A DNA stretch of 64,000 nucleotides from Amoebophrya sp. A120 (lineage: Eukaryota; Protista; Dinoflagellata). The stretch covers positions 62,001 to 126,000 of the forward strand of contig CAJINV010000031.1 in NCBI GenBank assembly GCA_905178155.1, given 5' to 3'. The position numbers and the translations under genes are program-made. Positions within the stretch are counted from its first letter, which is position 1. The number at the start of each line of letters is the position of its first letter. Below, piece by piece: positions 1 through 64,000 of this stretch. The notes beneath the pieces are model-generated. The model searched no databases. It worked only from the letters and a program-made list of their open reading frames with translations, and was not told the DNA's origin.

Positions 1-86
1 AGGTCGATGACAGTAGCGGCGAGGGGAAGGAGCATTCTGCCGCTGCGAAAAACCAGACGCAGACCGTCCGCCGACAGCATCGCAGT

Positions 87-1920
87 TTGTTGGGTGTTGG
101 CAGCAGCGAAGATGTAGTGCAGCTGCGGGCACGAGGTGAAGAACAGGTCGCGCCGAAAGCACCGCAGAGGAAGGAAAAAGTAAAAGCCGCAGTTAGTAGT
201 CGCAGTCTAGAGCACAAGAAAAGGGTAAAGAAAGTAGAGCGTCCGTGGACAGAAGATGACATCTTTGATTTTGGAAATCAAGTTGCCCCAGGCGTGTTCG
301 TCGGGCCGGACAAGCTCTTCGCACTGGTGCATAAAGACGATGTGGAGAACAAGTTCCGACGGCGAGCAGGGAGCGAGCAGGTGGTCTCGGACGCGTACGA
401 CAAACACAACACCGACGCCGTGTTGCGGTGGAAAAAGGAGGTAGCAGACAAGTGCCTCACCCACGTCGTCTTATCCTGCTTAAAAAAGCTCCCACCCCAG
501 AGTCAAGATGAGAAATGTGCATCGCAAATCCAAATTCCTATAGTTTTTGGAGTTGAGCATGACAAGTTCCTATTAGTAGCGCACTGCTGGTTAGTAAGAA
601 GGATAGCCGTACCACAAGGTCGCGCCCTTTGTTTCCTGTTATTTGCAGCATTACAATTGCCAAGACGCGGCTAGACGAATTGCCTCTCACGATGTAGATG
701 CAATTCTGCATGACGACTCTGTGCTGGGGACGTTTTTGCTCAGGATGCATGTCGATCCACGATTATTTGACCATAGACAAGAAAAACTTTCCGAACGTCA
801 GGGAGCTCTCGCACTTTTCGGGACTCTGTGACGACGATGCCACGGAGCTGGGGCCGGTGCTCGAGTCCGCAATTACCGCCATACACGAAGGCTTGTGGCA
901 GTTGGCCGTCGGCGGAGCGGCGCCGATCCGCTTAGACGCGATCGCACGAGAGCAATGGAACGCGCTTGTGGTGCATTCCGATTCCGAAGATGGCGGCGAG
1001 GGCGAGGATGGTCAAGTTCCCGCTTCTGCGAGGCCGGCGAAGAGGACGAAGCTCTCGGCGACGCAGCATCATGAGCAACAGCGTAACCCCGTCCGAGTGG
1101 AGGCCGCGGCGCGTTGTGAAGAGGCAAGCAACCCCGAACGAACGTTGCGGAACAAAAAAACGCCTTTCCAGCTACCACGCTGTCGGTCTTTGCGTAGAAG
1201 GTTTTTTGATGTGGTCCCCCTAGTGCAGGATAGATGGTGATGATGCATGAAGACGTTAGTGATAATTGTATGTAAAATGCAAAAGTGCAAGGGAAATGCA
1301 AATGGAAATCACGTACAACAGGCTTATTTTTAATTTGGCCGTGCGGCATTTCTACGCATGACGGAGGGATGAACTTTGTGTATTTTGAAAGTGCGCAAAA
1401 CCAAAAGTGGCTGTGATGGTTTCTTTTTCTTGGATACGCCCTGGTGTACATTCACTGTCACCAAGGGTGCAGTCGTTCTGCGGCGTTGTGGATCGCGTAC
1501 GTGGTATGCTGCTGTGAAGTTCCTGATCTAGAATTAGCTCTCCACACGGCACAGCAAGGACGTTACCTGGTATCGCCGAATGACGCCTTCCTAGAACAGG
1601 GCAAGGGGAAAGGCTTCGGAGGGGGCTCGTCATCCTCGTCATCATCATCATCTTCTTCTTCGTCTTCTAGTTCCTCCTCGAACAAGCAGGGAGAGAGAAA
1701 CGAAAACCAACAGCAGGACACGAAGCATACAGCAATCAGCGTGACGCGGACGCAGTCGCGGCGTTTTTGGCGAACCACTTCGCGAGAAAACACTTCGACG
1801 CCACGAACTTCTACAACCCGGCGGTTCTCCCGACAGACCACCGGGAACACATCTTTTCCACGCGGATGGCAAAGCCGCCAAGAGTGGCCGCGGGAGCGGA
1901 GCAGCCGAGCTTCGTGCTAG
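87..1920 (+). CDS. Dual-specificity protein phosphatase (multi-exon, both ends uncertain, may start upstream of the window)
   Basis: Catalytic motif VYIHCHQGCSRSAALWIAYV at 1444-1503, followed by SPNDAFLEQ; removing element 472-747 gives CLTHVVSIHDY; the junction near 1160-1440 is unresolved. Confidence 0.75.
472..747. mobile_element. TIR introner element, family D (degenerate)
   Basis: TATCCTGCTTAAAAAAG...CGTTTTTGCTCAGGATG; TSD cgtct/catgt; removal restores frame. Confidence 0.75.
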
Positions 1921-3187
1921 ACGAGAATCTAAAGTCGGCAAACACCACACAGCCTGGAAGAGCATCTGCGCGCGTTCTATCGTGTGGGAAAATTTCCGGT
2001 TTGCCTGGGAGTCTGTTCCTGTAGTACAGAGCGGCTTTTGTGTTTGTTATGGACCAATTTGTACTGCATGGCAAGTGTTTATATTTGCATTTTGTGTGGT
2101 GTGGGTCTCTGAAAATCAAAATTCAGATAGGAAATTTGCCCAACTCCATGTCCAACTCCAACTCGGCGGACGGGAAGCGACCTCCGGAACGCAAAGAAAG
2201 AGATGGCGAGCTTCTTTCGGATCACTGATTCTCAGTCCGTCTTCGCTGCAAACAGGTTGTGAAAATCCGGACACTCTCGTTAGATTACATTTTTATCAAA
2301 ACCTTCTAGCAGCACTTTTGTATACAGTTCGGCCTCGGCAGCGTGTTTTTTTTACAACTTCGATGCTCATGATTCAGTGCGGAGCATAATTTTCGGGCAG
2401 TCGCTCTGTCCTGCAACGTTGATACCATTTTTTTCTGCATCGCTTCTGACACGACATACAGTAGAGTAAGTAGTCACGCACAACAAGTATGGCAGCAATG
2501 ACAAAGAAACTACGCGAACAAATCACGTTCGCGAAAATCCCCTGCTAGTTGCAGCGGAACTCTTTTCAGTAGATTGTCGTCGTAGGCGTAGTGTTCAACT
2601 GTCGCGGACATCTTCAGCGGGATGTAGAACTTCTGCACACACTGCATGCAGCTACCACGACTCGGTATCGTGCAACTCTGTGGGACTGTTTGGCCCGTGC
2701 TTCATTTCGTAGAACAGACAACATTGTCGGTCAAGGAACGTTGTTCGTAGATAGATTGCGATTCAGATTCGGATTCGGGCGGGGATGCACGTACAACGAC
2801 AAATCGAATTTGCGGGGGTTCCACTTGTAGTCCTCGTTATCCAAGCGTATCGTTCTGAATATTTCCATCATCGTCGTAGTCACATTCTTGTGGGAGGGCG
2901 ATTTTGGAGATTTCACTGTAAATCAAAATTTATGGTACTGTTTTTGGCGTGAACTTTTCGAACGAACAGCAACAGCATACCGTCTCTCCTTGTCCTCCCA
3001 GTCAACCCCTGGATCATCCACTACCTACCCACCACAGAATTTTTTAAACTGCGCAGCTTGCGTTAAAAATAGAAGTTTATACAAGATCGATTTTTGGTTT
3101 GTCGTCTAAATTGCTAAGGAAATAAAATCAGATCCAAAAAGCACGCTCCTATCAGACAGTCAGTCTGCTTCCACCCCAGTTGGCATC

Positions 3188-4174
3188 ATGTCTCTCCGTC
3201 GCTCGGCGTCAATTCCGGCGGAGCTCTGGCCGCGGTACAAGTTTTTTTCCGACCCGACCACGCAAAGCCGACTAGATGCGGACCCAAAGAGGCTGGCACA
3301 CATCCAGAAAGACCCCAGCACAATAAAGTGGGAAAGACCCTCCAGTCTGGTGGAAGACGCGAGCTGGGACAAGTACAGCATTTTTTTCATCTAGGCGCTT
3401 CTAGCCCTGGTGTATTTTTCACCGCCTGGCTACCTAGGGAGACAAAATGACAGTAAATTACCTTTCGTCTCCGACCAAGACCAATACTTGCGAAAATTGA
3501 TGTAGTAGTGGAAGAATATCACTTTGGTAGAAGGAGGATTCATCTCCAGGACGAGCTAGTACGCGCTCGCGCTTTATACTCTGAAAGGTCGGATGGACTT
3601 CTGTAAAACCGAAAGAAAAAAAACCCTTAGGTACTACTTTTTCTCGGACCCGTCAATCGGAAGCTCCGTGCACACCACCGCGAGAAAAGGGCGCAGTCGA
3701 GTTGCGGCAAACGGGCCAAATACCTTCGGACCGCAATTTGTGAGCAAGTTTACGCCCCCTCTGGATACCAGCAAAAAGTACATTTTTTTTTGTTGCATAA
3801 AGGACTGATAGATCTGTTGATGTAAAGCTGTCGCCTCGACATCGACCGCGACACTGCGGGGCGAAGTTCATCTTGAGAAAGAGTCACGATGGTCATGGTG
3901 TCAAGCATGTTTCGATCTCAGGATCAGTTGTATGCGAAAGAAATTAAGTAGCCCTCGGATTTATTTCTCCATCACAATACTACATTTTTCACCACAGGCT
4001 GGCAGCAACAACGCACGATGCGACATACAAGGACCTGATGCCGCGCGTGATTGAGGAGAAGGCACCCGAGAAGAGTATTTGCCCCCACATCTTTCCCCAT
4101 GGCCACGTTACGATCGACAAGCTGTTCGCCAACCCGCGGCCGCAGGGACCGTCCGGCCGGGCCATGATCATCTG
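3188..4174 (+). CDS. Hypothetical small multi-exon protein
   Basis: Three GC-richer blocks (about 3188-3371, 3631-3777, 3998-4174) separated by GT..AG-like AT-rich stretches; FFSDP occurs in two exons. Confidence 0.35.
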
Positions 4175-5663
4175 AAAATCTCCGTCGCGGTTTTTTTTGT
4201 AACGTTTTATGAATGTTTCTTTCTCGGTCGTCCAGATGTCTCTTTCTCATTTAAGTGACCTAATGCGCCACGGTGATGTAGATGAAAAGGACTGACTCAA
4301 CAGTATAGTAACGCCTACGGTAGTACTTCTTTGGAAGGCCGTAGTGCCAATCATACGACAAAATTGGCTCGAAGAAGTAGAATACGTACTACAGTAGCAG
4401 AGTAGAATAACTCATTCATTGTACACTAGGAATCCTAAAGCTTGCACAGGACTATTGGATTAACTTACTTTGATTGTCAGTAGCATTACTTGATGCATCC
4501 AGTATCGTAATGTACAACAAGAGGAAGCAACTGCTGGCCACCGGCGCACAGGAATATTGGATAAACTTTGTTCTCGGCTGCCCAGCGGAGAGAGGGACGA
4601 CCACGACCGCGATCTCTTTCGCCGCAACTACGCTTATGTCGGAGAACGTGACACGATAGAAACTTGATGTCCTATTGTGCTTTTGCCATTGATTTGTACT
4701 CTCCATAATTTCCTCGTCCTGCACCAAAAGACGCTACGTACTGCGAGCCCCTTTTCTTTCACCAGTTTCTGACAGTTATCATGCGCTTTTTGTTTACCAT
4801 TTCTAGTTACCTCCCCATCGATGCTATGCTCGGGCACCCAACACAAATTGACAGTGCTCATCCTTCGTTGGAAGGACAGTACACGATAGGCTAGTACCCA
4901 GGTGTGAATACATAGGAGCTATCATCAATCTATTTTATCATGATGCGATCAAATCATGATCAAGATCGTTCCATTTTTTTCTGGGGTCAAGCTGCCCCGT
5001 GTTCTTCACACAAAAGTAGACAAATGATAACCACCTTGATACGAGGAGCTGTTCTCGATATCTCGAGCAAATTCATGGGTCTGGTAGCCAAATGGTGCGG
5101 GCAAGTAGCCCCCGGGCCGCCCAGAGTGGTCTTTACGAGGTGCTAGTGGTGGTGCAGAGAAGATCAAGAAAATTTAAAATGCAATGTGGAATTCTTTTCG
5201 ACTCCAAATGAACACAAAGATCTTGATGCATGCTGGACGGAAGTAGGTGCAGCTGCGTTCCTTAAGTGCCATCTCCGCAAGCTGCTTTCGGTAAATCGAC
5301 AGCAGCGACCGGTAAATCATAAAGATCAAGTTGTTTTCCCCGTACAGGAATAAGTTCGTCTTGAGGAAAATTTCGCAGATTAACAGACTGACTAAAACAG
5401 TCGGACACCTTACCTGTCCTACCAGGAGACAAGTGATTCTTGGGTAATCTGCGTCGAAAAAGTAGATACGTTTTGTGTAGTCTTCGATCGGAACCAAAAC
5501 CAATTTTCCTCACGCCATTTGACATGTTTAGCACACTTTAAGTACAAAAACTCCGAGCGCGCCTCGTTGACATACTGCAGCCTACTTATAAGTAAAGCTT
5601 AGTTCTTCGGACGAGTTTCCAAATCACCTAAGACAAAAGTCCTCGACCGCGAGCCACAAGGAG

Positions 5664-7172
5664 ATGCTTGAGTCCTCTGTTTCGGGTCGCGGGCCGTCCT
5701 CCTCCGCCCGCAGTATGCTGCTACTGCCGTCGCTTGCAATTCAAGTTGTAGCGTTGGCATTTTTCATCTTTCACGATACAGCCCTCTCCGGCGTCAAGGG
5801 CGTTCGCGTACGTAGTTCCGCCTCCCATTCCCGCCCTGCCTCTTCGTCTGCCGGCGCCCAGACGCACGGCCCGGGGGACTCGCGCGTTCATCGAGATGTT
5901 GAAGTGGCAAAAAGGCTCGGACATGACCTCGCTTTGTGCTTCAGCACCGTTCAGACGCCGGGACCGGAGAAACAGGAGACAAAGCGGACGAGTCGTGCTT
6001 TGGAAAAATTCAATCGAATGACGTTTCAAAGCGGCGAAGTCGAAGACAAAGCGGAGACAATGCGGGGCGAGCTTCTGGAAAAACTCACGAGGGAACGTCG
6101 CGTCGGATGGGCCTCCGCAAAGAAGTTGAAGGGCTTGCGTGATAACCTGCGAGACATGGGCGAAATCATTGGCAAGGCCAACGCCAAGGACACAGGTCGC
6201 GGCGCACCTCCACCTCCTCGGAAAGAAAAGCTCCGGTTTTTGAAGGTGTTTTCGGAGCTTGTGGCGACTGCTTTGGATGCGTCCGAACTTCGCCTCGCCG
6301 CACCGGAGGAATTTGACAGCATAGTGGACGGCGTCATGCTTGCGTGGATCGACGCAGCGGCCGGCGAGGTGGCCTGCCGGACCGCCGAGGGGTCGCCCGA
6401 GCTCTCTTCGCATTGGGAGCGCCCGCCGTACGTCTTCATTCAATCGGCCACGGAAACGGCGGTCGAGTACACTCTCAATGCCCGCCTACAGCAGTTTGCG
6501 AGACGCGCGCGGAAGCGAGGAGTTCCGGCGACTTTTCTAGAAGATTTGCGAAAGTCCGATCTCGTGCGGGGCGTTCTCGTGCGAGCCAACGGAAATGGTG
6601 GTGAGCCAGAGGTGAATTACATGGGCCACAACTTCGGGGAGCGAGTGGAAAGTATGCCGACCGCTTTACGTGGAGTGATTGACGGGAGCGCGCTGCCGCC
6701 TTTTCTGGTTACCCGCTACCCTCCGCTCGATGATCCGTCAGTCCAGCCTAGAAGACTGAAAATACACGCATTGATTCGCTACGAGCCTGCTTTCTTTCGG
6801 TTCTTGTATCATCCGAAAGTGCTGACCCTCGTCAGCGAAATGCCACCACGAGAACGGATCGCAGACACTTTCGTTTATGGCGTTTCAAACGTTACATTCT
6901 CAACTGTTACATGAATTTGTCATGCAAAATTGCCATAAGCCGCCACACGATCAAGGTGCTTCACATGACAAATTCTCGAAGGGCTAAACAGCAGGGGAAT
7001 CCGTTCCAAATTTGTAATGCAAAACGCGCAATCTTCCCGCTTTGGCTTTTACTTTTGCTGTTCTTGCGCCACAAATTAATGTAACAGTTGAGACTGTAAC
7101 AGTTGAGAGTCCCATAGCGTTAGCGGCCTCGAGGGCGAATATCTCGCAGTCGAACTGTTCGGGAGACAGTGA
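5664..7172 (+). CDS. Hypothetical protein with N-terminal hydrophobic segment (2 exons)
   Basis: 416-aa ORF; removing element 6876-7116 continues it as ...DTFVSGLEGEYLAVELFGRQ to TGA at 7170-7172. Confidence 0.7.
6876..7116. mobile_element. TIR introner element, family E
   Basis: TATGGCGTTTCAAACGTTACATTCTCAACTGTTACAT...ATGTAACAGTTGAGACTGTAACAGTTGAGAGTCCCATA; TSD tcgtt/gcgtt. Confidence 0.85.
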
Positions 7173-7199
7173 GGCCGTGATGAGGTCGGCACGGCGATG

Positions 7200-8155
7200 G
7201 GCGTTCCCGAGTACTAGGAAGACCCGAGTTATAACGTTTTCTTCCTTTTTTCGTATTGATTGAAGGAAAATACTGTACGATCAGACGTTTCCAAAAATTT
7301 TGACGAAAAAGACCGATCGCGCAAAGCTTCTTGGCAACTTTTCGGCAGGGCGCTTTATTTATCAGGAACGTAGTATTAGCAGGGTCTCGTGCGTCTATTG
7401 TTTTGATTCGGTTTCGCCTTATTCTAATAATTGACCATTTTGAATTTGATGCACATTCAGAAAACTGGGCCAGGAAAGTGTTCCCAGCCGGTTTCTTTTA
7501 TGTGTAAATACTACCTGTGAAGAAGGCAACACGACTATACGCTACTCATGTATGATGAGAATGTAAATTTTTCGAGTTAGGTCGAGGTAAAACGTCGCTC
7601 GCAATTATTTTGGTCCAAGGCTCCCCAGTTTATCGACTTACGGTAAGGCAAGGTACAAGTTTGCTCGTTGTTATTTTATGGTTGGTCCAATGTAGTTCTC
7701 CAGTTTAACAGCTTTTTTTGGTAGGTTTGGTAGTTGTAAGTGACACCAAAAAATCTGAAGAGGTTTAGGTAAGGTCTCCCAGGTTTGCCTCCGGTTCTGT
7801 TGTCTGCTGAAAAAAGAAGAAGTTTTGAACAAACAAGCAGGCTCTACCATTTTAGGCCGTAAAATTTACGGCCGTTGCTGGCGTTGCGAGTGCGTGACTT
7901 CAGTTTCGAGTCTGCGTCGCGGGGCAGATAGACGATCTCGCGCACGCAATACCACAAAGACAAAAAAAAAGGCGTAGCTGTTGTAACAAGAAAGCAAAAA
8001 CTACACGAAAGAAATCTATCGCAAGACGAAAACAGGTTTGCGTACAATCTTGGAAAAAAGTTTTCAAACGTAAACCACTGGAAACAAACGTGGATGTGAT
8101 ACATTTCCTACCAGGAGCGCACGAGGTGGAAGGCAGTACTACCTGCTCCCAAAAG
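7200..8155 (+). repeat. Diverged non-coding direct repeat, copy 1
   Basis: Shares colinear blocks with 9315-9815 (GGAAGACCCGAG.TATAACGTTTTC, TGGGCCAGGAAAGT.TTCCCAGCC, ACGCTACTCATGTATGATG, GAAGGCAGTACTAC.TGCTCCCAAAAGT). Confidence 0.8.
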
Positions 8156-8693
8156 TTTTTTCCGCTGATGTTTTTTTTCGCTGCTTTTTTGCATTCAGTA
8201 TTGCGTCAGTTGTCGGATACTTACCTCCTAGGACGACATTGCATCGGTATTGTTTTGTCATGTTGACGAGTGTCGGCTTTGTTTGTTTTCATGGGTGCGT
8301 TTCGTCGACCTTTTTTTACCTATTATGGGTAGGAATGTCCGTATAGGAGTTATGCCGAGAAATAATCCACGGACAATCCTGAAGAACCTGAGTCATATTT
8401 TTGACGTGACTTTCCTGGTCTGTTTTTTTCCACGATCTAATTGTACATATCAATGTCTGTCTGTGCTTCTCGTCTCTACTGGTGCGAAACAAGGTTCTAG
8501 TTTCAAAGCGTGGTTGTGTCTCACCCACCTAATAGCACAGATGCCGATGTGAAGTTCGTGATAGCACCTTCTCTGTCTTTCTCCTGCTCGCGAACCCCAG
8601 ATTTAACTTGCTCCTCTACAACTTCGTGACCAGTTATTTACGGTCTCGTAGTGTCTCTTCTTTGAAAGCTAGATACAACGGTGGAAAGCGAAA

Positions 8694-8900
8694 ATGGGCA
8701 GATCGAGCAAAGTGGCGTATGGGAAATACGGGAAGAGCATAGTGAAGAAAGGACACAAGAAGCAGACCGGTGGAGGGCTGGTTGCGGCGGACCTGAGTCG
8801 CAATAAGAAAGGTAAAGTGGTGCAGGCCAGCCGCAGCGTATTTGAAGCAACGCAAGCAGATGGTCCTCGGCCCGCGTGGCGTTCTTCGCTTCGCAGATAG
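8694..8900 (+). CDS. DVNP: DVNP-like (dinoflagellate/viral nucleoprotein), short or truncated
   Basis: Basic 68-aa ORF SKVAYGKYGKSIVKKGHKKQTGGGLVAADLSRNKKGKVV resembles the DVNP core (SK.A.GK.AK..VF.G.K.KT.GGL...DL.KNK.GK.VS). Confidence 0.75.
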   Translation: MGRSSKVAYGKYGKSIVKKGHKKQTGGGLVAADLSRNKKGKVVQASRSVFEATQADGPRPAWRSSLRR

Positions 8901-9314
8901 GAGCGCGCGCGCCACGCCTCCGTGTGATCCCCCAGGAATCTGACGTGCACGCGCAGCGATGCCCGGATGCGCTAAGAGCACCTAGCTAGCTCTGTCGTGT
9001 GCTCTCCGTTCCGGGAATATTGACAAACATTTTATGCCAGCGTGCAGCCACTCGCACTGCTTTCTTATATATTTATTTACATCAGACTTGTGCGTGCAAA
9101 TGTTAGAGCGTGCCAAGCTTCTGCTTTGCGTTGTCTGCCCCATAACACATCCTCGCCAAGGAGACGCAGACGCACATCGCGTCCTGGGCGAAAGCAACAA
9201 AACAGGCCAAGCGGGCGCTCGGGCTGACGGGCTTCGTACCAGTGGGAGGCAAATCGCAGACGGGTCAACAGCTGCTTGCCGAGGTGCGCCGCATTTACGC
9301 CGCGGCGAAGGAAA

Positions 9315-9815
9315 ACGTTCCCGAGTAGGAAGACCCGAGCTATAACGTTTTCTCCGTAATTCCTCAGTATCGACTGAGGGAGTTCGAGGGAAGTACTGTA
9401 AGATCAAACGTTTACAAGAATTTTGACATAAGAGACTTGAATGTGCAAAACTCGGGAACTCTTTAGCAGAACGCTTTTGTCAGCTAAGGAGCAGAGTTTC
9501 TTTTGTACGTCTTCTGTTCTTTTGATACACCAACTTGGGCCAGGAAAGTTTTCCCAGCCACGGTTTCTTTTGTTACTACCTGTGAAGGCAACAGAAAAAC
9601 CACGACTTACGCTACTCATGTATGATGCACCTATGGTTTAGCTGTTGTAAGACAGGAGAAACTACACGAAGGAAATCAATCTCAAGACGACAACTACAGG
9701 TTTGCTACAATCTTTAGAACATTTTTTCAAACGGAAACCATTGGAAACAAACGTACTTGATACATTTCCTACCCGGAGCGCATGAGGTAGAAGGCAGTAC
9801 TACTTGCTCCCAAAA
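9315..9815 (+). repeat. Diverged non-coding direct repeat, copy 2 (lacks about 400 bp of copy 1)
   Basis: Colinear similarity to 7200-7560 and 7975-8155. Confidence 0.8.
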
Positions 9816-10722
9816 GTGCAGAGTCGGGCGCTGTTCGCAAGTTCTTTATCTTTCGTGTTGACGTGGCTCATGTAATACATAAAGACTACAATAAACTATG
9901 GCCACAAGAAACTACGCGGAAGACGATCTGGAGTTGCAAGAAGCAACAACTAACAGGATCACGTCGAATAACAGCAAACGCGCTTCTTGCGATCAAACAG
10001 ACACGTATAATTCAAACGGAAAAAAATCTTCTCCTGACTCATCATAGTCGGAAAGAAAGACGGAGAAAGTGAAGGAAACATCAGACAACTCAGGGTGTAT
10101 CGGTGTAGTCCAGTATAATGGATGTTTAGTACTTTATGGAGTCGCGAGACTTTTACTTATCACAGATTGTAAGTCACGGCGGCAATCTTTTTCTTTTCTC
10201 CGCAGAGAAACTTATGAAGACAATATCAAGCCTTGATTCCGTGTGTACTATCTGATGCAGACAGAGGAGTGAATCTGAAGAGCTGTTTTTTTGAGTCCTG
10301 CGTATTGAATTCCAAGCAGCTGCTCTCGTTTGGCAGCAATTACGACCTGAGTAAAATATTGAGTACGTCTTATTTCGTATTTCGCCAACATGAACATACT
10401 GCCTTGTTCACGACCGCATTGAAAACTACCGGCAATGCGATCTACAGGTTGATGCTAGGTGTGGCACTTATGTCGGTTCGCATCAACGAGCCGAAAAAAG
10501 GAGCTGTACAATAATTCCTTGTAAAAATGATGGAGTCGCTGGCGCCGGAGTAGTCCTCTGGGTCGCGTTTCTTTCCCGGCGGCTCCTATTTTGTTGCCAC
10601 AAGTCGCGACTTGAAATCTAGAACCCGAACCAGACACCTACAGCCAGCAGAAGAGGAGGTTCTGTCTTCCACTACGACAGGGACCACCGCACAGTGTAGA
10701 TCTACAAGTTCCGTCCCCTTCT

Positions 10723-12060
10723 ATGTCGGGCGGCGGCGGGGACCCCCCGCCTGCGGGGACGGCGGAGGGCGAGGCGCTACTCGCGAGTCTGTCGCGGGCG
10801 GGCTTCCCGGGGGCGCACCAGCACCAGTCGCCGCTGATCTCGCCCTCGAGCACGCTGAAGGGCATTCCAGGCGGGTTGAGCGCCATATCAAATGTAAAAG
10901 TGTCTGGGTCTGGAAGATTGCCAGGTTTGGCATTCACATTTTGCATGACTCCTGATGTCTGTGATGCATGCCCTAGCATCACAGATTTTGTGAGGGCTTC
11001 CTGTTGCTTATACCGCATGACAAATGCTCTTTCTGTGTAGCAAAACTTGGACTCTCTTTGCTGTTCATGCAATACAGATTTTTTTAGAATCCAAAATCAG
11101 CATGACAAGTTGGATTCTTCGAGACCCAGACATTTTTACAGTTGATACGCCAAGCTGCAGAGCGATGCGTCGAAGATCTCGATCGCCGACCTGGAGGAGA
11201 TCCGGCTGCTGGCGATATGGAGTGCAAAAGTATCGTACTCGTAGTAATCGCAGACATGCATTACAAATCTTGTTCTCAAGGTAAATCCGCATTACAAATA
11301 CGAGTGCGATACTTTTACAATGCATGAGCAACCCAGCCCAACAATGAGGAAACCATCGACGGGGTCGCGCGCCCGGGCCGCAACCTGTCCGCGATGGAGG
11401 TCACGCACCCGCCCTACCAAATTGTGGTCATCTACAACCAGAGCCGCCACGCCTCCAACAGCGTGCTCGCCGACGTGCGAGCGGTTTGGGGCCAGGCGGT
11501 GATCGTGGTGCAAACCGTGGAAGACATATCAAATGCAAGGATTATGTCAGGGTCTGGAAGAATGCAAGTTTATAGTCATGCTCGCCCAGCAAAAGAATCC
11601 TCAAGCCTGTCAACATGCACGCTAGTACTCAAGCAGACTAGAGCGCAAGTTTTCTTTCATGCACATCCGCAGTTTGCCAAATGCAGAATAGACAACACGT
11701 AGCAAGTCAAAATAAACTTGTCATGCTTCGTCGTCAACTGAAGCGTCCTCATGAAGATTTTCGTCCACCCCTGCATCACAAGTTTTTCAGACCTTGAGGG
11801 ATATTTGCACTTGATAAGACAACGCGGTGAGCGAGTCGACCGAGACTACAACGAACTCCGTTGCCAACAACCGCCTCCAGGGGGTCGACGACGTCATTCT
11901 CGTGCGGCCGGGGAAGTGGGGCGACCTGGACCACTTCAAGGAGCGCATGGTACTACACTGATAGAATACAACCGGGATCATATTGATGAAAATCTCGACT
12001 TTATTTTGGAATAAACTACAGGAAGAACAGGACTACTGAAGATTCATTTTTGATGTGTGC

Positions 12061-12094
<34 letters not shown>

Positions 12095-15000
12095 CGACCA
12101 CACGTGCTGCGCGACGAGAGCTTTTTTTTTGTGTGACTGATATGCGTTCCTCGATCAGTAGTTCCTGTGTCTACTAACTCAATCCGCGCAAGTTCGTGGT
12201 CAAGAACATCCAAAAAATAAATTCGTCCAATTCGTCTACTAGGGTCACTACGAGACACAGAATCCGTGGTTCTGGCAGGCCAGGCGGCACGGCGAAGTGG
12301 TTTTCATGGCGGGGTGGTCGGCGCTGGCCGAAAGCGCGGAGACGGGGCGCATCGTGAAGAACAAACTGGGCCTGGTGTGGCCGGGCACCGATCTATGGAT
12401 TGCAAAAATGTCTGGGTCTGGAAGAATGCAACTTGTGATGCGCATTTCAGAACACAGAAAGATCTCTCATGCATAGGTAGCAAAAGCTGCCCACTTTCTG
12501 TCACCAAAATGTGGGATTTGTCATGCGGATTCGGCATTGCGGAAGCTTCTCGAAACCTGTGATGCTAGAGCTTCCATGTCAGACCTTCTGTGTCATGCAA
12601 AAACAGCATGACTCTTCCAGACCCAGACATTTTTACATTTGATACGATCCGGACGTGAGCGACCGACTGGAGAAGATCGGCATGAAGCAGATCTTATCAA
12701 ATGCAAAAATGTCTGGGTCTGGAAGATTCCGAGACTTGTCATGCAGGTTTTCCATGATCCATGTCATCTGGAACGCAGCACCTAGCATGATAGATTCTGC
12801 GGGATCCCTATCATGCCTATCCTGCGTGAGAAACTTCCTCTCAACTTCGTCAAAAGTGGGCAACTTTTGGCATTCATGCAACACAGATTTTTGCATGATC
12901 CAGAATTAGCATCACAAGCTCCGACCTTCCAGACCCAGACGTATTTGCATTTGATAGATCTGCAAGAAAGTGGGCGCGCCCACCCCGCCCTTCACAATCC
13001 TGTCCGGCTATCGGGTGTAAAATAGACGTCCCCACCCCAGGAGAGTTGTCTTCACGAGGAAATTTGCAGTTACAGAAGCAGTTGTAAGTAATACAAGAAA
13101 CGCGCATTTCCATCATGAGAGGCATTTTCAGTCGTGTTTTGGTTTTGGAATTTGTGTTGCAGAGGTCCCAAGGATTGACTCTTGGGTGGGGAGGACGTTG
13201 TTACTCAGGATACCGGCCAGGACTTCGTCGCGAACATCGCTGATGAGGCCTCGAAGAAGGCGCTGATCGAGAAATTTGTAGGCCAAATATTGGAAATGAA
13301 CACCGCGGTGCCAGGATTGGTATTATTTGCATTTTTATCTAGTTTGACAGCACTTATCAAGAACCGATATAAGTAATTTCTTCTAGAAGAACTATCCAAT
13401 GTTTACTTCACTTTTAGGTTCTCCCACGTGATTGGGATGATGATAGATGTTGAGGCTTGGTGGAGTAGATTGCGTAGCTAAAAAGAACTTATCTATTGGT
13501 GGAGTAGATTGCGACCGTCTGTTCGCGAACAACTGACGTCGAACTTATCTATCAGGTGAAAAGTATTCACGGTGGTGGTGGCAAGGGGAGTGCACAAGTG
13601 GCAAACCCGCGGTCGCCGGACCAGGTTCGCGCCGCGGTGTCCCAGGTCTTGAACGAGATGAAACGGGCCGACGGAGTGTACTTCGAGGAGAAAGTGAATC
13701 ACGACGGGGACGGGCGATTCTACCAGTTGGAGCTGGAGCTGGACGGCACCACCGTGGCTAACGGCGGGCGGTTCGTTTGGTTTAATATGCATAATGCAAA
13801 AGCATCGCGTTAGTTGTATAAATCGCATGACAAAGTTCCTCAGCATGAGAAATGAAATTTGTAATGCGGCTTTGACTTGAGAAAGAAATTTGTAATGCGT
13901 GAGCCGGATTAGAAGTACGAGTGCGATACTTTTGCAATGCATATTCAACAAACGCCTGCAAAAGGTGGTGGAAATCGGACTCACGGACCAGTATTTGAAG
14001 GACTTGTCGGAAGCGCACGATAGCGGCTACGGCGACGATCTGCCCTACTTCATCCCGTGGAAGCTGTACTCCCAGGCGCGGCAGTGGGCCGCCAGCATCG
14101 CGGCAGAGGCGGGCAACAACACCCGCGCGACGCTGGAGGGCCTGGTGTGGCGCGATAAGGAAAAAAAATTCCATTTCGCTTTCATCGAGTGCAACCGCCG
14201 TCCCCAGGTGGAAAACGAGGCCCTAGCGTACAAGGATGAAAACACCTTCGTTCGTTGTCGTGTCGTGTTTGTTTTCTTTGCGAACTTGTGGTCCGGGTCC
14301 GGCAGTAGTAGTACTTCGAGTCGAGGAGGGGGGCCTCACACGCGGGAGGATTGAATTTCATTTTTTTTCCTGTCAAAAAGAGGTCCGAGACGCTCGCCAA
14401 TTTTCAAAAAAGGCCCAAAAAAGTGGCCGCGCTATCGACGAGCAGGTCCCCTTAGCGCCTATGCCGTCAACTCTTTCAAATTCGCCGTCAATTCGTTTTC
14501 GACCACGTGTGGACATGATTCTATTTGGACGAAGTGTTTTCAATTGCATATCAGGCTGCTAGAGAGAGACTCTTCCAACAACCGACGCTATACATTCGCG
14601 GAACTGATGATGCGAGCAAAGGGATACCCTGGTAAGTACTACAACGTCTTGATTGATGCGCTAATCTGGATTCCAGTGTGAAAATAGCCTCCCATAAAAG
14701 TCGTAAAGTACTACTACGCTGATATAAAGTTCTTTCCAGCCGTATACAACTATTCACATGCTTATACCACTTTTATCTAACACCGATCCATCGTGAATAA
14801 ACAAGGTTCCAACATCTTCCAGCCGACGCGCATGCGGAACGTGGCGTGCCACGCTCGCTGGCTGCATGGCGACCCGGACGAGAACGGCATGATTACCTAC
14901 AAGCCCGGCGAGGTGGTGGGGATGCAGGGACCCCAGTTTGCGTTTGTGCGTTCTGAGCTGATGCCGGCGGGGGAGATCTCCTTCACCAGCGACCCGCAGC

Positions 15001-18000
15001 TGGGGAAAGTGGTCATGTTGGCCGAGAACTGGCATCGGATGTGCGTGAACGCAGAGCGGTACTTCCATATGGATTGCAAATATGTCCGGGTCTGGACGAG
15101 CGCAGGAGTTATTTGTCATGCAGATTTTGTATGCTCGACGAGGACTGGAATGTAGGTTATAGCATGACTGGTCTTGGAAAGGCAAAGGCTTTGCAATGCA
15201 TGTGATCCCGCATGAGAAATACCGTTTCAGTATGGCAAAAAAGGACCATGTTGTGCTGCCTGCGCAAGATAAATTTTTGTGTGATCTACAGGACGCATGA
15301 CAGGTTGCAACCTTCTAGACCCAGACATGTTTGCTGCAGTGGATATTCCAGCTGCGCTATCCCACGAAAAAACTGTTTCACTGTGATGATCTTGCAAGAT
15401 CTGCATCACAAGTTTGTTACACATGACACAGAAAATTTGCCATGCGCGCTTCCCAAGGGAAAAGACGCTGAAAAATCCAATGTGCTGCAAGTGTAGCAAG
15501 ACAAATCGTTCTGTGCTCCATTCTCTGCATGACAAGTTCACAGTGAAACAGTTTTTTCTTGCGATATGCGCCGCCCGCTGGTGCTTGGCGAGGGCAGCAA
15601 GTACGCCGAGTGCATGCGAATATCAAATGTAAAAACGTCTGGGTCTGGAAGAATGCAACTTGTGATGCTGCGTTTGGATTCCAAAAAAATTTGTATTGCA
15701 TGAGTACTAAAGGAAATGCAACTTTTGCTACGCTGAGAAGGCATTTGTCATGCGGAATAGGCATCAAGAAGCCCGCAAAAAATCTGTATTGCTAGGGTAT
15801 GGATCACAGACATCATGGCTCATGCAAAATCTGCATGACAAGTGTCAGAATCTTCCAGACCCAGCAGACATTTTTGCATTTGATAGCGAAGGCTGTTCGC
15901 CAACTCCGAGTTTCAGTCCGGCCGGATCGCGAGCAACGAGACCTTCTCCGCCATCGAGATCCCGAACGACCAGCGGGTAACCTGCAGCAGCACCGTGCGC
16001 GCCATGCTGGAGGGCCCCGTCGCGGACGTGCTGGTCAACGGCTACCGTCCGGGGGAGGGGATCGACCCCGACCGGTACCCTACGGAAAAGGTGCTGCGCG
16101 CGGTGGAGCGCTTGTGCGTCCGGTTAAACCGCGAGGAAGCCCCGCCCCGGACCACGGTTTTCACCAAATTCAGTCGAGGGGAGGCGACGTTGAGCGAATA
16201 CCTCGACGCACTGAGAGTGCAGTTGGACGCCCAGGGTAAATAATGATGAACCTAAGTACTTCGACTTAGTTGTAGAAGTACACGTGCACGTGTAGAATAA
16301 CTTGGACTCAATTGTACGTACAACTTGTCCACTTTCATTACCTACGATTGTCGTTGGGGATGAGAAGTGTACTAACATTAATCCTATTTGTTTCGCCAGG
16401 TGGCGGTTGGGTGACGGTTGCCCCTCGGGACACGTGCCAGCAGGGCAACGACTCCGAGTCTGCCTCCGTGCAGTCGCTTTCGCGCAAAAACGCGGAGATT
16501 TTCGGCGAGCGTGCGGGCTGCGTCGGGTTTGAGATCGGGGGTGCCCAGTTCCAAGCCGGGCTGATCCGGGGCCTCGATCCGGCCAAGGTGTTGAAGCTAG
16601 GACTGCCCTACAACGTGCCCGCCTTCTCCCTGCAGCGGTCCCAGTACGTCAACGGCCTCACGGAGCTGCCGGAAAATGTGCGCAGGAAACTGTTCGACGC
16701 GACCGCGACGCTGACCTTCGAGCACTACTTCGGGCCGGTGCTGGGCGGGGGGGAGGGGCCGCTTACCTCCGGCGAATCGAAGTCCGGGCTAATGGCCCTG
16801 AGCCAGCGCACGAGCTCGCGAAGCCTGTTTGCCCCGTCGCCGCAGAAAGGGGGAACCACAGCCGCGGCACTACCTCCGAAGCCCAGTCCGAAGATCTACC
16901 GCTCCAGCAGCGGTTCGTTGGTGCGGCCCGCGAAGGATCCCGTCAACGACGGCGACTTTCCCAACGTCCCCAGCGAGTACCTACCAGTGGCCTTTTTTCC
17001 CTACAACTTCCACGCCGGGAACTACTGGGACCGGGCGAATCCGCTGGAGAAATCGCCGCAGGACGCCACCATCTGCGAAATGCTGGATGCAGGGCTGACG
17101 CCGCTTCCTACGTGGGTCTTTTCCCCGAAGTTTCCGCTTGAATTGCTCAAACAGTGGACGAAGCGGCAACTGCAGAACTTTGAGTCCTGCCGGCGGAAGT
17201 GCGAGCAGATCCGCATCAAGAACCCGGGCCAGGGCGTGCAGTGGACGGCCGCCGCGGTGTGGGCCCACGTGGAGTGCATACTAGCTGCGTACGCCGAGAC
17301 GCAGCACCTGAAGGACCGCAACAAGTTGCCGATCATCTACATCCACAACCACGATTTCAACGGGTTCAGCGCCCACGTGGGCTATGAACTGCTGAAGTTG
17401 GCGCAGAGCAAAAAGTACCGCTACCTCGTCGTCGACTGCGGGTACCGGAAGAACGGCACCCACAACGACAACACTGTGGTCTGCGCGGCTTTGAGCTTGA
17501 CGGAAGAGCAGAAGCAGGCTCTGCAACAGTACAACGAGAATCAGCAGCTGATCGAGAAGGTGCTAACGCGGTTCGACAGTCGGGAGTCGCAAATGACACC
17601 GTGGGACAGCGAGTGGGCGGGCGGCACGGAGGGCAGCGATCTGCGGATCGCGAAGGAGTACGGGCTGAGCCCCTTGCAGATCGAGAACGCCAAGAACGTG
17701 GCCTCCGACGTGTTCCCCCTGGAGCGCGCCGTCACGCCGTTTACCACACAGAAAAAAGCAGGCAGGTCATATAATCTGTAATGCGAAAATAGATACACAA
17801 AAAAATCTGTAATGCTTATCCTAAACAGCATGCTATGGGGCCGCCCATGACAGTTTTTTTTGTGTGTTTGTTTTTGCATCACAAGTAATACGCCCCGCCT
17901 GATTTTTTCTGTGGGATACCGTTCTCGGAGTACAAGCTGCGGCTGGGCATCGCCATCATGTATCAAATGCAAAAATGTCTGGGTCTGGAGCAAAGCAACT

Positions 18001-20106
18001 TGTCATGCTATATCTGAATCATGTAAAAATCTGTGTTGCATGATTACCAAAAGCTGTCCGCTTTTGACCTAATCGAGAGGCAGTTTGTAATGCAGGATAG
18101 GCATGATAGAACTCTCACAGAATCTGCCATGCTATGTCCTCCATATCAGATCCCATGGGTCATGGAAAACCTGCATGACAAGTCTAGCATTCTTCCAGAC
18201 CCAGACATTTTTACAATCCGTATCATGATCGAGGAAGCCATTTTCCCCAAGGACACACAGTCCGTGTACAGCTTCTTGAAGACCGGCGGCAAGCTGAAGG
18301 TCGGGGGGGACGTCCTTGTGGGGCTGCACAAGTGGGAAACGCTGGTGGACAAGCCGCCGGCGGTGGATTTGCTGCTGCACAACATGCGGTCGGAGCTCGA
18401 CACCGCGCTCAATCCGGGGAGCAATGCCGGGTTTCGCCCGCATTTTGATGCATTCGGCGCCGAGCAGTACTACACCGAGCTTGGGTACGGCAAGAAAGGG
18501 AAGGATCTGTACGCGGGAAAGGTCAAGGACCTGTCCTGCATGCTGCTGTGTCCCTGGGTGCTGCAGTCCACGCCCCGGGCCCTGCCGTCCATGACAAAAA
18601 TTGACCTATTACTGGACCACGGCCGCGTGGCGCAGGTACTTAGAAGGATTTGATGTTCTTTTCGGGTCTACTTACTTATCAGTTACGCGGGATATGCATT
18701 TGCGGGGTTCTTCTTGAAGAAGTAGATTCGCTGCACTATGGTCTTTTACCAGGAGATACTAGATCGATGGTGCACAACGAACGCGGTCTGGTACTGGAGC
18801 CTCTTGTTTTCTTCATCACACATAACAATTCAGTAAATCATTCTAATTTTTTCATATATGTTTTTACCGCGATATACTTCATCTTTACAGGCTCTCTTCC
18901 GCGGATTCGGGCGGCGGCAGAATCACGGCGAGATTCTGTTGGTGTTCAGTGCGAACGGGGAGCGTATGAACTGCAGAAGTGTCCGGGTCTGGAAGAATGC
19001 TAGACTTGCCATGCAGGTTTTCCATGACCCATGAGGTCTGGTATGTAGGACATAGCATGACAGATGCTGTGAGAGTTCTATCATGCCTATTCTGCATGAG
19101 AAACTGCCTCTCGATTAGGTCAAAAGTGGACCGCTTTTGGTAATGATGCAGCACAGATTTTTACATGATTCAGATTTAGCATGACAAGTTGCTTTGTTCC
19201 AGACCCAGACATTTTTGCATTTGATAGAGCGCGTTGTGGTGTCCAAGCCGGACCCGGATGCTGTCAAGTTCCTAGTATCAAATGTAAAAATGTCTGGGTC
19301 TGGAAGAATCCAACTTGTGATGCTGCATTTGGATTCCAAAAAAATCTGTATTGCATGAGTACCAAAGGGAATGCAATTTTTGCTACGCTGAGAAGGCATT
19401 TGTCATGCGCAATAGGCATCAAGCAGCCTTCAAAAAATCTGTATTGCTAGAGTATGTATCACAGACATCATGGCTCATGCAAAACGTGCATGACAAATCT
19501 CGCATTCTTCCAGACCCAGACATTTTTACATTTGATACCTAGGCGGTGCGGACGATGCAAACCGCATGGCCGGGGACAACGAGTTCGGCATTCCGGTGCC
19601 CGGCGAGATCCTGAGCATCGATGTCGCGGTCGGGCAGAAACTGGAGCAGGAACAGCCCTTCTTCACCGTCGAGAGCATGAAGATGGAGACGCGCATATGC
19701 TGACCAAAAACGGGGCCCATACCCCAGAATTGTCATGCAGTTTTGCATTTACATACGGGAAGATTTGTAATGCGTATCTCTATAATGTTGAGAGCGGCAT
19801 TTGTAATGCTGTATTAGCAGGGCAAGCATGTGTTTTATTTTCCTGATGCGGCTGTCCTTGATGAAGATGAACTGCACTGCAGCAGGGGCGAGAGGGACTT
19901 GTCATGCGTGTTGACAACTCTGAAAGCTTCTGGCTTTTTTGTGTTGCGAAATCCCCATCTTGACCATAGGGTCGTGTGGCGTCCGTTTTTACTCAGGATC
20001 GCGCATCAGCGTACCTGCCGAATTGCACGGGAAGGTGGTTGACACGGTCATCGCAAAGCCAAAAACGGTGCTGAAGCGCGGTCAGCCGGTTATCAGCTAC
20101 AAGTAG
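10723..20106 (+). CDS. PC: Pyruvate carboxylase-like multidomain biotin enzyme (BC + CT + biotinyl carrier), about 20 introns
   Basis: After removing elements: BC motifs MAGWSALAES, LEKIGMKQICKKVGAPTPP, KRLQKVVEIG, FIECNRRPQVEN; DVLVNG; CT motifs PRDTCQQ, FEIGGAQF, RIKN, IHNHD, AVTPFS; biotin site TVESMKMET; stop TAG at 20104-20106. Start codon uncertain. Confidence 0.9.
10886..11147. mobile_element. TIR introner element, family A (262 bp)
   Basis: TATCAAATGTAAAAGTGTCTGGGTCTGGAAG...GACCCAGACATTTTTACAGTTGATA; perfect TSD cgcca. Confidence 0.95.
11216..11326. mobile_element. TIR introner element, family B (short)
   Basis: TATGGAGTGCAAAAGTATCGTACTCGTA...TACGAGTGCGATACTTTTACAATGCATG; TSD ggcga/agcaa; frame restored (LLATQP). 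Confidence 0.85.
11527..11816. mobile_element. TIR introner element, family A (diverged)
   Basis: TATCAAATGCAAG...ATTTGCACTTGATA; TSD agaca. Confidence 0.9.
12060..12093 (+). repeat. (ATG)n microsatellite inside a GT-AG intron
   Basis: About 11 copies of atg. Confidence 0.9.
12394..12644. mobile_element. TIR introner element, family A (251 bp)
   Basis: Family A TIRs; TSD cgatc. Confidence 0.95.
12695..12956. mobile_element. TIR introner element, family A (262 bp)
   Basis: Family A TIRs; TSD gatct. Confidence 0.95.
13786..13943. mobile_element. TIR introner element, family B
   Basis: TATGCATAATGCAAAAGCATCG...GCGATACTTTTGCAATGCATA; TSD tttaa/ttcaa; gives FVWFNKRLQK. Confidence 0.9.
15068..15345. 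mobile_element. TIR introner element, family A
   Basis: TATGGATTGCAAATATGTCCGGGTCTGG...GACCCAGACATGTTTGCTGCAGTGGATA; TSD ttcca. Confidence 0.92.
15358..15566. mobile_element. TIR introner element, family C
   Basis: TATCCCACGAAAAAACTGTTTCACTGTGA...TCACAGTGAAACAGTTTTTTCTTGCGATA; TSD tgcgc. Confidence 0.92.
15621..15885. mobile_element. TIR introner element, family A (opposite orientation to 10886 and 51754)
   Basis: Family A TIRs; TSD gcgaa. Confidence 0.95.
17742..17918. mobile_element. TIR introner element, family C-like
   Basis: TACCACACAGAAAAAAGCAGGC...GCCTGATTTTTTCTGTGGGATA; TSD ccgtt; gives VTPFSEYK. Confidence 0.9.
17961..18222. mobile_element. TIR introner element, family A (262 bp)
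   Basis: Family A TIRs; TSD tcatg; near-identical inverted copy of 18965-19226. Confidence 0.95.
18965..19226. mobile_element. TIR introner element, family A (262 bp)
   Basis: Family A TIRs; TSD gagcg. Confidence 0.95.
19276..19537. mobile_element. TIR introner element, family A (262 bp)
   Basis: Perfect TIR of about 33 bp; TSD cctag. Confidence 0.95.
19696..20000. mobile_element. TIR introner element, family D
   Basis: TATGCTGACCAAAAACGG...CCGTTTTTACTCAGGATC; TSD gcgca; gives MKMETRISVP. Confidence 0.9.
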
Positions 20107-22161
20107 TGGTAGAGACTGTAACGAATTTTAATTTCGTTCGTGCGGGTGGTCGAGGATTTATTTCTACTCCGCCGCGCATGTACTACCGCCGGGGCTGCAC
20201 TTGAGCTGCGATTATGTCGTCGGCAGAATGATCTTCTAGAAGGGTAAGTAGATCTTCAACTGCAACAGGTGTGTTGCAATGAGGTTGTTTCAAACGGGCA
20301 CCTTACTGTGCTAGATCAACTCCTAGTGCTATTCTGAAGCTGTAAGAAGAAGAACAGCGCCGGATGAACAAAGGGACATGAGCACCATTCTTTCCGCACT
20401 CATTTTTTGCATGAGTGTGTCTCATGTCGACGCGCGAAGGGTGAAAAGGGACAACGCGAGTAGCAAGTCACAAGATTGGTTGCCTCTGATCTACCTGGTG
20501 CAAAACCAGCGGGGTAGGTTTACTCAACTACGGAGTTAGCATGCGAAGCAGCATGCGAGGCTGCGCGCTTTGTTTTGCGCACTATATTCTAACTCTTCTT
20601 CCTTTCCATGATACTTAAAGTTTTCAGGTGCCCGATGGGCCTCTCGAACTGGTCTTTATGCTTATTACTTTGATTTTTTTGAAAATGATGAAATAGTGCG
20701 CTCAAGGAAGTAGAGCGTAGCGCGGCCGTTTCATCAAGGAACCTCACTAGACGTAGAAATAAACTATCAGACTTTCTTGAACAGCCCGGCAGCTTCGCTT
20801 GACGCGCCTTGCTGGCAGTTTTTGTATGATGAACTGACTCTCAAGAAGCACGCCAATCTATCGAAGAAGCGAAAGCAGAACGCGGCTCTTCTGTGTCGAG
20901 GACTGGTTCTTGTGCACCACGTTGTGCGTTGTTCTACCTCCGAGACAGATCGAATTATTGAGAAAAAGGATAGAAGGTGAAGGTCCATGGCGATGGTTCT
21001 CTTAGTCCGCAGCTGGTGAACCGGCGCGTTCACCAGTATGCTGGGTCCTACTCCCACATAGTACTCCTGATCATGCCTCTGGTTGGTTTGAAAGGAACAA
21101 GCCTCCCTTCCGGCGCTGTTCTTGATGCTATTCTTTTACTTTTGGTTTTCTCATCATTGTCGGCTATGGTAAGTTATGACAGCATTCTTGGTATGACAAC
21201 CATGGCACATCATCAGCACCCATGATGGATCTTGTTCACCGGATACGGTGCTGGTGCAACAGGCTTCGCCAACCTGTTTTGGTCCTAGGAAGTAGACCTT
21301 GGCGTGAAAACCTAATAGGATTGGCCTATGGTTTTAGGACGAAGCATTTGTCATGCAGTTGCTTAGCCGAATGAAAATTTTTGGCACTTTTTTTTTCCCC
21401 ACAAAAAAAAACACAGGAATCCTTGAGTCAAGTTGTGATGTCTACGGAAAGAAAAGTTTTACGCTATTGATTCGAAATAAGAGTTATTCATTGGAAATCC
21501 CACCACTCTGGAAAACCAAAATAAGTACTGACTCCTTTTACAACAACCCAAAGAATTATCTTCCTGATGTTGACCTCCTCCGTTCGCAATACCCTAAAAA
21601 ATAAAAAAATTGAAAGCGACACCAGCACGAAACGTTTATACAAAACATTTTCGTAGCAGCATAACATAAACATACACATACTAACATACATACTAAAATC
21701 CAAGCGACACAACTTTTTACCCCCGTCGGACACGTACAACCGCGATTGGCCACCACCACCTGTGTGCGGAGATCGCGAGGAGGCAAGAAGCACGGCTGTT
21801 TTTTGGTTGTTTTTGTTACCTCCTTGTCAGCACGGCGGTCGTTACGTTATGGAAGAGACACGACGCTCCAGTGTCATGGACGTTGATCCCGCTAGCCAAA
21901 GCGAGCCAGTCGTGGGAGGACCACAGGTGAGATGAAGTTGTACTGGCAGAGAGTAGCCCGTGCTCCGGCTACTTTCAGGACGATGATAGATAAAGGTGCT
22001 CGCTCATGATCGTCTTCAACACGTATGAATCTTTGTACTGCAGTTGCATTTTTGAAGATGACGACCAGCATAAATCGCTTATTCAATGTGAAAATTAATA
22101 TTCGACGAGATGAACTTCTTTAGTTGTGCCCTTCATCCCGCAATCTGAAACTACTACATCA

Positions 22162-25100
22162 GATGAATCCGTCGACTCCAATCTCAACCTCCCGGGAGGT
22201 GGACCACGAAAGTTTACTACTTCCGTCCGTGAGCGATTTAGAAACAAGCGCGGACATGATCAATACGTGTACTACTAGTTCCCCATCGGATCGTTTTTCC
22301 GCTGGGGATCTTGCTGACGCCAGTTGTGTACTTCAGGAGGAGATGACAACTACATCTTCGCAATCTGCTTCTCATACTTCTCCGGCAACGTCAAACCCTT
22401 TGGTACGCCGCGCAGGGAGTGAAGACAGGAACGAGCCGCGGGAGATGAACCTTGAAAAAGAAGCCGATGCCCAACTTCCGCACACGAGCACCTCGTCCCG
22501 AACGAACCACGTAGAAGTTCTACCAGAACACTTGAACGAGTGCTTCTACAACGATTTTCTTGCTGTAGTTGCACGACCAGTGGCACGACGATCCTCGACC
22601 ACGTTTTCGCTGACCGTTAAGGAAAAACGAAATCCGAGTTCTTCTTGTGCACAAGGGAGTTGTACCAATGCTCTGCAGACCGTGTCCTGGGACGTGACCG
22701 TCCGATCGGAGCCGTACGAGGAGTTTTTTGGCGCGGAAAATAGAGACCGGAACGTGGTATAAAGATGATTCATTGATTCTTACTGTATCTGATGCAAGAT
22801 TAAATGGGCGGTGTGGTCGTGCTTCTTGATGTTATGTTTCAACGGAGACGAATAACATTCAATTTGAGCAGTGTCTATAATGGTTGGATTTGTACTAGAG
22901 TTCTCACGAAAAAATATTAAGATCTTGCGTCTTTGCATTTGGTGATCTGGCAACATGTGAAACTCAGAGATGTCCGTAAAAATTCAGGTTCCCGTAAACA
23001 AGCAGCTTTACGCGGACCGCATAGCGACGGACGGCAGCGTATCCCGTGTAAAAACATCCCCACACCAGAGTTGTCATGCAATTCTGCATGCCAAAAAAGT
23101 TTCTCATGCGGAGCCCTATGAGAAGCATTTTGATTTTCTCTTCGTGTTTTGGAATTTGTGATGCTAGAATCAGTATGCTATGCTAGATCTGTGATGCTTC
23201 TGAACTAGCTAAACAGGATTACACTACGAGGACAAGAAAATTGTCATGCCAAACAACCAAGGCTGGTTGATTTGTCTAGCAGATTTCCCATGTTGACTCT
23301 GGTGTGGGGACGTTTTTAATCAGGATACAGTGAGGCCTTCCGCGCGTGGGACCAGATCTCTGTCCCCGATCACGACAGATGCATTAAATGGAGGCTCCTG
23401 CAGTCCGAGGCAGTACATTATTTTCCCTTGTGTTTTAGTTTTCCTTTTGGTTTTGTTCCCATTTGTGAGAAAGTCATCAAAGCGTTTGATTTATACTTAT
23501 TGTTGTGAGCAAGGGTCGTATCTGTCGTAGATAAAGTGCATCTTATCATCATCACATTTTTTTTTGTTTTGTCATTCGCACTGCGTCAAGTATTGCACCC
23601 AATTTATTCTGTTTTACAGAATGTGGTCGAAATTACGGTCAAGCCCGCAGATCCAGGCCGACCGGTAATGGGAAACGTACTGGTCGTCGAGAATGCAGTA
23701 TGAGAGTGCACAAATTCCCCTGGTGGTCCCCCTAATTTGTAGAAACATGAACAGCAATACGAACTCCAATACCGGTTGTAAATCATCATGTGGATGCTGT
23801 GCATGACAAGTTCCGGCGCTGAGTGTAGTGCTGTTCAAGCTTGCAGACTTTACGGGAGTAGTTGTTCAGCACTCTCATAAGCAGCAGAGGAAGCAGACCT
23901 GAATCGACATCCGCTGCAGTGTGCGGAGCTACGGCCCTTCGTTTTATGGCAGGGGTTGGAGCGGTTGCTTGAAGTACGATCAGAACGTGGTCGGGGAGAA
24001 CTACTACGCCAAAATGTCGCTACTTCTCCTAGAACAACGCTGCTAGCAGAACGCAATTCAACATCTTTGGCATCCTCGTCGTCGTCGTCATCGTCATCGG
24101 CGCATCATCATGGACGTACTATTATTCTCGGGGAGCAGCCCTCCGAAGACGTCGAGGGTGTCGCGGCCTCCAGACTGGAAGTTTCGAGGGCGGAAGAAGC
24201 GCAAGAATTTAAGGAGCGCTGTGGGAAACTCTCGGTTATGTGCTGGAAATTGCACAATTCGAACATTCAGTTGGAGGGAGAAAAAATTGAGGTATACCAC
24301 GTATTTTTCGGGGTTGGAGACTTATTACTTAAGTATAAAAAATGCAGCTGTAAGACAAATATTTCGATGATAATTATGTTAATGTTAGGACATCTTCATG
24401 TTTGTTAATTTTTGGGCCCTCTTTGTATGTAGTCGTGGGGATGATTGAAGAAAACAGACCAATTTTCCGATGAAGCTTTTTCCTGCTTTGGACTGACCAG
24501 GCTACCGAGGCAGCGGAGTCAGCGAACACGGAGCGCGACCGACTAGTCAAGATGGTTCTGGAAATGGATTCTGCGCACAAATCGGAACAAGAAAGGTTGG
24601 CGTCTCACGCCGACGACTTGGCCGCACAACTGAAGGACGCCAACGAGAGTAGGGAGGCGTTGCAGAAAACGTGTTTGGAGCAACTTCGGGAGGTGGTGCA
24701 ACTGCAAAGTGTGAGTGCGGCAACTGCGTCGCGTGAGGAAGCTGCGCTGGCACGGGAAGCAATTGCGAAGCAGGCCTTGTCTACCGCTTTAGCGCGAGTG
24801 GCAGTGCTTGAAGACGATGAGCGAATGCGGCAGGGTTCGCAGGAGCAGGAAGAACCATTGTTGCCCCCGGCCGAAAGCGAGTCGTGTATTCGGGCACGGA
24901 TAGCCGAGGAGAGGTGTCGCCAACTGGAAGCCAGAGAGATGACGCACCTGAATACCATATCCTGAGTAAAAACGGGGGGCCAATAACCGATAGTCAATAT
25001 GGCGAATGTGATAGTCAATATGGCAAATTTTCGGCACGACAAATCAACAACTTTTGGCCGTTGCGCATGACAAGTTAGAGATCGTAGCATAATCGTCTTT

Positions 25101-25349
25101 AGTTAAGTAGTACTAGGCAGTGCAGCAGATGCACCATCACACAGCGTTTTCGGCATGGTGCAGCAGATTCGTATGCGAACTCTGGGTATCGTGGGGCCGA
25201 CGTTTTTATTCCTCTCGATATACCATCAGCGAACTCCGAGACCAGGTCCGGTCCCGCGAGACGCAGCTGGAGCTGTGCGAAGTCGCGTTCAAAGAATGTG
25301 CGGGGGTTGTCAAGGAATTGCAAGCGGAAAAGATGATGCTGAAAGCAGG
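22162..25349 (+). CDS. Hypothetical multi-exon protein with coiled-coil region (may be the 5' part of the next gene)
   Basis: Exonic ORFs at 22124, 22970, 23956, 24552; Glu/Ala/Leu-rich heptad-like sequence; frame restored across two elements. Confidence 0.55.
23040..23327. mobile_element. TIR introner element, family D
   Basis: TATCCCGTGTAAAAACATCCCCACACCAGAGT...ACTCTGGTGTGGGGACGTTTTTAATCAGGATA; TSD cagcg/cagtg. Confidence 0.92.
24958..25220. mobile_element. TIR introner element, family D
   Basis: TATCCTGAGTAAAAACG...CGTTTTTATTCCTCTCGATA; TSD tacca; gives HLNTISELRDQ. Confidence 0.9.
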
Positions 25350-25576
25350 TATTTGCTTAATACTTGAAGAAGCTTTAAGTCCGACGTGAAAAGCTATTTT
25401 GATCATGTCGAGATTCTGTTCAGCAAAATTTTTATACGATGTTCATTTTTCAAATTCAATCATCCTGAAAACGCGTTTGAGCGTAGCATCCTTGTATGGA
25501 ATTTGAATTCATCGGCCACGAAGTGGTGCAAATGATGCAGCAGGAGAACTAACGCAGCAGGTCGTGGACCACAAGG

Positions 25577-28500
25577 ATGATTTATTCCTTGATCATGCAT
25601 GTAAACACATCATTTACAACAGCGAACAAGAGACCGTCGACGGTCGAGCCTGCAAGCGAAGAGTCGGCAACGAGTACAACGAACGTCGGCACTGTTCTGG
25701 GCGGCGCTGAGGCAGAGCAAGTCGCATCGTCTTTGCGGCAGATCGGGGAAGTAGATGTAGATGAACGCGATCAAGGGACCGAAATAAGTCATCTGGACCA
25801 GGAACACGATCAAGGGACCACGCCACAATTAGGACAACAGAAACGAAGAAGGACGGAAGCTCAACTGGTTTGGGATACCTCAACCTCCGCTTCTTCTCGC
25901 CCGGACCAGTTAGGGCAGATCGGGTCGTCTTCTGCCGCACCTACTCCCTACCTCTCGGTCGGCGAACGCGCTATGAAGGTCCTGCAGGAGCACGGCAGGT
26001 TGCGTGGCAACCGCGTTCATCTGGATGTCACCAGGACCAAGGTGGAAAAGGCGAAGACTGCTCCACCCCGATTGCAGAAGCGACTTGGAGGAGGTGGTGG
26101 ACTTCGGAAAAAGGAAAACAAAGACAAAACTTGTCGAAAGCCAAAGCAATGTAAAAAGAAAACCGTGAGGCTTAAGGAATCTTTCGAAAAGAGGCAGGCG
26201 AAGCTGTGGGCAAAAATTCTGAGGGCCGCGAAATGCGCTGCAAAAGCGGAGAAATTCGTGAAGCGGCCGGAGTACAACAACGCGGGCCAGCAGAGAGATG
26301 GAAATGTTTCCGCAGAGGAACAAGTTCCGAAAGAAGTAGAAGAGGTCAATGCAAGTCCAAGTGCCGAACAAGAAGAGGAAATAATGCAAGAGCGCGGCAG
26401 AAGCAAAGCGCGCCGCCGAAAGAAAAGGAGGAAGCGAAACGCGAGAGCTGCGACATCAAGCCAGGAGATGAACCAGGAGAATAACGAAGACAGTGAACAA
26501 AGCAATGGCAGGACTTCGACCCCGAGGGACGACGACGAGGCGGCACAAAATCCACCAGTTGCAGGAGCTCAAGACGGCACTGCCAGTGAAGCGGTCGAGC
26601 AGCCTGTTTCTTCCGAAGCCGTCACCATGGTCGTCGTGCCCGACATGAATACAAGTTCCGCTTCTTCCTCTTCCAGCAGCAGCTCTTCGTCCTCTTCTAT
26701 TGCGCTGAACTACCCGGCAGCTGCACCAGCAGCCTCAGAAGTGGAACTGCTGCGAAGATCGCATCCCAAACTGTTTATTGAGACCACTCTACCGCCCTCG
26801 ATTACGCGACGCATGGGAAAAGGAAATGAGCAGGAGGCCGAAGTAGAAGACACTCAACTTGGTCCTGGAGCAGGGGAACTACATCAAACGAGAGCAAGAA
26901 CTACCCCGACGCAGCAGCCCGTGTACTACCGAATGCCGCCGCGGGATCCGTCCTTGCCCCCGCCCAGCGAGGAGGAGCTTCTGCGCCAGATGACCACGGG
27001 CTTGTGCCCAAAGTCGGGTGTGCGGGTAATTGCTCCTGGAACTAGTACAACGACAAGAACAACTGCTCCGGTAGTTGGATCTTCTCCTTCGGAAACGCTT
27101 GAAGATGTTCCGGCAAGACCAACATCTCAGGAACAAGTTGGAACTGGCAGTTCCTCGTCATCATCATCTTCTTCTTCTCTTTCAGCTGCACCACGGGGGC
27201 CTTTATTTCCTTCGGAGGAGGTTCTTGAAGAACCAATAGAACTGCCGGTCCAAAGCTCTCTCGGAAGATCGGAGGCACCAGCTACGCAGATGGAATTATC
27301 GGAGGTTCTCGCAGCGGGGGTCGCTGCAGCCGAGGTGGAGGACAATTCGAAGGGGGAGCAGGAGGTAGTAAGCTGCGGTGAACATCAAACGCCACCGAAC
27401 TACACGAGTGATGTCGTAGATGGTGTAGAAGGTCTTGACACGAGTGCTGGTCCAGCAGCTTCTGCTGCAATTTCAAATACCACGATGACCGATGTCAGTG
27501 TTCATCCCGGAGTCGAGGATGGCATGGTGCTGGCCGATGAAATAATGGGTCCTCGTGAGGCAACGACTGCTCATGCAGCTACTCCCGAAACTGACGACAC
27601 GATGGATCGTTATTTGGAAGGAGATGTTCTTGGAGACGTCGCCGAACAGGGGGATTCTAGTACGACGACCCTGTCGAGGAGCAGAAATGTGGAACGCACG
27701 GAACTGCATCAGGGGGACGAAGGTGTTTTTTTTTGTCTCTGCGATCTTTCTCTTCTGAAAGCACCACTCTTCGTCGGTCCAACAACACAAGTTGAAGTCA
27801 AATTGGGTTTATGTAATTGCATCACAGCATAGGTCGCTGCATTTTTACATCAGACTCTTTAGAAGTAGAAGTGACACGACCAATGGGCCAAACAAGTGAT
27901 AGATAACACGTCGGCAAAAAAATCATTTTCACTCCACTGTACTACAAAAGGTTCTCCTCGTTGCGAAGAACGTCAGGTGGACAACGACGACGAGACGACT
28001 GCTAGTCGACAACCACCTTCGACGGAGCCGGTGGAACGACAGAGCAGCCCTGTTGATGTGGCACCAGAACATCAAGAACCGAGATCTACTACTACTTCTT
28101 TGGGCCGCATCCCAACGAAAGCACCACCCCTACATCCAGGAACAACAGCAGTAGCCCTGGCGCGCACGGCGGCGGAGTTCTTGCACGCGCGTGGTGTGAC
28201 CGTTAGCGCGAATGGGACGTTCCGGGCAGGAGTTCTTGCAGCCACACAAAGTGCTCCTGGAGGTGGTGGTCCTCGGGGCCTCGTGCTTCTTCCCGGGAGA
28301 ACCGCCAGTCCAGTAGTTGCGTCCTCGGCATCAATGTCGAGGGGAGAAGCAGCAGCAGCTGCTCTCGTTGATGATGAACAAGAACAGGACTACAACAGCG
28401 ACACGCCAGGAGCGACGGCCACGACCGAAAGTAGATACAGTGGCACCTTGTGTGCGGACGACGCGAACCGGAGCGCGAGCGTTCCACCCGCTCGGGACGG

Positions 28501-31500
28501 CGGTGGTCATGTTGAAGACTACTACGTGGTATCAAATGCAAAAATGTCTGGGTCTGGAAGAGTGCAAGATTTGTCATGCATATTTCTCATGACCCACGGT
28601 GCCTGTAATGCAGGACTAGCATCGCAGACTTTTAGATTGCTTCCTGATGGTGCACCTTCCGCATGAGATGAAATGCCCTGTCCGTGTAGCACAAACTGTG
28701 CCCCTCTTGCTGGTCATGCAATACAAATTTTTTTAGAGTCCAAAAACAGCATGACAAGTTGCAATCTTCCAGACCCAGACATTTTTGCAGTTGATACGCG
28801 GACGGTGCAGGTAATTGTACGCTGGAGCATGGAACAACTTGTCCCGCCGTGGAAGCAGGTGATTGTGATGTCACTTGCACACCAACAAGTAGGATGGCAA
28901 TCGAAGACGATCGTACGGATCATGGGAGAAAAGTGGTCGGCACGAGAACACAACTTCGAAGCCTGTCCGAGCCCGGGCGAAGACCCGTGCCACGAAAGGC
29001 CGAGCGTCAAGCGGTCGTGCCGGAAGAAATTGAGCTGGAGGAGGCCGCGGTCCCGTCCCCGCACGGAATGCAGGTACTATTTTTTCCACACATAAAAGTG
29101 GGGGTGAATGTTTATGTTTTTGTTGCGTCGATTTGATCTGTATTTAAACATCATCAGTACAACTAGGAGTGGGTTCTATAGTCTCAACATCTCGGTGTCG
29201 CGGCCCCGATAATTTTTCTTTTTTCTGCACAATTTTCCGATGTTGCCGTGTTGCAGGGTGAGACTGAATTGGTTGATCTTTGACTCTTCATCTTGACCGG
29301 ATTCTTGCTTTCCTTCCCACCACCCGGTGAGAGGAACGAAGTAGGATTTTGTTGCTTGTTGCGACAAAAACAACAGGACCTGGAGGGGGAGCAGAATGCA
29401 GCCTCGGCCAGCGGTGGATTCGTGGAGGAGACGAGAGCTCTGTGTACCCGACAAAATGCACTATCAATTGCAGATGTGTTTGGGTCTGGAAGGATGTAAA
29501 CTTGTGATGCGTCCTGCGAGTCACAGAAAGTAGGATCTGGATTGCATGATTTTTGCCAAAAGTTGCTCACTACTTTTGATGACCAGGTTGAGAATGAGTT
29601 GTTTCTCATGCAGAATAGACATGATCGTAAAAAAGAGAAAGACCTCACAGAATGATCTGTCACGCCAGGTCCGGCATTCCTTAGCGATAGCGGGCATGGA
29701 AAACCCGCATAGCAGACCTCGCAATCTTTTAGAAGATCCAGACGTGTCTGCAATGCATAAGCCCTGCGGCCGTGCAACATGGCCGAGATGGAGGCGCAGA
29801 TGGCACACCTAACGGCCTTATCCGATACAAATATGTCTGGGTGTGGAAGCTTGTGATGGTAAGTGGCGATGATTGCGCATAAGTACTCCTGAGTGCAGCT
29901 AAGCATGACAAATGTTTCGGATCACACTTCCTCATGCGTTGTGCGCAATAGAAATTGCGCTTGTGCATGACAAAAGAAAGCTTCCAGACCTCCCAGACAT
30001 AATTGCAACGCATACGCCTCGATGGGCGGACGGGAGATCGCGACAGTGAGTCCGGTGCGCCTGGGCGAAATTCACTTCAGCCAGTCGTCTGTCGCGCCAC
30101 GGTTCGGCGGGGCGCATGGGCAGTTGCTGGACAATACGGCAGCCAGCATCGTCTCCGCAGTGCTGAACCAGCCGGGGCACGACCGTTTCCTGGAGCTCCG
30201 CCAGAAACTGGAAGCGTTTCCGATGATGCACGTGGTGCAGCATGAGAACGTGCTCTGGGCGCTGGACAACCGACGCCTCTACATGCTGAAGTACTTCTGG
30301 CCGGCCATGGATTGCTATGACAGCGCACAACTCCCCCTCCGTTCATTTGTCATGCAAGATTCCAAATCCACTCGCTTACTTGTGGCATGGTTTGCATGAC
30401 AAATTTCCCCGGATGAACAAGGCCGCCAAACTAGACTACGCTACTAGGCACACAAATTTGTCATGCACAGGTTCCACGTGTGGTGGTGTTTGTATTGTTA
30501 TTCATGCTATACAAATGAGGGGGAGGCGGGGGAGTTGTGCACTGTTATAACTGCGTCAACGTGCTCTTGTTTCGGACGCCGGAGCGGCATATCCTGTGCA
30601 AAAGTATCGTACTTGTAGTAATTGCATTTATGCATTACAAATCTCTTTCTCAAGGTAAATCAGCATTACAAATTTTATTTCTCATGCTGAGGAAATATGT
30701 AATGCAATTATACGAATACGATGCTTTTGCATTGCATACGGCACCGCTGCTGGCAGGTCCGAACCGGGGACCGGGGCAAGCCCTTCCTGGAAAAGCTGAC
30801 CACTCCGTTGTGTCAGAACCCGGACAACGAGCTAAACCCGATCTGGGTCACCTCGCAAGCGGCGTACGTGGAGCGGCATTTTGGGAACGGCGTGCCCCTG
30901 GTCGCAGTCCGACGTGGGCTGAACTCCGGACACCCAGCAACCGGGTCGGCGTCGGCGCAGCTGCCGCAGACTGGTGGTATATTTTGTTTGTTACCGCTGT
31001 ATAATCTTCGCCCTGCCTGCTGTACTTCTACTGGTACTGTCGTTCATGCCCAGTTGGCATTGCACCACGAAAAACAAGAAGATCATTCTAGTGATGTACA
31101 ACTGTATTTTTGCTTAGGTACTACAGTCACGTCTTCTGCCTTTCAGCAGCGCAGCCGAACACCAAATCGGAATGCCTACGCGCTATAAATCAAATCTGTC
31201 TCCGCTAGAAGCTCTTGCCAGACTTGTGATGCTAGGCCGACAAGAGGGGAATAAGATCATCTGCCAGCACACTTCTTGCGGCGCACGGTCAGCATTCAAT
31301 TGCCATGCCAATTTGCGACTTTTATATTCACCCAACCAGGAGCCATTTTCGATGGAAAAGTTGCCATGCGCGGCGCCGTAATTTTCTTTTTGAGGGAAGA
31401 TCGGCTGCTCATTACCAGGACCACATGCAGCTTCCAGGCACCGACATATTTGTAGAATGCATACGCGCAGACCGGTTGCTGCGGGATTCACGGACAATTC

Positions 31501-31570
31501 TTGAAAATGAAACTCGGCCTTTTTTATGTTGAAAATCATTATTTATTTTTATGTGGGTTGACCCAATAGT
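25577..31570 (+). CDS. Large low-complexity protein with basic NLS-like runs and a C-terminal ParB/Srx-like domain (ends approximate)
   Basis: 751-aa S/T/E-rich exon with KARRRKKRRKR; exon 30020-30315 encodes IHFSQSSVAPRF...FPMMHVVQ...WALDNRRLYMLK; six elements interrupt the 3' part. Confidence 0.6.
28530..28796. mobile_element. TIR introner element, family A
   Basis: Family A TIRs; TSD cgtgg/cgcgg. Confidence 0.95.
29462..29759. mobile_element. TIR introner element, family A (diverged)
   Basis: TATCAATTGCAGATGTGTTTGGGTCTGGAAG...CAGACGTGTCTGCAATGCATA; TSD tgcac/agccc; frame restored. Confidence 0.85.
29819..30014. mobile_element. TIR introner element, family A-like (196 bp)
   Basis: TATCCGATACAAATATGTCTGGG...CCCAGACATAATTGCAACGCATA; TSD ggcct/cgcct. 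Confidence 0.88.
30316..30549. mobile_element. TIR introner element, family F
   Basis: TATGACAGCGCACAACTCCCCC...GGGGGAGTTGTGCACTGTTATA; TSD attgc/actgc. Confidence 0.92.
30590..30738. mobile_element. TIR introner element, family B
   Basis: TATCCTGTGCAAAAGTATCGTA...TACGATGCTTTTGCATTGCATA; TSD cggca. Confidence 0.92.
31184..31463. mobile_element. TIR introner element, degenerate A-like
   Basis: TATAAATCAAATCTGTC...GACATATTTGTAGAATGCATA; TSD cgcgc; internal CTTGTGATGC. Confidence 0.75.
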
Positions 31571-32570
31571 TTTCAAACATTTTGTTTTCCTTTTCGTACG
31601 TACTTCTTTATATTTTTTTACGCGTTTACAATTACATTGTTGTTGTTCGATGTTCTTCTACGTAAAAAAATCACGACACCATCGACGACACAACATTTCT
31701 TCATAGCTAAAAGACATGCTAAAAGCCACAACATGACTTGACTTTCGAATAAAAGCAACACAACTAACACGCAACAGAAAGTGGGTTGTACTACCCCCCA
31801 ATACATCAAAATGAAAGTTTTTTCCTCGCACTTAAGGAAAAGTAGAAATCAAGGAAAAAACAGGTTACGAGCTGATTCGCTAGAATCCTCGAATACAAGA
31901 CAAATTTCAGCAACTGTCCTACTAGATACAAAGCACTAGCTTTATTTAGACGGTCGTAGCACAACACTAACTCGGAGAGGTGAAAGAAAACTTACGCATA
32001 GTTGTCTTGGACCTAACTATTCACATCCCTCTGGGATTGTCGATTTTCTAAAGGCTTTAATATATACTGCTACGTCTCCTCGTGGTAAGACCGAAACCTC
32101 GTGAAGTAAGTAGAACAGTTTCAAGAAGTACAAAACAACTTTAACAATTTTACTCAAACACTATTTTATTCTCAAACTTTATCTTACTTCTCGATTTTTA
32201 TATCTTCGGAATTAGGGTTTGATTCGTTTGCGATTGATTTCACGCTTTCTTCCAGACTATCTCACACTCGTACCTGCCATATTTTGCGATGATATTTATC
32301 TGCATTTTTGCAAACTCCATTTCAAAAAATTTAAATATTTTTGTATCGTCAAATACGCCACAGCAGGCATGAACACGTGACACTATAGACAGCCTATCAA
32401 GGGATGGGTCGGACTTTCTGCAAACTTGATTTATTTTTTCTGCAAATTATAATTGTTTCGCATTGAATAAAGTACTTATTTCTATTGATGTTGCTGCATG
32501 CAGGCATTGTACTAAGAACAAAACAAAAGATCACGACGGAAAAGGAAAACTCCTTTTCAAGAGGCAAGCA

Positions 32571-32637
32571 CCATGTCCCTGCGAGTAGAGGTAAGTAAAA
32601 ACGGACCCAGGCTCAACTACCACAGCCCAAAAAGAAG
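32571..32637 (+). repeat. About 66-bp dispersed direct repeat, copy 1
   Basis: CCATGTCC.TGCGAGTA.AGGTAAGTAAAAACGGACCCAGGCTCAACTACCACAGCCCAAAAAGAA, also at 33523-33588. Confidence 0.9.
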
Positions 32638-33522
32638 GAAAGGATAGATGTTGTCATGTGCTAAGAAACTTGTGCTTCTTATGCTATGTTGCCTTGCTTG
32701 CGTGGCTTCAGTTTCGAGTCCGAGTTGGTGGGCAGATAGACGCCCATCGCTCGATCCTTCCAAGTCCAATTCCTTCCCGTATCATTCTAAAAGGAGTACT
32801 ACATGACCAGCCTTTATTAAAATCGGAGCACTACATGATCATCAAGACCAATAAAAAAGAAAACTAACGAAAACAAACAAAAAAACAACAACAAAAAATG
32901 GTATGTTTTGAAAGTAGGTCATCTTATTCTTATCGCAGCACTGGCTTACTTTTACTTCTTCAACACATACGAAATTAAAAACGGCGATTCTACTTTTGCT
33001 CGTTCACGAAAAAAACATTCGACGACAAACAAAAGAACTATCGTATCAACCTCCCAGAGTAGTAGTATTTATCTGGAACGGGCGGGCGCTGTTGCGCACT
33101 CGTGTGTAAAGTATTCCGCACTGCAACTGGATTCGAAATAATTTATTAGGAGGTACCTGCTCTCAGCAAGAAAAGTTTACGAGTCTTCTGTGGCTTGTGA
33201 AAGTTTCTGTTAGGCAATAAAAGTCAAAAGCTATCTCATTCTTCCTAGGTAGCGAGGAGCAAAATGAGACTTGTATCACATTTCTACTCGTAGAACCTGA
33301 CTCTTTCTTCGTTGTCGTGTATTTCTATTTGTATTGGTATGGAGCTTGTCGACGTTGATACAAAACCCGGACTCTCAAGATATTTTCAAAACGTGTTGTC
33401 GTCTCACTCGAGGGGGCAGCGTAGTTTTGGATTCGAAGATTTAAGTACAACACTTTTGCGAGGAGATTGATACACCTGAACTACAATTTTGCGTGCAAGA
33501 GCAAGTGTCGTTTCAATACTAA

Positions 33523-33588
33523 CCATGTCCATGCGAGTATAGGTAAGTAAAAACGGACCCAGGCTCAACTACCACAGCCCAAAAAGAA
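33523..33588 (+). repeat. About 66-bp dispersed direct repeat, copy 2
   Basis: Near-identical to 32571-32637. Confidence 0.9.
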
Positions 33589-35560
33589 AATTATCCACAA
33601 ACACAACCAACATCCAAAATAAAGAAGATTTGACCCGTGCGGCGCGACAGAGCGGCAATTAGCCGCACGGTCTTGCTTCACCAGGTCATTGCCACGGTCG
33701 TCTCACCTGCGGTAGAAGAATACGTAGCACAACGAACTAGAAAATGACACTACTTTAAAACTCACGTTAATGGGGTTCTTGCGAAAATCTATCGGCACAT
33801 TCTTGCCGCGGGGAGGAGACCTATCGGCCTTGCGATGCCGAATCCTCGTGAGTCTGGCTCACAATAACTGCTAGGTGAGAATCAGGGCATAAAGATCTTT
33901 TGACTTTGACCTGTCTCGTCAAAGAACGGAGGGTGTAGCCAAAATATTGAGCATCTAAGACGGAGGCACTAGAACAAGTGCATCTCCAATCGAGCACGAA
34001 GCATCGTCTTTAACTCAGTCCTGATTTTTTCTACTTAGACTTTTTTCAGTACGATGATTTTTCTAGTTTTGCGCTATTGTGCGTACTAACATCGAAAAAT
34101 TGATAAGAAAAGCTTTGCTATTGTGCTCTTATTCATCAAACTTCCCTTTGGGGTTTCATTTTCACTTTTGAATAGGAAAAGCAAACAAGTGCTGCGGCAG
34201 GGCCGCCGTAAGAACATATGCACGAGAAGATAGCTGTGCTCAGATGACTCCGAGACTGATCTCAAAAACTTTTGGACTGATCGCAGCAACACTTAGTATA
34301 GTACAGGAATAGATTATTATTGCGTTTTCAAGCAAAAGTGCACGAGTGAAGTACTACTCCCTACCTCGACATAAATCAAATGTGTTTCTGCGACTACTTT
34401 TTTCGAAGGGTCATGCGATTTTTGGATCGTTTGACGCCTTGACTAGATTTCTCAAAAGAACGGAAAACTTAGCACAAATTTCTCAGTCTACAAACGTTTT
34501 TTCTGTTTTTCATCAATTTTTTAAACAAAATCCGACTCACTGGCATGTTTTCCCGTTTTGCCTCCTATAGCTCGTCCGAAAATTGAGTAGATTGCATGTG
34601 TAAAAAATCTTTTGAAGATCCTGTTATAGACGATGTTGGTTCTCGAGCCAGCCTCATGCGCGTTCTCGAGAACACCTGCACCGCTTGAAAAAGAATCGTC
34701 CCGCAGTGTCGACGTCAAGCACAGTCCGAGCATGTGTGTCACCATCGCGGCGCTCAGGATGATGAAGACACTACATTAAACTCTTTGAAAATCGCACTAC
34801 ACTGATCTGGACAAGAAGCGGGCAAAATATGATATTTAGCTCTCCGACGGAACAACTACAGAGCACCAATGCGTGCCCATGTTGTGGGACATGCTCAACG
34901 ACTGTAGTACATCAGGGAAGCTGCACCCGCTAAAAATGATAGAAATATTATGATTCGCTGTAGTATTCAAAGCTCTCCACTGAGAATGCTGTGCAATTTC
35001 CCCATGTGGTTTTGGCGCAAAGCCCTACGACACCGCTTTCCTTATGAAGCTGTTGAAGTAAATCTGAGACAGTGAAGCGGGGTGGTGGAGCGAGCGTCAG
35101 GACCAATGCGGATATATATTGCATGGGTGTTTCTGCTATAGCGGAGAGCGCGGCGTAAGAAACAAGAGCGTTGTAGGGACAAAGTTGCGAGATTTTTTCA
35201 AATCGAAGTATGTTCTTTCGAGTAGGCCAGACCCGGCAGGCCCTTTTCGGTAGGTCGGTAGGTAGTTAAGTACGGCGATGCTGTGAACTAGATGGCATTG
35301 GCGTTAGCTACCTCGAGCGTGGTCGTAGTGTCTTTCCTCCCGTGACTTTACCCTCCTACCTTCCTACCGTCATCGGGTCGGCCACAGTCATGCACGTCTC
35401 AGCGCGAGGCGAGCTACCCGACCTACCTTCTACTATCGGCCGAGCTGCCACAGAGCATAGGTCTCGAGCCGCCCTACCTACCTACTAGTGACTAGCTTCC
35501 GTAGCTGGTGCGGATCACAGGGCGCCCATCTACCTACCTACGGCCCGCCCTATCTCTTAG

Positions 35561-38332
35561 GAGGAGGAAACCCTGAAAAATTACGACGCCACCTGCGAAA
35601 TCCTAGCAACAACTTATGACTACCTACACGCAGCTTTTCCCGCGGCGAATGCCCCGACCGCATGCTTCCCACACAAAGTTCTTGACAATATTGATTCAAA
35701 TTGCGGAACCGACCATACTAATCTCGTCAACGCTTGTTTTTCGGCTGATGACTGGTCTCAAGGGTGGTGGAGTAGGTGGTATGAGAATAACGCCGTCGAT
35801 TGGAAGCTGGAGAGCGGGCCGAACGCGTGTGGTAAGGGCGACGTCGAGATGATGTGGCGGAGAAAGAGGAGGCGCGTCAATGTCACCTGCGTTGACAATT
35901 GCCCTTCGGGTTCACTCGGCCTGCAACCGGACCTGTGCGAATACGAGAGAAAAGTTTGCCACTACCCACCCTGCGATTGCGAGGTTGGCGATTGGACCGA
36001 CTGGGGGTGCAGCGCAGAATGCGGCACAGGAGAGCACAGGAAAACGCGATTTCAGACGAAGACCTATCCTGAGCAAAAACGTCCCCACCCCTTTTCTCTT
36101 CCCGTCGTAGTTGGTTCTCCTCTCCCTTCCTTTTCTGAAAGTTCGAACTTTCTTTGTGCTTTACAATTTGGTCTTTTCTAGTACATAGACACCCCATAGT
36201 CACGATGGTGAATCTGCTAGGCAAATCAACAAGCTTTCGTTGTTGCGCATGACAAGTGTGACCTCGTAGCTAGTGTATGTGTAATTCTGGCGAGCTAGTT
36301 CAGTAGCATCACAGACCTAGCATATCGTGGTGATTCGAGCTCCCTGTCTGCTTCTATTACAGTTGTGAGCGCAAAGTATCGTTGAAAGAAAATATGAGTG
36401 CCCGGGGATGAAGAGATACTCGCGATGTTTTCGCAGTTCTGACCCTATGCCGCTCCAGCGCCTGCGGAGGCTTGCCTCCCCAGCGATAATGGACAATGGC
36501 AATCCAATGTCGGCGCGGTTGTTTTAGCATCACAAATTCCCCGAAATGTCTTTCCTGTCCCTGCGGAGGCTTGCTTCCACGGTGACAATGGACGAGAGCG
36601 CAGCCGGCGCGGTTGTTTTAGCATCACAAATTTCGAAACACAGCTAGAAAATGCTTCTGATGGGGCGAGAAACATTTTCAGCATGCAGCTTTGCGTTACA
36701 GCTATGGGATCGTGGGGACGTTTTTACATAGGATAGGAACCCAACCTCCGGAGGAAGAAGTTGCGCAGACACGTCGGACGCAAACGGCGTCGCATACAGC
36801 ATACTCGTGCAATATGGGAGTGTCAGGATTGAAATCGTCAAAGTTGAAATGATTTGTGATGCATAAAATCGATACCAGCTGGAAGCCCGCCAATTTCCCA
36901 GCGGCGCATGACAAATTTCGACACCCTCTAAAATCAGTTTGTCATGCTGTTTAGAGACAGAAGGCGCCTTTTATCATGCTACTTTAGCAGCTCTATGCCA
37001 AACCCAAAACAGGCTTACAATCGGCCTCGTTTACAATCCCTGCAAGAGAGGCACTTCATGCCTTGCAGTTTCTGCATGAGAAATTATTTCAACCTTGAGG
37101 ATTTCAGTTCTGACGCTTCCATAAGCAAAAAAACGCGTGCCAGATCTGTAAGCTTGGAGATTTCGCACACACCGCGCAGACGAACCTGGAGTGTGTGGAC
37201 GATGGCGCTGGAAGCTGCAGGCGTTCCTGCAAAAAAGGGTTTGACTGGAACCACATCACGCAGCGGTGCGACTGGAAGGTGTGCACCTGCGAAGGCGGCG
37301 TCGGTGCTGAGGGGACAGAGTGCCCGTACAACGGGGCAGTCAACTGCGCGAGTTGCAAGAAGGACTTCTCTTTCTTCACCCAAAGGTTTGCAGAAGATGA
37401 CCCTAGGGAGTTTACAATTTGCCGCCGGAAATGCAGGTCGCTGGCCGCCGTCGCCAACCTCCAGGTGACCTCCGGTGCTGGCAAGAGTTCTTCATCTTCT
37501 TCCTTCAGTAGCACCTCTTTGCAGCTAGTCCGATCGGAAAAGGAACAGTCAATCATATTACAGTGAAAAATGCCCCGACCCCCAAAGTTGCAAAAATTTG
37601 CGATGCGAAGTTTCCAAATGAAAACTTTTTGTCATGCATGAAAGGAGTATGAATCTTGCTGATGCAGAGCCTAGGAGTGTATCGCATCGCTTGCATTACA
37701 AGCGCCGCTTTTAATGGGGTCTTTTGCAATACAAATTTTTACTATTCACGATTGGACATCTGTGATACTGATAGATGCAAGAGCAAGAGGGCGAATGTCT
37801 CACGACTTGGAAAAGTTTGCAATGCAAATGCTCCCAAGGCCGGGGGTGGGGGCATTTTTCATTGTAATAAATCAACAACGTGTGCAACACGGACACGGAG
37901 ACACTGTATCAAATGCAAAAATCTGGGTCTGGAAGGATGCAAGGTTTGTCATGCACATTTTGTATGACTCCTGATCTCTGCGATGCATGCCCTAGCATCA
38001 CAGGTGTTGTGACGGCTTTCTGATGCCTATACCGCAAGAGAAATGTCCTCTCGCCGTGGCCAGAACCAGACCTCTTTTGCTGTTCATGCAATACAGTTTT
38101 TTGGATAATGCAGACGCAGCATCACAAGTTTATTCTTCCAGACCCAGACATTTTTACATTTGATATGCTGACCACGAGTGCGATGGCGCTCTGCCAGGCG
38201 GCGACCTGCAACTATGGCGACCGGCAAAGCTGTTGCGTGAAAAAAAGCGCTGCGGTGGCGGTCGCATGGAGCGAAAAGCTGCCACTTCTTGTAGCCGTGC
38301 ACGTGGCGATAGCAGCTTTCGCGTACGTTTAA
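35561..38332 (+). CDS. Cys-rich surface protein with thrombospondin type-1 repeat and hydrophobic C-terminus (possible GPI signal); 5' exons unresolved
   Basis: DCEVGDWTDWGCSAECGTGEHRKTRFQTKTPTSGGRSC after element removal; further Cys-rich modules; ends LPLLVAVHVAIAAFAYV at TAA. Confidence 0.8.
36065..36735. mobile_element. TIR introner element, family D, long (671 bp) with internal duplication
   Basis: TATCCTGAGCAAAAACGTCCCCAC...GTGGGGACGTTTTTACATAGGATA; TSD agacc/ggaac. Confidence 0.88.
36813..37123. mobile_element. TIR introner element, family G
   Basis: TATGGGAGTGTCAGGATTGAAATC...GATTTCAGTTCTGACGCTTCCATA; TSD tgcaa/agcaa. Confidence 0.9.
37556..37869. mobile_element. TIR introner element, family H
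   Basis: TATTACAGTGAAAAATGCCCCGACCCC...GGGGTGGGGGCATTTTTCATTGTAATA; TSD aatca. Confidence 0.93.
37907..38165. mobile_element. TIR introner element, family A
   Basis: Family A TIRs; TSD cactg/tgctg. Confidence 0.93.
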
Positions 38333-40408
38333 TGCTGCTAGAGGAGGTAAATAAGTAAGCGCTCATCCCGACTTTGTCTGTGTCTCCTTGACGAGCAACT
38401 TCAATAGAAAGGAACATAGTCTGTCGCCTTTGTGCAAAACGTATAGAAGAAGAAGAACTCACCAATACCAAAACGTTGTATAGAATGCTTGTTTCAGCTT
38501 GCTCTTTCACACCGAAGGTTTTTTCTAATTACGGCCTAAACCGGGATGACAGAAGGATGCAAGTCCTGCATTGCAATCATGTTTTGCTCTCTTTCTCTCT
38601 TATTAATTTGCTCTTTCATGTCACTGATGGTGGCATAATCTAACTGGATATAACCGGGATAACAGTCAGACGCGTTATTATATCGGATCCTTTGTTTTTG
38701 TTTGTTTGCGAAACCGCGTAAGTAGAAAAAGAGCTCCAAAACGTATAGAATGTTTGTCTGCTAAAATCCGTTTCGACTTCAACTTTTTTCGCGAGAATCA
38801 AATGAATCCCAGACACAAGTCTCGTTTGCCAAAATCCGTTTCGATTTCAATTTTTATTTTCGCGAGAATCATTCATGCCGCAGACACAAGTCTGCTTATC
38901 GGTCCACTCGATCTTCACGCGGCGATTGTTTGCAGGCATTTCGACCAGGCGAATCTGACCTCAGCTGTCAGCTTGATTTTAGCGCTCCAAAACATCGGAG
39001 TTATTCGCGAAGATTAACAAGCAGAAGCAACTTCTCATCATGCTCAAAAGTGACCTAGGAGCAGGATTGCTTTTTTGGACGGCCGCCGAAAGGCTCCAGT
39101 AACTGTTACAGCATCTTGTTTATGCTGCTGTTTTCTGTTGTGACCTCAGGAAGCCAGAGCAGTGGCTCCGATCATGCTGCAGGAGACGTAATAGTGTGCA
39201 ATGAGCCTGGCACAGATTCATTGGTCGTAAAAACATGCAACCAGTAAAACCCGCAGATATATATTTTGATCATTCAGATGAGTCAAAGCACTTCGCCTCT
39301 TCCGCGCTTCGATGATCGCCGCCTCGGCAGCGTCCTTGCCGCGGTCCTGCTCTATTGGTCGAGATCGTAAGTTGATCCTGGATCTAAGTACGTCTATGTC
39401 TTGTTCGAGACGACTACTGGTGGTGGCAATTTTTACTCATGCGCATCACGATCACGTCGGGCTCGGATCACCTGTTAGCATCCAGATGTTGACCGTCTTG
39501 ATCCCTAGAAGCTAATGCTCTCGTCCCGGATTCAGGTAGGGAAAGAGAAAAGAAAAGAAAGTACGTTCCTCCAGTACTGGAAGATCTTGTCGCGGCCCGT
39601 ATGAACCACAGCATCGCGTGATTCAGGCATTTCTGGCATCGCATTCGATCGTACTTACTACTACAAGAAACTACACGGAGATCGTAAGGATAGTTAACAT
39701 TTTACAGACGAGGAACAAAAACATTTATGGTAAAAATATTGAGTAGTAGGTATCATGCAATTCAATTAGTATTTTATATTTGCGATTCAAAAGTTGAATT
39801 TTTTCTACAGCGAATGCTCGAGCGCTTTAGACAATTAAGGAGCTTCCTTGCTTCCAGACGAGCTAGCCAGCAATCCTTGATGCCCTGGACTTACTTCTTG
39901 TGTTGCGACTTCTGTACAGCTTTTTTTGTGGACCATTAGCTTTGAGATGCGTATGTGAATTTCTTCTCGAAATTTATGAATATAAACCTGTATGATTTTA
40001 TTGTTGAAGCTGCTGTTTGTGTAAGATGAAGATGATGTTCACAACCAACTTTGTCCATGGAAGAATTGAGCAGTAGAAGCAGACGCAACTAATTTGCATA
40101 TCGACTGGACGTCGTCCTAGTCCCTCCTCAGGGAGAGTTCGCACCAGCTGCACAGTGCGGAGGTGCGAGCCGGGCTACAACGAACGGACGAGGTTGCTGG
40201 AAGGACTACGAACCGAGAAGCGTCGACGCACAGCTCGTTCCTGAACGCTTGCGTGCATTTTTGACGTCCCCTCCGACGCGGCGGCGTAGAGTATTAAGGC
40301 GAGGACCGGTGAACAACAACTCTGGCCGTTTGTTTTTACGTTGTCAAGGAGTACTTACTGGGCCTTGGCCCCCTAAACCGGGGCACGCCGCAGCGCGGGC
40401 AGTAGAAA

Positions 40409-43400
40409 ATGTCGTCGGATCATCGGGTTGAGCTTCCGGTACCGGTGCAGAAAAACGAGATCTTGACCGAGAATAATAAAGAACATCAACACTACCGGCG
40501 ACAAGGTTTTGCAGAAAGGTATGCCTCGGCCCACTCGCTGCTGTCTTTGCCTTCCTCGGTGGTCGAGGAAGTTCTGGTATCAAATGTAAAAATGTCTGGG
40601 TCTGGAAGATTGCCAGGTTTGTGATGCACATTTTGCATGACTCCTGATGTCTGTGATGCATGCCCTAGCATCACAGATTTTGTGAGGGCTTCCTGATGCC
40701 TATACCGCATGACAAATGCTCTTTCCGTGTAGCAAAACTTGGACTCTCTTTGCTGCTCATGCAATACAGATTTTTTTAGAATCCAAAATCAGCATGACAA
40801 GTGCCAACCTTCCAGACCCAGACATTTTTACATTTGATATCTGGACGACAGCTATGAGTATGATCCAGCACAGTTCGCGGGCGCAACTCTTCTAGAACTA
40901 GACGAGGATCATCATGGCAACAACGTCTCGACTTATAATACTCGCGAGGAGGACGGCCACGGCGCTGGTGCTGGTGGTCAGCGCCAGTCGCTTCGTCTAC
41001 CCGGCGTAGGTGCACCGAACATGGAAGCTGGCGGCTCCTCTCCCTCAACTCGAGTTTTACACTATCCCAGAGAGCATGAGAAGCAGCAGGGTTTTTGCTC
41101 GCCTCGTAGCGGAGATAGGCAAGAAATTTGTGTTTCCCCGAAAGAACAAGCTGCTGTTCTTTCGAAAGGTTCAGCCGCTGCAAATTCGCGGGATGGCTTC
41201 CTCTCCAAGCAGTCGCGGATAGTAGGATCCTCAAGCGGGGGTGTAGTAGTACACCCCTCATCTTCTGCTGCACATCAAACCGAGGTCGAGCAGGAGCAGA
41301 GGAAGAAGAAACTGTTTTCTGCTTTGAGCAGATCGCGGTCTTTGCTGCAGCTGGATTTGGATGATATCCGCGAGAGCGATATCAAATGTAAAAATGTCTG
41401 GGTCTGGAAATTTGTGATGCTGTGTGGCATATCATGAGGAGGCCACAGTTGCTGGCTCAGCATGACAAGTTTCTGAGCTTCTAGGTGTTGCCTATTCTGC
41501 ATGACAAACTACGTTTCTGCATGACAGAAAAGTGGGGCGCTTTGGTAATGTGCATGACAGATTTAAGAGTCATGCCAGACAAGCATGACAAACTTGCATT
41601 TTTCCAGACCCAGACATTTTTACATTTGATAAGCGAGGCGCGCGCACAATTCGCGCAAAAGCGCACGAGATCTTTCCAGTACAAGAGAAGCCCGAGTAGC
41701 TGCACGAGCGACGGCGGTGCTGGCGACAATTGGATGATTACATCCGGTACTATGCGCCTGCTGTCGAGCACCTCACAGCAGCAAGAGGACGGCACTTCTT
41801 GCGCCGGAGTTGTAGAGAGGAACACGTACACGACCGAAGGTGACCCGGAAGCTTGTGGCCGAGGGGATAATCTCTGCCTGATCGACGAGGAGAATCCGGC
41901 GGAGAGGACGAGCGCTGTTCTGCCCACCGGGGACGAGAAATTTTTCGTCGATGAGACGGCAAGTCTTTTACTGTCGAACACGTGGGCGGACAGCATCGAT
42001 GACAAGGTCGACCGCTCTATCCTCCGGAAAAACGTAGTCACCTCCTCGAGCTCGACATTTAGTCAAGATAGCAGTTCTGGTATGCAAGACAAAGAATTTT
42101 GGCTTCTGGTTTCGCGCACGAGGTGGCAAACTTGCTTTGGGTCTCTAGTGCAGCGTACCATAACAAGCCCATTTCTTTTTTTTGAGGACTCCACAATATA
42201 AGTAGATACAGCAGAACAAACTGTGGAACAATTCCTAATTAGCCTGAAAACATGCTCGTTATAGCGCTAGGGCGCATCAATACAAATTCGGCATGCGGAA
42301 GATTTGCATTTGCACGTCAATATGATAAACATGGGGCAGCTCTTGCTAGTACGTTTTTCCGCAGGATACGTATGGTAGAGGACTCGATGCGAGCGGATCA
42401 GTATGTCGATGGTAGGCTCCATCCTGGCAACGACCGGGCACTTGCCGGACGAGAAGAACGGCTTAACAACAGCGAAGTAAACCAGAGTGGCGGCGGCCGG
42501 TGTTCCAACAGCAGTAATCGTTGTAGCGCCGGAGCGCTGGCGCGTAGTGAGCAAGTGGATCACATTATCAAAAGGAAAAATCCCCCCTCCCCATATCAAA
42601 ACGAAGTTTCTGATGCTGGATTTGCGTACACAAATCAGACTTGTCGTGCTGAAGAGGACTGCAGGCCTATACTAGGCCTGAGTAGAGAGGTTTTCTGCTA
42701 GGCGCTACGCATGGCAAACGCGTACTCTGTAGGGCCAACAGCATCACAAACCGCCTGCAGAATGCGGCGGAGCCTGTGTAGTTTCGTTCCTGCAAGACAG
42801 AGATGATTTGAGGTCACAGATGAGCATTACAAATTTCCTGAGATGTGCCTTTTCGATATGGGGAGAGGGAATTTTTGCTTACGATACACATGACCGACTA
42901 TTTTCACGACGTGGCCGAGGAAGACGAGGAAAGCGGCAAGCGGAACAAGGGTCGTGCTGGGCCTCTGAACATGAATCAAGAGGTTCGCATTCCCAAGTCC
43001 ATCTACATGGGCCTTGCCCTGGTCCTCACGGTGGTGCTTCTCGCGTGCTTGTGCGGGGCACTGGCCGGCGGGAACCTGTTTTCGGGGGGGCGTCAGGGTG
43101 CCAACCAACAACTGCGGCCGTTCGACGTGTTCGGGAGCCCGCCGAAAGACCCCGTATCAATTGCAAAAATGTCTGGGTCTGGAAAGACCCAAGGTTTGTC
43201 ATGCTTGTCGGACATGCCTCTCAAGTCTGTCATGCACGACATTACCCAAAACCAAAAGCCCCACTTTTCTATCATGCAGAAGCCCGCTTTGTCATGCAGA
43301 AAAGCCAAGACTGTAGCACCTCCAAAACTTGTCATGCTTGCCAGTCAAATGAGGCGTCCTCGTATTTCGCAACCAGCATTACAAGTTTGCAGACCCAGGC

Positions 43401-46400
43401 ATATTTGCAATGCATACCCTGGAGGTGGTCACGACCGCGACAGTACCACGTTTCAGCCCGGGGTCGACGGTCCCGGCAGCGCGACATCTACTTCCGGGGG
43501 GCCGAAAATAAACCCACTGCCGCCCCCGGTTCCGCAAAATTACTATGATCCCACTTCGGCTCCACCAATTACAGCTCCAACTGCCCCTCCGTCTGATGTT
43601 GTTGTTGTTCCGACTCCAGGTGGACTAGCTGCTCCTACACCATCAACTGTGCCGGGTCATGGCAACATGCCGGCAAGTTCCAGCACACTAGTTGCCCCGA
43701 CGACTTCGTCGACTCCGAGGACCAGCAACACACCCGCGCTTCCATCCGCGAGTTCATCGGGAGACGAGGGAACAAATCCATCAGAACTTCTACCCAGCGT
43801 GCCAGCCGGCGGCGTAGAGGGCCACGACGGGTTGGGTAGTTCAACAGTGTCGTCCGAAGTGACAACCAGTACATCTTCACAAGTTGTACAGCAGCCTACT
43901 AGTACACCAGATTCAGGAGCTGCAGTGGTCGCGCCAGGTGGAACTACTACCTTCGCTGCAGAGCCATCGGCGTCTGGTTCGGCGCAGGGCCACGTAGTAG
44001 CAGAGGTCCCTTCGACTCACCGGGCCGAAACGCAGTCGAGCGCTGCTGTGTCGCAGCAAGGGACTACAACTTTGGACCCTACCCACGACCGTAGTGCACA
44101 TCAACCAAGCAGCTCGGAAGGTGTCACGAGGACTCAGCCACCGGCTGATGGAGCAAATGCCGACTACGGTTTTGATGCGGAAGGTAGCTTGGTCGCACCG
44201 TCCACTACGCGTCGTGTCGGAGAAGTGGAAAATTATGTGCAGAACGCGGGGCAGGAACTGCAGCGGCCTGCGCCAGCATCTAATATCGGCGCAGCTGATT
44301 ACCTAAGTTCAAGTTCTGGCGCATCCTTTTCATCTTTCTCTTTTCCCCGGGAGACGCCAGCATCGCCGCCTAATACAGGGGCACAGCACGGCAGTACAAC
44401 TCCACCGAGTCATCTCGACAGCACCAGAAGCTCCATGCCTCCACCGCCCGCCAGCTATATTCCACGCCGGCTCGCTGCTAAGGGTGATGGCGGCAGTCAC
44501 CACGACGACGATGGTTATGCCTCCACCGCCTGTCCCGCGTCCAGTGCGAGCAGCGAGTACGGAGATAACTCCGAATGCGGGGAACAGCACGACTCTCTAG
44601 CGGGGCAGCTCCACGGCGAAACAGATTCTGCAAGTGGCTCCAGCTGCTTCATGGACACGTGTTTTTTCCCGCCGCATGGGGACCCTACACCTACCGGAGC
44701 TACCACAGGGAACTACAACGGAACCAGCGCTAGCTGTAGCGGTTTCAATACCTCCTCCGGCACCGGAAGATCCTCTTCGTGCTGTTCCGCTAGTGAAGAT
44801 AACGCTTGTAGTTCCACCAGCATGATCTCATCTGGGGATAGTGAAGAAGATGACCGCCCACGACCTCTGCCGCAAAATTTGCTGCTTGGAAATTACAATG
44901 GCGGCGCTGCGTCTTATCTCCATCGCGAAGGCTATCTCGGGAATTCGTATTGGCCCACCTTCGGGGCCGCGGGCCAAAGAAGAGGGTCGCGCGAATCAGT
45001 GGACGCTGCGAAGGACACGCTGCGCTACTGGTACGAGGGGATGGTGCGCAGTTTCAACGAGATGCACGGCTACACGTCTGTGACAAACCGGCGGCCGCCC
45101 CACGTGCTCTTCGAGACAGGGGGCAAGACGGAGCTAGCGGGGGCGTACCCACTCATGAAGACACTGGCCAGGCAGGGCGTGCGAGTCACACTGCTCGCGC
45201 CTTTCGGAAAGTTCGCAAGCAGGAACTCGTCGTTGTACACAACGAAAACAACTACTTCGAAGATCGCGGGGGCTGCTCCGAAGATTGACGCCACTACATC
45301 CCGGCTGTATTCGCTAGACCCGGTTCCAAACGTTGACGCTCCGGTGCTTCCGGAGCGACTGATGCCGGAGGAAGACCGCGGGGTTGGTGAGGACTACGAA
45401 GACCCTATCACATGAGGAGAAACGGGGGTCCCACCATCCATACCTATTGGTCAAGTTGGGAACTTTGCAACACAAATCCAGAAGTCATAGGAGTTACGCA
45501 CGATAAGTTTTCGCTCTCGGTGCTGTTGTCGTGTTTTGCTAGTAGTGCAGCTGCATCACAAGAAATCGATCTTTTTATCATGATGAGAGCATCACAAGTG
45601 CTTCCCAAAAAGCATTAGAAAATGGTTCTCATGGGGAACAACCGCATGCGATGACACATATTAGAAGGCACGTAGATTTGCATATACAACTCTCGGATCA
45701 ACACGGGGACCACGTTTTTCCGCACGATAAACCCGGAGCAGGACCGAGTCGCGTGGGACTTTGGCCTGCCCGTCCACGATTGGCGGGCGCTGGAGGAGGC
45801 CGGCGTCACAGTGGTGCCGTTGAAGCCGCGGGACGTGATTCACAACTCGGGCTGGCTGTTTGCGCAGCAGGCCAAGGACAGCAAAATTCTTCGCTGGTCG
45901 CGGGACTACAAGTTCACGGAAAAGTTCATTGCGGAGTACATTCTGGGGGAAAACCCGGTGGACTTCGTGATCAGCGACTGCTACGCGGCGGGCAGCGGCG
46001 TGGCGAAAACGCTGATGGAGACTTTGCGAGTGCCCGGCAGCATCTGGTGCGGTAATTTCCACGGGGCCTGGGCGGCCCGCTGGGTGCTGGATCGCACCAT
46101 GCGCAGTTCGCCTGGCTCCAACAAGTCGCCCACGGACTTCTTTCCGACCTTTGTGCAACACTTCCTGCCGTCGGAAGTCACCAAGCAGACGGGGTCCTGC
46201 TTCCCGAAGGTACAAATCAGGAAGGAAGTAGAGGGCGCTGCAGATGAGAGCCTTCATGGTAAAAAGTCCTCGTGCAGCACTTGCAATTCTAGTTTCATAA
46301 GAGCTGGTGCATCAGATACGACGGAAGACGACTTTGATTCCGATGTTGACAGCACGACCGGAAGCTCCCTTCGGAGCTGCAGTGGTGACAGTTATTGCAG

Positions 46401-49400
46401 CAGTCTCTGTAGCACTAGCGGTGGAACAAGTTGTGGCTCTATCAACAACTCCACTGTGCTGACCACTAGTACTTCGCTAACCCCCCGGTCCGCGACACCC
46501 CTTCGGGTGGATTGCCGGATGCCGGGCCCGAACCCACACGATCGCCGCACGATTCCCAACGTGGTCATCGCGGCGCAAAGTGCGAAAGCACGGACGATAA
46601 GCATCGGAAATCCTCGCACAGAGGCCGGGCAGGAAGGTACTAAAACTTCTACACCAGAAAAAATAGCCGAACGTGATCCAGACATTTTGTGGATGCGCGA
46701 ACGGGTGGCCGCATTGGAAGCCAAACTGCTGCAAGGTCGTGCTGGGGAGACGTCCAAGAGGAGCAACGGTGAGGTTTTTAACACCACTGCACGTCGCGGC
46801 GGTTCGCGCTTGCAAAGTGAAACTATGCAGGTGAAAATTCTCTACATTGCGTTCGGGCGACAATCGTTTAACTTCCACTACCTTGCTATGGAGCACCTGT
46901 GGCGGAGTTTGCGAAACATGCCGGAAAACATCCTCTATCAAATGCAAATATGTCTGGGTCTGGAAGGATGCAAGGTCTGTCATGCACAGTTTGCATGACT
47001 GCTGACGTCTGTGATGCATGCCCTAGCATCACAGATTTTGTGAGGGCTTCGCGTTGCCTATACCGCATGATAAATGCCGTCTCGTCGTGGCAAAAACTGG
47101 AACTCCTTTGCTTTTCATGCAATACAGATTTTGTTAGGATCCGAGTGCAGCATCACAAGTTGCAACCTTCCAAACCCAGACATATTTGCATTTGATATCC
47201 TCGTCTACCTAGTTGCGCCAGACGGCATGCAGTGGAAAAATGAAGAAAGTGCGCTGCTGGGCAAGCTTGGGCGGAAACAGATCACCTCTGCTTGGGTCCA
47301 ACGGCAGTACGGCAAATGTGTTCGACTGCAGCATCGGGTTTTCGCAGGTAAACTGAAGTGGATGAAAACGAAAAGTCGTCGTCGCACCAGGAGCAGTTGG
47401 CGAAACACGGTTGCGCGCCAGCAGGCCGAAAACTATTGTGTGGGTATCTGGAAAGACGGCGTGCACGACAGAGAACTGGATGAAATTGATATCTCGCCGG
47501 AAAAAAGCCGCACCAGAAGTAGAAAGCAGAAAACTTCGTCCGCATCTTCATCCGCAGCCACGCGGCCGCGCGGCTTTGATGGTAGTACTTTATTCCGCAA
47601 GATCGAGGTGACGCTGAATGCTCCGCAGCTGAAGCTTTTCCAGACCTTCCTATCAAAATGAAAAATCCCCCCACCTCATACTCAAACTAGAAATTTGTGA
47701 TGCAGATTTGTGTCACAAATCAGCTTTGTCATGCTACTTAGAAGGGAAAGGATGCGGACTTTAGTGCTGGTTGGCGTGGGAAAGCCTTGCATCTTCAGCA
47801 TGACAGGGGGCAGCTGGAAGTGGGAAACAGCATGACAAATTGCCTGCAAACGAGGCCGCAGCTGCGTCTCTTGGCCTTCTAGCATTACATGTCGATTTGT
47901 GTACTCAAATACAGCATCACAAATTTCGTTTCCGATATGGGGACGGGGGATTTTTCCTTTTGATACTTCCCAGAGCAAGTTTTCTACGTCGCGCACGGGG
48001 GCGTGAGCGGGCTCACGGAAGCGATCGGCCTCAAGGTTCCCATCATTTGCGTGCCCATGCTGTTTATGGATTGCAAAAATGTCTGGGTCTGGAAAGATGC
48101 AAGTTTGTCATGCTTGTCTGGCATGATTCTGCATTCTGTATTGCGTGGCCACCAAGAGGCCCTCTTGCCTGTCGTGCAAAAGCGCAGTTTCTCATGCGAA
48201 ATACGCAGCACAGAAGCACAAAAATAGTTGTCATGCTTGGGGGCGCATTACAGAGCGCTTATTGTTCACGGACTTGCATCACAAGTTTCCAGACCCAGAC
48301 ATTTTTGCATTTGATGCTGTTTCCGGATCAGCCCGCGAACTGCCGGGCTGTCGAGAAAGCCGGGATCGGCCTCAACCTGAGCCAGCACGTGACGTGGAAG
48401 CTGTGGAAAAGTCGGTCCCTGGTGATGCGGCCGGGCGGCGAAGCCCTGCTGCACTGGTGGGACGAGAACGGGTGCTACGCCGGAGAGGAGGAATTCCGGG
48501 CGGACCGCAAGACGCACCCCAGGGAGGTGGTCTCCTTGGACACCGCAGTGACGTATCTGCTCGAGAAAGAGCACGCCGCACGCGTGTACGCGAAGCTGGA
48601 AGAGGTGTACGCGGCTCTGCAGAAGGAGGCAGTCGACCGGGAAGACGGGCTTGCGCCGTTCGTAACCGAACTCTTGGAGGACTTGAGCCGCGGCGTCCCG
48701 CAAGAAAAAATTGCAGCGGAGGGCGGTTTGCACTTCGCAACGGTGCCACGGTATTCCGAGATTGGTGATGATGTTCGACGCCCACGAGAACAAAAGCTAG
48801 GGGACGATGATCATCATAAAGTTGCGACAGAACTACGGGTTAGTACCCTTCTAGATGCTGCAGATGGTCGTCAACAGCATGCAGGAGATGAAGCTCTAGA
48901 TATTGAACAAGCTTCTTCGTCGTCCAGCACATTTGGTCGTGCCAACGGGGGGCGCACTAGCACCAGCCGCGGTACCGTGAGTCTGTCCCTCGACCTGGGT
49001 GGTTCGGGCTTGAAAGCTATGTTTGTTCGTGTATCCACCAAGAGAACTACTAGTACCGAGGAACCACGAGAACCGAGGACCGAGGAGCCGTCCTCTGTTA
49101 TTAGACAAGGAGAGCCCGGCGTTTTTACCACAGTCATGCAGCTGGACCCCGAACTGAAGCCAAAGTTTGAATTTCCCGAGCTGCGTTTGAGTTTGACCCC
49201 GAGCGAGCACCGACTGGGTTACGTGACGGACATCCGCGGCGAGCCGCCCACCGAGTGGTTCATGCGTCGGCTACGGCAGGAGTACGGTGCAGCGATTTAT
49301 AGTACCTTTCCACCAGGCCCAAGCCGCAGAACTACTGCAGGGCCGCCGCGCCAGGAGCTGCCCACAACCGGCATGAGTTCCGCGCCACCAGGATCTCCAC

Positions 49401-52400
49401 TACGGCCGGATGGCACGGCCCTCTTGCGTTTTGGTCTTGCTCCCGCCGACGTCGTTCCTGTGGACCTCGCCAACCTGACTTCTAGTGCGATCCACATCAG
49501 CGCCAGCTCCGGAGACAGCTACAAGCTACTTGGCCCCACCGAACAAAAAGCATCAAAACGCCTGATGGAAGCGGTTTTGATGGGTAGTGGTTCTTCATCA
49601 GGAGGAGCTGGACAACAAGAACATTTTTATCGAGAGCGCAAGAAGAGTCGAGCGTGTCCTGGGAAGCGGGAAGTTGAAATCCAACTAAGTGAAAGCGATA
49701 AAGCGGTCTGGGGACAGTACTGCCACTCGTTTGTAATCTGCGAGGAGGAAAGGCGCAATAAGACGGGCGCAACGTCGGCGACCAGCTCTCGGCAGCAACT
49801 ATACGCGGAGGAGTTCTCGCAGCATCGAAGTGGTGGAGGTGCTCCGCCCCACAAGGACGAGCTGCAGCTTCTACACGGGCGCTGCCACGAGTGGAAAACC
49901 CTGAGCCAGTATCAAATGCAAGAATGTCTGGGTCTGGAAACTTGTGATGCTGGATGGCGTCTCATGATGAGGCCACAAATGCTGGCTCAGCATGACAAGT
50001 TTCTGAGCTCCTAGGTGTTGCCTATTCTGCATGACAAACTGCCCTTCTGCATCACAGAAAAGCGGAGCTCTTGGGTAACGTGCATGACAGATTTAAGAGT
50101 CATGCCAGACAAGCATGACAAACATGAATTCTTCCAGACCCAGACATTTTTACATTTGATAGCCAGATTTTCACGGGGGTCCGGGTGTCGGCTCGCACCG
50201 ATTCCGAGGTTCACCAGACCGCGGCTGGGACCTTGCTACGCGATCTGGAGGAAATGAGGCACCCTAGCAGCCGTCCGGACTGGAGAAGCATCGACATATG
50301 AAAACAGACAACGAAACTCCCCTCTGACCTCGAAATTCGATCATGAAATATGTGTGTAGAAGGATTACGCACTGATCAAGACATTAAGCATGAATCAGCT
50401 TTTTACTAGCATTTCGCTTGCTTGTCGTGTAAACAAGCCTGAGAAGAAGCATGAACCGGGAATACAGAAGATCGGTGCAACACGTTGGAGTGCTACCGTT
50501 GACGGAGGAAAAGAAATGCTGCCTTGTATCTATACTTGTAGTAGCGATGTTGAAGCGCCGCAGGAGTAGTTATAGTCCCTGCGTTGTTCTTGAACTTGTG
50601 TCTGTGCTGTCATGTTGTTGATCAAAATCTGCCTGAGCCTGCAGATGAGGCGGAGGTGGAACAACGCTTCCATTTGATACGATGTGTCGAACTACGTGAA
50701 TGTGGCTGCGGGAACCCATCTGGCGGTGACGTTTGTGAGCGCGGGTGCGGACGGGAAGCCGGCTCCGATGGGTTACCTGGACATGGTCAAGGGGCTCGTG
50801 CACAAGAAAGCGCGCGGCCTGCATCAGAAATACTTGTCCGACCTGCTGGTGCCGCTGCCGGCCCGTATTATGAACGAAAACTCGAAGAAACAGGTGTACC
50901 GGCTGGAGGGCATGCGGTGGCTGAACGACCCCAGTATTGACTACTCGAAGCCGTTGTCGGCAGCCGCGAAGTATGCATTGCAAATATGTCTCCTGGGTCT
51001 GGAAACCTGTGATGCTGGTTTGCGAATCATAAAAGCAGCCTCCAATATGGGGACGCGCATGACAAGTTTCTAAGCGACTAGGTCTTGCGTCAAATGCATG
51101 AGAAACTGCGTTTTTGCATTACAAAAAAATAGACTGGTGGCGCAACATGCATGACAAATCCTCCTCTCCTGTCAGCAGAGCATTACAAGTCTGGTAATCT
51201 TCTTCCAGACCCACACATTTTTGCAGTGGATACGTTGCGGCAACTAGATGAGAACGAGGACCAACGCGCGTTTTTGCCGGCCGGCGTGCTACTCGGCGGC
51301 CACGGGCAGGCGGACAACCAAATTGAACCGTACGTGAGCGCCTTCGCGTGGACCAAGTTCTTGCGCGAGCAGTTGGCCCCATTGGCAAAGCAGTGGTTCA
51401 ACATCGAGCACCAGTCGACATCTTCTGCTGCTCGGAAGGAGGGCACGAAAGGACAAGAAGAGGAAACATTGTCAGGCATCACGGGAAGGAGCAGCGGTAC
51501 GAGACGGTCGGCGGAGAATGAAGCCGAGGGAGAGGACCCGCGGGACGGGAGCACTAGTCATCCACAGAAGCGGTGGGTGCAGCCGGATGAACAAGAGCAA
51601 GTCCTTGGCACGTCACACCCCGAGAATATTACTAGCACGCAGGGACAAGAAGAAGAAGTGCGGAGAACAGCAAGAGCATCTTCAAAGAGCCCCTTAATAC
51701 CCCTCGTGCTAACTGGTGGACAGGCCAGTGCGATTTTGCGCGCGGCGGGACCGTATCAAATGCAAAAATGTCTGGGTCTGGAAGATTCTGAGACTTGTCA
51801 TGCACGTTTTGCATGGGCCATGATGCCTGTGATGCATACCCTAGCAATACAGATTTTCTGAGGGCTTCTTGATGCCTATTCCGCATGACAAATGCCTTCT
51901 CAGCGTAGCAAAAACTGCATTGCCTTTGGTACTCATGCTATACAGATTTTTTTGGAATCCAAATGCAGCATCACAAGTTCGGACTCTTCCAGACCCAGAC
52001 ATATTTGCATTGCATAGACCGAAATCGAACCATGGCGATGAGACGCTCCGGTATTTGCGAGAAAAGTTCGGGATTGTGGTCTTGGCGGGCTACGATTCCT
52101 ACGTCCACTGCGGCACCAAGCAGATGGAGAACTGGACGTCGCGGTCGCCAGGTAGTTTACAACAACAGCACGACGGCTTATTTCAAAACAATACCGCCCT
52201 CGCAGTAGAAACTACGAAGCGGTCCTGTCGTGGGTTCGCACCGGAGGAAATCCGGCGACGCGCCGAGCAGTACATGCATAGTAAGGGGGAAGAGCAGGAT
52301 GATGAGTCTCCGGGAAGATCACCGCGGAAGAACAAGACGACGACAAGGAACAACGGCCCGGCAGCTCTTTATAATTCTTCCGGAAGACCAATGAGCAGGA

Positions 52401-52801
52401 GAAGTAGTAACACGCTTTCCCTTGATGTTTCGGGCCATGATGGAAATACTAGATCCGAACCAGATGTTGAACAAGAAGCAAAAATTACAAGTAGCCCTCG
52501 TCCAGAAGATGAAGATGTCGTGTCCAACATCTCGAGCATTGACTCAACATCATTTTCACCCTTTTATTCGCCGCCGTCACGTCGACCCCGCGATGCGATT
52601 CTAACTGTGCACGACGAGAACACCGGATACAATAGCGAAAGGCGAGTCACAGTTGTAAACGAGACCGCTTCATCGACTGGTCCTAGAAGTACTTGTTTAG
52701 AACAGCCTTGCGGTCATGGAAATAACAGCGAAAGTCGCCGCCCCGCCGCGGATCTGCCCCAGTATGGCGCAGATGGAGCGCTTGCACTCGGCAGCGATTA
52801 G
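40409..52801 (+). CDS. Large membrane-anchored protein: TM + mucin-like stalk + GT1 UDP-glycosyltransferase + ROK/ASKHA-like sugar kinase (link of 40409-42120 to the rest uncertain)
   Basis: TM IYMGLALVLTVVLLACLCGALAG near 43000; GT1 motifs PPHVLF..LARQGVRVTLLAP, DFVISD, LYIAFG, APQLKLF..FYVAHGGVSGLTEAIGLKVPIICVPMLFPDQPAN; then LSLDLGGSGLK, VSARTDSE, YVNVAAGTHL, LVLTGGQ; 12 element introns. Confidence 0.75.
40578..40839. mobile_element. TIR introner element, family A (262 bp)
   Basis: Family A TIRs; TSD tctgg; near-identical to 10886-11147. Confidence 0.95.
41380..41631. mobile_element. TIR introner element, family A (252 bp)
   Basis: Family A TIRs; TSD agcga; near-identical to 49910 and 63311. 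Confidence 0.95.
42566..42886. mobile_element. TIR introner element, family I
   Basis: TATCAAAAGGAAAAATCCCCCCTCCCCATATC...GATATGGGGAGAGGGAATTTTTGCTTACGATA; TSD cacat. Confidence 0.93.
43155..43416. mobile_element. TIR introner element, family A (262 bp, open in the host frame)
   Basis: Family A TIRs; TSD ccccg/ccctg. Confidence 0.92.
45406..45729. mobile_element. TIR introner element, family D-like (diverged)
   Basis: TATCACATGAGGAGAAACGGGGGTCCC...GGGACCACGTTTTTCCGCACGATA; TSD gaccc/aaccc; gives YEDPEQDRV. Confidence 0.85.
46936..47197. mobile_element. TIR introner element, family A (262 bp)
   Basis: Family A TIRs; TSD tcctc. Confidence 0.95.
47651..47965. mobile_element. TIR introner element, family I
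   Basis: TATCAAAATGAAAAATCCCCC...GGGGGATTTTTCCTTTTGATA; TSD cttcc; splits the GT1 signature. Confidence 0.95.
48065..48316. mobile_element. TIR introner element, family A (252 bp)
   Basis: Family A TIRs (right end GATG); TSD ctgtt; gives PMLFPDQ. Confidence 0.93.
49910..50161. mobile_element. TIR introner element, family A (252 bp)
   Basis: Family A TIRs; TSD gccag. Confidence 0.95.
50297..50679. mobile_element. Old, degenerate TIR introner element
   Basis: Ends TATGAAAA...CATTTGATA with weak internal TIR; TSD cgaca/cgatg; removal bypasses a stop and joins in frame to SNYVNVAAGT. Confidence 0.65.
50972..51232. mobile_element. TIR introner element, family A
   Basis: TATGCATTGCAAATATGTC...ACATTTTTGCAGTGGATA; TSD cgaag/cgttg. 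Confidence 0.9.
51754..52016. mobile_element. TIR introner element, family A (263 bp)
   Basis: Family A TIRs; TSD gaccg. Confidence 0.95.
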
Positions 52802-55072
52802 GATGAGGAATGACTGAACATCTACTTCCCAAATTCAAATGATGGAGAGGGCTGCAGCTCTCTACACGCTGCAGTTCTTTGATTTATTCTTTATTGTGAT
52901 TCGCGAATTTTTTGTTGATTTGAAAGCATAAGCACCCGTGGGCTTGGGAGCTCATCTGCAAATTATCCGCTCCCTCGCTTCCTCATACTTTTTTCAAACC
53001 GCAAGGAAATGGGGTGACATCTTGTCAAATGGAGTTTGCGTGCGCGTATGAGCTCTTGATTTTGTCAACGGTTTTCGATTTCTGATTTGTACAGAGTGGC
53101 TGCCTGGATGCTTTGTTGTGTACCGTAGATTTTTGCGAGTAGCGCATAGCTTCCAGAGTCAGCTGCTTTTCATGGACAAAGAAATATTTGCTCAAATGCA
53201 TCTATGGATACATGTACTTACTTGGGACCCACGTGAAACTACACTCGGTCTCGATGTAAGTACAAAGATCATGATAATACGAACTAGCATGTAGGACCGT
53301 AGGCATTTTACGCCTAGCCAGCCGTCAGGACCGTAGCATTTTACGCCGACTGCTTTTACGCCAACGCCCGTGCGATCATCGCGAACGGGTATGATTCTCA
53401 ACAGCACGACACAAGGTCATGCGAAGCAAAAACATACTCATTTCGCAGAGCCTTTCTCAAGCGGCGCATTTGTCAAAGCAAAGGATATGCAATCTGTTTT
53501 TTCATCTACAAGTTAAAGAGAATAAGAAACACAACTCAACAAAGCTATTACTTACTTCACGAGATAATTTGTGGCCCAGATGTTGCATCTGATGATCTCA
53601 TTTTTTTTTTTTGCACTACGGAACGAACTGATAATGCATCATGGTGACTGCTAGCTGTAGGGTTTTACGCCAGCAGGCACCAGCACGTTTTTTTTTCTTT
53701 ATCCAGTTTCTAGCTGTAGTTTTTTTTTGTAAAATGTATGGGAATCATGCTAGACCGACGGATCAAGACCACAAGGCATAGGCAGGAAGATAAATTTATG
53801 AACTCTAGCATAATTATGCGCAAAACTACTGTTTCCGAATTCAAACATGCTTGCGGCATGATTTTGATTTCTCACAGAAGACGTAATTGATGACTTCGCT
53901 TTCTCTTCACAGAATAGATGACGTTTCACAGCGGGATCGAGAACAACATGGTGCCGTTTTTTGAGAATGGAAGAACGCCACTCAGCTGTGTTTGCAGAGC
54001 ACACTTCTGTGTTCCTTCGGAGTCAGATCTGACCAGTCGCAATACATTCTTTCTATTCCTTGAATGATCTACAACTTGATCTTTGGCGTCTCTAACACGT
54101 GCGAAGAACAGAGATCCTTTGCAGCTCGAAGGTCTGATGCGCTGTTTGTTCTTGTGCTTGCGACGTTGATGACGACGAGATCTTGCTTGTGTTTCCTCCG
54201 TCACGGATCCCATTTCTGAAGTGCAGACTGGGAACTACAACCTAACTCCCCGTGTTGCTACAAGAGCAATATAGTGAGCATGCTCATCTTCAAGTCACGC
54301 TGTGCGAAGTAAAACGGTTAAGGTTTGTTGTGAACAAGATCTCTGCTGACGCAAAGTCAAAGTTTCCATTGCAGGCCGGAGCTGTTTTCTACTTATGCTC
54401 CTTTGCAAAAGTAAGGTCGGATCAATTCACTGGACCTAAGTGAGTATTACCTAGTACGGACTTGTTGGACCCCGATTTTCTTTTCGCTTTGGTGTGAATG
54501 AAATTCACAGGCCGCGAATTCGTAAGTTGAATGAGCATAAAGCCGAGTTTTGATTCAGTTGTGTCTTATTTGCGACGATATGGATGTTGTTTTTTCTTCA
54601 GGTAGTTGAGGAGCGGAAATTTGTAGGTTTAGAAGCGGAAGGAACTTCCTCAGTAGACTGATTTGCAAACTACGAAGATCTCCTGGTGGGGGCGACAAAC
54701 ATATGAAGATTAAGAGCGGCAACATTTGAACGAGCATGTAAACAGCCGCAAAGTATTAACGATGAAAGAAAGAAAACAAATACCCACTCATGTTAAATAC
54801 CCACTCATGTTAAAGTCAATGTGTAAAAACAAAAAGTACGAGATCTTCTTCTGGCGACATAAATAAAATTGTGCTAATACGACACACGAAAAAATCTTCT
54901 TTCACACGACACACTCACGACAAATAAAATTCCTGCACGCTCTCACGACGAGGATGGATGAGTTGTTCAGTGTGGGAGGACTTTGGAACATCACAATACC
55001 CACTGTGATTTTTTGTTGATGCGAGAAGTGTACTAAGGCCAGGTAGCTGCTCTTCGCACGAAAAAAGTCGGA

Positions 55073-58000
55073 ATGCGGGGCTCCCGCGGACAACAAGAGA
55101 GCGCAGGCGGCGAAACGCCGGGTGGAAGCGCCGGGAACGATGCAGACCCTTCTCTCGGCGGAAGATCTTCAGGTTTACTTCAGAATGAAGATCCGAATGA
55201 ACAAGATGAGAAGATCTTGTGGTCGGAGGCGGACATTTCTTACATGGAGCAGTGGCTCAACGACGCGGAGAAGAGGCAGCTCCGGAAGAAGATACATGTG
55301 ATTAAGGAGTGCAAGGGAAAGTGTCGCACCTTGCAAACTATCCAATGCATCAAATAGGTCTGGGTTCTGGAAGACGAGTGCGAGATCTGTCATGCAGCTT
55401 TTGCTTGACCAAAGTCCGATCGGGCATGCAAACTCTAGCATCACAGATTTTGTTGAGCAGGTACTTACCCCACTGCCTAATCCGCATGACAAATCCACTG
55501 TTTCGGTAAAATAAGAACTGGGGCCTTTTGCTAGCCATGCATGACAGATTTTGTCATGGTGTAGACTTCTGCAAATCGCAAATCTGAATTTTTCCAGAAC
55601 TAGACACATTATATATTTGCAATGCATACAACCCATGGTAGACACTCAGGGGAAAGGAGAGCCCCTGGTGGAAGAGACGGGTCAAGGCTTGGAATATGTG
55701 ACGCGGCGACGGCAGATTCTGGAGTACTGTGAGGAGCAAAATACGGGGGTCCGTAACTTGAAGGGCGCTGCAGCATCGAGACAAGCGGAAGCGCGGAGAG
55801 AAGAGGAACGGCAACAGCAACGGAGGAAAGGCGCGCTGCCGGTGCAGCACCGCGGAGACGGACCACCCGGACCGCAAGTAGAAAGGCCGTTACTCCAAAC
55901 TTATTCACCGCAAAAGTATAATAAATCGTGTAGTCTACTTACTACTCGTATATGAAAAGATTCTTGCTGAAGTAGATGTCTTGCATGACATTACCATTAG
56001 ATCTAGCAAATCTTATCGGAATTATCCGCATGACAAATTTTCACCGCTGTTCGTGAGAAAATTTATCATGCAAAATAAATGTGTACGACTACGTCTACAA
56101 CGCTTTTGCACCAATGCATAAAACTTTACTTGAGGAACAATATCAAGAAGCTCCAGCGATCGACGAGAGTCGGCACGCTGCGACACGGGTAGAAGTACCG
56201 GCGAAAATGAATCCCACTGGTGCCGTCCAGGTGTTGGACTTCGGCTGCAAGGAGCCGTCTGCGTCGAGTGCCACTGCTTCGGGTTGTAACATCTTCCAGC
56301 AGCAACCTTCCAGCAGTAGTTCTCGACCACCAGTAGCTTGTTCGTCTGTGACAGCACTAAAACCCGGTGGGGGACCACTCGGGAAACCAGAACAGTTGTT
56401 GATGTCGCGGCCCATACAATGTACCAGTGATGAAGTAGTGTTTTCAAAATCAAAATTTGGAGAGCGAGATGCTTGCTTTCGTTTTCTAGCGGAATGTTTT
56501 ATTTCTGACCCATTCAATTGCATACAAATGGCATATGTTTTCGTTTTCTTCGCATGGATGTCGGTTTTTCAAATAAACGTCGTCGGCGCTACTTTTCAGG
56601 TTCCGACGAATTTACTCAAGATTTACTCGACCGAATTTGTGCCGATCATCGCGATTGTTCCAAAGAAGTCCGTCTGGGGCTGTGGAACAAAAACCCGACT
56701 CCACCGAGGCCAACGGGTCAGGACACGACTGCACTTCTTGTTCCCGAAACGATGAACAACAGGGCAACACTTCGAAACCCCGCTGGGCAAGAACATCCAC
56801 TTGCACAGAACGCTGAAAATAAGGTCGTGCAGCACGACGACGACCACGTTGATAGCGAGAGTGTCTACTTCGAGCGGCCGCCCGATAATTGGAGGTCGAG
56901 GTCTGGGTCTTGGATGCCGGACGAGGAGGTCAACTCTGCTTCACCAAAGAACGAAATCTACGTTGGCCCAGATCTACTTGCTTCTAGCAGTAGTGGCAGC
57001 TGCAAGAACATGTTGCCGAGTGGACAAAAGTCCCCTTCTGCTTTTGAGGGCCTAGGCGCACGACCCGAGTTGGGCGACGGGGAGGACAGCAGCAGTATTT
57101 TGGAAGAAGAGGAAGATGTGTGCGCTGTGGCGCGGAACCCCCTCTGCCATCTGCTAGCGGACGATGAAAGCAGTTGGAGAGAAGTGCTACCAAACTGCAT
57201 CAACCGTCGTGCCAGGAATTGGCTCGGTAAAATTTATTTGTGTCGAGGATCTTCACTTTTGAATGATGATGTTCGTCCGCCTGCGCACTGTATGTTATGA
57301 CTGAGGTTGAGTCATTTGAGTCGTGAAAATGTAGTGGCATATGAAATTTAGAGGACAATTTTACTTATTTTGGTTGGAACAATGGAAGAACAAGCAAGTG
57401 CCTACCAATTTTGCCGACTGCCTAGCGTGGCACGCTCGCAGACCATAACTGTTGGTGCACGACGATTTCTCGAGAAGCTACTGCAACCTGCAGCGGGAAC
57501 GCCTCGACCAATCGGACGTCGACGCTTACACCAACCGCATTGCGCTCATCCTGCGCGTGACCGGGCACATCGACGCAGGTGGTGGTATCATCGGCCCGGC
57601 CGAGGGGGCCCAGACCACCCGGAATGCAGCACGGAACTTTTTGGCGTACTCGGTGCCTCTCAACACCAGGGCCGACGACCTGCCATCACTTGCAGGAGCT
57701 TCAGCACAAGGAACTTCATCTTGTGATGTGCCTTTGGCTTTACCGCCGCCGAGCACAGATTTGACTGATACGCTACGCGATTTCTTATCAACGAGTTTGC
57801 AATTTTCATCCGATAAAAGTTCTCTGGCGGAGGAAGTTGACGTTGAGGACTCAATTTCTGCTGAAGGATCATATGCATTGCAAATATGTCCTCTGGGTTG
57901 TCTCCTGCTGGTGCTGGAAGACTGCGAGATTTGTTTGTCATGCTAGTCTGACATGCCGCTGCAATTTGTATTGCATGGCCACCAGCAGTCTCTCTTGCCT

Positions 58001-59564
58001 GTCATGCAAGAACGCAGTTTCTCATGCGAAATTCGTAGCGCAGCAGCACGACGAAACTTGTCATGCCTGGCGGCGCATTGCAGTGCATTTATGTTTCACA
58101 GACTTTCATCACAAGTTGAAGTTGAAGTTTGAGTTTCCAGCAGACGCAGACATATTTGCAACGCATAAAAGAAGTAGTTCATCTTTCGGGTCTTTCGCCC
58201 CGGACCACGCACTGCTTGTGTACATTCCGCAAGCGGAACTGAGTCGCGCTTCGGAACAGGCGTTACCACTGAAGAAGCCGAACTTCGAACATTCCGCATT
58301 TGCGATCCTGAATGAAGTTACGAAGCAGGTAGAAGAATAAATACATAGCAGACGTCTCTAGTACTTCTCTATCTCTTTATGTTTGCAAGAAGAATTGCAT
58401 ACTTGCAGCCCGAAAATTATCAATCTCCGAAAATTCTAGAAAAAAAGCTTTCAAATTCAACTTCGACTACATCGGAGATCGATTGCCGAAATCGAATGAC
58501 AATAATAAAACTCTACCGTAGTTGCAGACCGCAGATATTGGGACGACGAACAAGGACTTGAAGCAGAAAACCACCAACGGCGGCGTAGGTCTGCTGTGCC
58601 TCCTGGCCCACTCCGCGCAGGAGGAACGGCACTGCTTGGAGCTGAAAATCCGGCCACGCGAGGCGACGCTGCAATCGTGGCTAGACGGCAAGCCGGATGC
58701 TCGGCGTGACGAAATGTTGTCGAGGACCACCTGCGCAAAACTCGCTGGTGCAACCAAAACCGAGACCTTCTTCCTGAAGCAGCAGATTGAGGCAAAAACA
58801 ATCGTCGAGACCCGAGCGCGCGGGTTGGGAGATGTCCTGTCTTGGTGTGGGCAGGACAAGAACTTCGGCGACCACTACGAAATGAGCTTGGTGGCAAATG
58901 CGTTACCACCAGCAGAGGCAACCACGAGTGGACCACCGGTGGACTTGCTCGACTTAGAGCCCCTTTCTGCTCCCGGATTCTTTCTCATTGCGTTCACGCA
59001 AGTTTCGACCCAAAACGGTCGCTCCGAGGTCCTTCGTGATTTCCATCTCCCGCCCGCATGCAGGTACATAGTTCTTAATCGGACTTTGTGTTTGTCGAAC
59101 TGTTCTACACGAACAAATTGAAGATGAAATGCTGAAAAATTGAAATGGTGCAGCTTCCCGATGTAGTTTTGCAGAAATAACCAGTTGTTGAAACCCAGAG
59201 CTGCTGCAACTTTATCATTTCTTCTTGCACGACGACCTGGCGTCGCAGTTTTTGTTGTCGCAAAATGTGTTTAAATTTCTTCACCAGATCGCTGTACCTC
59301 TACCGGTGGGCAGAAAAGCGTGTGGCGTGGGGAAAGTGCGATGGCGCGGCGTGCTCGTTGCAACGGCAGAACCTGGGGTGTAACGTTATTACCGTCAAAG
59401 AGGACCGGACGGAAATGGGTCGGGATGGCAAAACGCGTACCGTCGAGAAGCAGTTCTGCAGCTTCTGTCGTGGCGAAAACCTGCATTTACCGAAAAAGGC
59501 GATCATTCGCTCCGGTTACAAACTGGATCTCGGCTTCGGATTGTACTACGGAGTTTATCGTTGA
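55073..59564 (+). CDS. Hypothetical multi-exon protein (could be more than one gene)
   Basis: Chain of + strand GC-richer ORFs (55073, 55551, 56081, 56518, 57452, 58522, 59265); two junctions restored by element removal; no family recognised. Confidence 0.5.
55339..55628. mobile_element. TIR introner element, family A (diverged)
   Basis: TATCCAATGCATCAAATAGGTCTGGG...ATATTTGCAATGCATA; TSD caaac/caacc. Confidence 0.88.
57872..58167. mobile_element. TIR introner element, family A (diverged, TSD eroded)
   Basis: TATGCATTGCAAATATGTC...GACATATTTGCAACGCATA; flanks gatca/aaaga; removing element + 5 nt keeps the frame. Confidence 0.85.
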
Positions 59565-59721
59565 TATTGTGTGCAATTTTATCTAAACATCACATATCGA
59601 ATTCGAGTTTGTGTTCTTGTTTCATGTTTCGGCGCGTGCCTCGCGAAGGATATTTGCACGATCAATCGTAAGCAGATGACTTTTTGATGTCACTATCGAA
59701 TAATGTCAAAACAGGACTCCG

Positions 59722-62700
59722 TTGACGAGCGCAACGGCGCCTAGCAGCAGAGCCCGGGGTCACCAAGTAGGGCCCGGAGCACAACCGTCGTCCTCGTCGG
59801 CTGCACCGCCGGCGGTGCAGTATCCGGATTTCATCACCTATGGTGCCACTGGCAGTCCGCTCTCGGAGGCAGCTCTCGACGACGGGGGCCACGGTAGTGG
59901 TAGGAGTCCACCTCCCAGCGGGTTGAAGGTCAGGTGGGGCCCTGGATCTACTTCGAACAACAAGGGCGTCGTCCACATCACGGCGGTATCAAGGGCAAAA
60001 ATGTCTGGGTCTGGAAGAGTTGGAACTTGTGATGCAAACTCTGGAACACACAAAAATTTGTGTTGCATGAGCGCCAAAAGCTGTCCATTTCTTGGTACGC
60101 AAGTAGAAAGTTTCTCATGCGGGACAGGCGTCACGAGGCGTGCTCAAAACCTGTGATGCTTTTGCCTGCACCAGACGCCATTTGCGCGATCCGAAATATG
60201 CATGACAAATCTAGAAATCTTCCAGACCGAGACACTTTTGCATTGGATAGGCGGCCTCTTGTGATGTGTCCAGGGAGAACGTGGAGGACGTGCTGCAACA
60301 CGTTGAGACCCAGTTGCGGTATGAACTGCAAATATGTCTGGGTCTGGAAGAATGCAAACTTGTCATGCTCGGCCGACAATGCACAAGAGTCTGTCATGCT
60401 TGTTGTGCTACAGTGCCACTTCTTTGCCATGCAAAAAGGCAATTTGGCACGCGATTAACGCTAGACGTAGCCAACCAGAAACTTGTCATGCGCGGCTCCG
60501 CAATACAGTTTGCGTATCATTCGGACATCAGCATGACAAGTTTCCAGACCCAGACATATTTGCAATGCATATGTGGTCGATCGGAGCGATTCTCCCGGGA
60601 GGTGAGGAAGCTTCATCCACCGGGGATCAAACTACAAGTGCCTGGCAACCTGCGACGACGAGAAACTTCGAGGTGGTGGATTTCGATTTCTCAAACAACC
60701 GACAACTTGATTGCTACTGCACCCGGATGCTCACGAATTGGCTTCAGTACCACGAGCTCATGCCGCGCTCTTTGAAGCTGTTCAAGTGCAGTCTGGGAAA
60801 CCGGGGCGCCAATGTGATTGCCTCGTACTTAATTTTATACTTACTAGATAAACTACTTACAACCAAATAATAGATCTCGTACTTCCACCTTTACTGCTGC
60901 TTCAGTTCCTCGGTTGTTTCCGTCGGCAGTGATAGCAGTCTTTATTCCGTTTGATTGATGTTTCTTCGAACAATTTCTTCTACTTCCAAACTGAAACTAT
61001 TGCTCGTCCGCTATTTTTCTCCACATAAGATAATTCAAAATCAAATTCTGTCATTGCGAAAAATTTTTGTCCAGGTTTTTACGGAATTTCAAACGGTTTT
61101 TACTGGGCGCGCGGATGGACGCAGGTGACACGTACCCATGGGTGATGGAGGAACTGCACTTGTCCGATAACTACATCGAAAACGCGGGCATTGCGCCACT
61201 CATCAAGTTTCTCAGCGACGAGACCACCGAGAAATTGTTACGACAGTGCACTATTCCCCCTCACCCTCATTTGTCATGCAAAATCCCAACTTTACCTTCG
61301 GCCTGTTAGCACTTTTTGCATGACAGACTCCACAAGCCACAACAGCCCTGCAATCCTCTTGGAATTTGTCATGCAAAAGCTGCATCTTTGCCAGCGCTTG
61401 TGTTGCTGTTCATGCAACACGAATGAGGGGGAGGGGGAGTTGTGCACTCTCATAATTGTACCCGCGCGTGTACGAGCCGTCGGTTGGCGACAGAAAACAA
61501 ATGATTGCGGAGCTTCAGGACAGAGGTACTTGCTTTATAAAGTAAGTTGTAAACTTCAACTTCTCGCCCTGCGATACTAAATTGATGACTAACTAAACAA
61601 AAGTCTACATTATACCACGCGTCCGCTCAACATTCTCTTCTCGTCAGGCCTTCCTTTTTTTTGCCTCCCTCCTCGCTACGAAGAAGACGCGAAAAACGCG
61701 ACGTGCATAGAAATTTCAGCAATAAATTCAGTAGACATTCATTCTTGGCTGGTGCCCAATTTGATGCGGATGTGAAGAAGTAGACCCTTTGTTTTGTTGT
61801 AATTACTTCTCAACACGCAAGGCTTGTCCAGAGTAAATTCCAAGCTCCGAGGCACAACTTGAAATGCTTCACCGTAAGTACGACAAACTACCAGGTTACG
61901 ATAGCGAGGAGCACAGATTCACCTACGGGATGCGCATTATCAAAATGTTGAAAAAATCCTCCCTCCCCGTACTCAAACTCAAAATGGAATACTGGTGTGC
62001 GCACATTGTGCGTCAGAAGCTCACCCATTTTGAATACTACCGGGAGGGTGGATTTTTCTTTACGATACACTTTTGCCGCCCGCTTATCAAATGCAAGCAT
62101 GTTGTCTTGTTTCGATCTGGGTCTAAACTTGTGAGAATGCTTGCTTGCAACTGCAGTTTCGTGATGCTTTCATCGAGTGTACCTAAGCTTGACTTGTCTT
62201 GTGTGTAGCTTGCGGCATTTTTATTGGATGGCAAAATACGTCGCGCTCGCGCTTTGTTTGCGAGTCATAGTACATAACAGGTTCTCGTTCATGAATGCCA
62301 GACACACAATACAAGAGCATTTTTTATTGTTCCCGACCAAGACTACATATTTGCGATGCATACCGCTGTGGGTTCGCCTCGATCGCAACCTTTTGGACGT
62401 GCCGAAGTTGGTGCTTGTCGAGGGTATGTCGGTGTGTGATCTGCAAAAACACAGGTGGAGCCAGCTGCGCGGTAAAAAGTTCCGTTTCCTGGCCATTGCC
62501 CTATCCCGTGCAGAAAGAAACATCTCGTCCACGACGACTCAAGAGTCAAGCTGCGAATGCTGCAACATCGAACTGCGAAGAAATATAGTTATGCCGAAGT
62601 TTTGGAAGTCACGCATGACAAGATCTCATCTGTAGTGTAGCACATGCGCGCAAAAACAGCTTGAAGAAAATCTTCATGACAACTCTGGGGTGTCTGTGGG

Positions 62701-63307
62701 CACCAGCTCCGGTTTTTTTTTACACAGGATACGCGGGGGAGAAAAATTACCAGACGTACCCGGTTTTCCGGGACGAGTGTGCCGCAGAATTGTACCCAGC
62801 GGCCCACTTCAGCCATATCTATAAGCAATGGGCACGCACGGCGACGAGAGGCCAGTACAAGCAGACCAACCAGTCTCCCTTCGAAAACGACGACTCTGGG
62901 TGGAATTCCTACGGGTACGGGGGCTCCAGCTGGGATATCAGAATGAAAAATCCCCCCTCCCCATATCAAAACTGAAATATGTGATGCAGATTTGTGGTCA
63001 CAAATCAGCTTTGTCATGCTAGAAGGCAAAAGATGCGGACTGTACTGCTGCCTAGCGTGGGAAAGCCTTGCAGCTCCAGGATGACAGGAGGCAACTGGAA
63101 GTGGGAAACAGCATGACAGATTACCTGCAATCTAGGCCGCAGATTCGTCTCTTGGCCTTCTCGCAATACAAGTCGATTTGTGTACTCAAATACAGCATCA
63201 CAAATTTGCGCATCTTCCGTTTCCGATATGGGGAGGGGGGATTTTTCCTTTTGATATGGGAGAAAAAGTCAGGAGGTAGTCCGTCCCCGAAATGGTGGAA
63301 GAAATAA
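59722..63307 (+). CDS. RNI-like leucine-rich-repeat protein (start uncertain)
   Basis: VVDFDFSNNRQL, PRSLKLFKCSLGNRGA, MEELHLSDNYIENAG, EKLYPR, PLWVRLDRNLLD after removing 7 elements; stop TAA at 63305-63307. Confidence 0.7.
59987..60249. mobile_element. TIR introner element, family A (263 bp)
   Basis: Family A TIRs; TSD ggcgg. Confidence 0.95.
60320..60571. mobile_element. TIR introner element, family A (252 bp)
   Basis: Family A TIRs; TSD tgcgg/tgtgg. Confidence 0.95.
61239..61454. mobile_element. TIR introner element, family F
   Basis: TACGACAGTGCACTATTCCCCCTC...GAGGGGGAGTTGTGCACTCTCATA; TSD attgt. Confidence 0.92.
61938..62067. mobile_element. TIR introner element, family I-like, short (130 bp)
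   Basis: TATCAAAATGTTGAAAAAATCCTCCCTCCC...GGGAGGGTGGATTTTTCTTTACGATA; TSD cgcat/cactt. Confidence 0.8.
62085..62362. mobile_element. TIR introner element, degenerate family A
   Basis: TATCAAATGCAAGCATGT...ACATATTTGCGATGCATA; TSD ccgct. Confidence 0.88.
62502..62731. mobile_element. TIR introner element, family D-like (diverged)
   Basis: TATCCCGTGCAGAAA...TTTTTACACAGGATA; flanks tgccc/cgcgg; removing element + 5 nt keeps the frame. Confidence 0.75.
62936..63256. mobile_element. TIR introner element, family I
   Basis: Family I TIRs; TSD tggga; closely similar to 47651-47965. Confidence 0.95.
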
Positions 63308-63310
63308 GAC

Positions 63311-63563
63311 TATCAAGTGTAAAAATGTCTGGGTCTGGAAACTTGTGATGCTGGGCGGCGTATCATGAGGAAGCCGTAAGTGCTGGCTCAGCATGACAAG
63401 CTTTTGAGCTTCTAGGTGTTGCCTATTCTGCATGACAAACTGCGTTTCTGCATGACAGCAAAATGGGGCTCTTGGGTAATGTGCATGACAGATTTAAGAG
63501 TCATGCCAGACTAGCATGACAGAGCTCGCATTCTTCCAGACCCAGACATTTTTGCATTTGATA
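63311..63563. mobile_element. TIR introner element, family A (253 bp), at the stop codon / 3' UTR boundary
   Basis: Family A TIRs; TSD aagac overlaps the TAA stop. Confidence 0.95.
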
Positions 63564-63838
63564 AAGACGTCGCCGTGCCGTACCATTGAACAACTCGAGA
63601 ACTACCTCCGACAGCGACACAAAAGTAGACGTGGGGAAAAAAGAGATCTGAGAAGGTAAGTAAGTACTTTGAGCCGCTTGACAACAGCAGTATACTACGA
63701 CCACCGACTAGTTTGAATCTAGACAAACTGACGCAAGCATAAAAAGCTTCCGCGGAACAACTTTGATGACTACATGAATGCACTGTGAGACAAGCTAGAA
63801 ACTTCCTCTTCGGCAATGCAATTTTTGCGTCTTCCCTA

Positions 63839-63972
63839 GACGTAAAAAACTATTGGCAGCATATGACGTAAAAAACTATTGGCAGCATATGACGTAAAAA
63901 ACTATTGGCAGCATATGTAAAAAACTCAAGATTGGCAGCATATGTAAAAAAACTACTGGCAGCATATGTAAA
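63839..63972 (+). repeat. Tandem repeat, unit about 26 bp, about 5 copies
   Basis: GACGTAAAAAACTATTGGCAGCATAT repeated, later copies degenerate. Confidence 0.9.
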
Positions 63973-64000
63973 TTCTGCAAATCTTCTTCCGCTTCGTTTA

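Follow-up and report, generated by a model that had tools for sequence, protein, structure and literature searches.

The inverted-repeat elements that interrupt genes of Amoebophrya sp. A120 are probably removed from transcripts in one fixed register: the cuts fall 1 nt before the TAT that opens the element and 4 nt after the ATA that closes it, and the intron reads N-UAY...AUA-NNNN. Because 1 + 4 nt equals the length of the target duplication, any insertion would be seamless. The rule appears to be new; a fixed 1+4 register, orientation independence, 5'-arm polarity and a shared internal 9-mer were not found in the available portions of Farhat et al. (2021; PMC7789003) and Gozashti et al. (2025; PMC12130899).

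Elements of the window and their host genes

In the window (the whole 64-kb stretch of DNA that was analysed), we found 56 inverted-repeat elements of the form TAY...ATA, 111-671 nt in size; 54 came from sequence scans and two, both decayed, from annotated proteins. A looser scan gave 63 element calls versus 16-26 in 10 Markov nulls, and its list was therefore curated by hand. An exact 5-bp direct repeat, the target duplication, flanks 31 of the 56 elements and an imperfect one flanks 25. As a chance control, exact 5-bp repeats occurred in 26 of 250 candidate pairs versus none in each of five shuffles (135-196 candidates per shuffle). The earlier note had described about 50 elements bounded by terminal inverted repeats and 5-bp duplications; the elements were recovered, but the duplications are not uniform. 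Among 300 elements located in 136 public loci without using the repeat, we detected an exact repeat of 5 bp in 237, of 4 bp in one and of 6 bp in none. Clustering of 53 window elements at 70% identity yielded nine multi-copy families with window members, in agreement with the roughly nine families first noticed, plus 19 singletons.

The first three bases of the elements (n = 231) were T in 231, A in 230 and T in 225, with A at positions 11-13 in 208-216; window and locus elements carry TAT, seven variable nucleotides and an A run in the terminal inverted repeat. Among the locus elements, one that ends in ATG (L001) may be reversed, and another starts with TTT. A terminal stem joins the element ends and is weak or absent in old copies. 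Most elements folded far better than shuffles, and five GT-AG introns gave z values of -0.9 to 1.5. Orientation relative to the transcript was free (57 versus 56 in six families). The longest ORF inside any element has 105 codons, and no transposase was seen inside the elements.

We concluded that these are the already known introner elements of Amoebophrya sp. A120 (Farhat et al., 2021; PMC7789003). The available parts of that paper describe inverted repeats of TAT, seven variable nucleotides and AAA, hairpins, RNA-supported non-canonical ends, about 29,850 copies and direct repeats of 3-5 nt (5 bp in the legend of Fig. S19). The window elements share the A120 genome, the TAT terminus, the direct repeat, repeated families and non-GT-AG removal, and the window exons match A120 proteins, which bears out the link to Amoebophrya introners that had been drawn earlier. 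Relative to the available parts of PMC7789003 and PMC12130899, they are of the same organism and class and differ in nothing in kind.

A biotin-carboxylase-type gene (pyruvate-carboxylase-like; 10723-20106, forward strand) encodes 1433 aa once 16 elements and five GT-AG introns (11950-12242, 13320-13555, 14632-14805, 16236-16399 and 18636-18890) are removed. The product has a Biotin_lipoyl match, and 1003 of 1390 aligned residues are identical to A25 protein P0001. Its elements with exact repeats lie at 10886-11147 (CGCCA), 11527-11816 (AGACA), 12394-12644 (CGATC), 12695-12956 (GATCT), 13009-13212 (CCGGC), 15068-15345 (TTCCA), 15358-15566 (TGCGC), 15621-15885 (GCGAA), 17742-17918 (CCGTT; start TAC), 17961-18222 (TCATG; an inverted copy of the next), 18965-19226 (GAGCG), 19276-19537 (CCTAG) and 19696-20000 (GCGCA; end ATC). 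Those with diverged repeats are a short element at 11216-11326 (GGCGA/AGCAA; end ATG), 13786-13943 (TTTAA/TTCAA) and an old element at 14229-14550 (TAGCG/TCAGG).

Two further host regions on the forward strand match annotated A120 proteins, whose sequences agree exactly with the window exons. The gene part at 48425-52798 (P0106) holds 49910-50161 (GCCAG exact), a decayed element at 50297-50679 (CGACA/CGATG), 50972-51232 (CGAAG/CGTTG) and 51754-52016 (GACCG exact). The gene at 55073-63304 (P0085; GSA120T00025767) contains six GT-AG introns and 11 elements: 55339-55628 (CAAAC/CAACC), 55902-56120 (AAACT exact), a decayed copy at 57188-57447 (AGTGC/ACTGT; start TAC), 57872-58167 (GATCA/AAAGA), 59987-60249 (GGCGG exact), 60320-60571 (TGCGG/TGTGG), 61239-61454 (ATTGT exact; start TAC), 61938-62067 (CGCAT/CACTT), 62085-62362 (CCGCT exact), 62502-62731 (TGCCC/CGCGG) and 62936-63256 (TGGGA exact). 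The two decayed elements are those found via the annotated proteins. The element at 63311-63563 (AAGAC exact) lies directly after the stop codon, outside coding sequence, an exception to the earlier claim that the elements interrupt genes.

Elsewhere in the window, exact repeats flank 24958-25220 (TACCA), 30590-30738 (CGGCA), 31184-31463 (CGCGC; in ambiguous coding context), 37556-37869 (AATCA), 40578-40839 (TCTGG), 41380-41631 (AGCGA), 42566-42886 (CACAT), 46936-47197 (TCCTC), 47651-47965 (CTTCC) and 48065-48316 (CTGTT; end ATG). Diverged repeats flank 472-747 (CGTCT/CATGT; end ATG), 6876-7116 (TCGTT/GCGTT), 23040-23327 (CAGCG/CAGTG), 23699-23879 (TGCAG/AGCAG), 28530-28796 (CGTGG/CGCGG), 29462-29759 (TGCAC/AGCCC), 29819-30014 (GGCCT/CGCCT), 30316-30549 (ATTGC/ACTGC), the long element of 671 nt at 36065-36735 (AGACC/GGAAC), 36813-37123 (TGCAA/AGCAA), 37907-38165 (CACTG/TGCTG), 42018-42368 (CGCTC/CGTAT), 43155-43416 (CCCCG/CCCTG) and 45406-45729 (GACCC/AACCC).

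As had been noticed from the sequence, deleting an element plus one repeat rebuilds the motifs VTPFS and MKMETRI. Likewise, PML and LFPDQ flank the element at 48065, which splits the PMLFPDQ of a UDP-glycosyltransferase-like motif (the UDPGT match is below its cut-off).

Probable register of removal

One transcript contig lacked exactly the element plus 5 nt at five sites (the elements starting at 17742, 17961, 18965, 19276 and 19696), in both element orientations. Its span of 2570 nt fits only element + 5, and the two gaps inside it, 36 and 268 nt long, are exact. The RNA evidence thus far comes from a single contig in a single run, among the matches listed (15 of 572 joints). Together with the rebuilt 1433-aa ORF, it supports the predicted loss of element length + 5 nt per junction and the action of the elements as non-GT-AG introns. 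The earlier note had held that no register could supply GT..AG; this is true of nearly all elements, but GT-AG is possible in one of the 56 (14229-14550, which is GT-AG in the 1+4 register, 14228-14554) and GC-AG in one (59987).

Where the two repeats have diverged, the protein can reveal how much of the left copy is kept. At nine informative junctions, 4 nt fitted all nine, 5 nt seven and fewer nucleotides at most four, with only two of the nine excluding a kept 5 nt. In the two annotated host genes, at least 4 nt were kept at 50972, 55339, 57872 and 61938, at least 3 nt at 60320, at least 2 nt at 57188, and at most 4 nt at 50297 and 62502. The probability of a common register by chance was p = 0.010 on the nine junctions and 0.054 on six pre-listed junctions; the basis is annotated proteins rather than reads, and the gene models, which derive from transcript alignments, favour gt/at and ag/ac ends. 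The junction at 14229 was set by homologues rather than by annotation (A in 40 of the 41 with a residue there). Further, two annotated proteins show 16 gaps that are not GT-AG, and in 15 of these TAY stands at +2 and the last base of ATA at -5; two decayed copies lacking arm pairing (8/22 and 7/22 paired) still hold the end spacing.

We considered cut positions that vary within the 5-bp repeat, with the fixed register an annotation artefact, to be unlikely. In the available text of Farhat et al. the position of the border is described as variable and unknown, and the Fig. 3 legend has the sites variable (PMC7789003); the annotation favours semi-canonical dinucleotides at the ends, and the informative junctions number only nine. 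Against this stand the chance probability of 0.010 and the homologue-fixed junction at 14229. Further, the repeats tolerate up to three mismatches, and variable cutting would yield mixed proteins.

The bases beside the cuts appear to be free. Positions +1, -1 and -2 matched the exon background (p = 0.41, 0.32 and 0.34; n = 222). Splicing is said to depend on G-G or A-C terminal pairs; no excess of such pairs was detected (G-G, 15 versus 19.6 expected; A-C, 23 versus 14.5, one of 16 cells). The branch-point motif CTRAC was found in the last 80 nt in 11 of 231 elements in the sense direction versus 17 antisense, and in 4 of 12 ordinary introns. All 12 ordinary introns examined in the same genes were GT-AG, 11 of them with a GTA donor.

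The two ends seem to differ in constraint. The transcript-5' T was invariant (231/231) and the 3' A varied in 10 elements. In the first 16 nt, private changes numbered 38 in the 5' arm versus 64 in the 3' arm (p = 0.013). This bin was one among several that were tested, and the window subset reverses the asymmetry (9 versus 6).

Candidate machineries of removal

Our best guess, at about even odds, is that the elements are cut at this register by a spliceosome core whose mode of recognition is altered. The elements are small inverted-repeat transposon copies with 5-bp duplications, probably spread by an integrase-like transposase (the transposase itself was not found), and are absent from transcripts along with one copy of the duplication. 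The arm on the 5' side in the pre-mRNA, whichever of the two it is, would supply U+2/A+3 as donor, the 3' cut would be measured from the terminal AUA, the hairpin may help bring the ends together, and +1, -1 and -2 would go unread; we give this combination an even chance of being correct as a whole. The 1+4 register places U and A at +2/+3, as in the GTA donors of the ordinary introns, and the available part of Farhat Table S4 has T at +2 in all nine predominant A120 motifs (PMC7789003). The same source reports U1 as undetected and 83 of 89 spliceosomal proteins as found. Precedents exist in Fritillaria for a re-tuned spliceosome (PMC13326754) and in Entamoeba for a fixed 3' ruler. Counted against this reading are the background composition at +1, -1 and -2, the missing G-G/A-C excess, the scarce CTRAC (infrequent in ordinary introns too), the strictly GT-AG neighbours and the one-contig RNA support.

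Somewhat less probable is a separate, non-spliceosomal nuclease and ligase that cuts with a 1-nt/4-nt stagger at the foot of the hairpin and then ligates the exons, a mechanism suspected in euglenids for their nonconventional introns. Such a dedicated RNA excision machine, to which we assign roughly one chance in three, would ignore junction bases and orientation and undo 5-bp insertions at the RNA level; tens of thousands of insertions could then sit in exons harmlessly. The random junction bases, free orientation, strong folding and strict GT-AG of ordinary introns are consistent with it, as is an excess of G-U over A-C pairs at stem positions 17-30 (131 versus 92, p = 0.011). However, G-U is not in excess at stem positions 1-16 (148 versus 147), the first 16 nt of the 3' arm change at 0.92 of the rate seen in the interior, the annotation still removes decayed copies whose arms do not pair, and TA matching donor +2/+3 would be a coincidence.

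This nuclease is the strong form of the second excision system that the earlier note had proposed. A second recognition code is supported, because junction bases are random while all 12 ordinary introns keep GT-AG; a separate catalyst is one possibility, and a spliceosome core fits TA on +2/+3 at least as well.

That the elements leave the DNA in certain nuclei or at a certain life stage, or are skipped during transcription, is very improbable. Transposon-like ends and a direct repeat would suit excision, and the joints seen were the 15 of 572 among the matches listed; however, DNA contigs (about 41-46x) carry eight elements intact, among the matches listed, and the constraint follows transcript direction, unexpected of a double-stranded DNA process. 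Least probable of all is reverse-transcriptase slippage with the elements kept in cells: falsitrons, which can make up as much as 70% of cDNA reads, are known to arise at hairpins flanked by short direct repeats, as present here, and all RNA evidence is cDNA-based, a search for direct-RNA data on A120 having found none, but the conserved 1433-aa enzyme gene with 16 insertions is untranslatable without removal, whereas falsitrons have a functional unspliced form, and slippage should keep the downstream repeat copy, while at five junctions the upstream one retains at least 4 nt.

Likeness to known systems and meaning

Euglenid nonconventional introns (PMC11282704, PMC11170887) share end base pairing, junction repeats, a likely MITE origin and GT-AG introns alongside, and circular products have been reported for them. 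They differ in a CAG/CTG stem motif a few bases inside and a purine/pyrimidine junction preference, in contrast to the TAY/ATA ends and random junction bases here. Fritillaria borealis introns (PMC13326754) are likewise transposon-derived and non-GT-AG; a re-tuned U2 spliceosome, in which recognition factors are duplicated, removes them, and Fritillaria keeps preferred ends (AG-AC, AG-AT) and U1, whereas here no terminal preference was detected and U1 is undetected in the available report. The termini TA..TA (or TNT..AYA) of IS3EU/GingerRoot and IS481EU (PMC10045372) resemble those of the window elements, but these transposons mostly duplicate 6 bp (or about 4, 15 or 25 bp), unlike the 5 bp here (0 of 300 at 6 bp). 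Compared with U2-type introns, the elements lack the GT/GC donor, the AG acceptor and a constrained G-G or A-C first/last pair; under the inferred register the agreement is limited to +2 U and +3 A.

About two thirds of Amoebophrya introns are removed without GT-AG, a question standing since 2021. If the 1+4 cut is confirmed, one rule, N-UAY...AUA-NNNN, would replace the absence of a splice signature, tens of thousands of annotated borders would be corrected, and the free invasion of exons by 5-bp-duplicating transposons would be accounted for. A fixed cut would also make the removal mechanism testable, since it defines a substrate on which to look for lariats and circles and to try inhibitors. 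Both possible outcomes would be of note, whether a spliceosome proves to disregard the first and last bases of an intron or the splicing chemistry is new.

Introner copies and host genes

A strict scan of the window, in which both inverted repeats and a perfect 5-bp direct repeat were obligatory, yielded 22 pairs. When the window was scanned independently of the repeat, 26 of 250 candidate pairs possessed an exact 5-bp repeat, compared with none in each of five shuffles, indicating that the elements are real. The final list, which combined the scans, hand curation and two elements added from annotated proteins, comprised 56 elements of 111-671 nt, with exact repeats in 31. Nine multi-copy families contained window elements, in agreement with the approximately nine proposed in the earlier note. 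Its identification of the elements as introners is borne out by the available text of Farhat et al. 2021 (PMC7789003), which describes them in the A120 genome and leaves the mechanism open; the available parts of a 2024 review (PMC11282704) and of PMC11453091 repeat this account and the open mechanism. The 671-nt element (36065-36735) is more than twice the usual length and may contain a nested insert.

A pattern scan of public metagenome contigs detected at least 136 loci, at least 80 of them with long flanks. Because these loci were chosen by young terminal sequence, the set under-samples old copies. When 300 elements were placed by their ends alone among the matches listed, an exact 5-bp repeat was found for 237, a 4-bp repeat for one and a 6-bp repeat for none. 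The same families occurred in another public assembly at up to 97% identity among the matches listed, in which no exon was common to that assembly and the window.

The window contained exons matching two annotated Amoebophrya sp. A120 proteins letter for letter, and all long open frames lay on the + strand. The best homologue of the large exon at 16.4-17.7 kb was a protein of Amoebophrya A25 (66%). Removal of 16 elements, each with 5 nt, and five GT-AG introns from the carboxylase gene (10723-20106) gave a protein of 1433 aa, which shared 1003 of 1390 residues with its A25 counterpart. At every element the frame was kept by removing +2, +5 or +8 and broken by other lengths; deletion at +5 rebuilt alignments, VTPFSEYK and MKMETRIS among them, with residues neither added nor lost, in line with the motif rebuilding claimed in the earlier note. 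Fifteen Pfam queries gave two matches, Biotin_lipoyl and a UDPGT that fell below its cut-off, and an Rfam scan of 1-28300 matched no family. Two viral-contig matches were rejected as chance 19-mers. Further, a non-coding block was duplicated (7217-8160 and 9320-9820) and a short tandem repeat lay at 63840-63970. Exact repeats flanked 13 of 16 elements in the carboxylase gene versus 18 of 40 elsewhere, a difference that may reflect age or selection. Insertion phase was apparently skewed (phase 1 in 85 of 175 carboxylase junctions and loci, among the matches listed), possibly as an artefact of the frame caller.

The elements would have spread as non-autonomous DNA transposons that insert with a 5-bp stagger, in both orientations and without preference for target sequence. 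Retroviral-type integrases generate duplications of 5 bp. Gozashti et al. (PMC12130899), in the text available, describe A120 families that have inverted repeats and ORFs resembling Copia integrase. Of the 113 copies of the 9-mer TTGT[CGA]ATGC, or its complement GCAT[GCT]ACAA, in the window, 112 lay within elements. It was carried by 331 of 353 elements across families among the matches listed, was common to families with different ends and usually lay 30-50 nt from each end. As a splicing signal it was rejected: its change rate was 0.82 of that of the interior (p=0.06), and it is barely constrained after insertion. The 9-mer is a candidate transposase or host-factor site, a transposase site being more likely than a splicing signal.

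Elements in RNA and DNA

The fraction of sampled words from 10.4-20.2 kb was 0.41-0.44 in four sequencing runs (probably RNA) and 0.82-0.84 in two others. A single contig of one run, X1, aligned to 16744-17736, 18222-18632 and 20000-20861. The contig has a span of 2570 nt and two internal gaps, of 36 and 268 nt; with junctions derived from the coordinates of the contig pieces, these values correspond to the removal of five elements, each with 5 nt, and one GT-AG intron; of the uniform offsets from 0 to 8 nt, none but 5 nt fitted. Thus, the loss of element length plus 5 nt that had been predicted was found for five elements, the transcript support being one contig from one run. The absence of an ordinary intron indicates that the contig is transcript-derived, the run type itself being a guess. 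Elements 17961 and 18965 (named by start coordinate) are mutually inverted copies (91%) and both were absent from the contig, showing that elements in either orientation are removed. Further, element 19696 ends in ATC and was nevertheless removed, so a perfect terminal pair is unnecessary. All five repeats were exact, and therefore this contig cannot place the cut. Contigs of the DNA run X5 (41-46x) contained eight elements intact, with 15 of 572 joints displayed, and the raw-read runs X8 and X9 matched just 4 and 3 reads, too few to inform.

Probable position of the cut within the repeat

Where the repeats have diverged, they show which copy survives, and 5 + 1 informative junctions had been pre-listed from two annotated proteins. 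The upstream copy was kept for at least 4 nt at 55339, 57872, 61938 and 50972, for at least 3 nt at 60320 and for at most 4 nt at 62502. At 14229, homologues fixed retention at 4 nt or more (A in 40 of 41 having a residue). Two decayed elements recognized from non-GT-AG gaps, with TAY and ATA at the usual spacing and ends assigned after the fact, gave at most 4 nt (50297) and at least 2 nt (57188). Retention of 4 nt fitted all nine junctions; the chance of a common register was 0.010 for the nine and 0.054 for the six pre-listed. A variable cut register is accordingly unlikely.

The pattern was obeyed by 15 of 16 non-GT-AG gaps in the two proteins, the exception being a 12-nt gap at 48553-48565. 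There, the annotated protein P0106 is missing four encoded residues, probably an annotation artefact. The favoured register, 1 nt before TAT and 4 nt after ATA (1+4), predicts T at +2, which is present in all nine predominant A120 motifs of Table S4 in the available part of Farhat et al. (PMC7789003). The register was built on annotated gene models from transcript alignments, with ends biased towards gt/at and ag/ac (19 of the 58 family rows listed). In the window the fifth base of the repeat seemed conserved (2 vs 11 mismatches, p=0.02), but the loci did not reproduce this (8 vs 12 among the matches listed, p=0.5) and it was dropped as an indicator; the direction of GC-to-AT change by repeat position gave a signal too weak for placing the cut.

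In the openly accessible literature, as far as its text was available, neither a solution of the mechanism nor a fixed register was found; figures S19-S25 of Farhat et al. may show the register. The sources for comparison, likewise available in part, covered Euglena (PMC11170887), Fritillaria (PMC13326754), transposon termini (PMC10045372), falsitrons (PMC8240250) and Entamoeba (bioRxiv 10.1101/2022.06.08.495308).

Element ends and mode of removal

In the 1+4 register, all 56 introns start N-T-A-Y, partly by construction of the scan, and 11 of 12 ordinary donors start G-T-A. Seven of the 12 donors read GTAC. GTAAG is the common donor, so GTAC is unusual; it fits an organism without detected U1. 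At +1, -1 and -2, there was no departure from exon background (222 elements among the matches listed). The strand-aware set comprised 53 window elements (55902 omitted) and those locus elements whose coding-strand margin reached at least 5 (178 of 300). Among the matches listed, the transcript-5' T was invariant (231/231) and the 3' A varied in 10. A mirror scan of the window for an altered 5' T detected no credible element; one low-margin locus element is a possible counter-example, and one call of an element end is questionable. The earlier view that GT..AG is impossible in any register held for 52 of 53 window elements and failed for one; GT-AG was available in 7 of 178 locus elements among the matches listed.

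Over the first 16 nt of each arm, 38 private changes fell in the 5' arm versus 64 in the 3' arm (p=0.013; 150 elements in families of at least 5, among the matches listed), and the window subset reversed this asymmetry (9 against 6). Relative to the strand-symmetric interior rate, the arms changed at 0.55 (5') and 0.92 (3'). The reduction in change rate measured for inverted repeats is exaggerated by the way the loci were chosen. Most of 52 folded elements were far more stable than shuffles, unlike ordinary introns, and G-U exceeded A-C at stem positions 17-30 only.

Removal most likely acts on RNA, taking the element plus 5 nt. Our preferred explanation, at about even odds, is that the core of the spliceosome recognizes the elements in a second way. 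This reading is favoured by the arm polarity, the match of U+2/A+3 to donors, the one copy turned GT-AG in the same register and the spacing still kept by copies without pairing; U6 touches +2/+3 within the active site. Removal by a separate nuclease and ligase, which follows closely, is a tentative but serious possibility: junction bases and element orientation are free, and ordinary introns are strict. Excision from DNA is very unlikely and slippage of reverse transcriptase slightly more so.

As a feature, the elements are already known. The new part is the cut rule of the 1+4 register, which we infer from annotation and which is testable. At 14228-14554, the diverged repeats of an old element now give an ordinary GT-AG intron, likely a snapshot of an introner becoming canonical.

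What the first reader, a model, noticed from the sequence alone, without database searches (positions are those of the whole stretch)
472..63563. Unrelated TIR families share a TAT-N7-AAAA end and internal TTGTNATGC / GCATNACAA boxes
Families A, B, C, D, H and I differ in TIR sequence but keep TAT at positions 1-3 and an A-tract at about 11-15 (TATCAAATGC-AAAAA, TATCCTGAGT-AAAAA, TATCAAAAGG-AAAAA, TATTACAGTG-AAAAA, TATCCTGTGC-AAAAG). All nine families, including E, F and G, carry TTGT(C/G/A)ATGC-type boxes, typically facing inward: forward just inside the left TIR, reverse just inside the right. The box looks rare outside elements. Inference: a common trans-acting factor (transposase or dedicated excision protein) binds this 9-mer.
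Basis: partly seen in the sequence, partly recalled or inferred. Interest (0 to 1): 0.8.

Follow-up and report, generated by a model that had tools for sequence, protein, structure and literature searches.

The report
Shared subterminal box in Amoebophrya introners
These are already described jumping introns of the parasitic dinoflagellate Amoebophrya, and their many unrelated families share a 9-letter internal motif, not found in our literature searches, that is not needed to splice them out of RNA and is likely the DNA docking site of the still unknown enzyme that moves them.

Summary
The window holds 54 TIR elements with 5-bp target duplications, mostly in GC-rich, exon-like flanks of an Amoebophrya genome. 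They match the A120 introners, whose TAT-N7-AAA end Farhat 2021 already reported.

The internal box (TTGTVATGC) was not found in print. 112 of 113 copies lie inside elements (shuffle mean 2.7). The enrichment replicates in 403 elements from another assembly, and box columns are about 3-4 times more conserved than the rest of the interior. 'Inward at both ends' holds for family A (19/25) but not the others (7/29).

RNA-type contigs remove element+5 nt exactly, including elements with boxes in one orientation only or none, while DNA-type contigs keep them. So the box is not the splicing or excision signal. Same-orientation boxes recur 31-33 bp apart, and the first box sits 35-36 or 45-47 bp from the tip, which points to binding on duplex DNA.

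Best reading (0.6): subterminal binding sites of one shared, unidentified transposase, as in Ac/Ds1. Side results: one junction fixes the cut as N-TAT...ATA-NNNN, and neighbouring elements cluster 20-100 bp apart.

The parts
472..747 (.). TIR element, TSD CGTCT/CATGT, exact boxes 0 fwd/2 rev
6893..7098 (.). TIR element (TAC..GTA, no A-tract), boxes 2/0
10723..20106 (+). Host gene: 1,433-aa biotin-dependent carboxylase-like ORF after removing 16 elements (+5 nt each) and 5 GT-AG introns; 71% identical to Amoebophrya sp. A25 protein P0001
   Evidence: 6 of 6 intervals match X3 contig lengths
10886..11147 (.). Family A element, TSD CGCCA, boxes 0/2
11216..11326 (.). Short element (30590 group), TSD GGCGA/AGCAA, boxes 0/2
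11527..11816 (.). Family A element, boxes 1/1
12394..12644 (.). Family A element, boxes 2/0 (PWM 4/0)
12695..12956 (.). Family A element, boxes 1/1
13009..13212 (.). Element, no exact box (PWM 1/0); spanned by DNA-type contig
13786..13943 (.). Element (30590 group), TSD TTTAA/TTCAA, boxes 2/1; RNA keeps upstream copy at position 3
14229..14550 (.). Box-less element (TAC..ATA), TSD TAGCG/TCAGG; removed from RNA-type contig, kept in DNA-type contig
15068..15345 (.). Family A element, boxes 1/0
15358..15566 (.). Element, boxes 0/2; 7-nt exon separates it from the previous element
15621..15885 (.). Family A element, boxes 2/1
17742..17918 (.). Element (TAC..ATA), boxes 0/1
17961..18222 (.). Family A element, boxes 2/1
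18965..19226 (.). Family A element, opposite orientation to 17961 (93% identical), boxes 0/1
19276..19537 (.). Family A element, boxes 2/1
19696..20000 (.). Element, boxes 4/0 (forward only); kept in DNA-type contig, skipped in RNA-type contig
23040..23327 (.). Element, TSD CAGCG/CAGTG, boxes 3/0 spaced 85 bp
23699..23879 (.). Element (61239-like ends), boxes 0/1
24958..25220 (.). Element (TATCCTGAGT end), boxes 0/1
28530..28796 (.). Family A element, boxes 1/1; RNA joint skips element+5
29462..29759 (.). Family A element, forward boxes only; RNA joint, cut after TSD position 4 or later
29819..30014 (.). Element, reverse boxes only; RNA joint
30316..30549 (.). Element, boxes 2/1; RNA joint
30590..30738 (.). 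149-bp element (TATCCTGTGC end), boxes 0/2; RNA joint
31177..31463 (.). Element (TAC..ATA), TSD ATGCC/CGCGC, forward boxes only; RNA joint, cut after position 4 or 5
36065..36735 (.). 671-bp element, reverse boxes only; RNA joint in 4 of 4 runs, cut after position 4 or 5
36813..37123 (.). Element (no A-tract), boxes 2/1; RNA joint
37556..37869 (.). Element (TATTACAGTG end), boxes 1/1; RNA joint
37907..38165 (.). Family A element, boxes 1/1; RNA joint
40578..40839 (.). Family A element, boxes 1/2; RNA joint
41380..41631 (.). Family A element, boxes 1/3; no joint listed
42018..42368 (.). Element without exact box, TSD CGCTC/CGTAT; joint 42016->42373 fixes the cut after TSD position 4 on both sides
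   Evidence: one contig of run X5, depth 3.6
42566..42886 (.). Element (TATCAAAAGG end), boxes 0/2; RNA joint
43155..43416 (.). Family A element, TSD CCCCG/CCCTG, boxes 3/1; no joint, only a loose end at 43416
45406..45729 (.). Element, boxes 0/2
46936..47197 (.). Family A element, boxes 0/1
47651..47965 (.). Element (42566-like ends), boxes 2/2
48065..48316 (.). Family A element, boxes 2/1
49910..50161 (.). Family A element, boxes 1/3
50972..51232 (.). Family A element, boxes 0/4
51754..52016 (.). Family A element, boxes 1/2
55339..55628 (.). Family A element, boxes 0/1
55902..56120 (.). Element, boxes 0/1
57872..58167 (.). Family A element, decayed TSD, boxes 2/0
59987..60249 (.). Family A element, boxes 1/1
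60320..60571 (.). Family A element, boxes 2/1
61239..61454 (.). Element (TAC..ATA), boxes 2/0
61938..62067 (.). Short decayed element, no box
62085..62362 (.). Element, no exact box
62502..62731 (.). Element (boundary less certain), boxes 0/1
62936..63256 (.). Element (47651 group), boxes 1/1
63311..63563 (.). Family A element, boxes 1/2
21348..21356 (+). The only exact box outside a catalogued element

Best explanation
The elements are Amoebophrya TIR introners with 5-bp target duplications that stay in DNA-type contigs and are removed with one duplication copy from RNA-type contigs whether or not they carry boxes, and the TTGTVATGC boxes are likely subterminal double-stranded-DNA binding sites for one shared, still unidentified transposase. 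Shown: anatomy, enrichment, conservation, exact removal from RNA-type contigs, and independence of removal from box number and orientation. Inferred: a transposase multimer grips the TAT tip plus several boxes (first box about 35 or 45 bp in, pairs about 31 bp or three helical turns apart) and inserts with a 5-bp stagger. Only copies with intact boxes seed new insertions, so unrelated families converge on the same box while their interiors drift. Splicing is inferred to rely on the TIR hairpin, with the intron running from the last base of the upstream duplication to the fourth base of the downstream one (N-TAT...ATA-NNNN). The enzyme is guessed to be integrase-like (IS3EU/GingerRoot/Ginger neighbourhood).
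For: Enrichment: 112 of 113 inside; replicated at 8.0 vs 0.72 per kb in 403 elements. Conservation: box columns diverge 0.02-0.07 against 0.07-0.19 for other interior columns in 10 of 10 alignments with at least 5 copies, p<0.02 in 9; the free middle base behaves like other sites. Private divergence 3.6-4.3% at boxes, 9.6-10% elsewhere, 4.5% between TSD copies: conserved between lineages, drifting after insertion. Not strand-specific: 644 forward vs 586 reverse boxes on the sense strand of 295 strand-called elements, 31 forward-only and 27 reverse-only; families insert both ways, e.g. 23 vs 30 and 12 vs 12. Removal: 13 of 15 elements in 28.4-43.6 kb have a joint and all 13 skip length+5, including forward-only (29462, 31177), reverse-only (29819, 36065, 42018) and, in the carboxylase gene, the box-less 14229. 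Spacing: window non-A elements peak at 10.5 bp, permutation p 0.001, 0.002 after scanning periods 6-16. 30-33-bp pairs occur in 14 of 28 groups in the loci, 11.8 per draw vs 2.1 null; first inward box at 35-37 or 45-47 bp in most groups that have one. Precedent: Ds1 shares only TIRs and a few transposase-bound hexamers with Ac (PMC3260210 passages). A120 family 38 is listed as Ginger, 5-bp TSD, TA/TA termini (PMC12130899 dataset row).
Against: No transposase was found: no long coding element among 403 (longest 972 bp, longest stop-free stretch 153 codons), no genome is held, and Farhat et al. report no putative transposase in A120 (section 16). Helical phasing is weaker in the replicate: one element per group gives R 0.20 and cos 0.20, median p 0.03 and 0.015. 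Pooled non-A loci peak at other periods, modal end distances peak at 9.4, spacings of 18, 39, 49 and 79-82 bp are off phase, and exact-motif-only tests in the window do not survive the period scan. Many elements lack an inward box at one or both ends. 79 of 208 boxes pair with another box in predicted RNA folds. The cut register rests on one low-depth contig, and a loose end at 43416 may show the downstream copy at position 4. X3-X6 are RNA by guess and come from one sample; X1 may be the source of the window.
Confidence: 0.6

Rival explanations
1. The boxes bind a host DNA-binding or chromatin protein (or position a nucleosome-like particle) that the elements co-opt for mobilisation or for choosing targets, rather than the transposase itself.
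For: Duplex-DNA signatures fit any DNA-binding protein. No transposase is known in A120. Neighbouring elements cluster 20-99 nt apart (108 gaps vs 32 expected) regardless of group (15 same-group pairs vs 20 expected), which could reflect chromatin. A title on maize nuclear proteins binding Ac subterminal regions appears in the reference list seen (not read).
Against: The box is at or below chance outside elements in the window, intergenic DNA included (1 in about 50 kb vs 1.6 expected), which is unlike a host regulatory site.
Confidence: 0.2
2. The boxes are leftovers of one ancestral element with internal repeats; the families descend from it and the box has no current job.
For: The recurring 31-33-bp spacing could be inherited. 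The tip resembles an outward-facing degenerate box in 11 of 28 groups.
Against: Interiors share no BLAST similarity across groups, yet box columns are about 3-4 times more conserved than neighbouring columns within groups, with the middle base free.
Confidence: 0.07
3. The box is an RNA signal (a splicing enhancer or stem extension) for the non-canonical splicing machinery.
For: It is confined to introns of this class (0 in 7 GT-AG introns). 79 of 208 boxes pair with another box in MFE folds. 400 of 403 elements in the loci have at least one PWM box.
Against: Removal occurs with only forward, only reverse or no boxes. There is no sense-strand bias. Post-insertion drift is close to the TSD rate.
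Confidence: 0.08
4. The elements are excised from DNA in a developmental stage (IES-like) by a dedicated protein that binds the box.
For: Precise removal of element+5 nt with no GT-AG; transposon-like ends.
Against: DNA-type run X1 has unbroken contigs across four elements (13009, 14229, 15068, 19696) at depth 41-45, like unique flanks. The runs that skip elements also skip GT-AG introns. The box-less element is removed too. Contigs drop rare variants and only one DNA-type run was laid.
Confidence: 0.05

Closest known systems
Amoebophrya sp. A120 introner elements (Farhat et al. 2021, PMC7789003; sections 10, 11, 16, search passages and supplement part 3 read; figures not seen)
   Same: IR starts TAT, seven variable nt, then at least three A; 3-5-nt direct repeats (5 bp in Fig. 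S19 legend); non-canonical splice ends; about 240 nt; no internal transposase. The best protein hit of the host gene is Amoebophrya sp. A25.
   Different: The text read does not mention an internal motif ('CATG' 0 times in the supplement text). It leaves the splice position unresolved and argues against general transposase mobilisation. Here a shared box, a 31-33-bp spacing and one fixed cut register are added.
A120 introner families in Gozashti et al. 2025 (PMC12130899; passages, and dataset rows for about 50 of the 58 A120 families seen)
   Same: TIR DNA families of 149, 209, 252-261, 305 and 319-321 bp, like the lengths here; family 38 is annotated '5-bp TSD, TA/TA termini' and has integrase-like homology.
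   Different: Most families are left 'Unknown'. The box strings were not found in 12 of 14 supplement files searched (files 13 and 14 not searched). Family 38's sequence could not be checked for boxes.
Maize Ac/Ds1 and Ds-l4 (PMC3260210 passages)
   Same: Non-autonomous elements unrelated inside, sharing TIRs and short subterminal repeats bound by the transposase; Ds1 can act as an intron (reference titles seen).
   Different: hAT, 8-bp TSD, identical 11-bp TIR and hexamer AAACGG. Here the TSD is 5 bp, the TIRs differ except for the tip, the box is a 9-mer spread through the interior, and removal from RNA is precise.
IS3EU/GingerRoot DNA transposons (PMC10045372, PMC6839031, PMC12730594 passages)
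   Same: TA..TA (TAY..RTA) termini, TIRs, integrase-like transposase.
   Different: TSD is usually 6 bp; here it is 5 bp (314 of 403, with 0 at 4 or 6). No transposase is available to compare.
Euglena nonconventional introns (PMC12501133 abstract and outline)
   Same: Non-GT-AG introns whose ends base-pair, with cuts offset from the stem.
   Different: The Euglena signature is N3CDG..CH'GN5-6|R. Here the stem starts at +2 and ends at -5, and the elements have TSDs.

Membership tests
Amoebophrya A120-type introner elements | IR begins TAT, 7 variable nt, then >=3 A | tested here: met
   73 of 108 ends; 97 start TAT
Amoebophrya A120-type introner elements | 3-5-nt direct repeat at the boundaries | tested here: met
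   perfect 5-bp repeat in 30 of 54 (window) and 314 of 403 (loci)
Amoebophrya A120-type introner elements | Removed from transcripts without GT-AG | tested here: met
   13 joints skip element+5; 6 of 6 intervals in the carboxylase gene; runs are RNA by guess
Amoebophrya A120-type introner elements | Repeated families, hairpin-forming ends, no coding capacity | tested here: met
   families; tip stem in 42 of 53 folds; no long ORF in the 7 elements over 420 bp
Amoebophrya A120-type introner elements | Host is Amoebophrya | tested here: met
   best of 84 hits is Amoebophrya sp. A25, 66% over the exon, 71% over the model; one gene only
Subterminal transposase-binding repeats (Ac/Ds type) | Short motif repeated inside the ends and shared by otherwise unrelated non-autonomous elements | tested here: met
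Subterminal transposase-binding repeats (Ac/Ds type) | Also present in the autonomous element | not testable with these tools
   no genome held; no autonomous element in the loci
Subterminal transposase-binding repeats (Ac/Ds type) | Bound by the transposase and needed for transposition | not testable with these tools
   needs pull-down, EMSA or a mobilisation assay
IS3EU/GingerRoot | TA..TA (TAY..RTA) termini | tested here: met
   104 of 108 ends TAY (the finder favoured such ends); 318-323 of 328 ends found without that filter keep each of T, A, T
IS3EU/GingerRoot | 6-bp TSD | tested here: not met
   0 of 403 at 6 bp, 314 at 5 bp; RNA skips length+5
IS3EU/GingerRoot | Integrase-like DDE transposase of that clade | not testable with these tools
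   no coding element available
U2 spliceosomal intron | GT/GC..AG ends | tested here: not met
   the fixed junction is CT..TA; TSD bases show no G or AG bias
Programmed DNA elimination (IES-like) | Element absent from somatic DNA | tested here: inconclusive
   kept at full depth in the one DNA-type run laid; other life stages not sampled

The most novel reading that the evidence does not exclude
One undescribed integrase-like transposase (TAY..RTA ends, 5-bp TSD) mobilises dozens of sequence-unrelated Amoebophrya introner families by reading a modular code: the TAT tip plus helically spaced TTGTVATGC boxes. Protein bound on resident boxes steers new insertions to 40-80 bp from existing elements of any family. 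Splicing is a separate, AG-free process set by the TIR hairpin at N-TAT...ATA-NNNN.
Probability: 0.25. Interest if true: 0.72.

Novelty: new member of a known kind. Interest (0 to 1): 0.45.

Why it matters
Farhat et al. left open how about 30,000 A120 introners in 1,954 families spread without a recognised transposase, and where they are cut. A single motif uniting the families gives a bait for pull-down and a search key for the autonomous partner (a long TAT..ATA element with box arrays). Showing that the box is dispensable for removal separates the mobilisation code from the splicing code, and mismatched TSD copies give a way to map the splice register genome-wide. The elements and their end motif are already known, and subterminal repeats are a textbook feature, which caps the surprise.

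Tried and rejected
- Apparent conservation of TSD position 5 in the window (2 of 40 mismatches in 23 pairs) did not replicate: 18, 19, 12, 15, 18 in 63 strand-called mismatched pairs from the loci. Rejected as chance.
- A codon-likelihood test of which TSD copy is exonic had no power (38 of 60 for positions 1-4, p 0.36; 7 of 14 for position 5).
- Element lengths show no 10.5-bp period (R 0.14).
- Table S4 of Farhat et al. (NT 5' ends) fits the register, but I did not count it as support because aligner placement within repeats could produce it.
- Singleton counts saturate in large families and were not relied on.
- Raw RNA runs X9 and X10 gave only 8 and 31 partial reads: no information. No RNA holder was on record.
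- No hit of the family-A end in viral contigs. No genome held, and the loci's records are not held for profile search, so the hunt for a transposase stayed open.
- Literature: searches (Amoebophrya, introner; the box strings; 65 papers, 20 listed, none on these elements by title) found no description of the box. Subscription papers and figure content were not covered.
- Three look-ups of earlier scan findings returned nothing.
- Rows dropped: one auto-called candidate at 9070-10028 (low score) was left out. In the loci, duplicates from overlapping loci were removed, and the finder gave 2 false elements in 265 kb of shuffled DNA. The PWM was trained on window non-A elements, so window PWM counts are not independent; the loci are.

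Full report
What is there. A search for TAT/TAC..RTA ends with flanking repeats, plus manual additions, gives 54 elements of 111-671 bp covering 14,205 of 64,000 bases. They are AT-richer (44% GC) than their flanks (59%) and carry 5-bp target duplications, perfect in 30 of 54. Removing 16 of them (each with one repeat copy) and five GT-AG introns opens a 1,433-aa ORF at 10723-20106 with a C-terminal biotin-lipoyl domain. Its best relative among 84 hits is an Amoebophrya sp. A25 protein, 71% identical over the model. Farhat et al. 2021 (PMC7789003, section 11) state that A120 introner IRs start with TAT, followed by seven variable nucleotides and at least three As. The first half of the finding is therefore published.

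The box is real. 113 exact sites against 2.68 expected; 112 inside elements, in 49 of 54; none in 7 GT-AG introns; the middle base is never T. An iterated matrix gives roughly ATTTGT(C/G/A)ATGC and about 4 sites per element (212 in 54). A metagenome scan with the family-A end returned 134 loci of another assembly holding the same families at up to 97% identity but none of the window's unique DNA. There, 403 elements in 28 BLAST groups have 8.0 boxes/kb against 0.72 outside, and most outside hits lie near end-like motifs. The claim of inward boxes at both ends holds for family A (19 of 25; 126 of 171) and not for the rest (7 of 29; 44 of 232). The searches, the Farhat supplement text and 12 of 14 supplement files of Gozashti 2025 showed no description of it. 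Figures and two files were not seen.

Removal is at the RNA level and ignores the box. Run X1 (DNA-type; possibly the window's source) has unbroken contigs across elements 13009, 14229, 15068 and 19696 at depth 41-45. Run X3 skips elements and GT-AG introns alike, and 6 of 6 intervals between its anchors equal the model exactly. In 28.4-43.6 kb, 13 of 15 elements show a joint in X3-X6 (one sample, RNA by guess), and all 13 skip element+5 nt. Removed elements include forward-only, reverse-only and box-less ones. For box-less 14229-14550 the A25 ortholog also agrees with the joined form. In the loci, sense-strand boxes are 644 forward and 586 reverse, and families insert in both orientations. 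A single-stranded RNA signal cannot behave this way.

Where the cut falls. TSD copies that differ act as markers. The upstream copy is kept through position 4 in 29462, 31177, 36065, 42018 and 14229. Joint 42016->42373 leaves no slack: the cut is after position 4 on both sides, so the intron reads N-TAT...ATA-NNNN. This rests on one contig of depth 3.6, and a loose end at 43416 may disagree. The seven GT-AG introns checked all begin GTA, so NTA looks like a donor relaxed at +1. That is inference, and no AG is used at the 3' end. TIR tips pair in 42 of 53 predicted folds.

The box behaves like a duplex-DNA site kept for mobility. Its eight fixed columns diverge 0.02-0.07 against 0.07-0.19 for other interior columns in ten alignments. 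Private changes at boxes (3.6-4.3%) are close to the drift measured between TSD copies (4.5%): intact in copies that spawn, drifting afterwards. In window non-A elements, box-to-box and box-to-end distances peak at 10.5 bp (permutation p 0.001; 0.002 over periods 6-16). The stricter representative sets and exact-motif tests are weaker. The replicate is weaker too (median p 0.03 and 0.015 for one element per group; pooled peaks elsewhere). What holds firmly is a 30-33-bp same-orientation spacing in 14 of 28 groups (11.8 vs 2.1 pairs per draw) and a first inward box at 35-37 or 45-47 bp. Off-phase spacings (18, 39, 49, 79-82) exist.

Mechanism. Most likely (0.6) one transposase binds the tip and several subterminal boxes, inserts with a 5-bp stagger and so keeps the box in families that share nothing else. 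Ac does this for Ds1 (PMC3260210 passages). TAY..RTA ends recall IS3EU/GingerRoot, but these make 6-bp TSDs, so membership fails on that feature. A120 family 38 is listed with 5-bp TSD and TA/TA termini and integrase-like homology and is the natural candidate partner. No transposase was found here. Rivals: host chromatin factor 0.2, RNA signal 0.08, relic 0.07, DNA excision 0.05.

Verdict. Known introners with a known end motif, plus an apparently undescribed subterminal box of a known kind. It gives a handle on an open question. Interest 0.45.

Noticed in passing
window exons between adjacent elements (e.g. 12649-12693, 12961-13007, 17923-17959) and loci L001-L078: Neighbouring elements cluster 20-99 nt apart (peak 40-80): 108 gaps vs 32 expected; ratio to 100-399-nt gaps 1.93 vs 0.37 (max 0.60 in 500 uniform re-placements). 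Neighbours are not of the same group more than by chance (15 vs 20). The null is not exon-restricted. It suggests insertion next to resident elements or into linker DNA.
   Followed up: partly
window 42016-42373: The single junction with no ambiguity: intron begins 1 nt before the TIR and ends 4 nt after it.
   Followed up: partly
window 15350-15356: A 7-nt exon between two introners is included exactly in the RNA-type contig.
   Followed up: yes
element tips, positions 4-14: The tip scores best as an outward-facing degenerate box in 11 of 28 groups (mean score -13 vs background -25), so the A-tract may be half of a related site.
   Followed up: partly
window 10723-20106: Divergent biotin-dependent carboxylase with dinoflagellate-wide relatives; its central exons match no Pfam family.
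   Followed up: partly
window 31468-39050: RNA-type contigs run from about 33559 through 38974, i.e. 2 kb of AT-rich sequence upstream of the ORF near 35.7 kb, and others cover 31.5-33.6 kb: long UTRs or read-through.
   Followed up: no
window 7082-8200 and 9300-9830; 32560-32640 and 33520-33590: Degenerate direct duplications in intergenic DNA, seen by eye.
   Followed up: no
window 63838-63970: Tandem repeat with a unit of about 26 bp that matches TAT-N7-AAAA but is not an element.
   Followed up: no
L015:5314-5770, L026:571-1051, L027:3862-4492, L042:5001-5972, L043:8961-9456, L068:2785-3492: Longer elements (457-972 bp) with ordinary ends and extra internal DNA, longest stop-free stretch 85-153 codons; possibly nested or filler-carrying copies.
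   Followed up: partly

What the first reader, a model, noticed from the sequence alone, without database searches (positions are those of the whole stretch)
10886..63563. Family A lengths cluster at 252 and 262 bp, one helical turn apart
Lengths from my coordinates: 262 (10886, 12695, 17961, 18965, 19276, 40578, 43155, 46936), 261-263 (50972, 51754, 59987), 251-253 (12394, 41380, 48065, 49910, 60320, 63311), even where internal sequences are clearly diverged. A 10-bp step suggests a DNA looping or phasing constraint, reminiscent of the periodic lengths of TA-bounded ciliate IESs. It raises the possibility that a DNA-level step constrains these elements.
Basis: partly seen in the sequence, partly recalled or inferred. 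Interest (0 to 1): 0.7.

Follow-up and report, generated by a model that had tools for sequence, protein, structure and literature searches.

The report
Helically spaced sites in jumping introns
The 252- and 262-base repeats are two lineages of a known kind of jumping intron that is cut out of RNA; they differ by a 9-base deletion that moves a shared sequence motif about one DNA turn closer to the element's end, which suggests the motif is where the still unknown mobilising protein likely binds.

Summary
The two length modes are real: in 140 further copies from a related assembly, 26 are 251-253 bp and 39 are 261-263 bp. They are not a ladder (0 at 241-243, 4 at 271-273), and 11 of 28 window copies with other lengths were left out. 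The elements are not IESs. They have TAT…ATA ends with a 5-bp target duplication outside the TA, sit in exons, and are removed with one duplication from RNA-like contigs (10 of 10 checked), while DNA-like contigs keep them. This matches the published Amoebophrya A120 introners. The 252 mode is one clade with a 9-bp deletion beside one end; a nested group independently lost 9-12 bp there (mode 251). What looks new is a motif, GCAT(G/C)ACAA, shared by nearly all introner families here. It first occurs at 32-35 or 40-44 bp from an end and recurs 31-33 bp later (10 of 14 end types). Indels of 2 bp or more are 3-9 times rarer on propagating branches than on terminal ones. A phasing constraint is therefore likely, acting on end-to-motif spacing during mobilisation rather than on total length or DNA excision. 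The binding protein is inferred, not found.

The parts
10886..11147 (+). Family A introner, clade P, 262 bp, TSD CGCCA (strand = arbitrary family orientation)
11527..11816 (-).
12394..12644 (-). Family A, group D (11-bp spacer deletion, nested in P), 251 bp, TSD CGATC
12695..12956 (+). Family A, clade P, 262 bp, TSD GATCT
14832..20106 (+). Host gene (end approximate): 931-aa frame after removing 8 introners (each plus 5 bp) and 2 GT-AG introns (16236-16399, 18636-18890); C-terminal Biotin_lipoyl domain
15068..15345 (+). Family A, clade P, 278 bp, TSD TTCCA; omitted; removed in RNA-like contig, intact in DNA-like contig
15358..15566 (.). Other family (E209), 209 bp, TSD TGCGC; same motif; removed in RNA-like contig
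15621..15885 (-). Family A, clade P, 265 bp, TSD GCGAA; omitted; removed in RNA-like contig
17742..17918 (.). Other family (I171), 177 bp, TSD CCGTT; removed in RNA-like contig
17961..18222 (-). Family A, clade P, 262 bp, TSD TCATG; removed in RNA-like contig
18965..19226 (+). Family A, clade P, 262 bp, TSD GAGCG; removed in RNA-like contig
19276..19537 (-). Family A, clade P, 262 bp, TSD CCTAG; removed in RNA-like contig
19696..20000 (.). Other family (F type), 305 bp, TSD GCGCA; removed in RNA-like contig
28530..28796 (+). Family A, clade P, 267 bp; omitted
29462..29759 (.). Family A-derived, degenerate, 298 bp; omitted
29819..30014 (.). Family A-derived, 196 bp; omitted
30590..30738 (.). 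Other family (S150), 149 bp, TSD CGGCA; same motif
31184..31463 (.). Family A-like ends, degenerate, 280 bp, TSD CGCGC; omitted
37907..38165 (+). Family A, clade P, 259 bp; omitted
40578..40839 (+). Family A, clade P, 262 bp, TSD TCTGG; reference copy
40619..40627 (-). First subterminal motif of a P copy, position 42 from the end
41380..41631 (+). Family A, clade Q, 252 bp, TSD AGCGA
41412..41420 (-). First subterminal motif of a Q copy, position 33 from the end (9-bp spacer deletion)
43155..43416 (-). Family A, clade Q, lengthened to 262 bp by several small private insertions
46936..47197 (+). Family A, clade P, 262 bp, TSD TCCTC
47651..47965 (.). Other family (B315), 315 bp, TSD CTTCC; same motif at 44-45 and 76
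48065..48316 (-). Family A, clade Q, 252 bp, TSD CTGTT
49910..50161 (+). Family A, clade Q, 252 bp, TSD GCCAG; an RNA-like contig stops at 49903, where the cut is expected, and resumes downstream
50972..51232 (+). Family A, clade Q, 261 bp through private insertions
51754..52016 (+). Family A, clade P, 263 bp, TSD GACCG; removed in RNA-like contig (268 skipped)
55339..55628 (.). Family A-derived, degenerate, 290 bp; omitted
57872..58167 (.). Family A-derived, degenerate, about 296 bp; omitted
59987..60249 (-). Family A, clade P, 263 bp, TSD GGCGG
60320..60571 (-). Family A, clade Q, 252 bp
62085..62362 (.). Family A-like ends, degenerate, 278 bp, TSD CCGCT; omitted
63311..63563 (+). Family A, clade Q, 253 bp, TSD AAGAC

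Best explanation
Family A is a non-autonomous, inverted-repeat introner that is removed from RNA with one copy of its 5-bp duplication, and its 252/262 modes are lineages separated by a 9-bp deletion that shifts a shared motif, a likely protein-binding site for mobilisation, by about one helical turn. Shown: TAT…ATA ends and a 5-bp duplication; exact removal in RNA-like contigs; retention in DNA-like contigs; clade structure; motif positions; depletion of indels of 2 bp or more and of motif changes on internal branches. Inferred: a transposase, or a partner protein, binds double-stranded GCAT(G/C)ACAA sites that must lie on a fixed face of the helix relative to the end (about 32 or about 42 bp in) and to each other (31-33 bp, three turns). 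Copies that gain 3 or 6 bp would still be spliced but would rarely seed new copies; shifts of 1 bp or about 10 bp would stay mobile. An integrase-type DDE enzyme is the likeliest candidate, by analogy only. Component odds: introner identity about 0.95; clade origin of the two modes about 0.95; spacing constraint acting on mobilisation about 0.7; helical phasing as its cause about 0.55.
For: Ends and duplication: 122 of 144 perfect at 5 bp. RNA removal: 6 of 6 gap predictions exact, covering 10 elements, 6 of them family A of 262-278 bp, in both orientations; one of these contigs also skips a GT-AG intron. The full 931-aa frame appears only for element+5 (102-753 aa for -2, 0, +3, +4, +6). Clades: on an interior-only tree of 163 rows, Q is one side of a 100/99 branch and the D core (8 rows) is nested in P. 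The seven interior segments differ by at most 1 bp among P, Q and D modes while the end-to-site spacer is 49/40/38; P-Q interior identity is 53%. Motif: 97 exact matches against 1.66 expected; 31-33 bp same-direction spacing in 10 of 14 end types against 1.59 expected; inward-pointing sites outside family A fit a 10.5-bp period (n = 39, R = 0.41, p = 0.0013). Indels of 2 bp or more: 120 terminal vs 6 internal, or 110 vs 17 under the other tie rule (p = 1e-13, 2e-6), while 1-bp indels are little or not depleted (p = 0.04, 0.80). Motif core: 4.5 terminal vs 0.47 internal changes per site; other interior 11.9 vs 5.6. No pairing covariation between motif copies in 7 of 8 comparisons.
Against: No binding protein or autonomous element was found; Farhat et al. 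report no transposase in A120. Only two well-supported propagated shifts of about 10 bp exist, both in one spacer where private deletions of 7-13 bp also occur, so mutation bias could explain their size. One propagated +4 (5 copies) and a few +3/+6 pairs exist. Families may share ancestry: the S150 interior clustered with family A, so the 14 end types are not independent, and two inherited architectures could mimic a period. Outward-pointing sites show no 10.5-bp period (p = 0.08-0.53), and the strictest inward test gives p = 0.037 with a best period of 9.4. One family-A spacing, 39 bp, is off phase. In group D the shifted site is itself damaged. Internal-branch depletion could also arise if copying adds substitutions or if copies recombine. 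Run kinds are the tool's guesses. The direct RNA evidence for family A covers only P copies.
Confidence: 0.6

Rival explanations
1. Ancestry only: two or three master copies happened to differ by 9-11 bp, and the near-helical step is coincidence.
For: Q is a single clade and the net 10 is -9-1-1+1. There is no third rung and no cross-family length period. Deletions of 7-13 bp are common in that spacer even in private copies. Families may be related.
Against: Interior spacing is held to within 1 bp across 47% divergence. Indels of 2 bp or more are 3-9 times rarer on internal branches. 0 of 14 first sites fall at 35-39 among one-per-type families (post hoc p about 0.001-0.013).
Confidence: 0.2
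2. The motif and its spacing serve RNA splicing, as hairpins or sites for an RNA-binding factor; the 10-11 step reflects RNA geometry.
For: The elements are removed at RNA level without splice consensus, and their ends fold into a long stem on either strand. Motif and ends are also conserved on terminal branches relative to other interior sites.
Against: No pairing covariation in 7 of 8 motif pairs, and the variable end positions match their own partner no better than a random end (0.696 vs 0.686). Copies of 265 and 278 bp with insertions are removed exactly. Q has asymmetric ends (33 vs 41). The motif decays faster than the inverted repeat on terminal branches (4.5 vs 2.9 per site).
Confidence: 0.1
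3. Total length is constrained by looping between the two ends or by wrapping on nucleosomes or DVNP.
For: The modes are 10 bp apart; one family is 149-150 bp, near a nucleosome core (core size recalled). Introners in other species insert in linkers (PMC9860276 passages).
Against: No peak at 242, 272 or 282. Family lengths are not periodic. Propagated shifts of about 10 bp occur only in the end spacer, not elsewhere inside.
Confidence: 0.08
4. IES-like programmed DNA excision in some life stage.
For: Exonic insertions that begin and end with TA; removal restores the frame.
Against: The duplication is 5 bp outside the TA, whereas IES excision leaves one TA (PMC3464196 passages). DNA-like contigs span whole copies with no other letters. 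Contigs lacking the elements also lack GT-AG introns. Assembled contigs drop rare alleles and most joints were not displayed, so rare excision is not excluded.
Confidence: 0.02

Closest known systems
Introner elements of Amoebophrya sp. A120 (Farhat et al. 2021, PMC7789003; Gozashti et al. 2025, PMC12130899)
   Same: Non-canonical introns with terminal inverted repeats and 3-5 bp direct repeats. A120 ends start TAT, then 7 variable bases, then AAA. Listed A120 family lengths include 252/260, 149, 208, 214-227, 278, 305 and 319-322 bp (22 of 58 rows seen), close to families here.
   Different: The main text of PMC7789003 has no mention of periodicity, subterminal or helical features. The shared internal motif, its spacing and the branch-specific constraint were not found in print in my searches. 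Figs S12 and S19-S25 could not be seen.
GingerRoot and Ginger integrase-type DNA transposons (PMC6839031)
   Same: GingerRoot has 5'-TA…TA-3' termini, long inverted repeats and a sequence-unspecific duplication. An A120 introner family has inverted repeats and a Copia/Gypsy-like frame.
   Different: The duplication is 6 bp in GingerRoot and 5 bp here; Ginger ends are TG…CA. No transposase was found for these elements, and GingerRoot is not described as spliced in the passages seen.
Tn7/CAST-type ends with several spaced transposase sites (bioRxiv 10.64898/2026.07.09.737429)
   Same: Multiple internal sites per end, asymmetric ends, and placement constrained by DNA geometry (passages). A 5-bp duplication for Tn7 and Mu is recalled.
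   Different: Bacterial, with 20-bp sites and dedicated proteins; no homology was tested. It is a works-like comparison only.
Paramecium IESs (PMC3464196)
   Same: Intragenic, transposon-derived, precisely removed; a step of about 10 bp in length.
   Different: IESs are unique-copy, mostly under 150 bp, show many peaks, are excised from DNA and leave one TA. Here: repeated, 250-270 bp, two peaks, removed from RNA, 5-bp duplication.

Membership tests
Amoebophrya A120-type introner | Terminal inverted repeat beginning TAT + 7 nt + AAA | tested here: met
Amoebophrya A120-type introner | 3-5 bp direct repeat at the exon boundary | tested here: met
   122 of 144 perfect 5-bp repeats
Amoebophrya A120-type introner | Removed from transcripts without GT-AG | tested here: met
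   10 of 10 elements checked in RNA-like contigs; run kind is the tool's guess
Amoebophrya A120-type introner | Repeated, in many families | tested here: met
   168 family-A copies aligned and about 14 end types
Amoebophrya A120-type introner | Sequence identity to a numbered published family | not testable with these tools
Ciliate TA-IES | TA boundary with one TA left after excision | tested here: not met
   Both TAs go and one 5-bp repeat stays
Ciliate TA-IES | Excision from DNA | tested here: inconclusive
   DNA-like contigs retain elements, but rare alleles and other life stages are not visible
Ciliate TA-IES | Multi-peak 10.2-bp length periodicity | tested here: not met
   Two peaks only
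Tc1/mariner or Stowaway MITE | TA target duplication | tested here: not met
GingerRoot/Ginger superfamily | TA…TA termini | tested here: met
GingerRoot/Ginger superfamily | 6-bp duplication (GingerRoot) | tested here: not met
   0 of 144 at 6 bp; 122 at 5 bp
GingerRoot/Ginger superfamily | Integrase-type DDE transposase in an autonomous partner | not testable with these tools
   No whole genome is held; unpaired ends could be followed only 330-480 bp

The most novel reading that the evidence does not exclude
The many A120-type introner families share one mobilisation code: a 9-bp site, GCAT(G/C)ACAA, arrayed on one face of the double helix (about 32 or 42 bp from the end, 31-33 bp apart) and read by a single unidentified integrase-like transposase. 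Splicing reads only the terminal hairpin. The motif would be the bait to catch the missing enzyme, and DNA geometry would decide which introns keep spreading.
Probability: 0.4. Interest if true: 0.7.

Novelty: new member of a known kind. Interest (0 to 1): 0.45.

Why it matters
The elements themselves are published. How Amoebophrya introners move is open: the describing paper found no transposase in A120 and argued against general transposase-mediated mobilisation. A motif shared across families with unlike ends, conserved mainly on propagating lineages and spaced in helical steps, points to DNA-level mobilisation by one protein. It gives a concrete probe for finding that protein and its autonomous element. 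It also separates the signals for jumping (inner sites) from those for splicing (terminal hairpin) in one of the most extreme cases of intron gain.

Tried and rejected
IES-like excision, a TA duplication and total-length periodicity were tested and rejected. Local or end-to-end RNA pairing of the motif showed no covariation. A period in outward-pointing sites was not significant. A genome-wide histogram was not possible: no genome is held and the metagenome records are not held for handle searches. The family-A end pattern had 0 matches in viral contigs and 1 in prokaryote genomes (not examined). No RNA holder was listed as on record. One 2026 raw RNA run gave only 122 partial reads, all on repeats, so it was uninformative. 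Joint tables were dominated by repeat artefacts, with 756 and 71 rows not shown, so absence of DNA excision joints is not shown by them. The long middle exon of the host gene had no Pfam or PDB match; the likeness to pyruvate carboxylase is recalled and unconfirmed. My first in-silico splice used an intron end one base off; one search corrects it. Two copies were mislabelled by my pattern (L134, L135) and corrected. 50972 was aligned one base too long. Earlier scan notes held nothing for this genome or sequence.
Full report
Observation. The 17 listed copies exist at the stated starts with lengths within 1 bp. A fuller inventory finds 28 family-A or A-derived copies in the window; the 11 not listed are 196-298 bp and none is in either mode. 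Strict pairing gave 148 copies, 140 with a duplication matching at 4-5 of 5 bases. Lengths peak at 252 (15 copies; 7 at 251) and 262 (23; 11 at 263) with right tails; there are 0 at 241-243, 4 at 271-273 and 2 at 281-283. Fifteen more copies with damaged ends were all off-mode. The bimodality is real; a ladder is not.

What the elements are. Each begins TAT and ends ATA, with about 30 bp of inverted repeat. A 5-bp direct repeat of free sequence lies outside the TA (122 of 144 perfect at 5 bp, 11 at 2 bp, 0 at 6 bp). They interrupt coding sequence in both orientations. In the gene starting at 14832, removing eight elements each with 5 extra bases, plus two GT-AG introns, gives a 931-aa frame; other offsets give 102-753 aa and retention gives 107. 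The last exons match Biotin_lipoyl PF00364 (E 4e-6; 1 of 3 exons scanned). Contigs of runs guessed to be RNA skip exactly element+5: six gap predictions covering ten elements, six of them family A, all match to the base, and one contig also skips a GT-AG intron. DNA-like contigs run through whole copies at 15068 and 11527 with no other letters. For Q copies the RNA evidence is indirect: a contig stops at 49903, where the cut for 49910 is expected. This anatomy is that of the introner elements of Amoebophrya A120, whose ends start TAT + 7 nt + AAA with 3-5 bp direct repeats (PMC7789003; abstract, sections 10-12 and 16, passages and supplement legends seen; figures not seen). Published A120 family lengths resemble those here (PMC12130899; passages and 22 of 58 A120 rows of supplement file 8 seen, file 14 not searched). 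The host is therefore likely an Amoebophrya-type syndinian; this is inferred from the elements, not from a marker gene.

Where 252 and 262 come from. I aligned 168 copies. A tree of the interior only (163 copies of 240-285 bp, ends and spacers removed) splits clade Q (51 rows, mode 252, support 100/99) from P (mode 262). Group D (mode 251; an 8-row core at 99/93 and four neighbours) is nested in P (two pattern mislabels corrected). Measured between motif anchors, the modal segments for P/Q/D are: end-to-first-site 49/40/38, then 9/9/9, 23/22/23, 10/10/10, 30/30/30, 9/9/9, 54/53/54, 31/31/31, and last-site-to-end 47/48/47. So 252 = 262 - 9 - 1 - 1 + 1, and 251 arose by a separate loss at the same spacer (9-12 bp, depending on the ancestral state). 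Modal or minimal lengths of 23 families (149-321 bp) show no 9.5-11.5 bp period (p = 0.24; 0.09 for 13 multi-copy families; 0.64 for 20 non-A families).

What survives of the phasing idea. GCAT(G/C)ACAA occurs 97 times in the window against 1.66 expected, almost all within these elements, across families whose inverted repeats differ beyond the first bases. Read inward from an end, its reverse form first appears at 32-35 or 40-44 in most families. Among one-per-type families, 0 of 14 first sites fall at 35-39 (post hoc p about 0.001, or 0.013 counting one per type). Over positions 28-100, inward sites outside family A fit 10.5 bp (n = 39, R = 0.41, p = 0.0013); the strictest set (first site, one family per end type, n = 22) gives p = 0.037 with a best period of 9.4. 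Outward sites show no period (p = 0.08-0.53). Same-direction sites 31-33 bp apart occur in at least half the copies of 10 of 14 end types, against 1.59 expected and in none of 200,000 simulations. Q's deletion moved the first site from 42 to 33, from one register to the other. These families may be related (S150 clustered with family A), so the tests overstate independence.

The constraint acts on spreading copies. On a tree of 165 copies (three degenerate rows dropped), segment-length changes of 2 bp or more number 120 on terminal and 6 on internal branches (11.8 vs 1.3 per unit length; p = 1e-13), or 110 vs 17 under the other tie rule (p = 2e-6). One-base changes are 61 vs 17 (p = 0.04) or 50 vs 27 (p = 0.80). 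Terminal changes are mostly +3 and +6. The large internal ones are the Q and D shifts, one +4 in five copies, and a few +3/+6 in two or three copies. Motif-core sites change 4.5 times per site on terminal and 0.47 on internal branches, against 11.9 and 5.6 for other interior sites (Fisher p = 7e-10); conserved inverted-repeat sites change 2.9 and 0.02 times. P and Q are 53% identical inside yet keep spacing within 1 bp. Copies with insertions (265, 278 bp) are still spliced exactly. Motif pairs do not covary as RNA stems in 7 of 8 comparisons, and variable end positions match their own partner no better than chance. Recombination among copies or substitution-prone copying could inflate internal branch lengths; the 1-bp control only partly answers this.

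Mechanism. Most likely a non-autonomous DNA transposon is inserted by a 5-bp staggered cut (shown by the duplication), tolerated because the transcript's terminal hairpin directs removal of the element plus one duplication (removal shown, hairpin role inferred), and mobilised by a protein that binds phased inner sites (inferred). TA…TA ends occur in GingerRoot, an integrase-type transposon with a 6-bp duplication (PMC6839031 passages). An A120 introner family carries a Copia/Gypsy-like frame between inverted repeats. Geometry-limited placement of several inner sites is described for CAST ends (bioRxiv 10.64898/2026.07.09.737429 passages). These are analogies; membership was not shown. Paramecium IESs differ in boundary, copy number, size range, number of peaks and level of removal (PMC3464196 passages). 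The nucleosome link for other introners comes from PMC9860276 passages.

Novelty and verdict. The elements are known. The shared motif, its registers and the branch contrast were not found in the searches, nor in the main text of PMC7789003; subscription papers and supplementary figures were not visible and may bear on this. Interest 0.45.

Noticed in passing
family A copies, window and L002-L168: Private insertions are enriched at 3 and 6 bp (68 and 27, against 40 at 2 bp, 15 at 4 bp, 10 at 5 bp), many of them short tandem duplications, although they lie in introns of either frame class. This suggests a mutational bias of this genome.
   Followed up: partly
positions 4-15 of both element ends: Six end positions are hypervariable on the interior tree (34 terminal changes per site vs 12), independent of the partner end, and the same variants recur in another family (S150). 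Ends seem to be exchanged among copies.
   Followed up: partly
window 15351-15357: Two introners leave a 7-base micro-exon between them, and the RNA-like contig length fits its inclusion.
   Followed up: yes
L071:441-921: A 481-bp family-A copy with a perfect 5-bp duplication and an unrelated-looking insert of about 220 bp.
   Followed up: no
window 36065-36735: F-type ends about 670 bp apart with several motifs between them; probably nested or adjacent elements, not delimited.
   Followed up: no
window 30590-30738 and 14 copies in the window and loci: Family S150 is tightly 149-150 bp (10 of 15 copies), close to a nucleosome core length (recalled).
   Followed up: partly
window about 7460-7550, 7980-8160 and 9540-9820; 32572-32635 and 33525-33590: Duplicated intergenic stretches without introner ends, seen by eye.
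   Followed up: no
window about 63840-63970: Short tandem array of a unit of about 25 bases, seen by eye.
   Followed up: no
L172:5001-5020: Single exact match of the 20-base end pattern in an alphaproteobacterial MAG; probably chance.
   Followed up: no

Follow-up and report, generated by a model that had tools for sequence, protein, structure and literature searches.

How an insertion without canonical splice sites is removed at an exact position from a transcript, although the short repeats flanking it have decayed, is the question raised by an inverted-repeat element of Amoebophrya sp. A120. The element lies in a 64,000-nt stretch of contig CAJINV010000031.1 (the window), and its coordinates and those of related features are given in Table 1.

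Results

Removal of the element at 57872

The terminal bases of this element were complementary at 19 of 22 positions, and a predicted RNA fold paired its ends (z = −2.15). Its nearest noted copy was found at 48065 (81% identity over 182 nt). Terminal inverted repeats, a target duplication of fixed length, and short length, which characterize MITEs, were all found in these elements. The flanks of the element, GATCA and AAAGA, matched at only 2 of 5 positions.

Transcript evidence consisted of contigs, not raw reads, from four runs of one sample; minor junction variants may exist, since contigs lose rare forms. Two raw-read RNA runs under an identical species label gave no coverage of this region. 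The RNA label of these runs is a guess, and their contigs do skip GT-AG introns. The DNA contigs came from one DNA run of a different sample. The RNA-like contigs contained 11 joints that were identical in all four runs: five were GT-AG, and the remaining six rows, representing seven elements, each skipped the element plus 5 nt. At the joint 57870>58172, 301 nt were skipped, with one letter shared by both sides (both=1) and 0 other letters between the transcript pieces. The DNA contigs retained the element that was missing from the spliced transcript contigs.

The five-nucleotide duplication and its decay

A set of 487 elements was detected without using any flank term in the detection. Flank positions 1 to 5 matched at frequencies of 0.89–0.93, compared with 0.19–0.30 outside, other duplication lengths did not exceed chance, and the 5-nt repeats were perfect in 365 of the 487. 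A lone 2/5 match, as at 57872, could equally arise by chance. Support for the 5-nt rule comes instead from the flank statistics of the 487 elements and from the RNA skip of the element plus 5 nt. Among 332 strand-called elements, mismatches at repeat positions 1 to 5 numbered 27, 22, 16, 21, and 20, or about 6% at each position, an even distribution (chi-square p = 0.56). A mismatch excess at positions 1 and 4 within the window (11, 5, 6, 12, and 4) was gone in the larger set and was dropped.

Where only 2/5 or 3/5 flank positions matched, the reading frame (modulo 3) closed with 5 flank bases kept at 17 of 20 outside loci and in 5 of 6 elements of the window; with 5/5 matches, it did so in 196 of 208. 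The frame by itself does not separate +2, +5, and +8, whereas RNA separates them. In-frame stops are a weak discriminator: 76 elements yielded 5 cases, all of them for cuts 0, 1, and 3; a hypothetical cut after position 3 of the copy at 57872 would create an in-frame TAA. The idea that indels on the 3' side occur in multiples of three was rejected, as a second set showed shifts of −1, +1, +2, +2, +3, and +3. The 6-nt shifts in the first indel set were mostly anchor artefacts.

These data bear on several claims of a first-pass annotation made from the sequence alone. The flanks that it had cited, which match at 2/5 for 57872 and 62502 and at 3/5 for each of 472, 11216, 29462, 36065, 50972, and 61938, all proved correct, and its claim that the 5-nt rule survives decay of the repeats was borne out by the skip at 57872 in 4/4 runs. 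Its statement that the terminal TAT and ATA persist held at 57872 but failed at elements 472-747 and 11216-11326, which terminate in ATG. In addition, elements 17742, 57188, and 61239 begin with TAC instead of TAT. A tabulation of mismatches by position, of the kind that it had proposed for the whole genome, gave the even distribution described above in the 332 strand-called elements.

A probable fixed cut register

Seven junctions were informative about the number of left-copy bases kept in the transcript (Table 1). Four of the ranges were obtained from joints, and those at 57188, 50972, and 55339 were read from the coordinates of contig pieces, as repeat artefacts crowded the joint table that included the DNA run. 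For 50972, the start of piece 51237-51748 was used rather than a listed joint, and for 55339, the end of piece 54638-55337. At 57188, pieces 56600-57184 and 57450-57870 are adjacent in the contig record, which rules out cutting at the element edge. The copy at 57872, taken alone, also allows a cut 1 nt further to the right. The sole value common to all seven junctions was 4; in other words, the intron begins with the single base that precedes TAT and runs to the fourth base beyond ATA. With cuts uniform over 0–5, the chance of a common cut at 4 was 5 × 10^−4, and that of any common value was at most six times this. The joint 62500>62736, present in 4/4 runs, skipped 235 nt with no letter shared by its two sides (both=0), and thus placed the cut unambiguously at −1/+4. 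Its depth was equal to that of the canonical joints in the same contig. Only two junctions, 62502 and 57188, excluded a cut at the element edge.

Table 1. Elements, junctions, and genes in the window (element introns are given in the common register)
Positions	Strand	Feature	Left-copy bases kept	Remarks
57872..58167	.	Inverted-repeat element, 296 nt, TAT-N7-AAA...ATA	4-5	MITE-like ends; skipped in RNA
57867..57870	+	GATC, positions 1-4 of left duplication copy		Retained in transcript as upstream exon end
57871..58171	+	301-nt non-canonical intron, AT..AG (1 nt + element + 4 nt)	4-5	RNA joint
58168..58172	+	AAAGA, right duplication copy		Positions 1-4 leave with intron; position 5 is first exon base (common register)
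62501..62735	+	Intron of element 62502-62731, TGCCC/CGCGG (2/5)	exactly 4	Ends CT..CG; decisive
57187..57451	+	Intron of element 57188-57447, TAC...ATA, AGTGC/ACTGT	2-4	Strongly decayed; contig pieces
61937..62071	+	Intron of element 61938-62067, CGCAT/CACTT (3/5)	4-6	RNA joint
62072..62083	+	12-nt micro-exon separating two adjacent elements		Present in transcript (6 letters between joint sides)
60319..60575	+	Intron of element 60320-60571, TGCGG/TGTGG	3-6	Element orientation opposite to 50972
50971..51236	+	Intron of element 50972-51232, CGAAG/CGTTG (3/5)	4-5	Element orientation opposite to 57872 and 60320
55338..55632	+	Intron of element 55339-55628, CAAAC/CAACC	4-5	Contig piece
55073..63307	+	Host gene, about 1345 codons		12 of its introns are elements and 6 are GT-AG; model reproduces transcript record positions 355, 3512, and 4077
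40406..52798	+	Neighbouring gene, 2856-codon open frame		Open once 13 elements, each with 5 nt, are removed

The polarity of the cut followed the direction of the transcript and not the orientation of the element, and both orientations were common (40/47, 15/26, and 6/5 in three counts). In the 5' repeat at 61938, approximately 4 extra nucleotides were seen by eye between TAT and the A-run, and the cut was still tied to the terminal TAT. Because the seven junctions share one position, these inserts, which are likely derived from transposons, are likely spliced at a constant distance from the insert ends, and a single −1/+4 register probably applies to these element introns. The first-pass annotation had suggested that excision is measured from the element ends, without need of repeat homology, and that mismatched duplications mark the exact cut; both suggestions agree with the joint 62500>62736, the even mismatches, and the single shared position. 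The outcomes that it had named as contrary, variable junctions and GT-AG sites at decayed copies, did not appear among the listed junctions.

Sequence features of the splice sites

The GT...AG of canonical U2 introns was absent at both 57871 and 62501. In the host gene model, T at +2 and A at +3 were found in 18 of 18 introns when the element introns were placed in the −1 register, with a purine at +3 as in a canonical U2 donor. A terminal AG occurred in 21 of 332 elements and was not enriched. No drift toward G at +1 or a terminal AG was detected in decayed copies (AG in 3/25 versus 16/257). No preference was found at the first base or the last four bases of the element introns, and no purine preference was found at the exon start. 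In one set the 5' T looked more conserved (332/332) than the 3' A (324/332; p = 0.0075), whereas two other sets showed no contrast (121/121 versus 119/121; 290/291 versus 291/294, p = 0.62). A wobble bias indicating selection for RNA pairing was not observed (187 G-U versus 187 A-C), and the terminal pairing probability was 0.12 or lower in 6 of 14 RNA-supported elements. A test for an AT bias in base composition in the intronic copy was also null (35 versus 39).

Discussion

Mechanism of removal

The element introns are most likely spliced from pre-mRNA by a spliceosome with relaxed requirements for G at +1 and for AG, a reading to which we assign a probability of roughly 0.55. It is favored because T at +2 and A at +3 place the element in the same register as the GTA donors of the host gene. 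In this scheme, an exon would receive a MITE-like element, facing either way, and 5 bp would be duplicated. The transcript retains positions 1 to 4 from the left copy and, where the two can be told apart, takes position 5 from the right one, so that a new insertion restores the coding sequence exactly. Later, as the mismatch statistics show, the copies diverge evenly across positions with the frame kept. The 5' site may be read as N-T-A-(T/C), in the register of the GTA(C/G) donors of the host gene, and the 3' site would lie 4 nt past the closing ATA without sequence preference; the inverted repeats could either draw the ends together or serve as a motif. T at +2 and A at +3 are, however, intrinsic to the element, and their match to GTA may be a coincidence. 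The absence of drift toward G at +1 or AG might also count against a spliceosome with residual preference.

A tentative alternative, which we consider clearly less probable, is a dedicated RNA endonuclease and ligase that acts independently of the spliceosome in the same register, recognizes either a hairpin or the symmetric motif of the ends, and counts off 1 and 4 nt. Such an activity would fit the identical motif conserved at both element ends and functional in both orientations, the lack of preference at the first and last intron bases, and the observation that GT-AG ends were never mixed with element ends in the 12 introns behind the 11 listed joints. In the A120 study, nearly all spliceosomal proteins and U2, U4, U5, and U6 are reported, which speaks for the spliceosome, but U1 snRNA was not detected (Farhat 2021, PMC7789003), which speaks for the dedicated activity. 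In Euglena, moreover, splicing requires spacers of constant length, 3 and 5 nt, next to a paired motif, and separate machinery has been suggested (PMC12501133). On the other hand, the register aligns the elements with the canonical T at +2 and A at +3, and published sites of strain A25 fit the same frame: in Farhat 2021 (PMC7789003), 9 of 9 A25 sites start with TT and A25 repeats start with TTA. Terminal pairing in register was not predicted in the 6 weakly pairing elements of the 14 supported ones, and the absent wobble bias likewise disfavors a hairpin reader. In Table S4 of the same study, 9 of 9 predominant A120 sites start with N-T and none with TA, which fits a fixed register.

The remaining explanations differ from the relaxed spliceosome in where, or whether, a cut is defined. 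It is improbable that the cut floats within the duplication, guided by homology or slippage, with only the net length of element plus 5 nt fixed; all seven junctions are compatible with one position (p of about 5 × 10^−4), and the joint 62500/62736, which shares no letter, argues against both removal guided by homology and slippage during reverse transcription. In perfect repeats (365/487), the position of the cut is invisible to an aligner, and published borders would consequently look variable even with a fixed cut. Excision from DNA in a transcribed life stage, as for the internal eliminated sequences of ciliates, would suit the transposon anatomy, and a stage-specific excised template is conceivable because the DNA and RNA runs came from different samples. 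It is nevertheless very unlikely: DNA contigs 55529-58021 and 57999-60020 run unbroken through both element ends at the depth of their neighbours, and the asymmetric cut tracks transcript direction in oppositely oriented elements. In these contigs, from one run and in a form that drops rare variants, the sequence was continuous through 57872-58167, and no joined form was noted among the joints listed. The least credible proposal is that the skips are reverse-transcription artefacts ("falsitrons"), for which hairpins with short direct repeats are the described setting and to which presumably cDNA-based data are open. Breaking one repeat abolished the product in the falsitron study, whereas here the only listed form at 62502 is a joint without a shared letter; open frames of 2856 and 1357 codons exist only after removal, and weakly paired elements are also skipped.

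Comparison with known introns

The elements agree with the introner elements published for A120, of which there are about 30,000 by the published count, in inverted repeats starting with TAT followed by seven looser bases and at least three A residues, in a length of approximately 240 nt, in RNA-supported removal, and in repeated families (Farhat 2021, PMC7789003). The family itself is already known; the new part would be the splice code. Direct repeats of 3–5 nt at the exon/intron border are given there, compared with 5 nt here, down to a 2/5 match at 57872. The A120 splice sites are described in that study as variable and the border as unknown, whereas one asymmetric register independent of repeat identity was found here. 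No paper stating a fixed register was found. Fig. 3 and Figs. S19–S23 of Farhat 2021 may already show this class as the commonest.

The nonconventional introns of Euglena (Nomura 2025, PMC12501133) are similar in lacking GT-AG, in their inverted repeats and suggested MITE origin, and in borders that lie at constant distances from a terminal motif whose two halves pair. They differ in using CAG/CTG with spacers of 3 and 5–6 and a purine at the exon start, compared with TAT/ATA, spacers of 1 and 4, and no purine preference here. The euglenid motif, CAG at +4 to +6 pairing with CTG at −8 to −6, was not found in the A120 elements. The Euglena introns are described as being excised in full-length circles. 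The non-GT-AG introns of Fritillaria borealis are also transposon-derived, with inverted repeats and a target duplication, and are removed by a modified major spliceosome, but they have preferred ends, AG-AC and AG-AT (PMC13326754; PMC11282704), in contrast to the first base and last four bases here. The introners of Micromonas and Aureococcus are likewise MITE-like, become introns upon insertion, and have one duplication copy removed, as described in PMC11282704 and PMC7789003; their canonical GT/GC and AG are either carried in or co-opted, whereas the elements here need no AG.

On balance, the data narrowly favor a splicing route in A120 that ignores terminal dinucleotides, counts from the transposon end motif (N|TAT ... 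ATA-NNNN), and cancels the 5-bp duplication in either orientation. One candidate for the machinery is a U1-less spliceosome that relies solely on U at +2 and A at +3, two bases that the unrelated TTA elements of A25 have as well; the other is a second system, outside the spliceosome, that has converged on the Euglena solution. The borders of the published A120 elements had been given as variable or unknown, and a single register would turn seemingly random splice sites into a short code naming the bonds that are cut, and known bonds would permit the design of lariat or circle mapping, U6/U5 pairing models, and spacer mutations. The register also provides a rule for re-annotating gene models in the Amoebophrya genome, and it explains why no particular target sequence is needed for insertion, in contrast to those introners that co-opt AG. 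If it is true, Amoebophrya would be a second case, beside Euglena, of ruler-type, MITE-derived non-canonical splicing, and insertion into any exon would be silent from the outset, so that introns of this kind could number in the tens of thousands.

Host and neighbouring genes

None of 133 fetched loci was orthologous to the window. No Pfam family reached the cut-off in 41 and 8 exon pieces, among them the host-gene exons scanned (weak LRR_6, E 0.23), and no annotated full-length protein matching a 661-aa exon was found among longer proteins. In two elements, a translated residue would reveal the cut: at 42018 the residue would be M, L, or S for a cut at 3 or less, 4, or 5, respectively, and at 50297 it would be V or M.

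Fate of the duplication and the reading frame

The flanks of the focal element, an inverted-repeat insert named 57872 after its start coordinate, match only at the chance level. The proposal of the first-pass annotation that an element and 5 nt are removed together even where the duplicated target has decayed therefore needed testing on the family and on transcripts. A curated list contains at least 54 elements of this type in the window, and the flanks previously cited for other elements were all as stated on re-check. Metagenome contigs were scanned with the commonest terminal motif; 136 stretches were returned and 133 loci (824 kb, partly overlapping) were used, with no orthologue of the window among them. 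Elements were detected from their end motif and the complementarity of their repeats, leaving flank matches out of the criteria; this yielded 487 distinct elements, 35 of them from the window. Their two flanks matched at all five positions in 365 elements, at 4 in 69, 3 in 26, 2 in 13, 1 in 9 and 0 in 5. These results indicate that the duplication is 5 nt, since other lengths were at the chance level.

The frame was clear on both sides of 299 of the 487 elements. With kept flank bases resolved only modulo 3, it closed with five of the ten flank bases kept in 196/208 (outside the window) and 14/15 (window) of the 5/5 elements, in 38/41 and 3/3 of the 4/5 elements, in 17/20 and 5/6 of the 2-3/5 elements, and in 4/6 of the 0-1/5 elements; the window counts are not independent, because training of the codon model used the window. 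Removal of element + 5 nt restores the frame in most copies with decayed repeats, as had been claimed. The terminal TAT/ATA was also said to persist at the cited copies, which proved incorrect for 472 and 11216, both closing with ATG. Elements 472-747, 11216-11326, 48065-48316, 17961-18222 and 19696-20000 have non-ATA 3' termini (ATG in three, GTA and ATC), and judged from the sequence their frames would close at element + 5 nt despite the altered terminus. The insertion phase was uneven, with codon-position classes of the first duplicated base of 143, 100 and 89 (n = 332 strand-called elements), and the window leans likewise.

Transcript joints and the cut position

Eleven sequencing runs were listed. 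Contigs 55529-58021 and 57999-60020 of the DNA-like run X1 cross both ends of the focal element with zero differences. The spliced-RNA-like runs X3-X6 represent one sample whose RNA label is a guess, and as contigs they hide minor junctions; they gave 11 joints on 57450-62930, identical in 4/4 runs. Five of these joints are GT-AG introns, and the remaining six rows cover seven elements, each skip being equal to element + 5 nt (57870>58172, 301 nt, for the focal element). Where elements are adjacent, the two ends used belong to one and the same element, and the transcript retains a piece of 68 nt as well as a micro-exon of 12 nt.

The cut was measured as the number of left-copy bases retained in the transcript.

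Focal element and left-copy bases retained at the seven informative junctions
Element	Coordinates	Left-copy bases kept	Evidence	Features
57872 (focal)	57872-58167	4-5	listed joint	296 nt; opens TAT, closes ATA; terminal inverted repeats, 19/22 bases complementary; flanks GATCA / AAAGA, 2/5 alike
60320		3-6	listed joint	
61938		4-6	listed joint	
62502		exactly 4	listed joint	zero shared letters
57188	57188-57447	2-4	contig piece ends	decayed element
50972		4-5	contig piece end	
55339		4-5	contig piece end	

The sole value common to all seven junctions is 4, and the intron accordingly consists of 1 base, TAT...ATA and 4 bases (the −1/+4 register). The probability that all seven fit 4 is 5 × 10^−4 if cuts are uniform over 0-5; for agreement on any one value it is no more than sixfold higher. 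The weak point of the register is that a cut at 5, the element edge, is excluded by 62502 and 57188 only. The expectation that mismatched duplications would mark the exact cut was thus borne out. Exact removal of element + 5 nt is confirmed, and the reading that excision is measured from the element ends is supported, the register itself being based on seven junctions from one sample. In Table S4 of Farhat 2021 (PMC7789003), 9/9 predominant A120 sites begin N-T (GT, CT, AT, TT) and none begins TA, which provides independent support for the register; on the placement of ambiguous borders, the accessible text states nothing beyond BLAT and Gmove.

Repeat identity does not set the cut. The joint of 62502 shares no letter, and among 340 strand-called elements, of which 8 with fewer than 2/5 matches were dropped, mismatches at positions 1-5 numbered 27, 22, 16, 21 and 20 (n = 332; evenness p = 0.56), so that excision is independent of repeat homology, as had been suggested. 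Nor is the cut set by element orientation: both orientations are common, and the orientation of 50972 is the reverse of that of 57872 and 60320, with the left copy kept in all three. Inner repeat features do not set it either, because in 61938 about 4 extra bases (by eye) precede the A-run of the 5' repeat and the cut still follows the terminal TAT, and spacer indels whose lengths are not multiples of three are seen on both sides where flanks are perfect. The predicted fold of the focal intron has paired ends (z = −2.15). Predicted terminal pairing probability was at most 0.12 in 6/14 RNA-supported elements, and terminal pairing showed no wobble bias (G-U 187 vs A-C 187). The cut apparently does not require an exact terminal helix.

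Mechanism of removal and relation to known elements

Retention of the left copy by elements of opposite orientation suggests that removal takes place at the RNA level and that transcription sets its polarity. Excision at the DNA level, for which ciliate DNA elimination is the comparison, is contradicted by the DNA contigs that run through the element, and the cut polarity also speaks against it. Reverse-transcription slippage leaves the long open frames unexplained, and the published artefact requires an intact repeat.

Under the −1/+4 register, 18/18 introns in the model of the host gene, canonical and element introns alike, carry T+2 and A+3, the canonical donors being GTAC (five) and GTAG (one). 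A25 elements begin TTA and A25 top sites all begin TT (PMC7789003); on sequence grounds, A25 elements would share T+2/A+3. A120 is reported to retain almost the full set of spliceosomal proteins together with U2, U4, U5 and U6, with U1 undetectable (PMC7789003). Transposon-derived non-canonical introns of Fritillaria are removed by a modified spliceosome, according to PMC13326754 and PMC11282704. These points favor removal by a spliceosome in which the G+1 and AG requirements are relaxed, to which we assign a probability of roughly 0.55. Decayed copies showed no drift toward G+1 or AG, which counts against it. The 5' T was stricter than the 3' A in one set (332/332 vs 324/332, p = 0.0075) and not in two others. 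A less probable rival of the relaxed spliceosome is a dedicated nuclease/ligase. Such a machinery has been suggested for Euglena, whose introns need spacers of 3 and 5 nt between a paired motif and the cuts (PMC12501133).

The element family is already known, being alike in motif, length and anatomy to the A120 introner elements of PMC7789003. A fixed cut or repeat independence was not found stated in the literature searched, which lay largely outside subscription journals and included PMC7789003, PMC12130899, PMC11453091, PMC11282704, PMC12501133, PMC13326754 and PMC8240250. The fixed, asymmetric and duplication-independent −1/+4 register appears to be new, and Figs. 3 and S19-S23 of Farhat 2021 may bear on its novelty. 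The register makes the splicing question of these elements testable.

Gene models and further observations

The host gene (55073..63307, + strand) was modeled with 12 introns derived from elements and 6 of the GT-AG type, the last two introns (62935, 63310) being predicted and outside the listed joints. Its reading frame stays open over 1357 codons, and the model reproduces record positions 355, 3512 and 4077 exactly. An LRR-like stretch at 61076-61237 (LRR_6, E 0.23) is below the cut-off, and five copies of a 26-nt tandem repeat lie downstream of the gene (63839-63968).

Removal of 13 elements, each with 5 nt, opens a 2856-codon frame at 40406-52798, a gene model with 13 element introns and zero canonical introns. 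Its transcript contig extends about 800 nt beyond the stop, to 53612. The scanned exons gave no Pfam match, and a search among longer proteins found no relative. Of the long frames in the window, almost all are on the + strand, as is every GT-AG intron with RNA support, in agreement with published one-directional gene clusters of Amoebophrya.

Elements 15068-15345 and 15358-15566 have perfect flanks, and a 7-nt micro-exon (15350-15356) is predicted in the interval that separates them. Run X9 (RNA, 2026), which does not cover the window, has about 90 reads with foreign flanks over one element end (50130-50161); these may come from a related strain in which one RNA retains an element, or from DNA carried over. 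Element 36065-36735 is unusually long (671 nt); the weak TAT...ATA inverted repeat in its interior (36323-36488) may be an insertion that is nested or a remnant.
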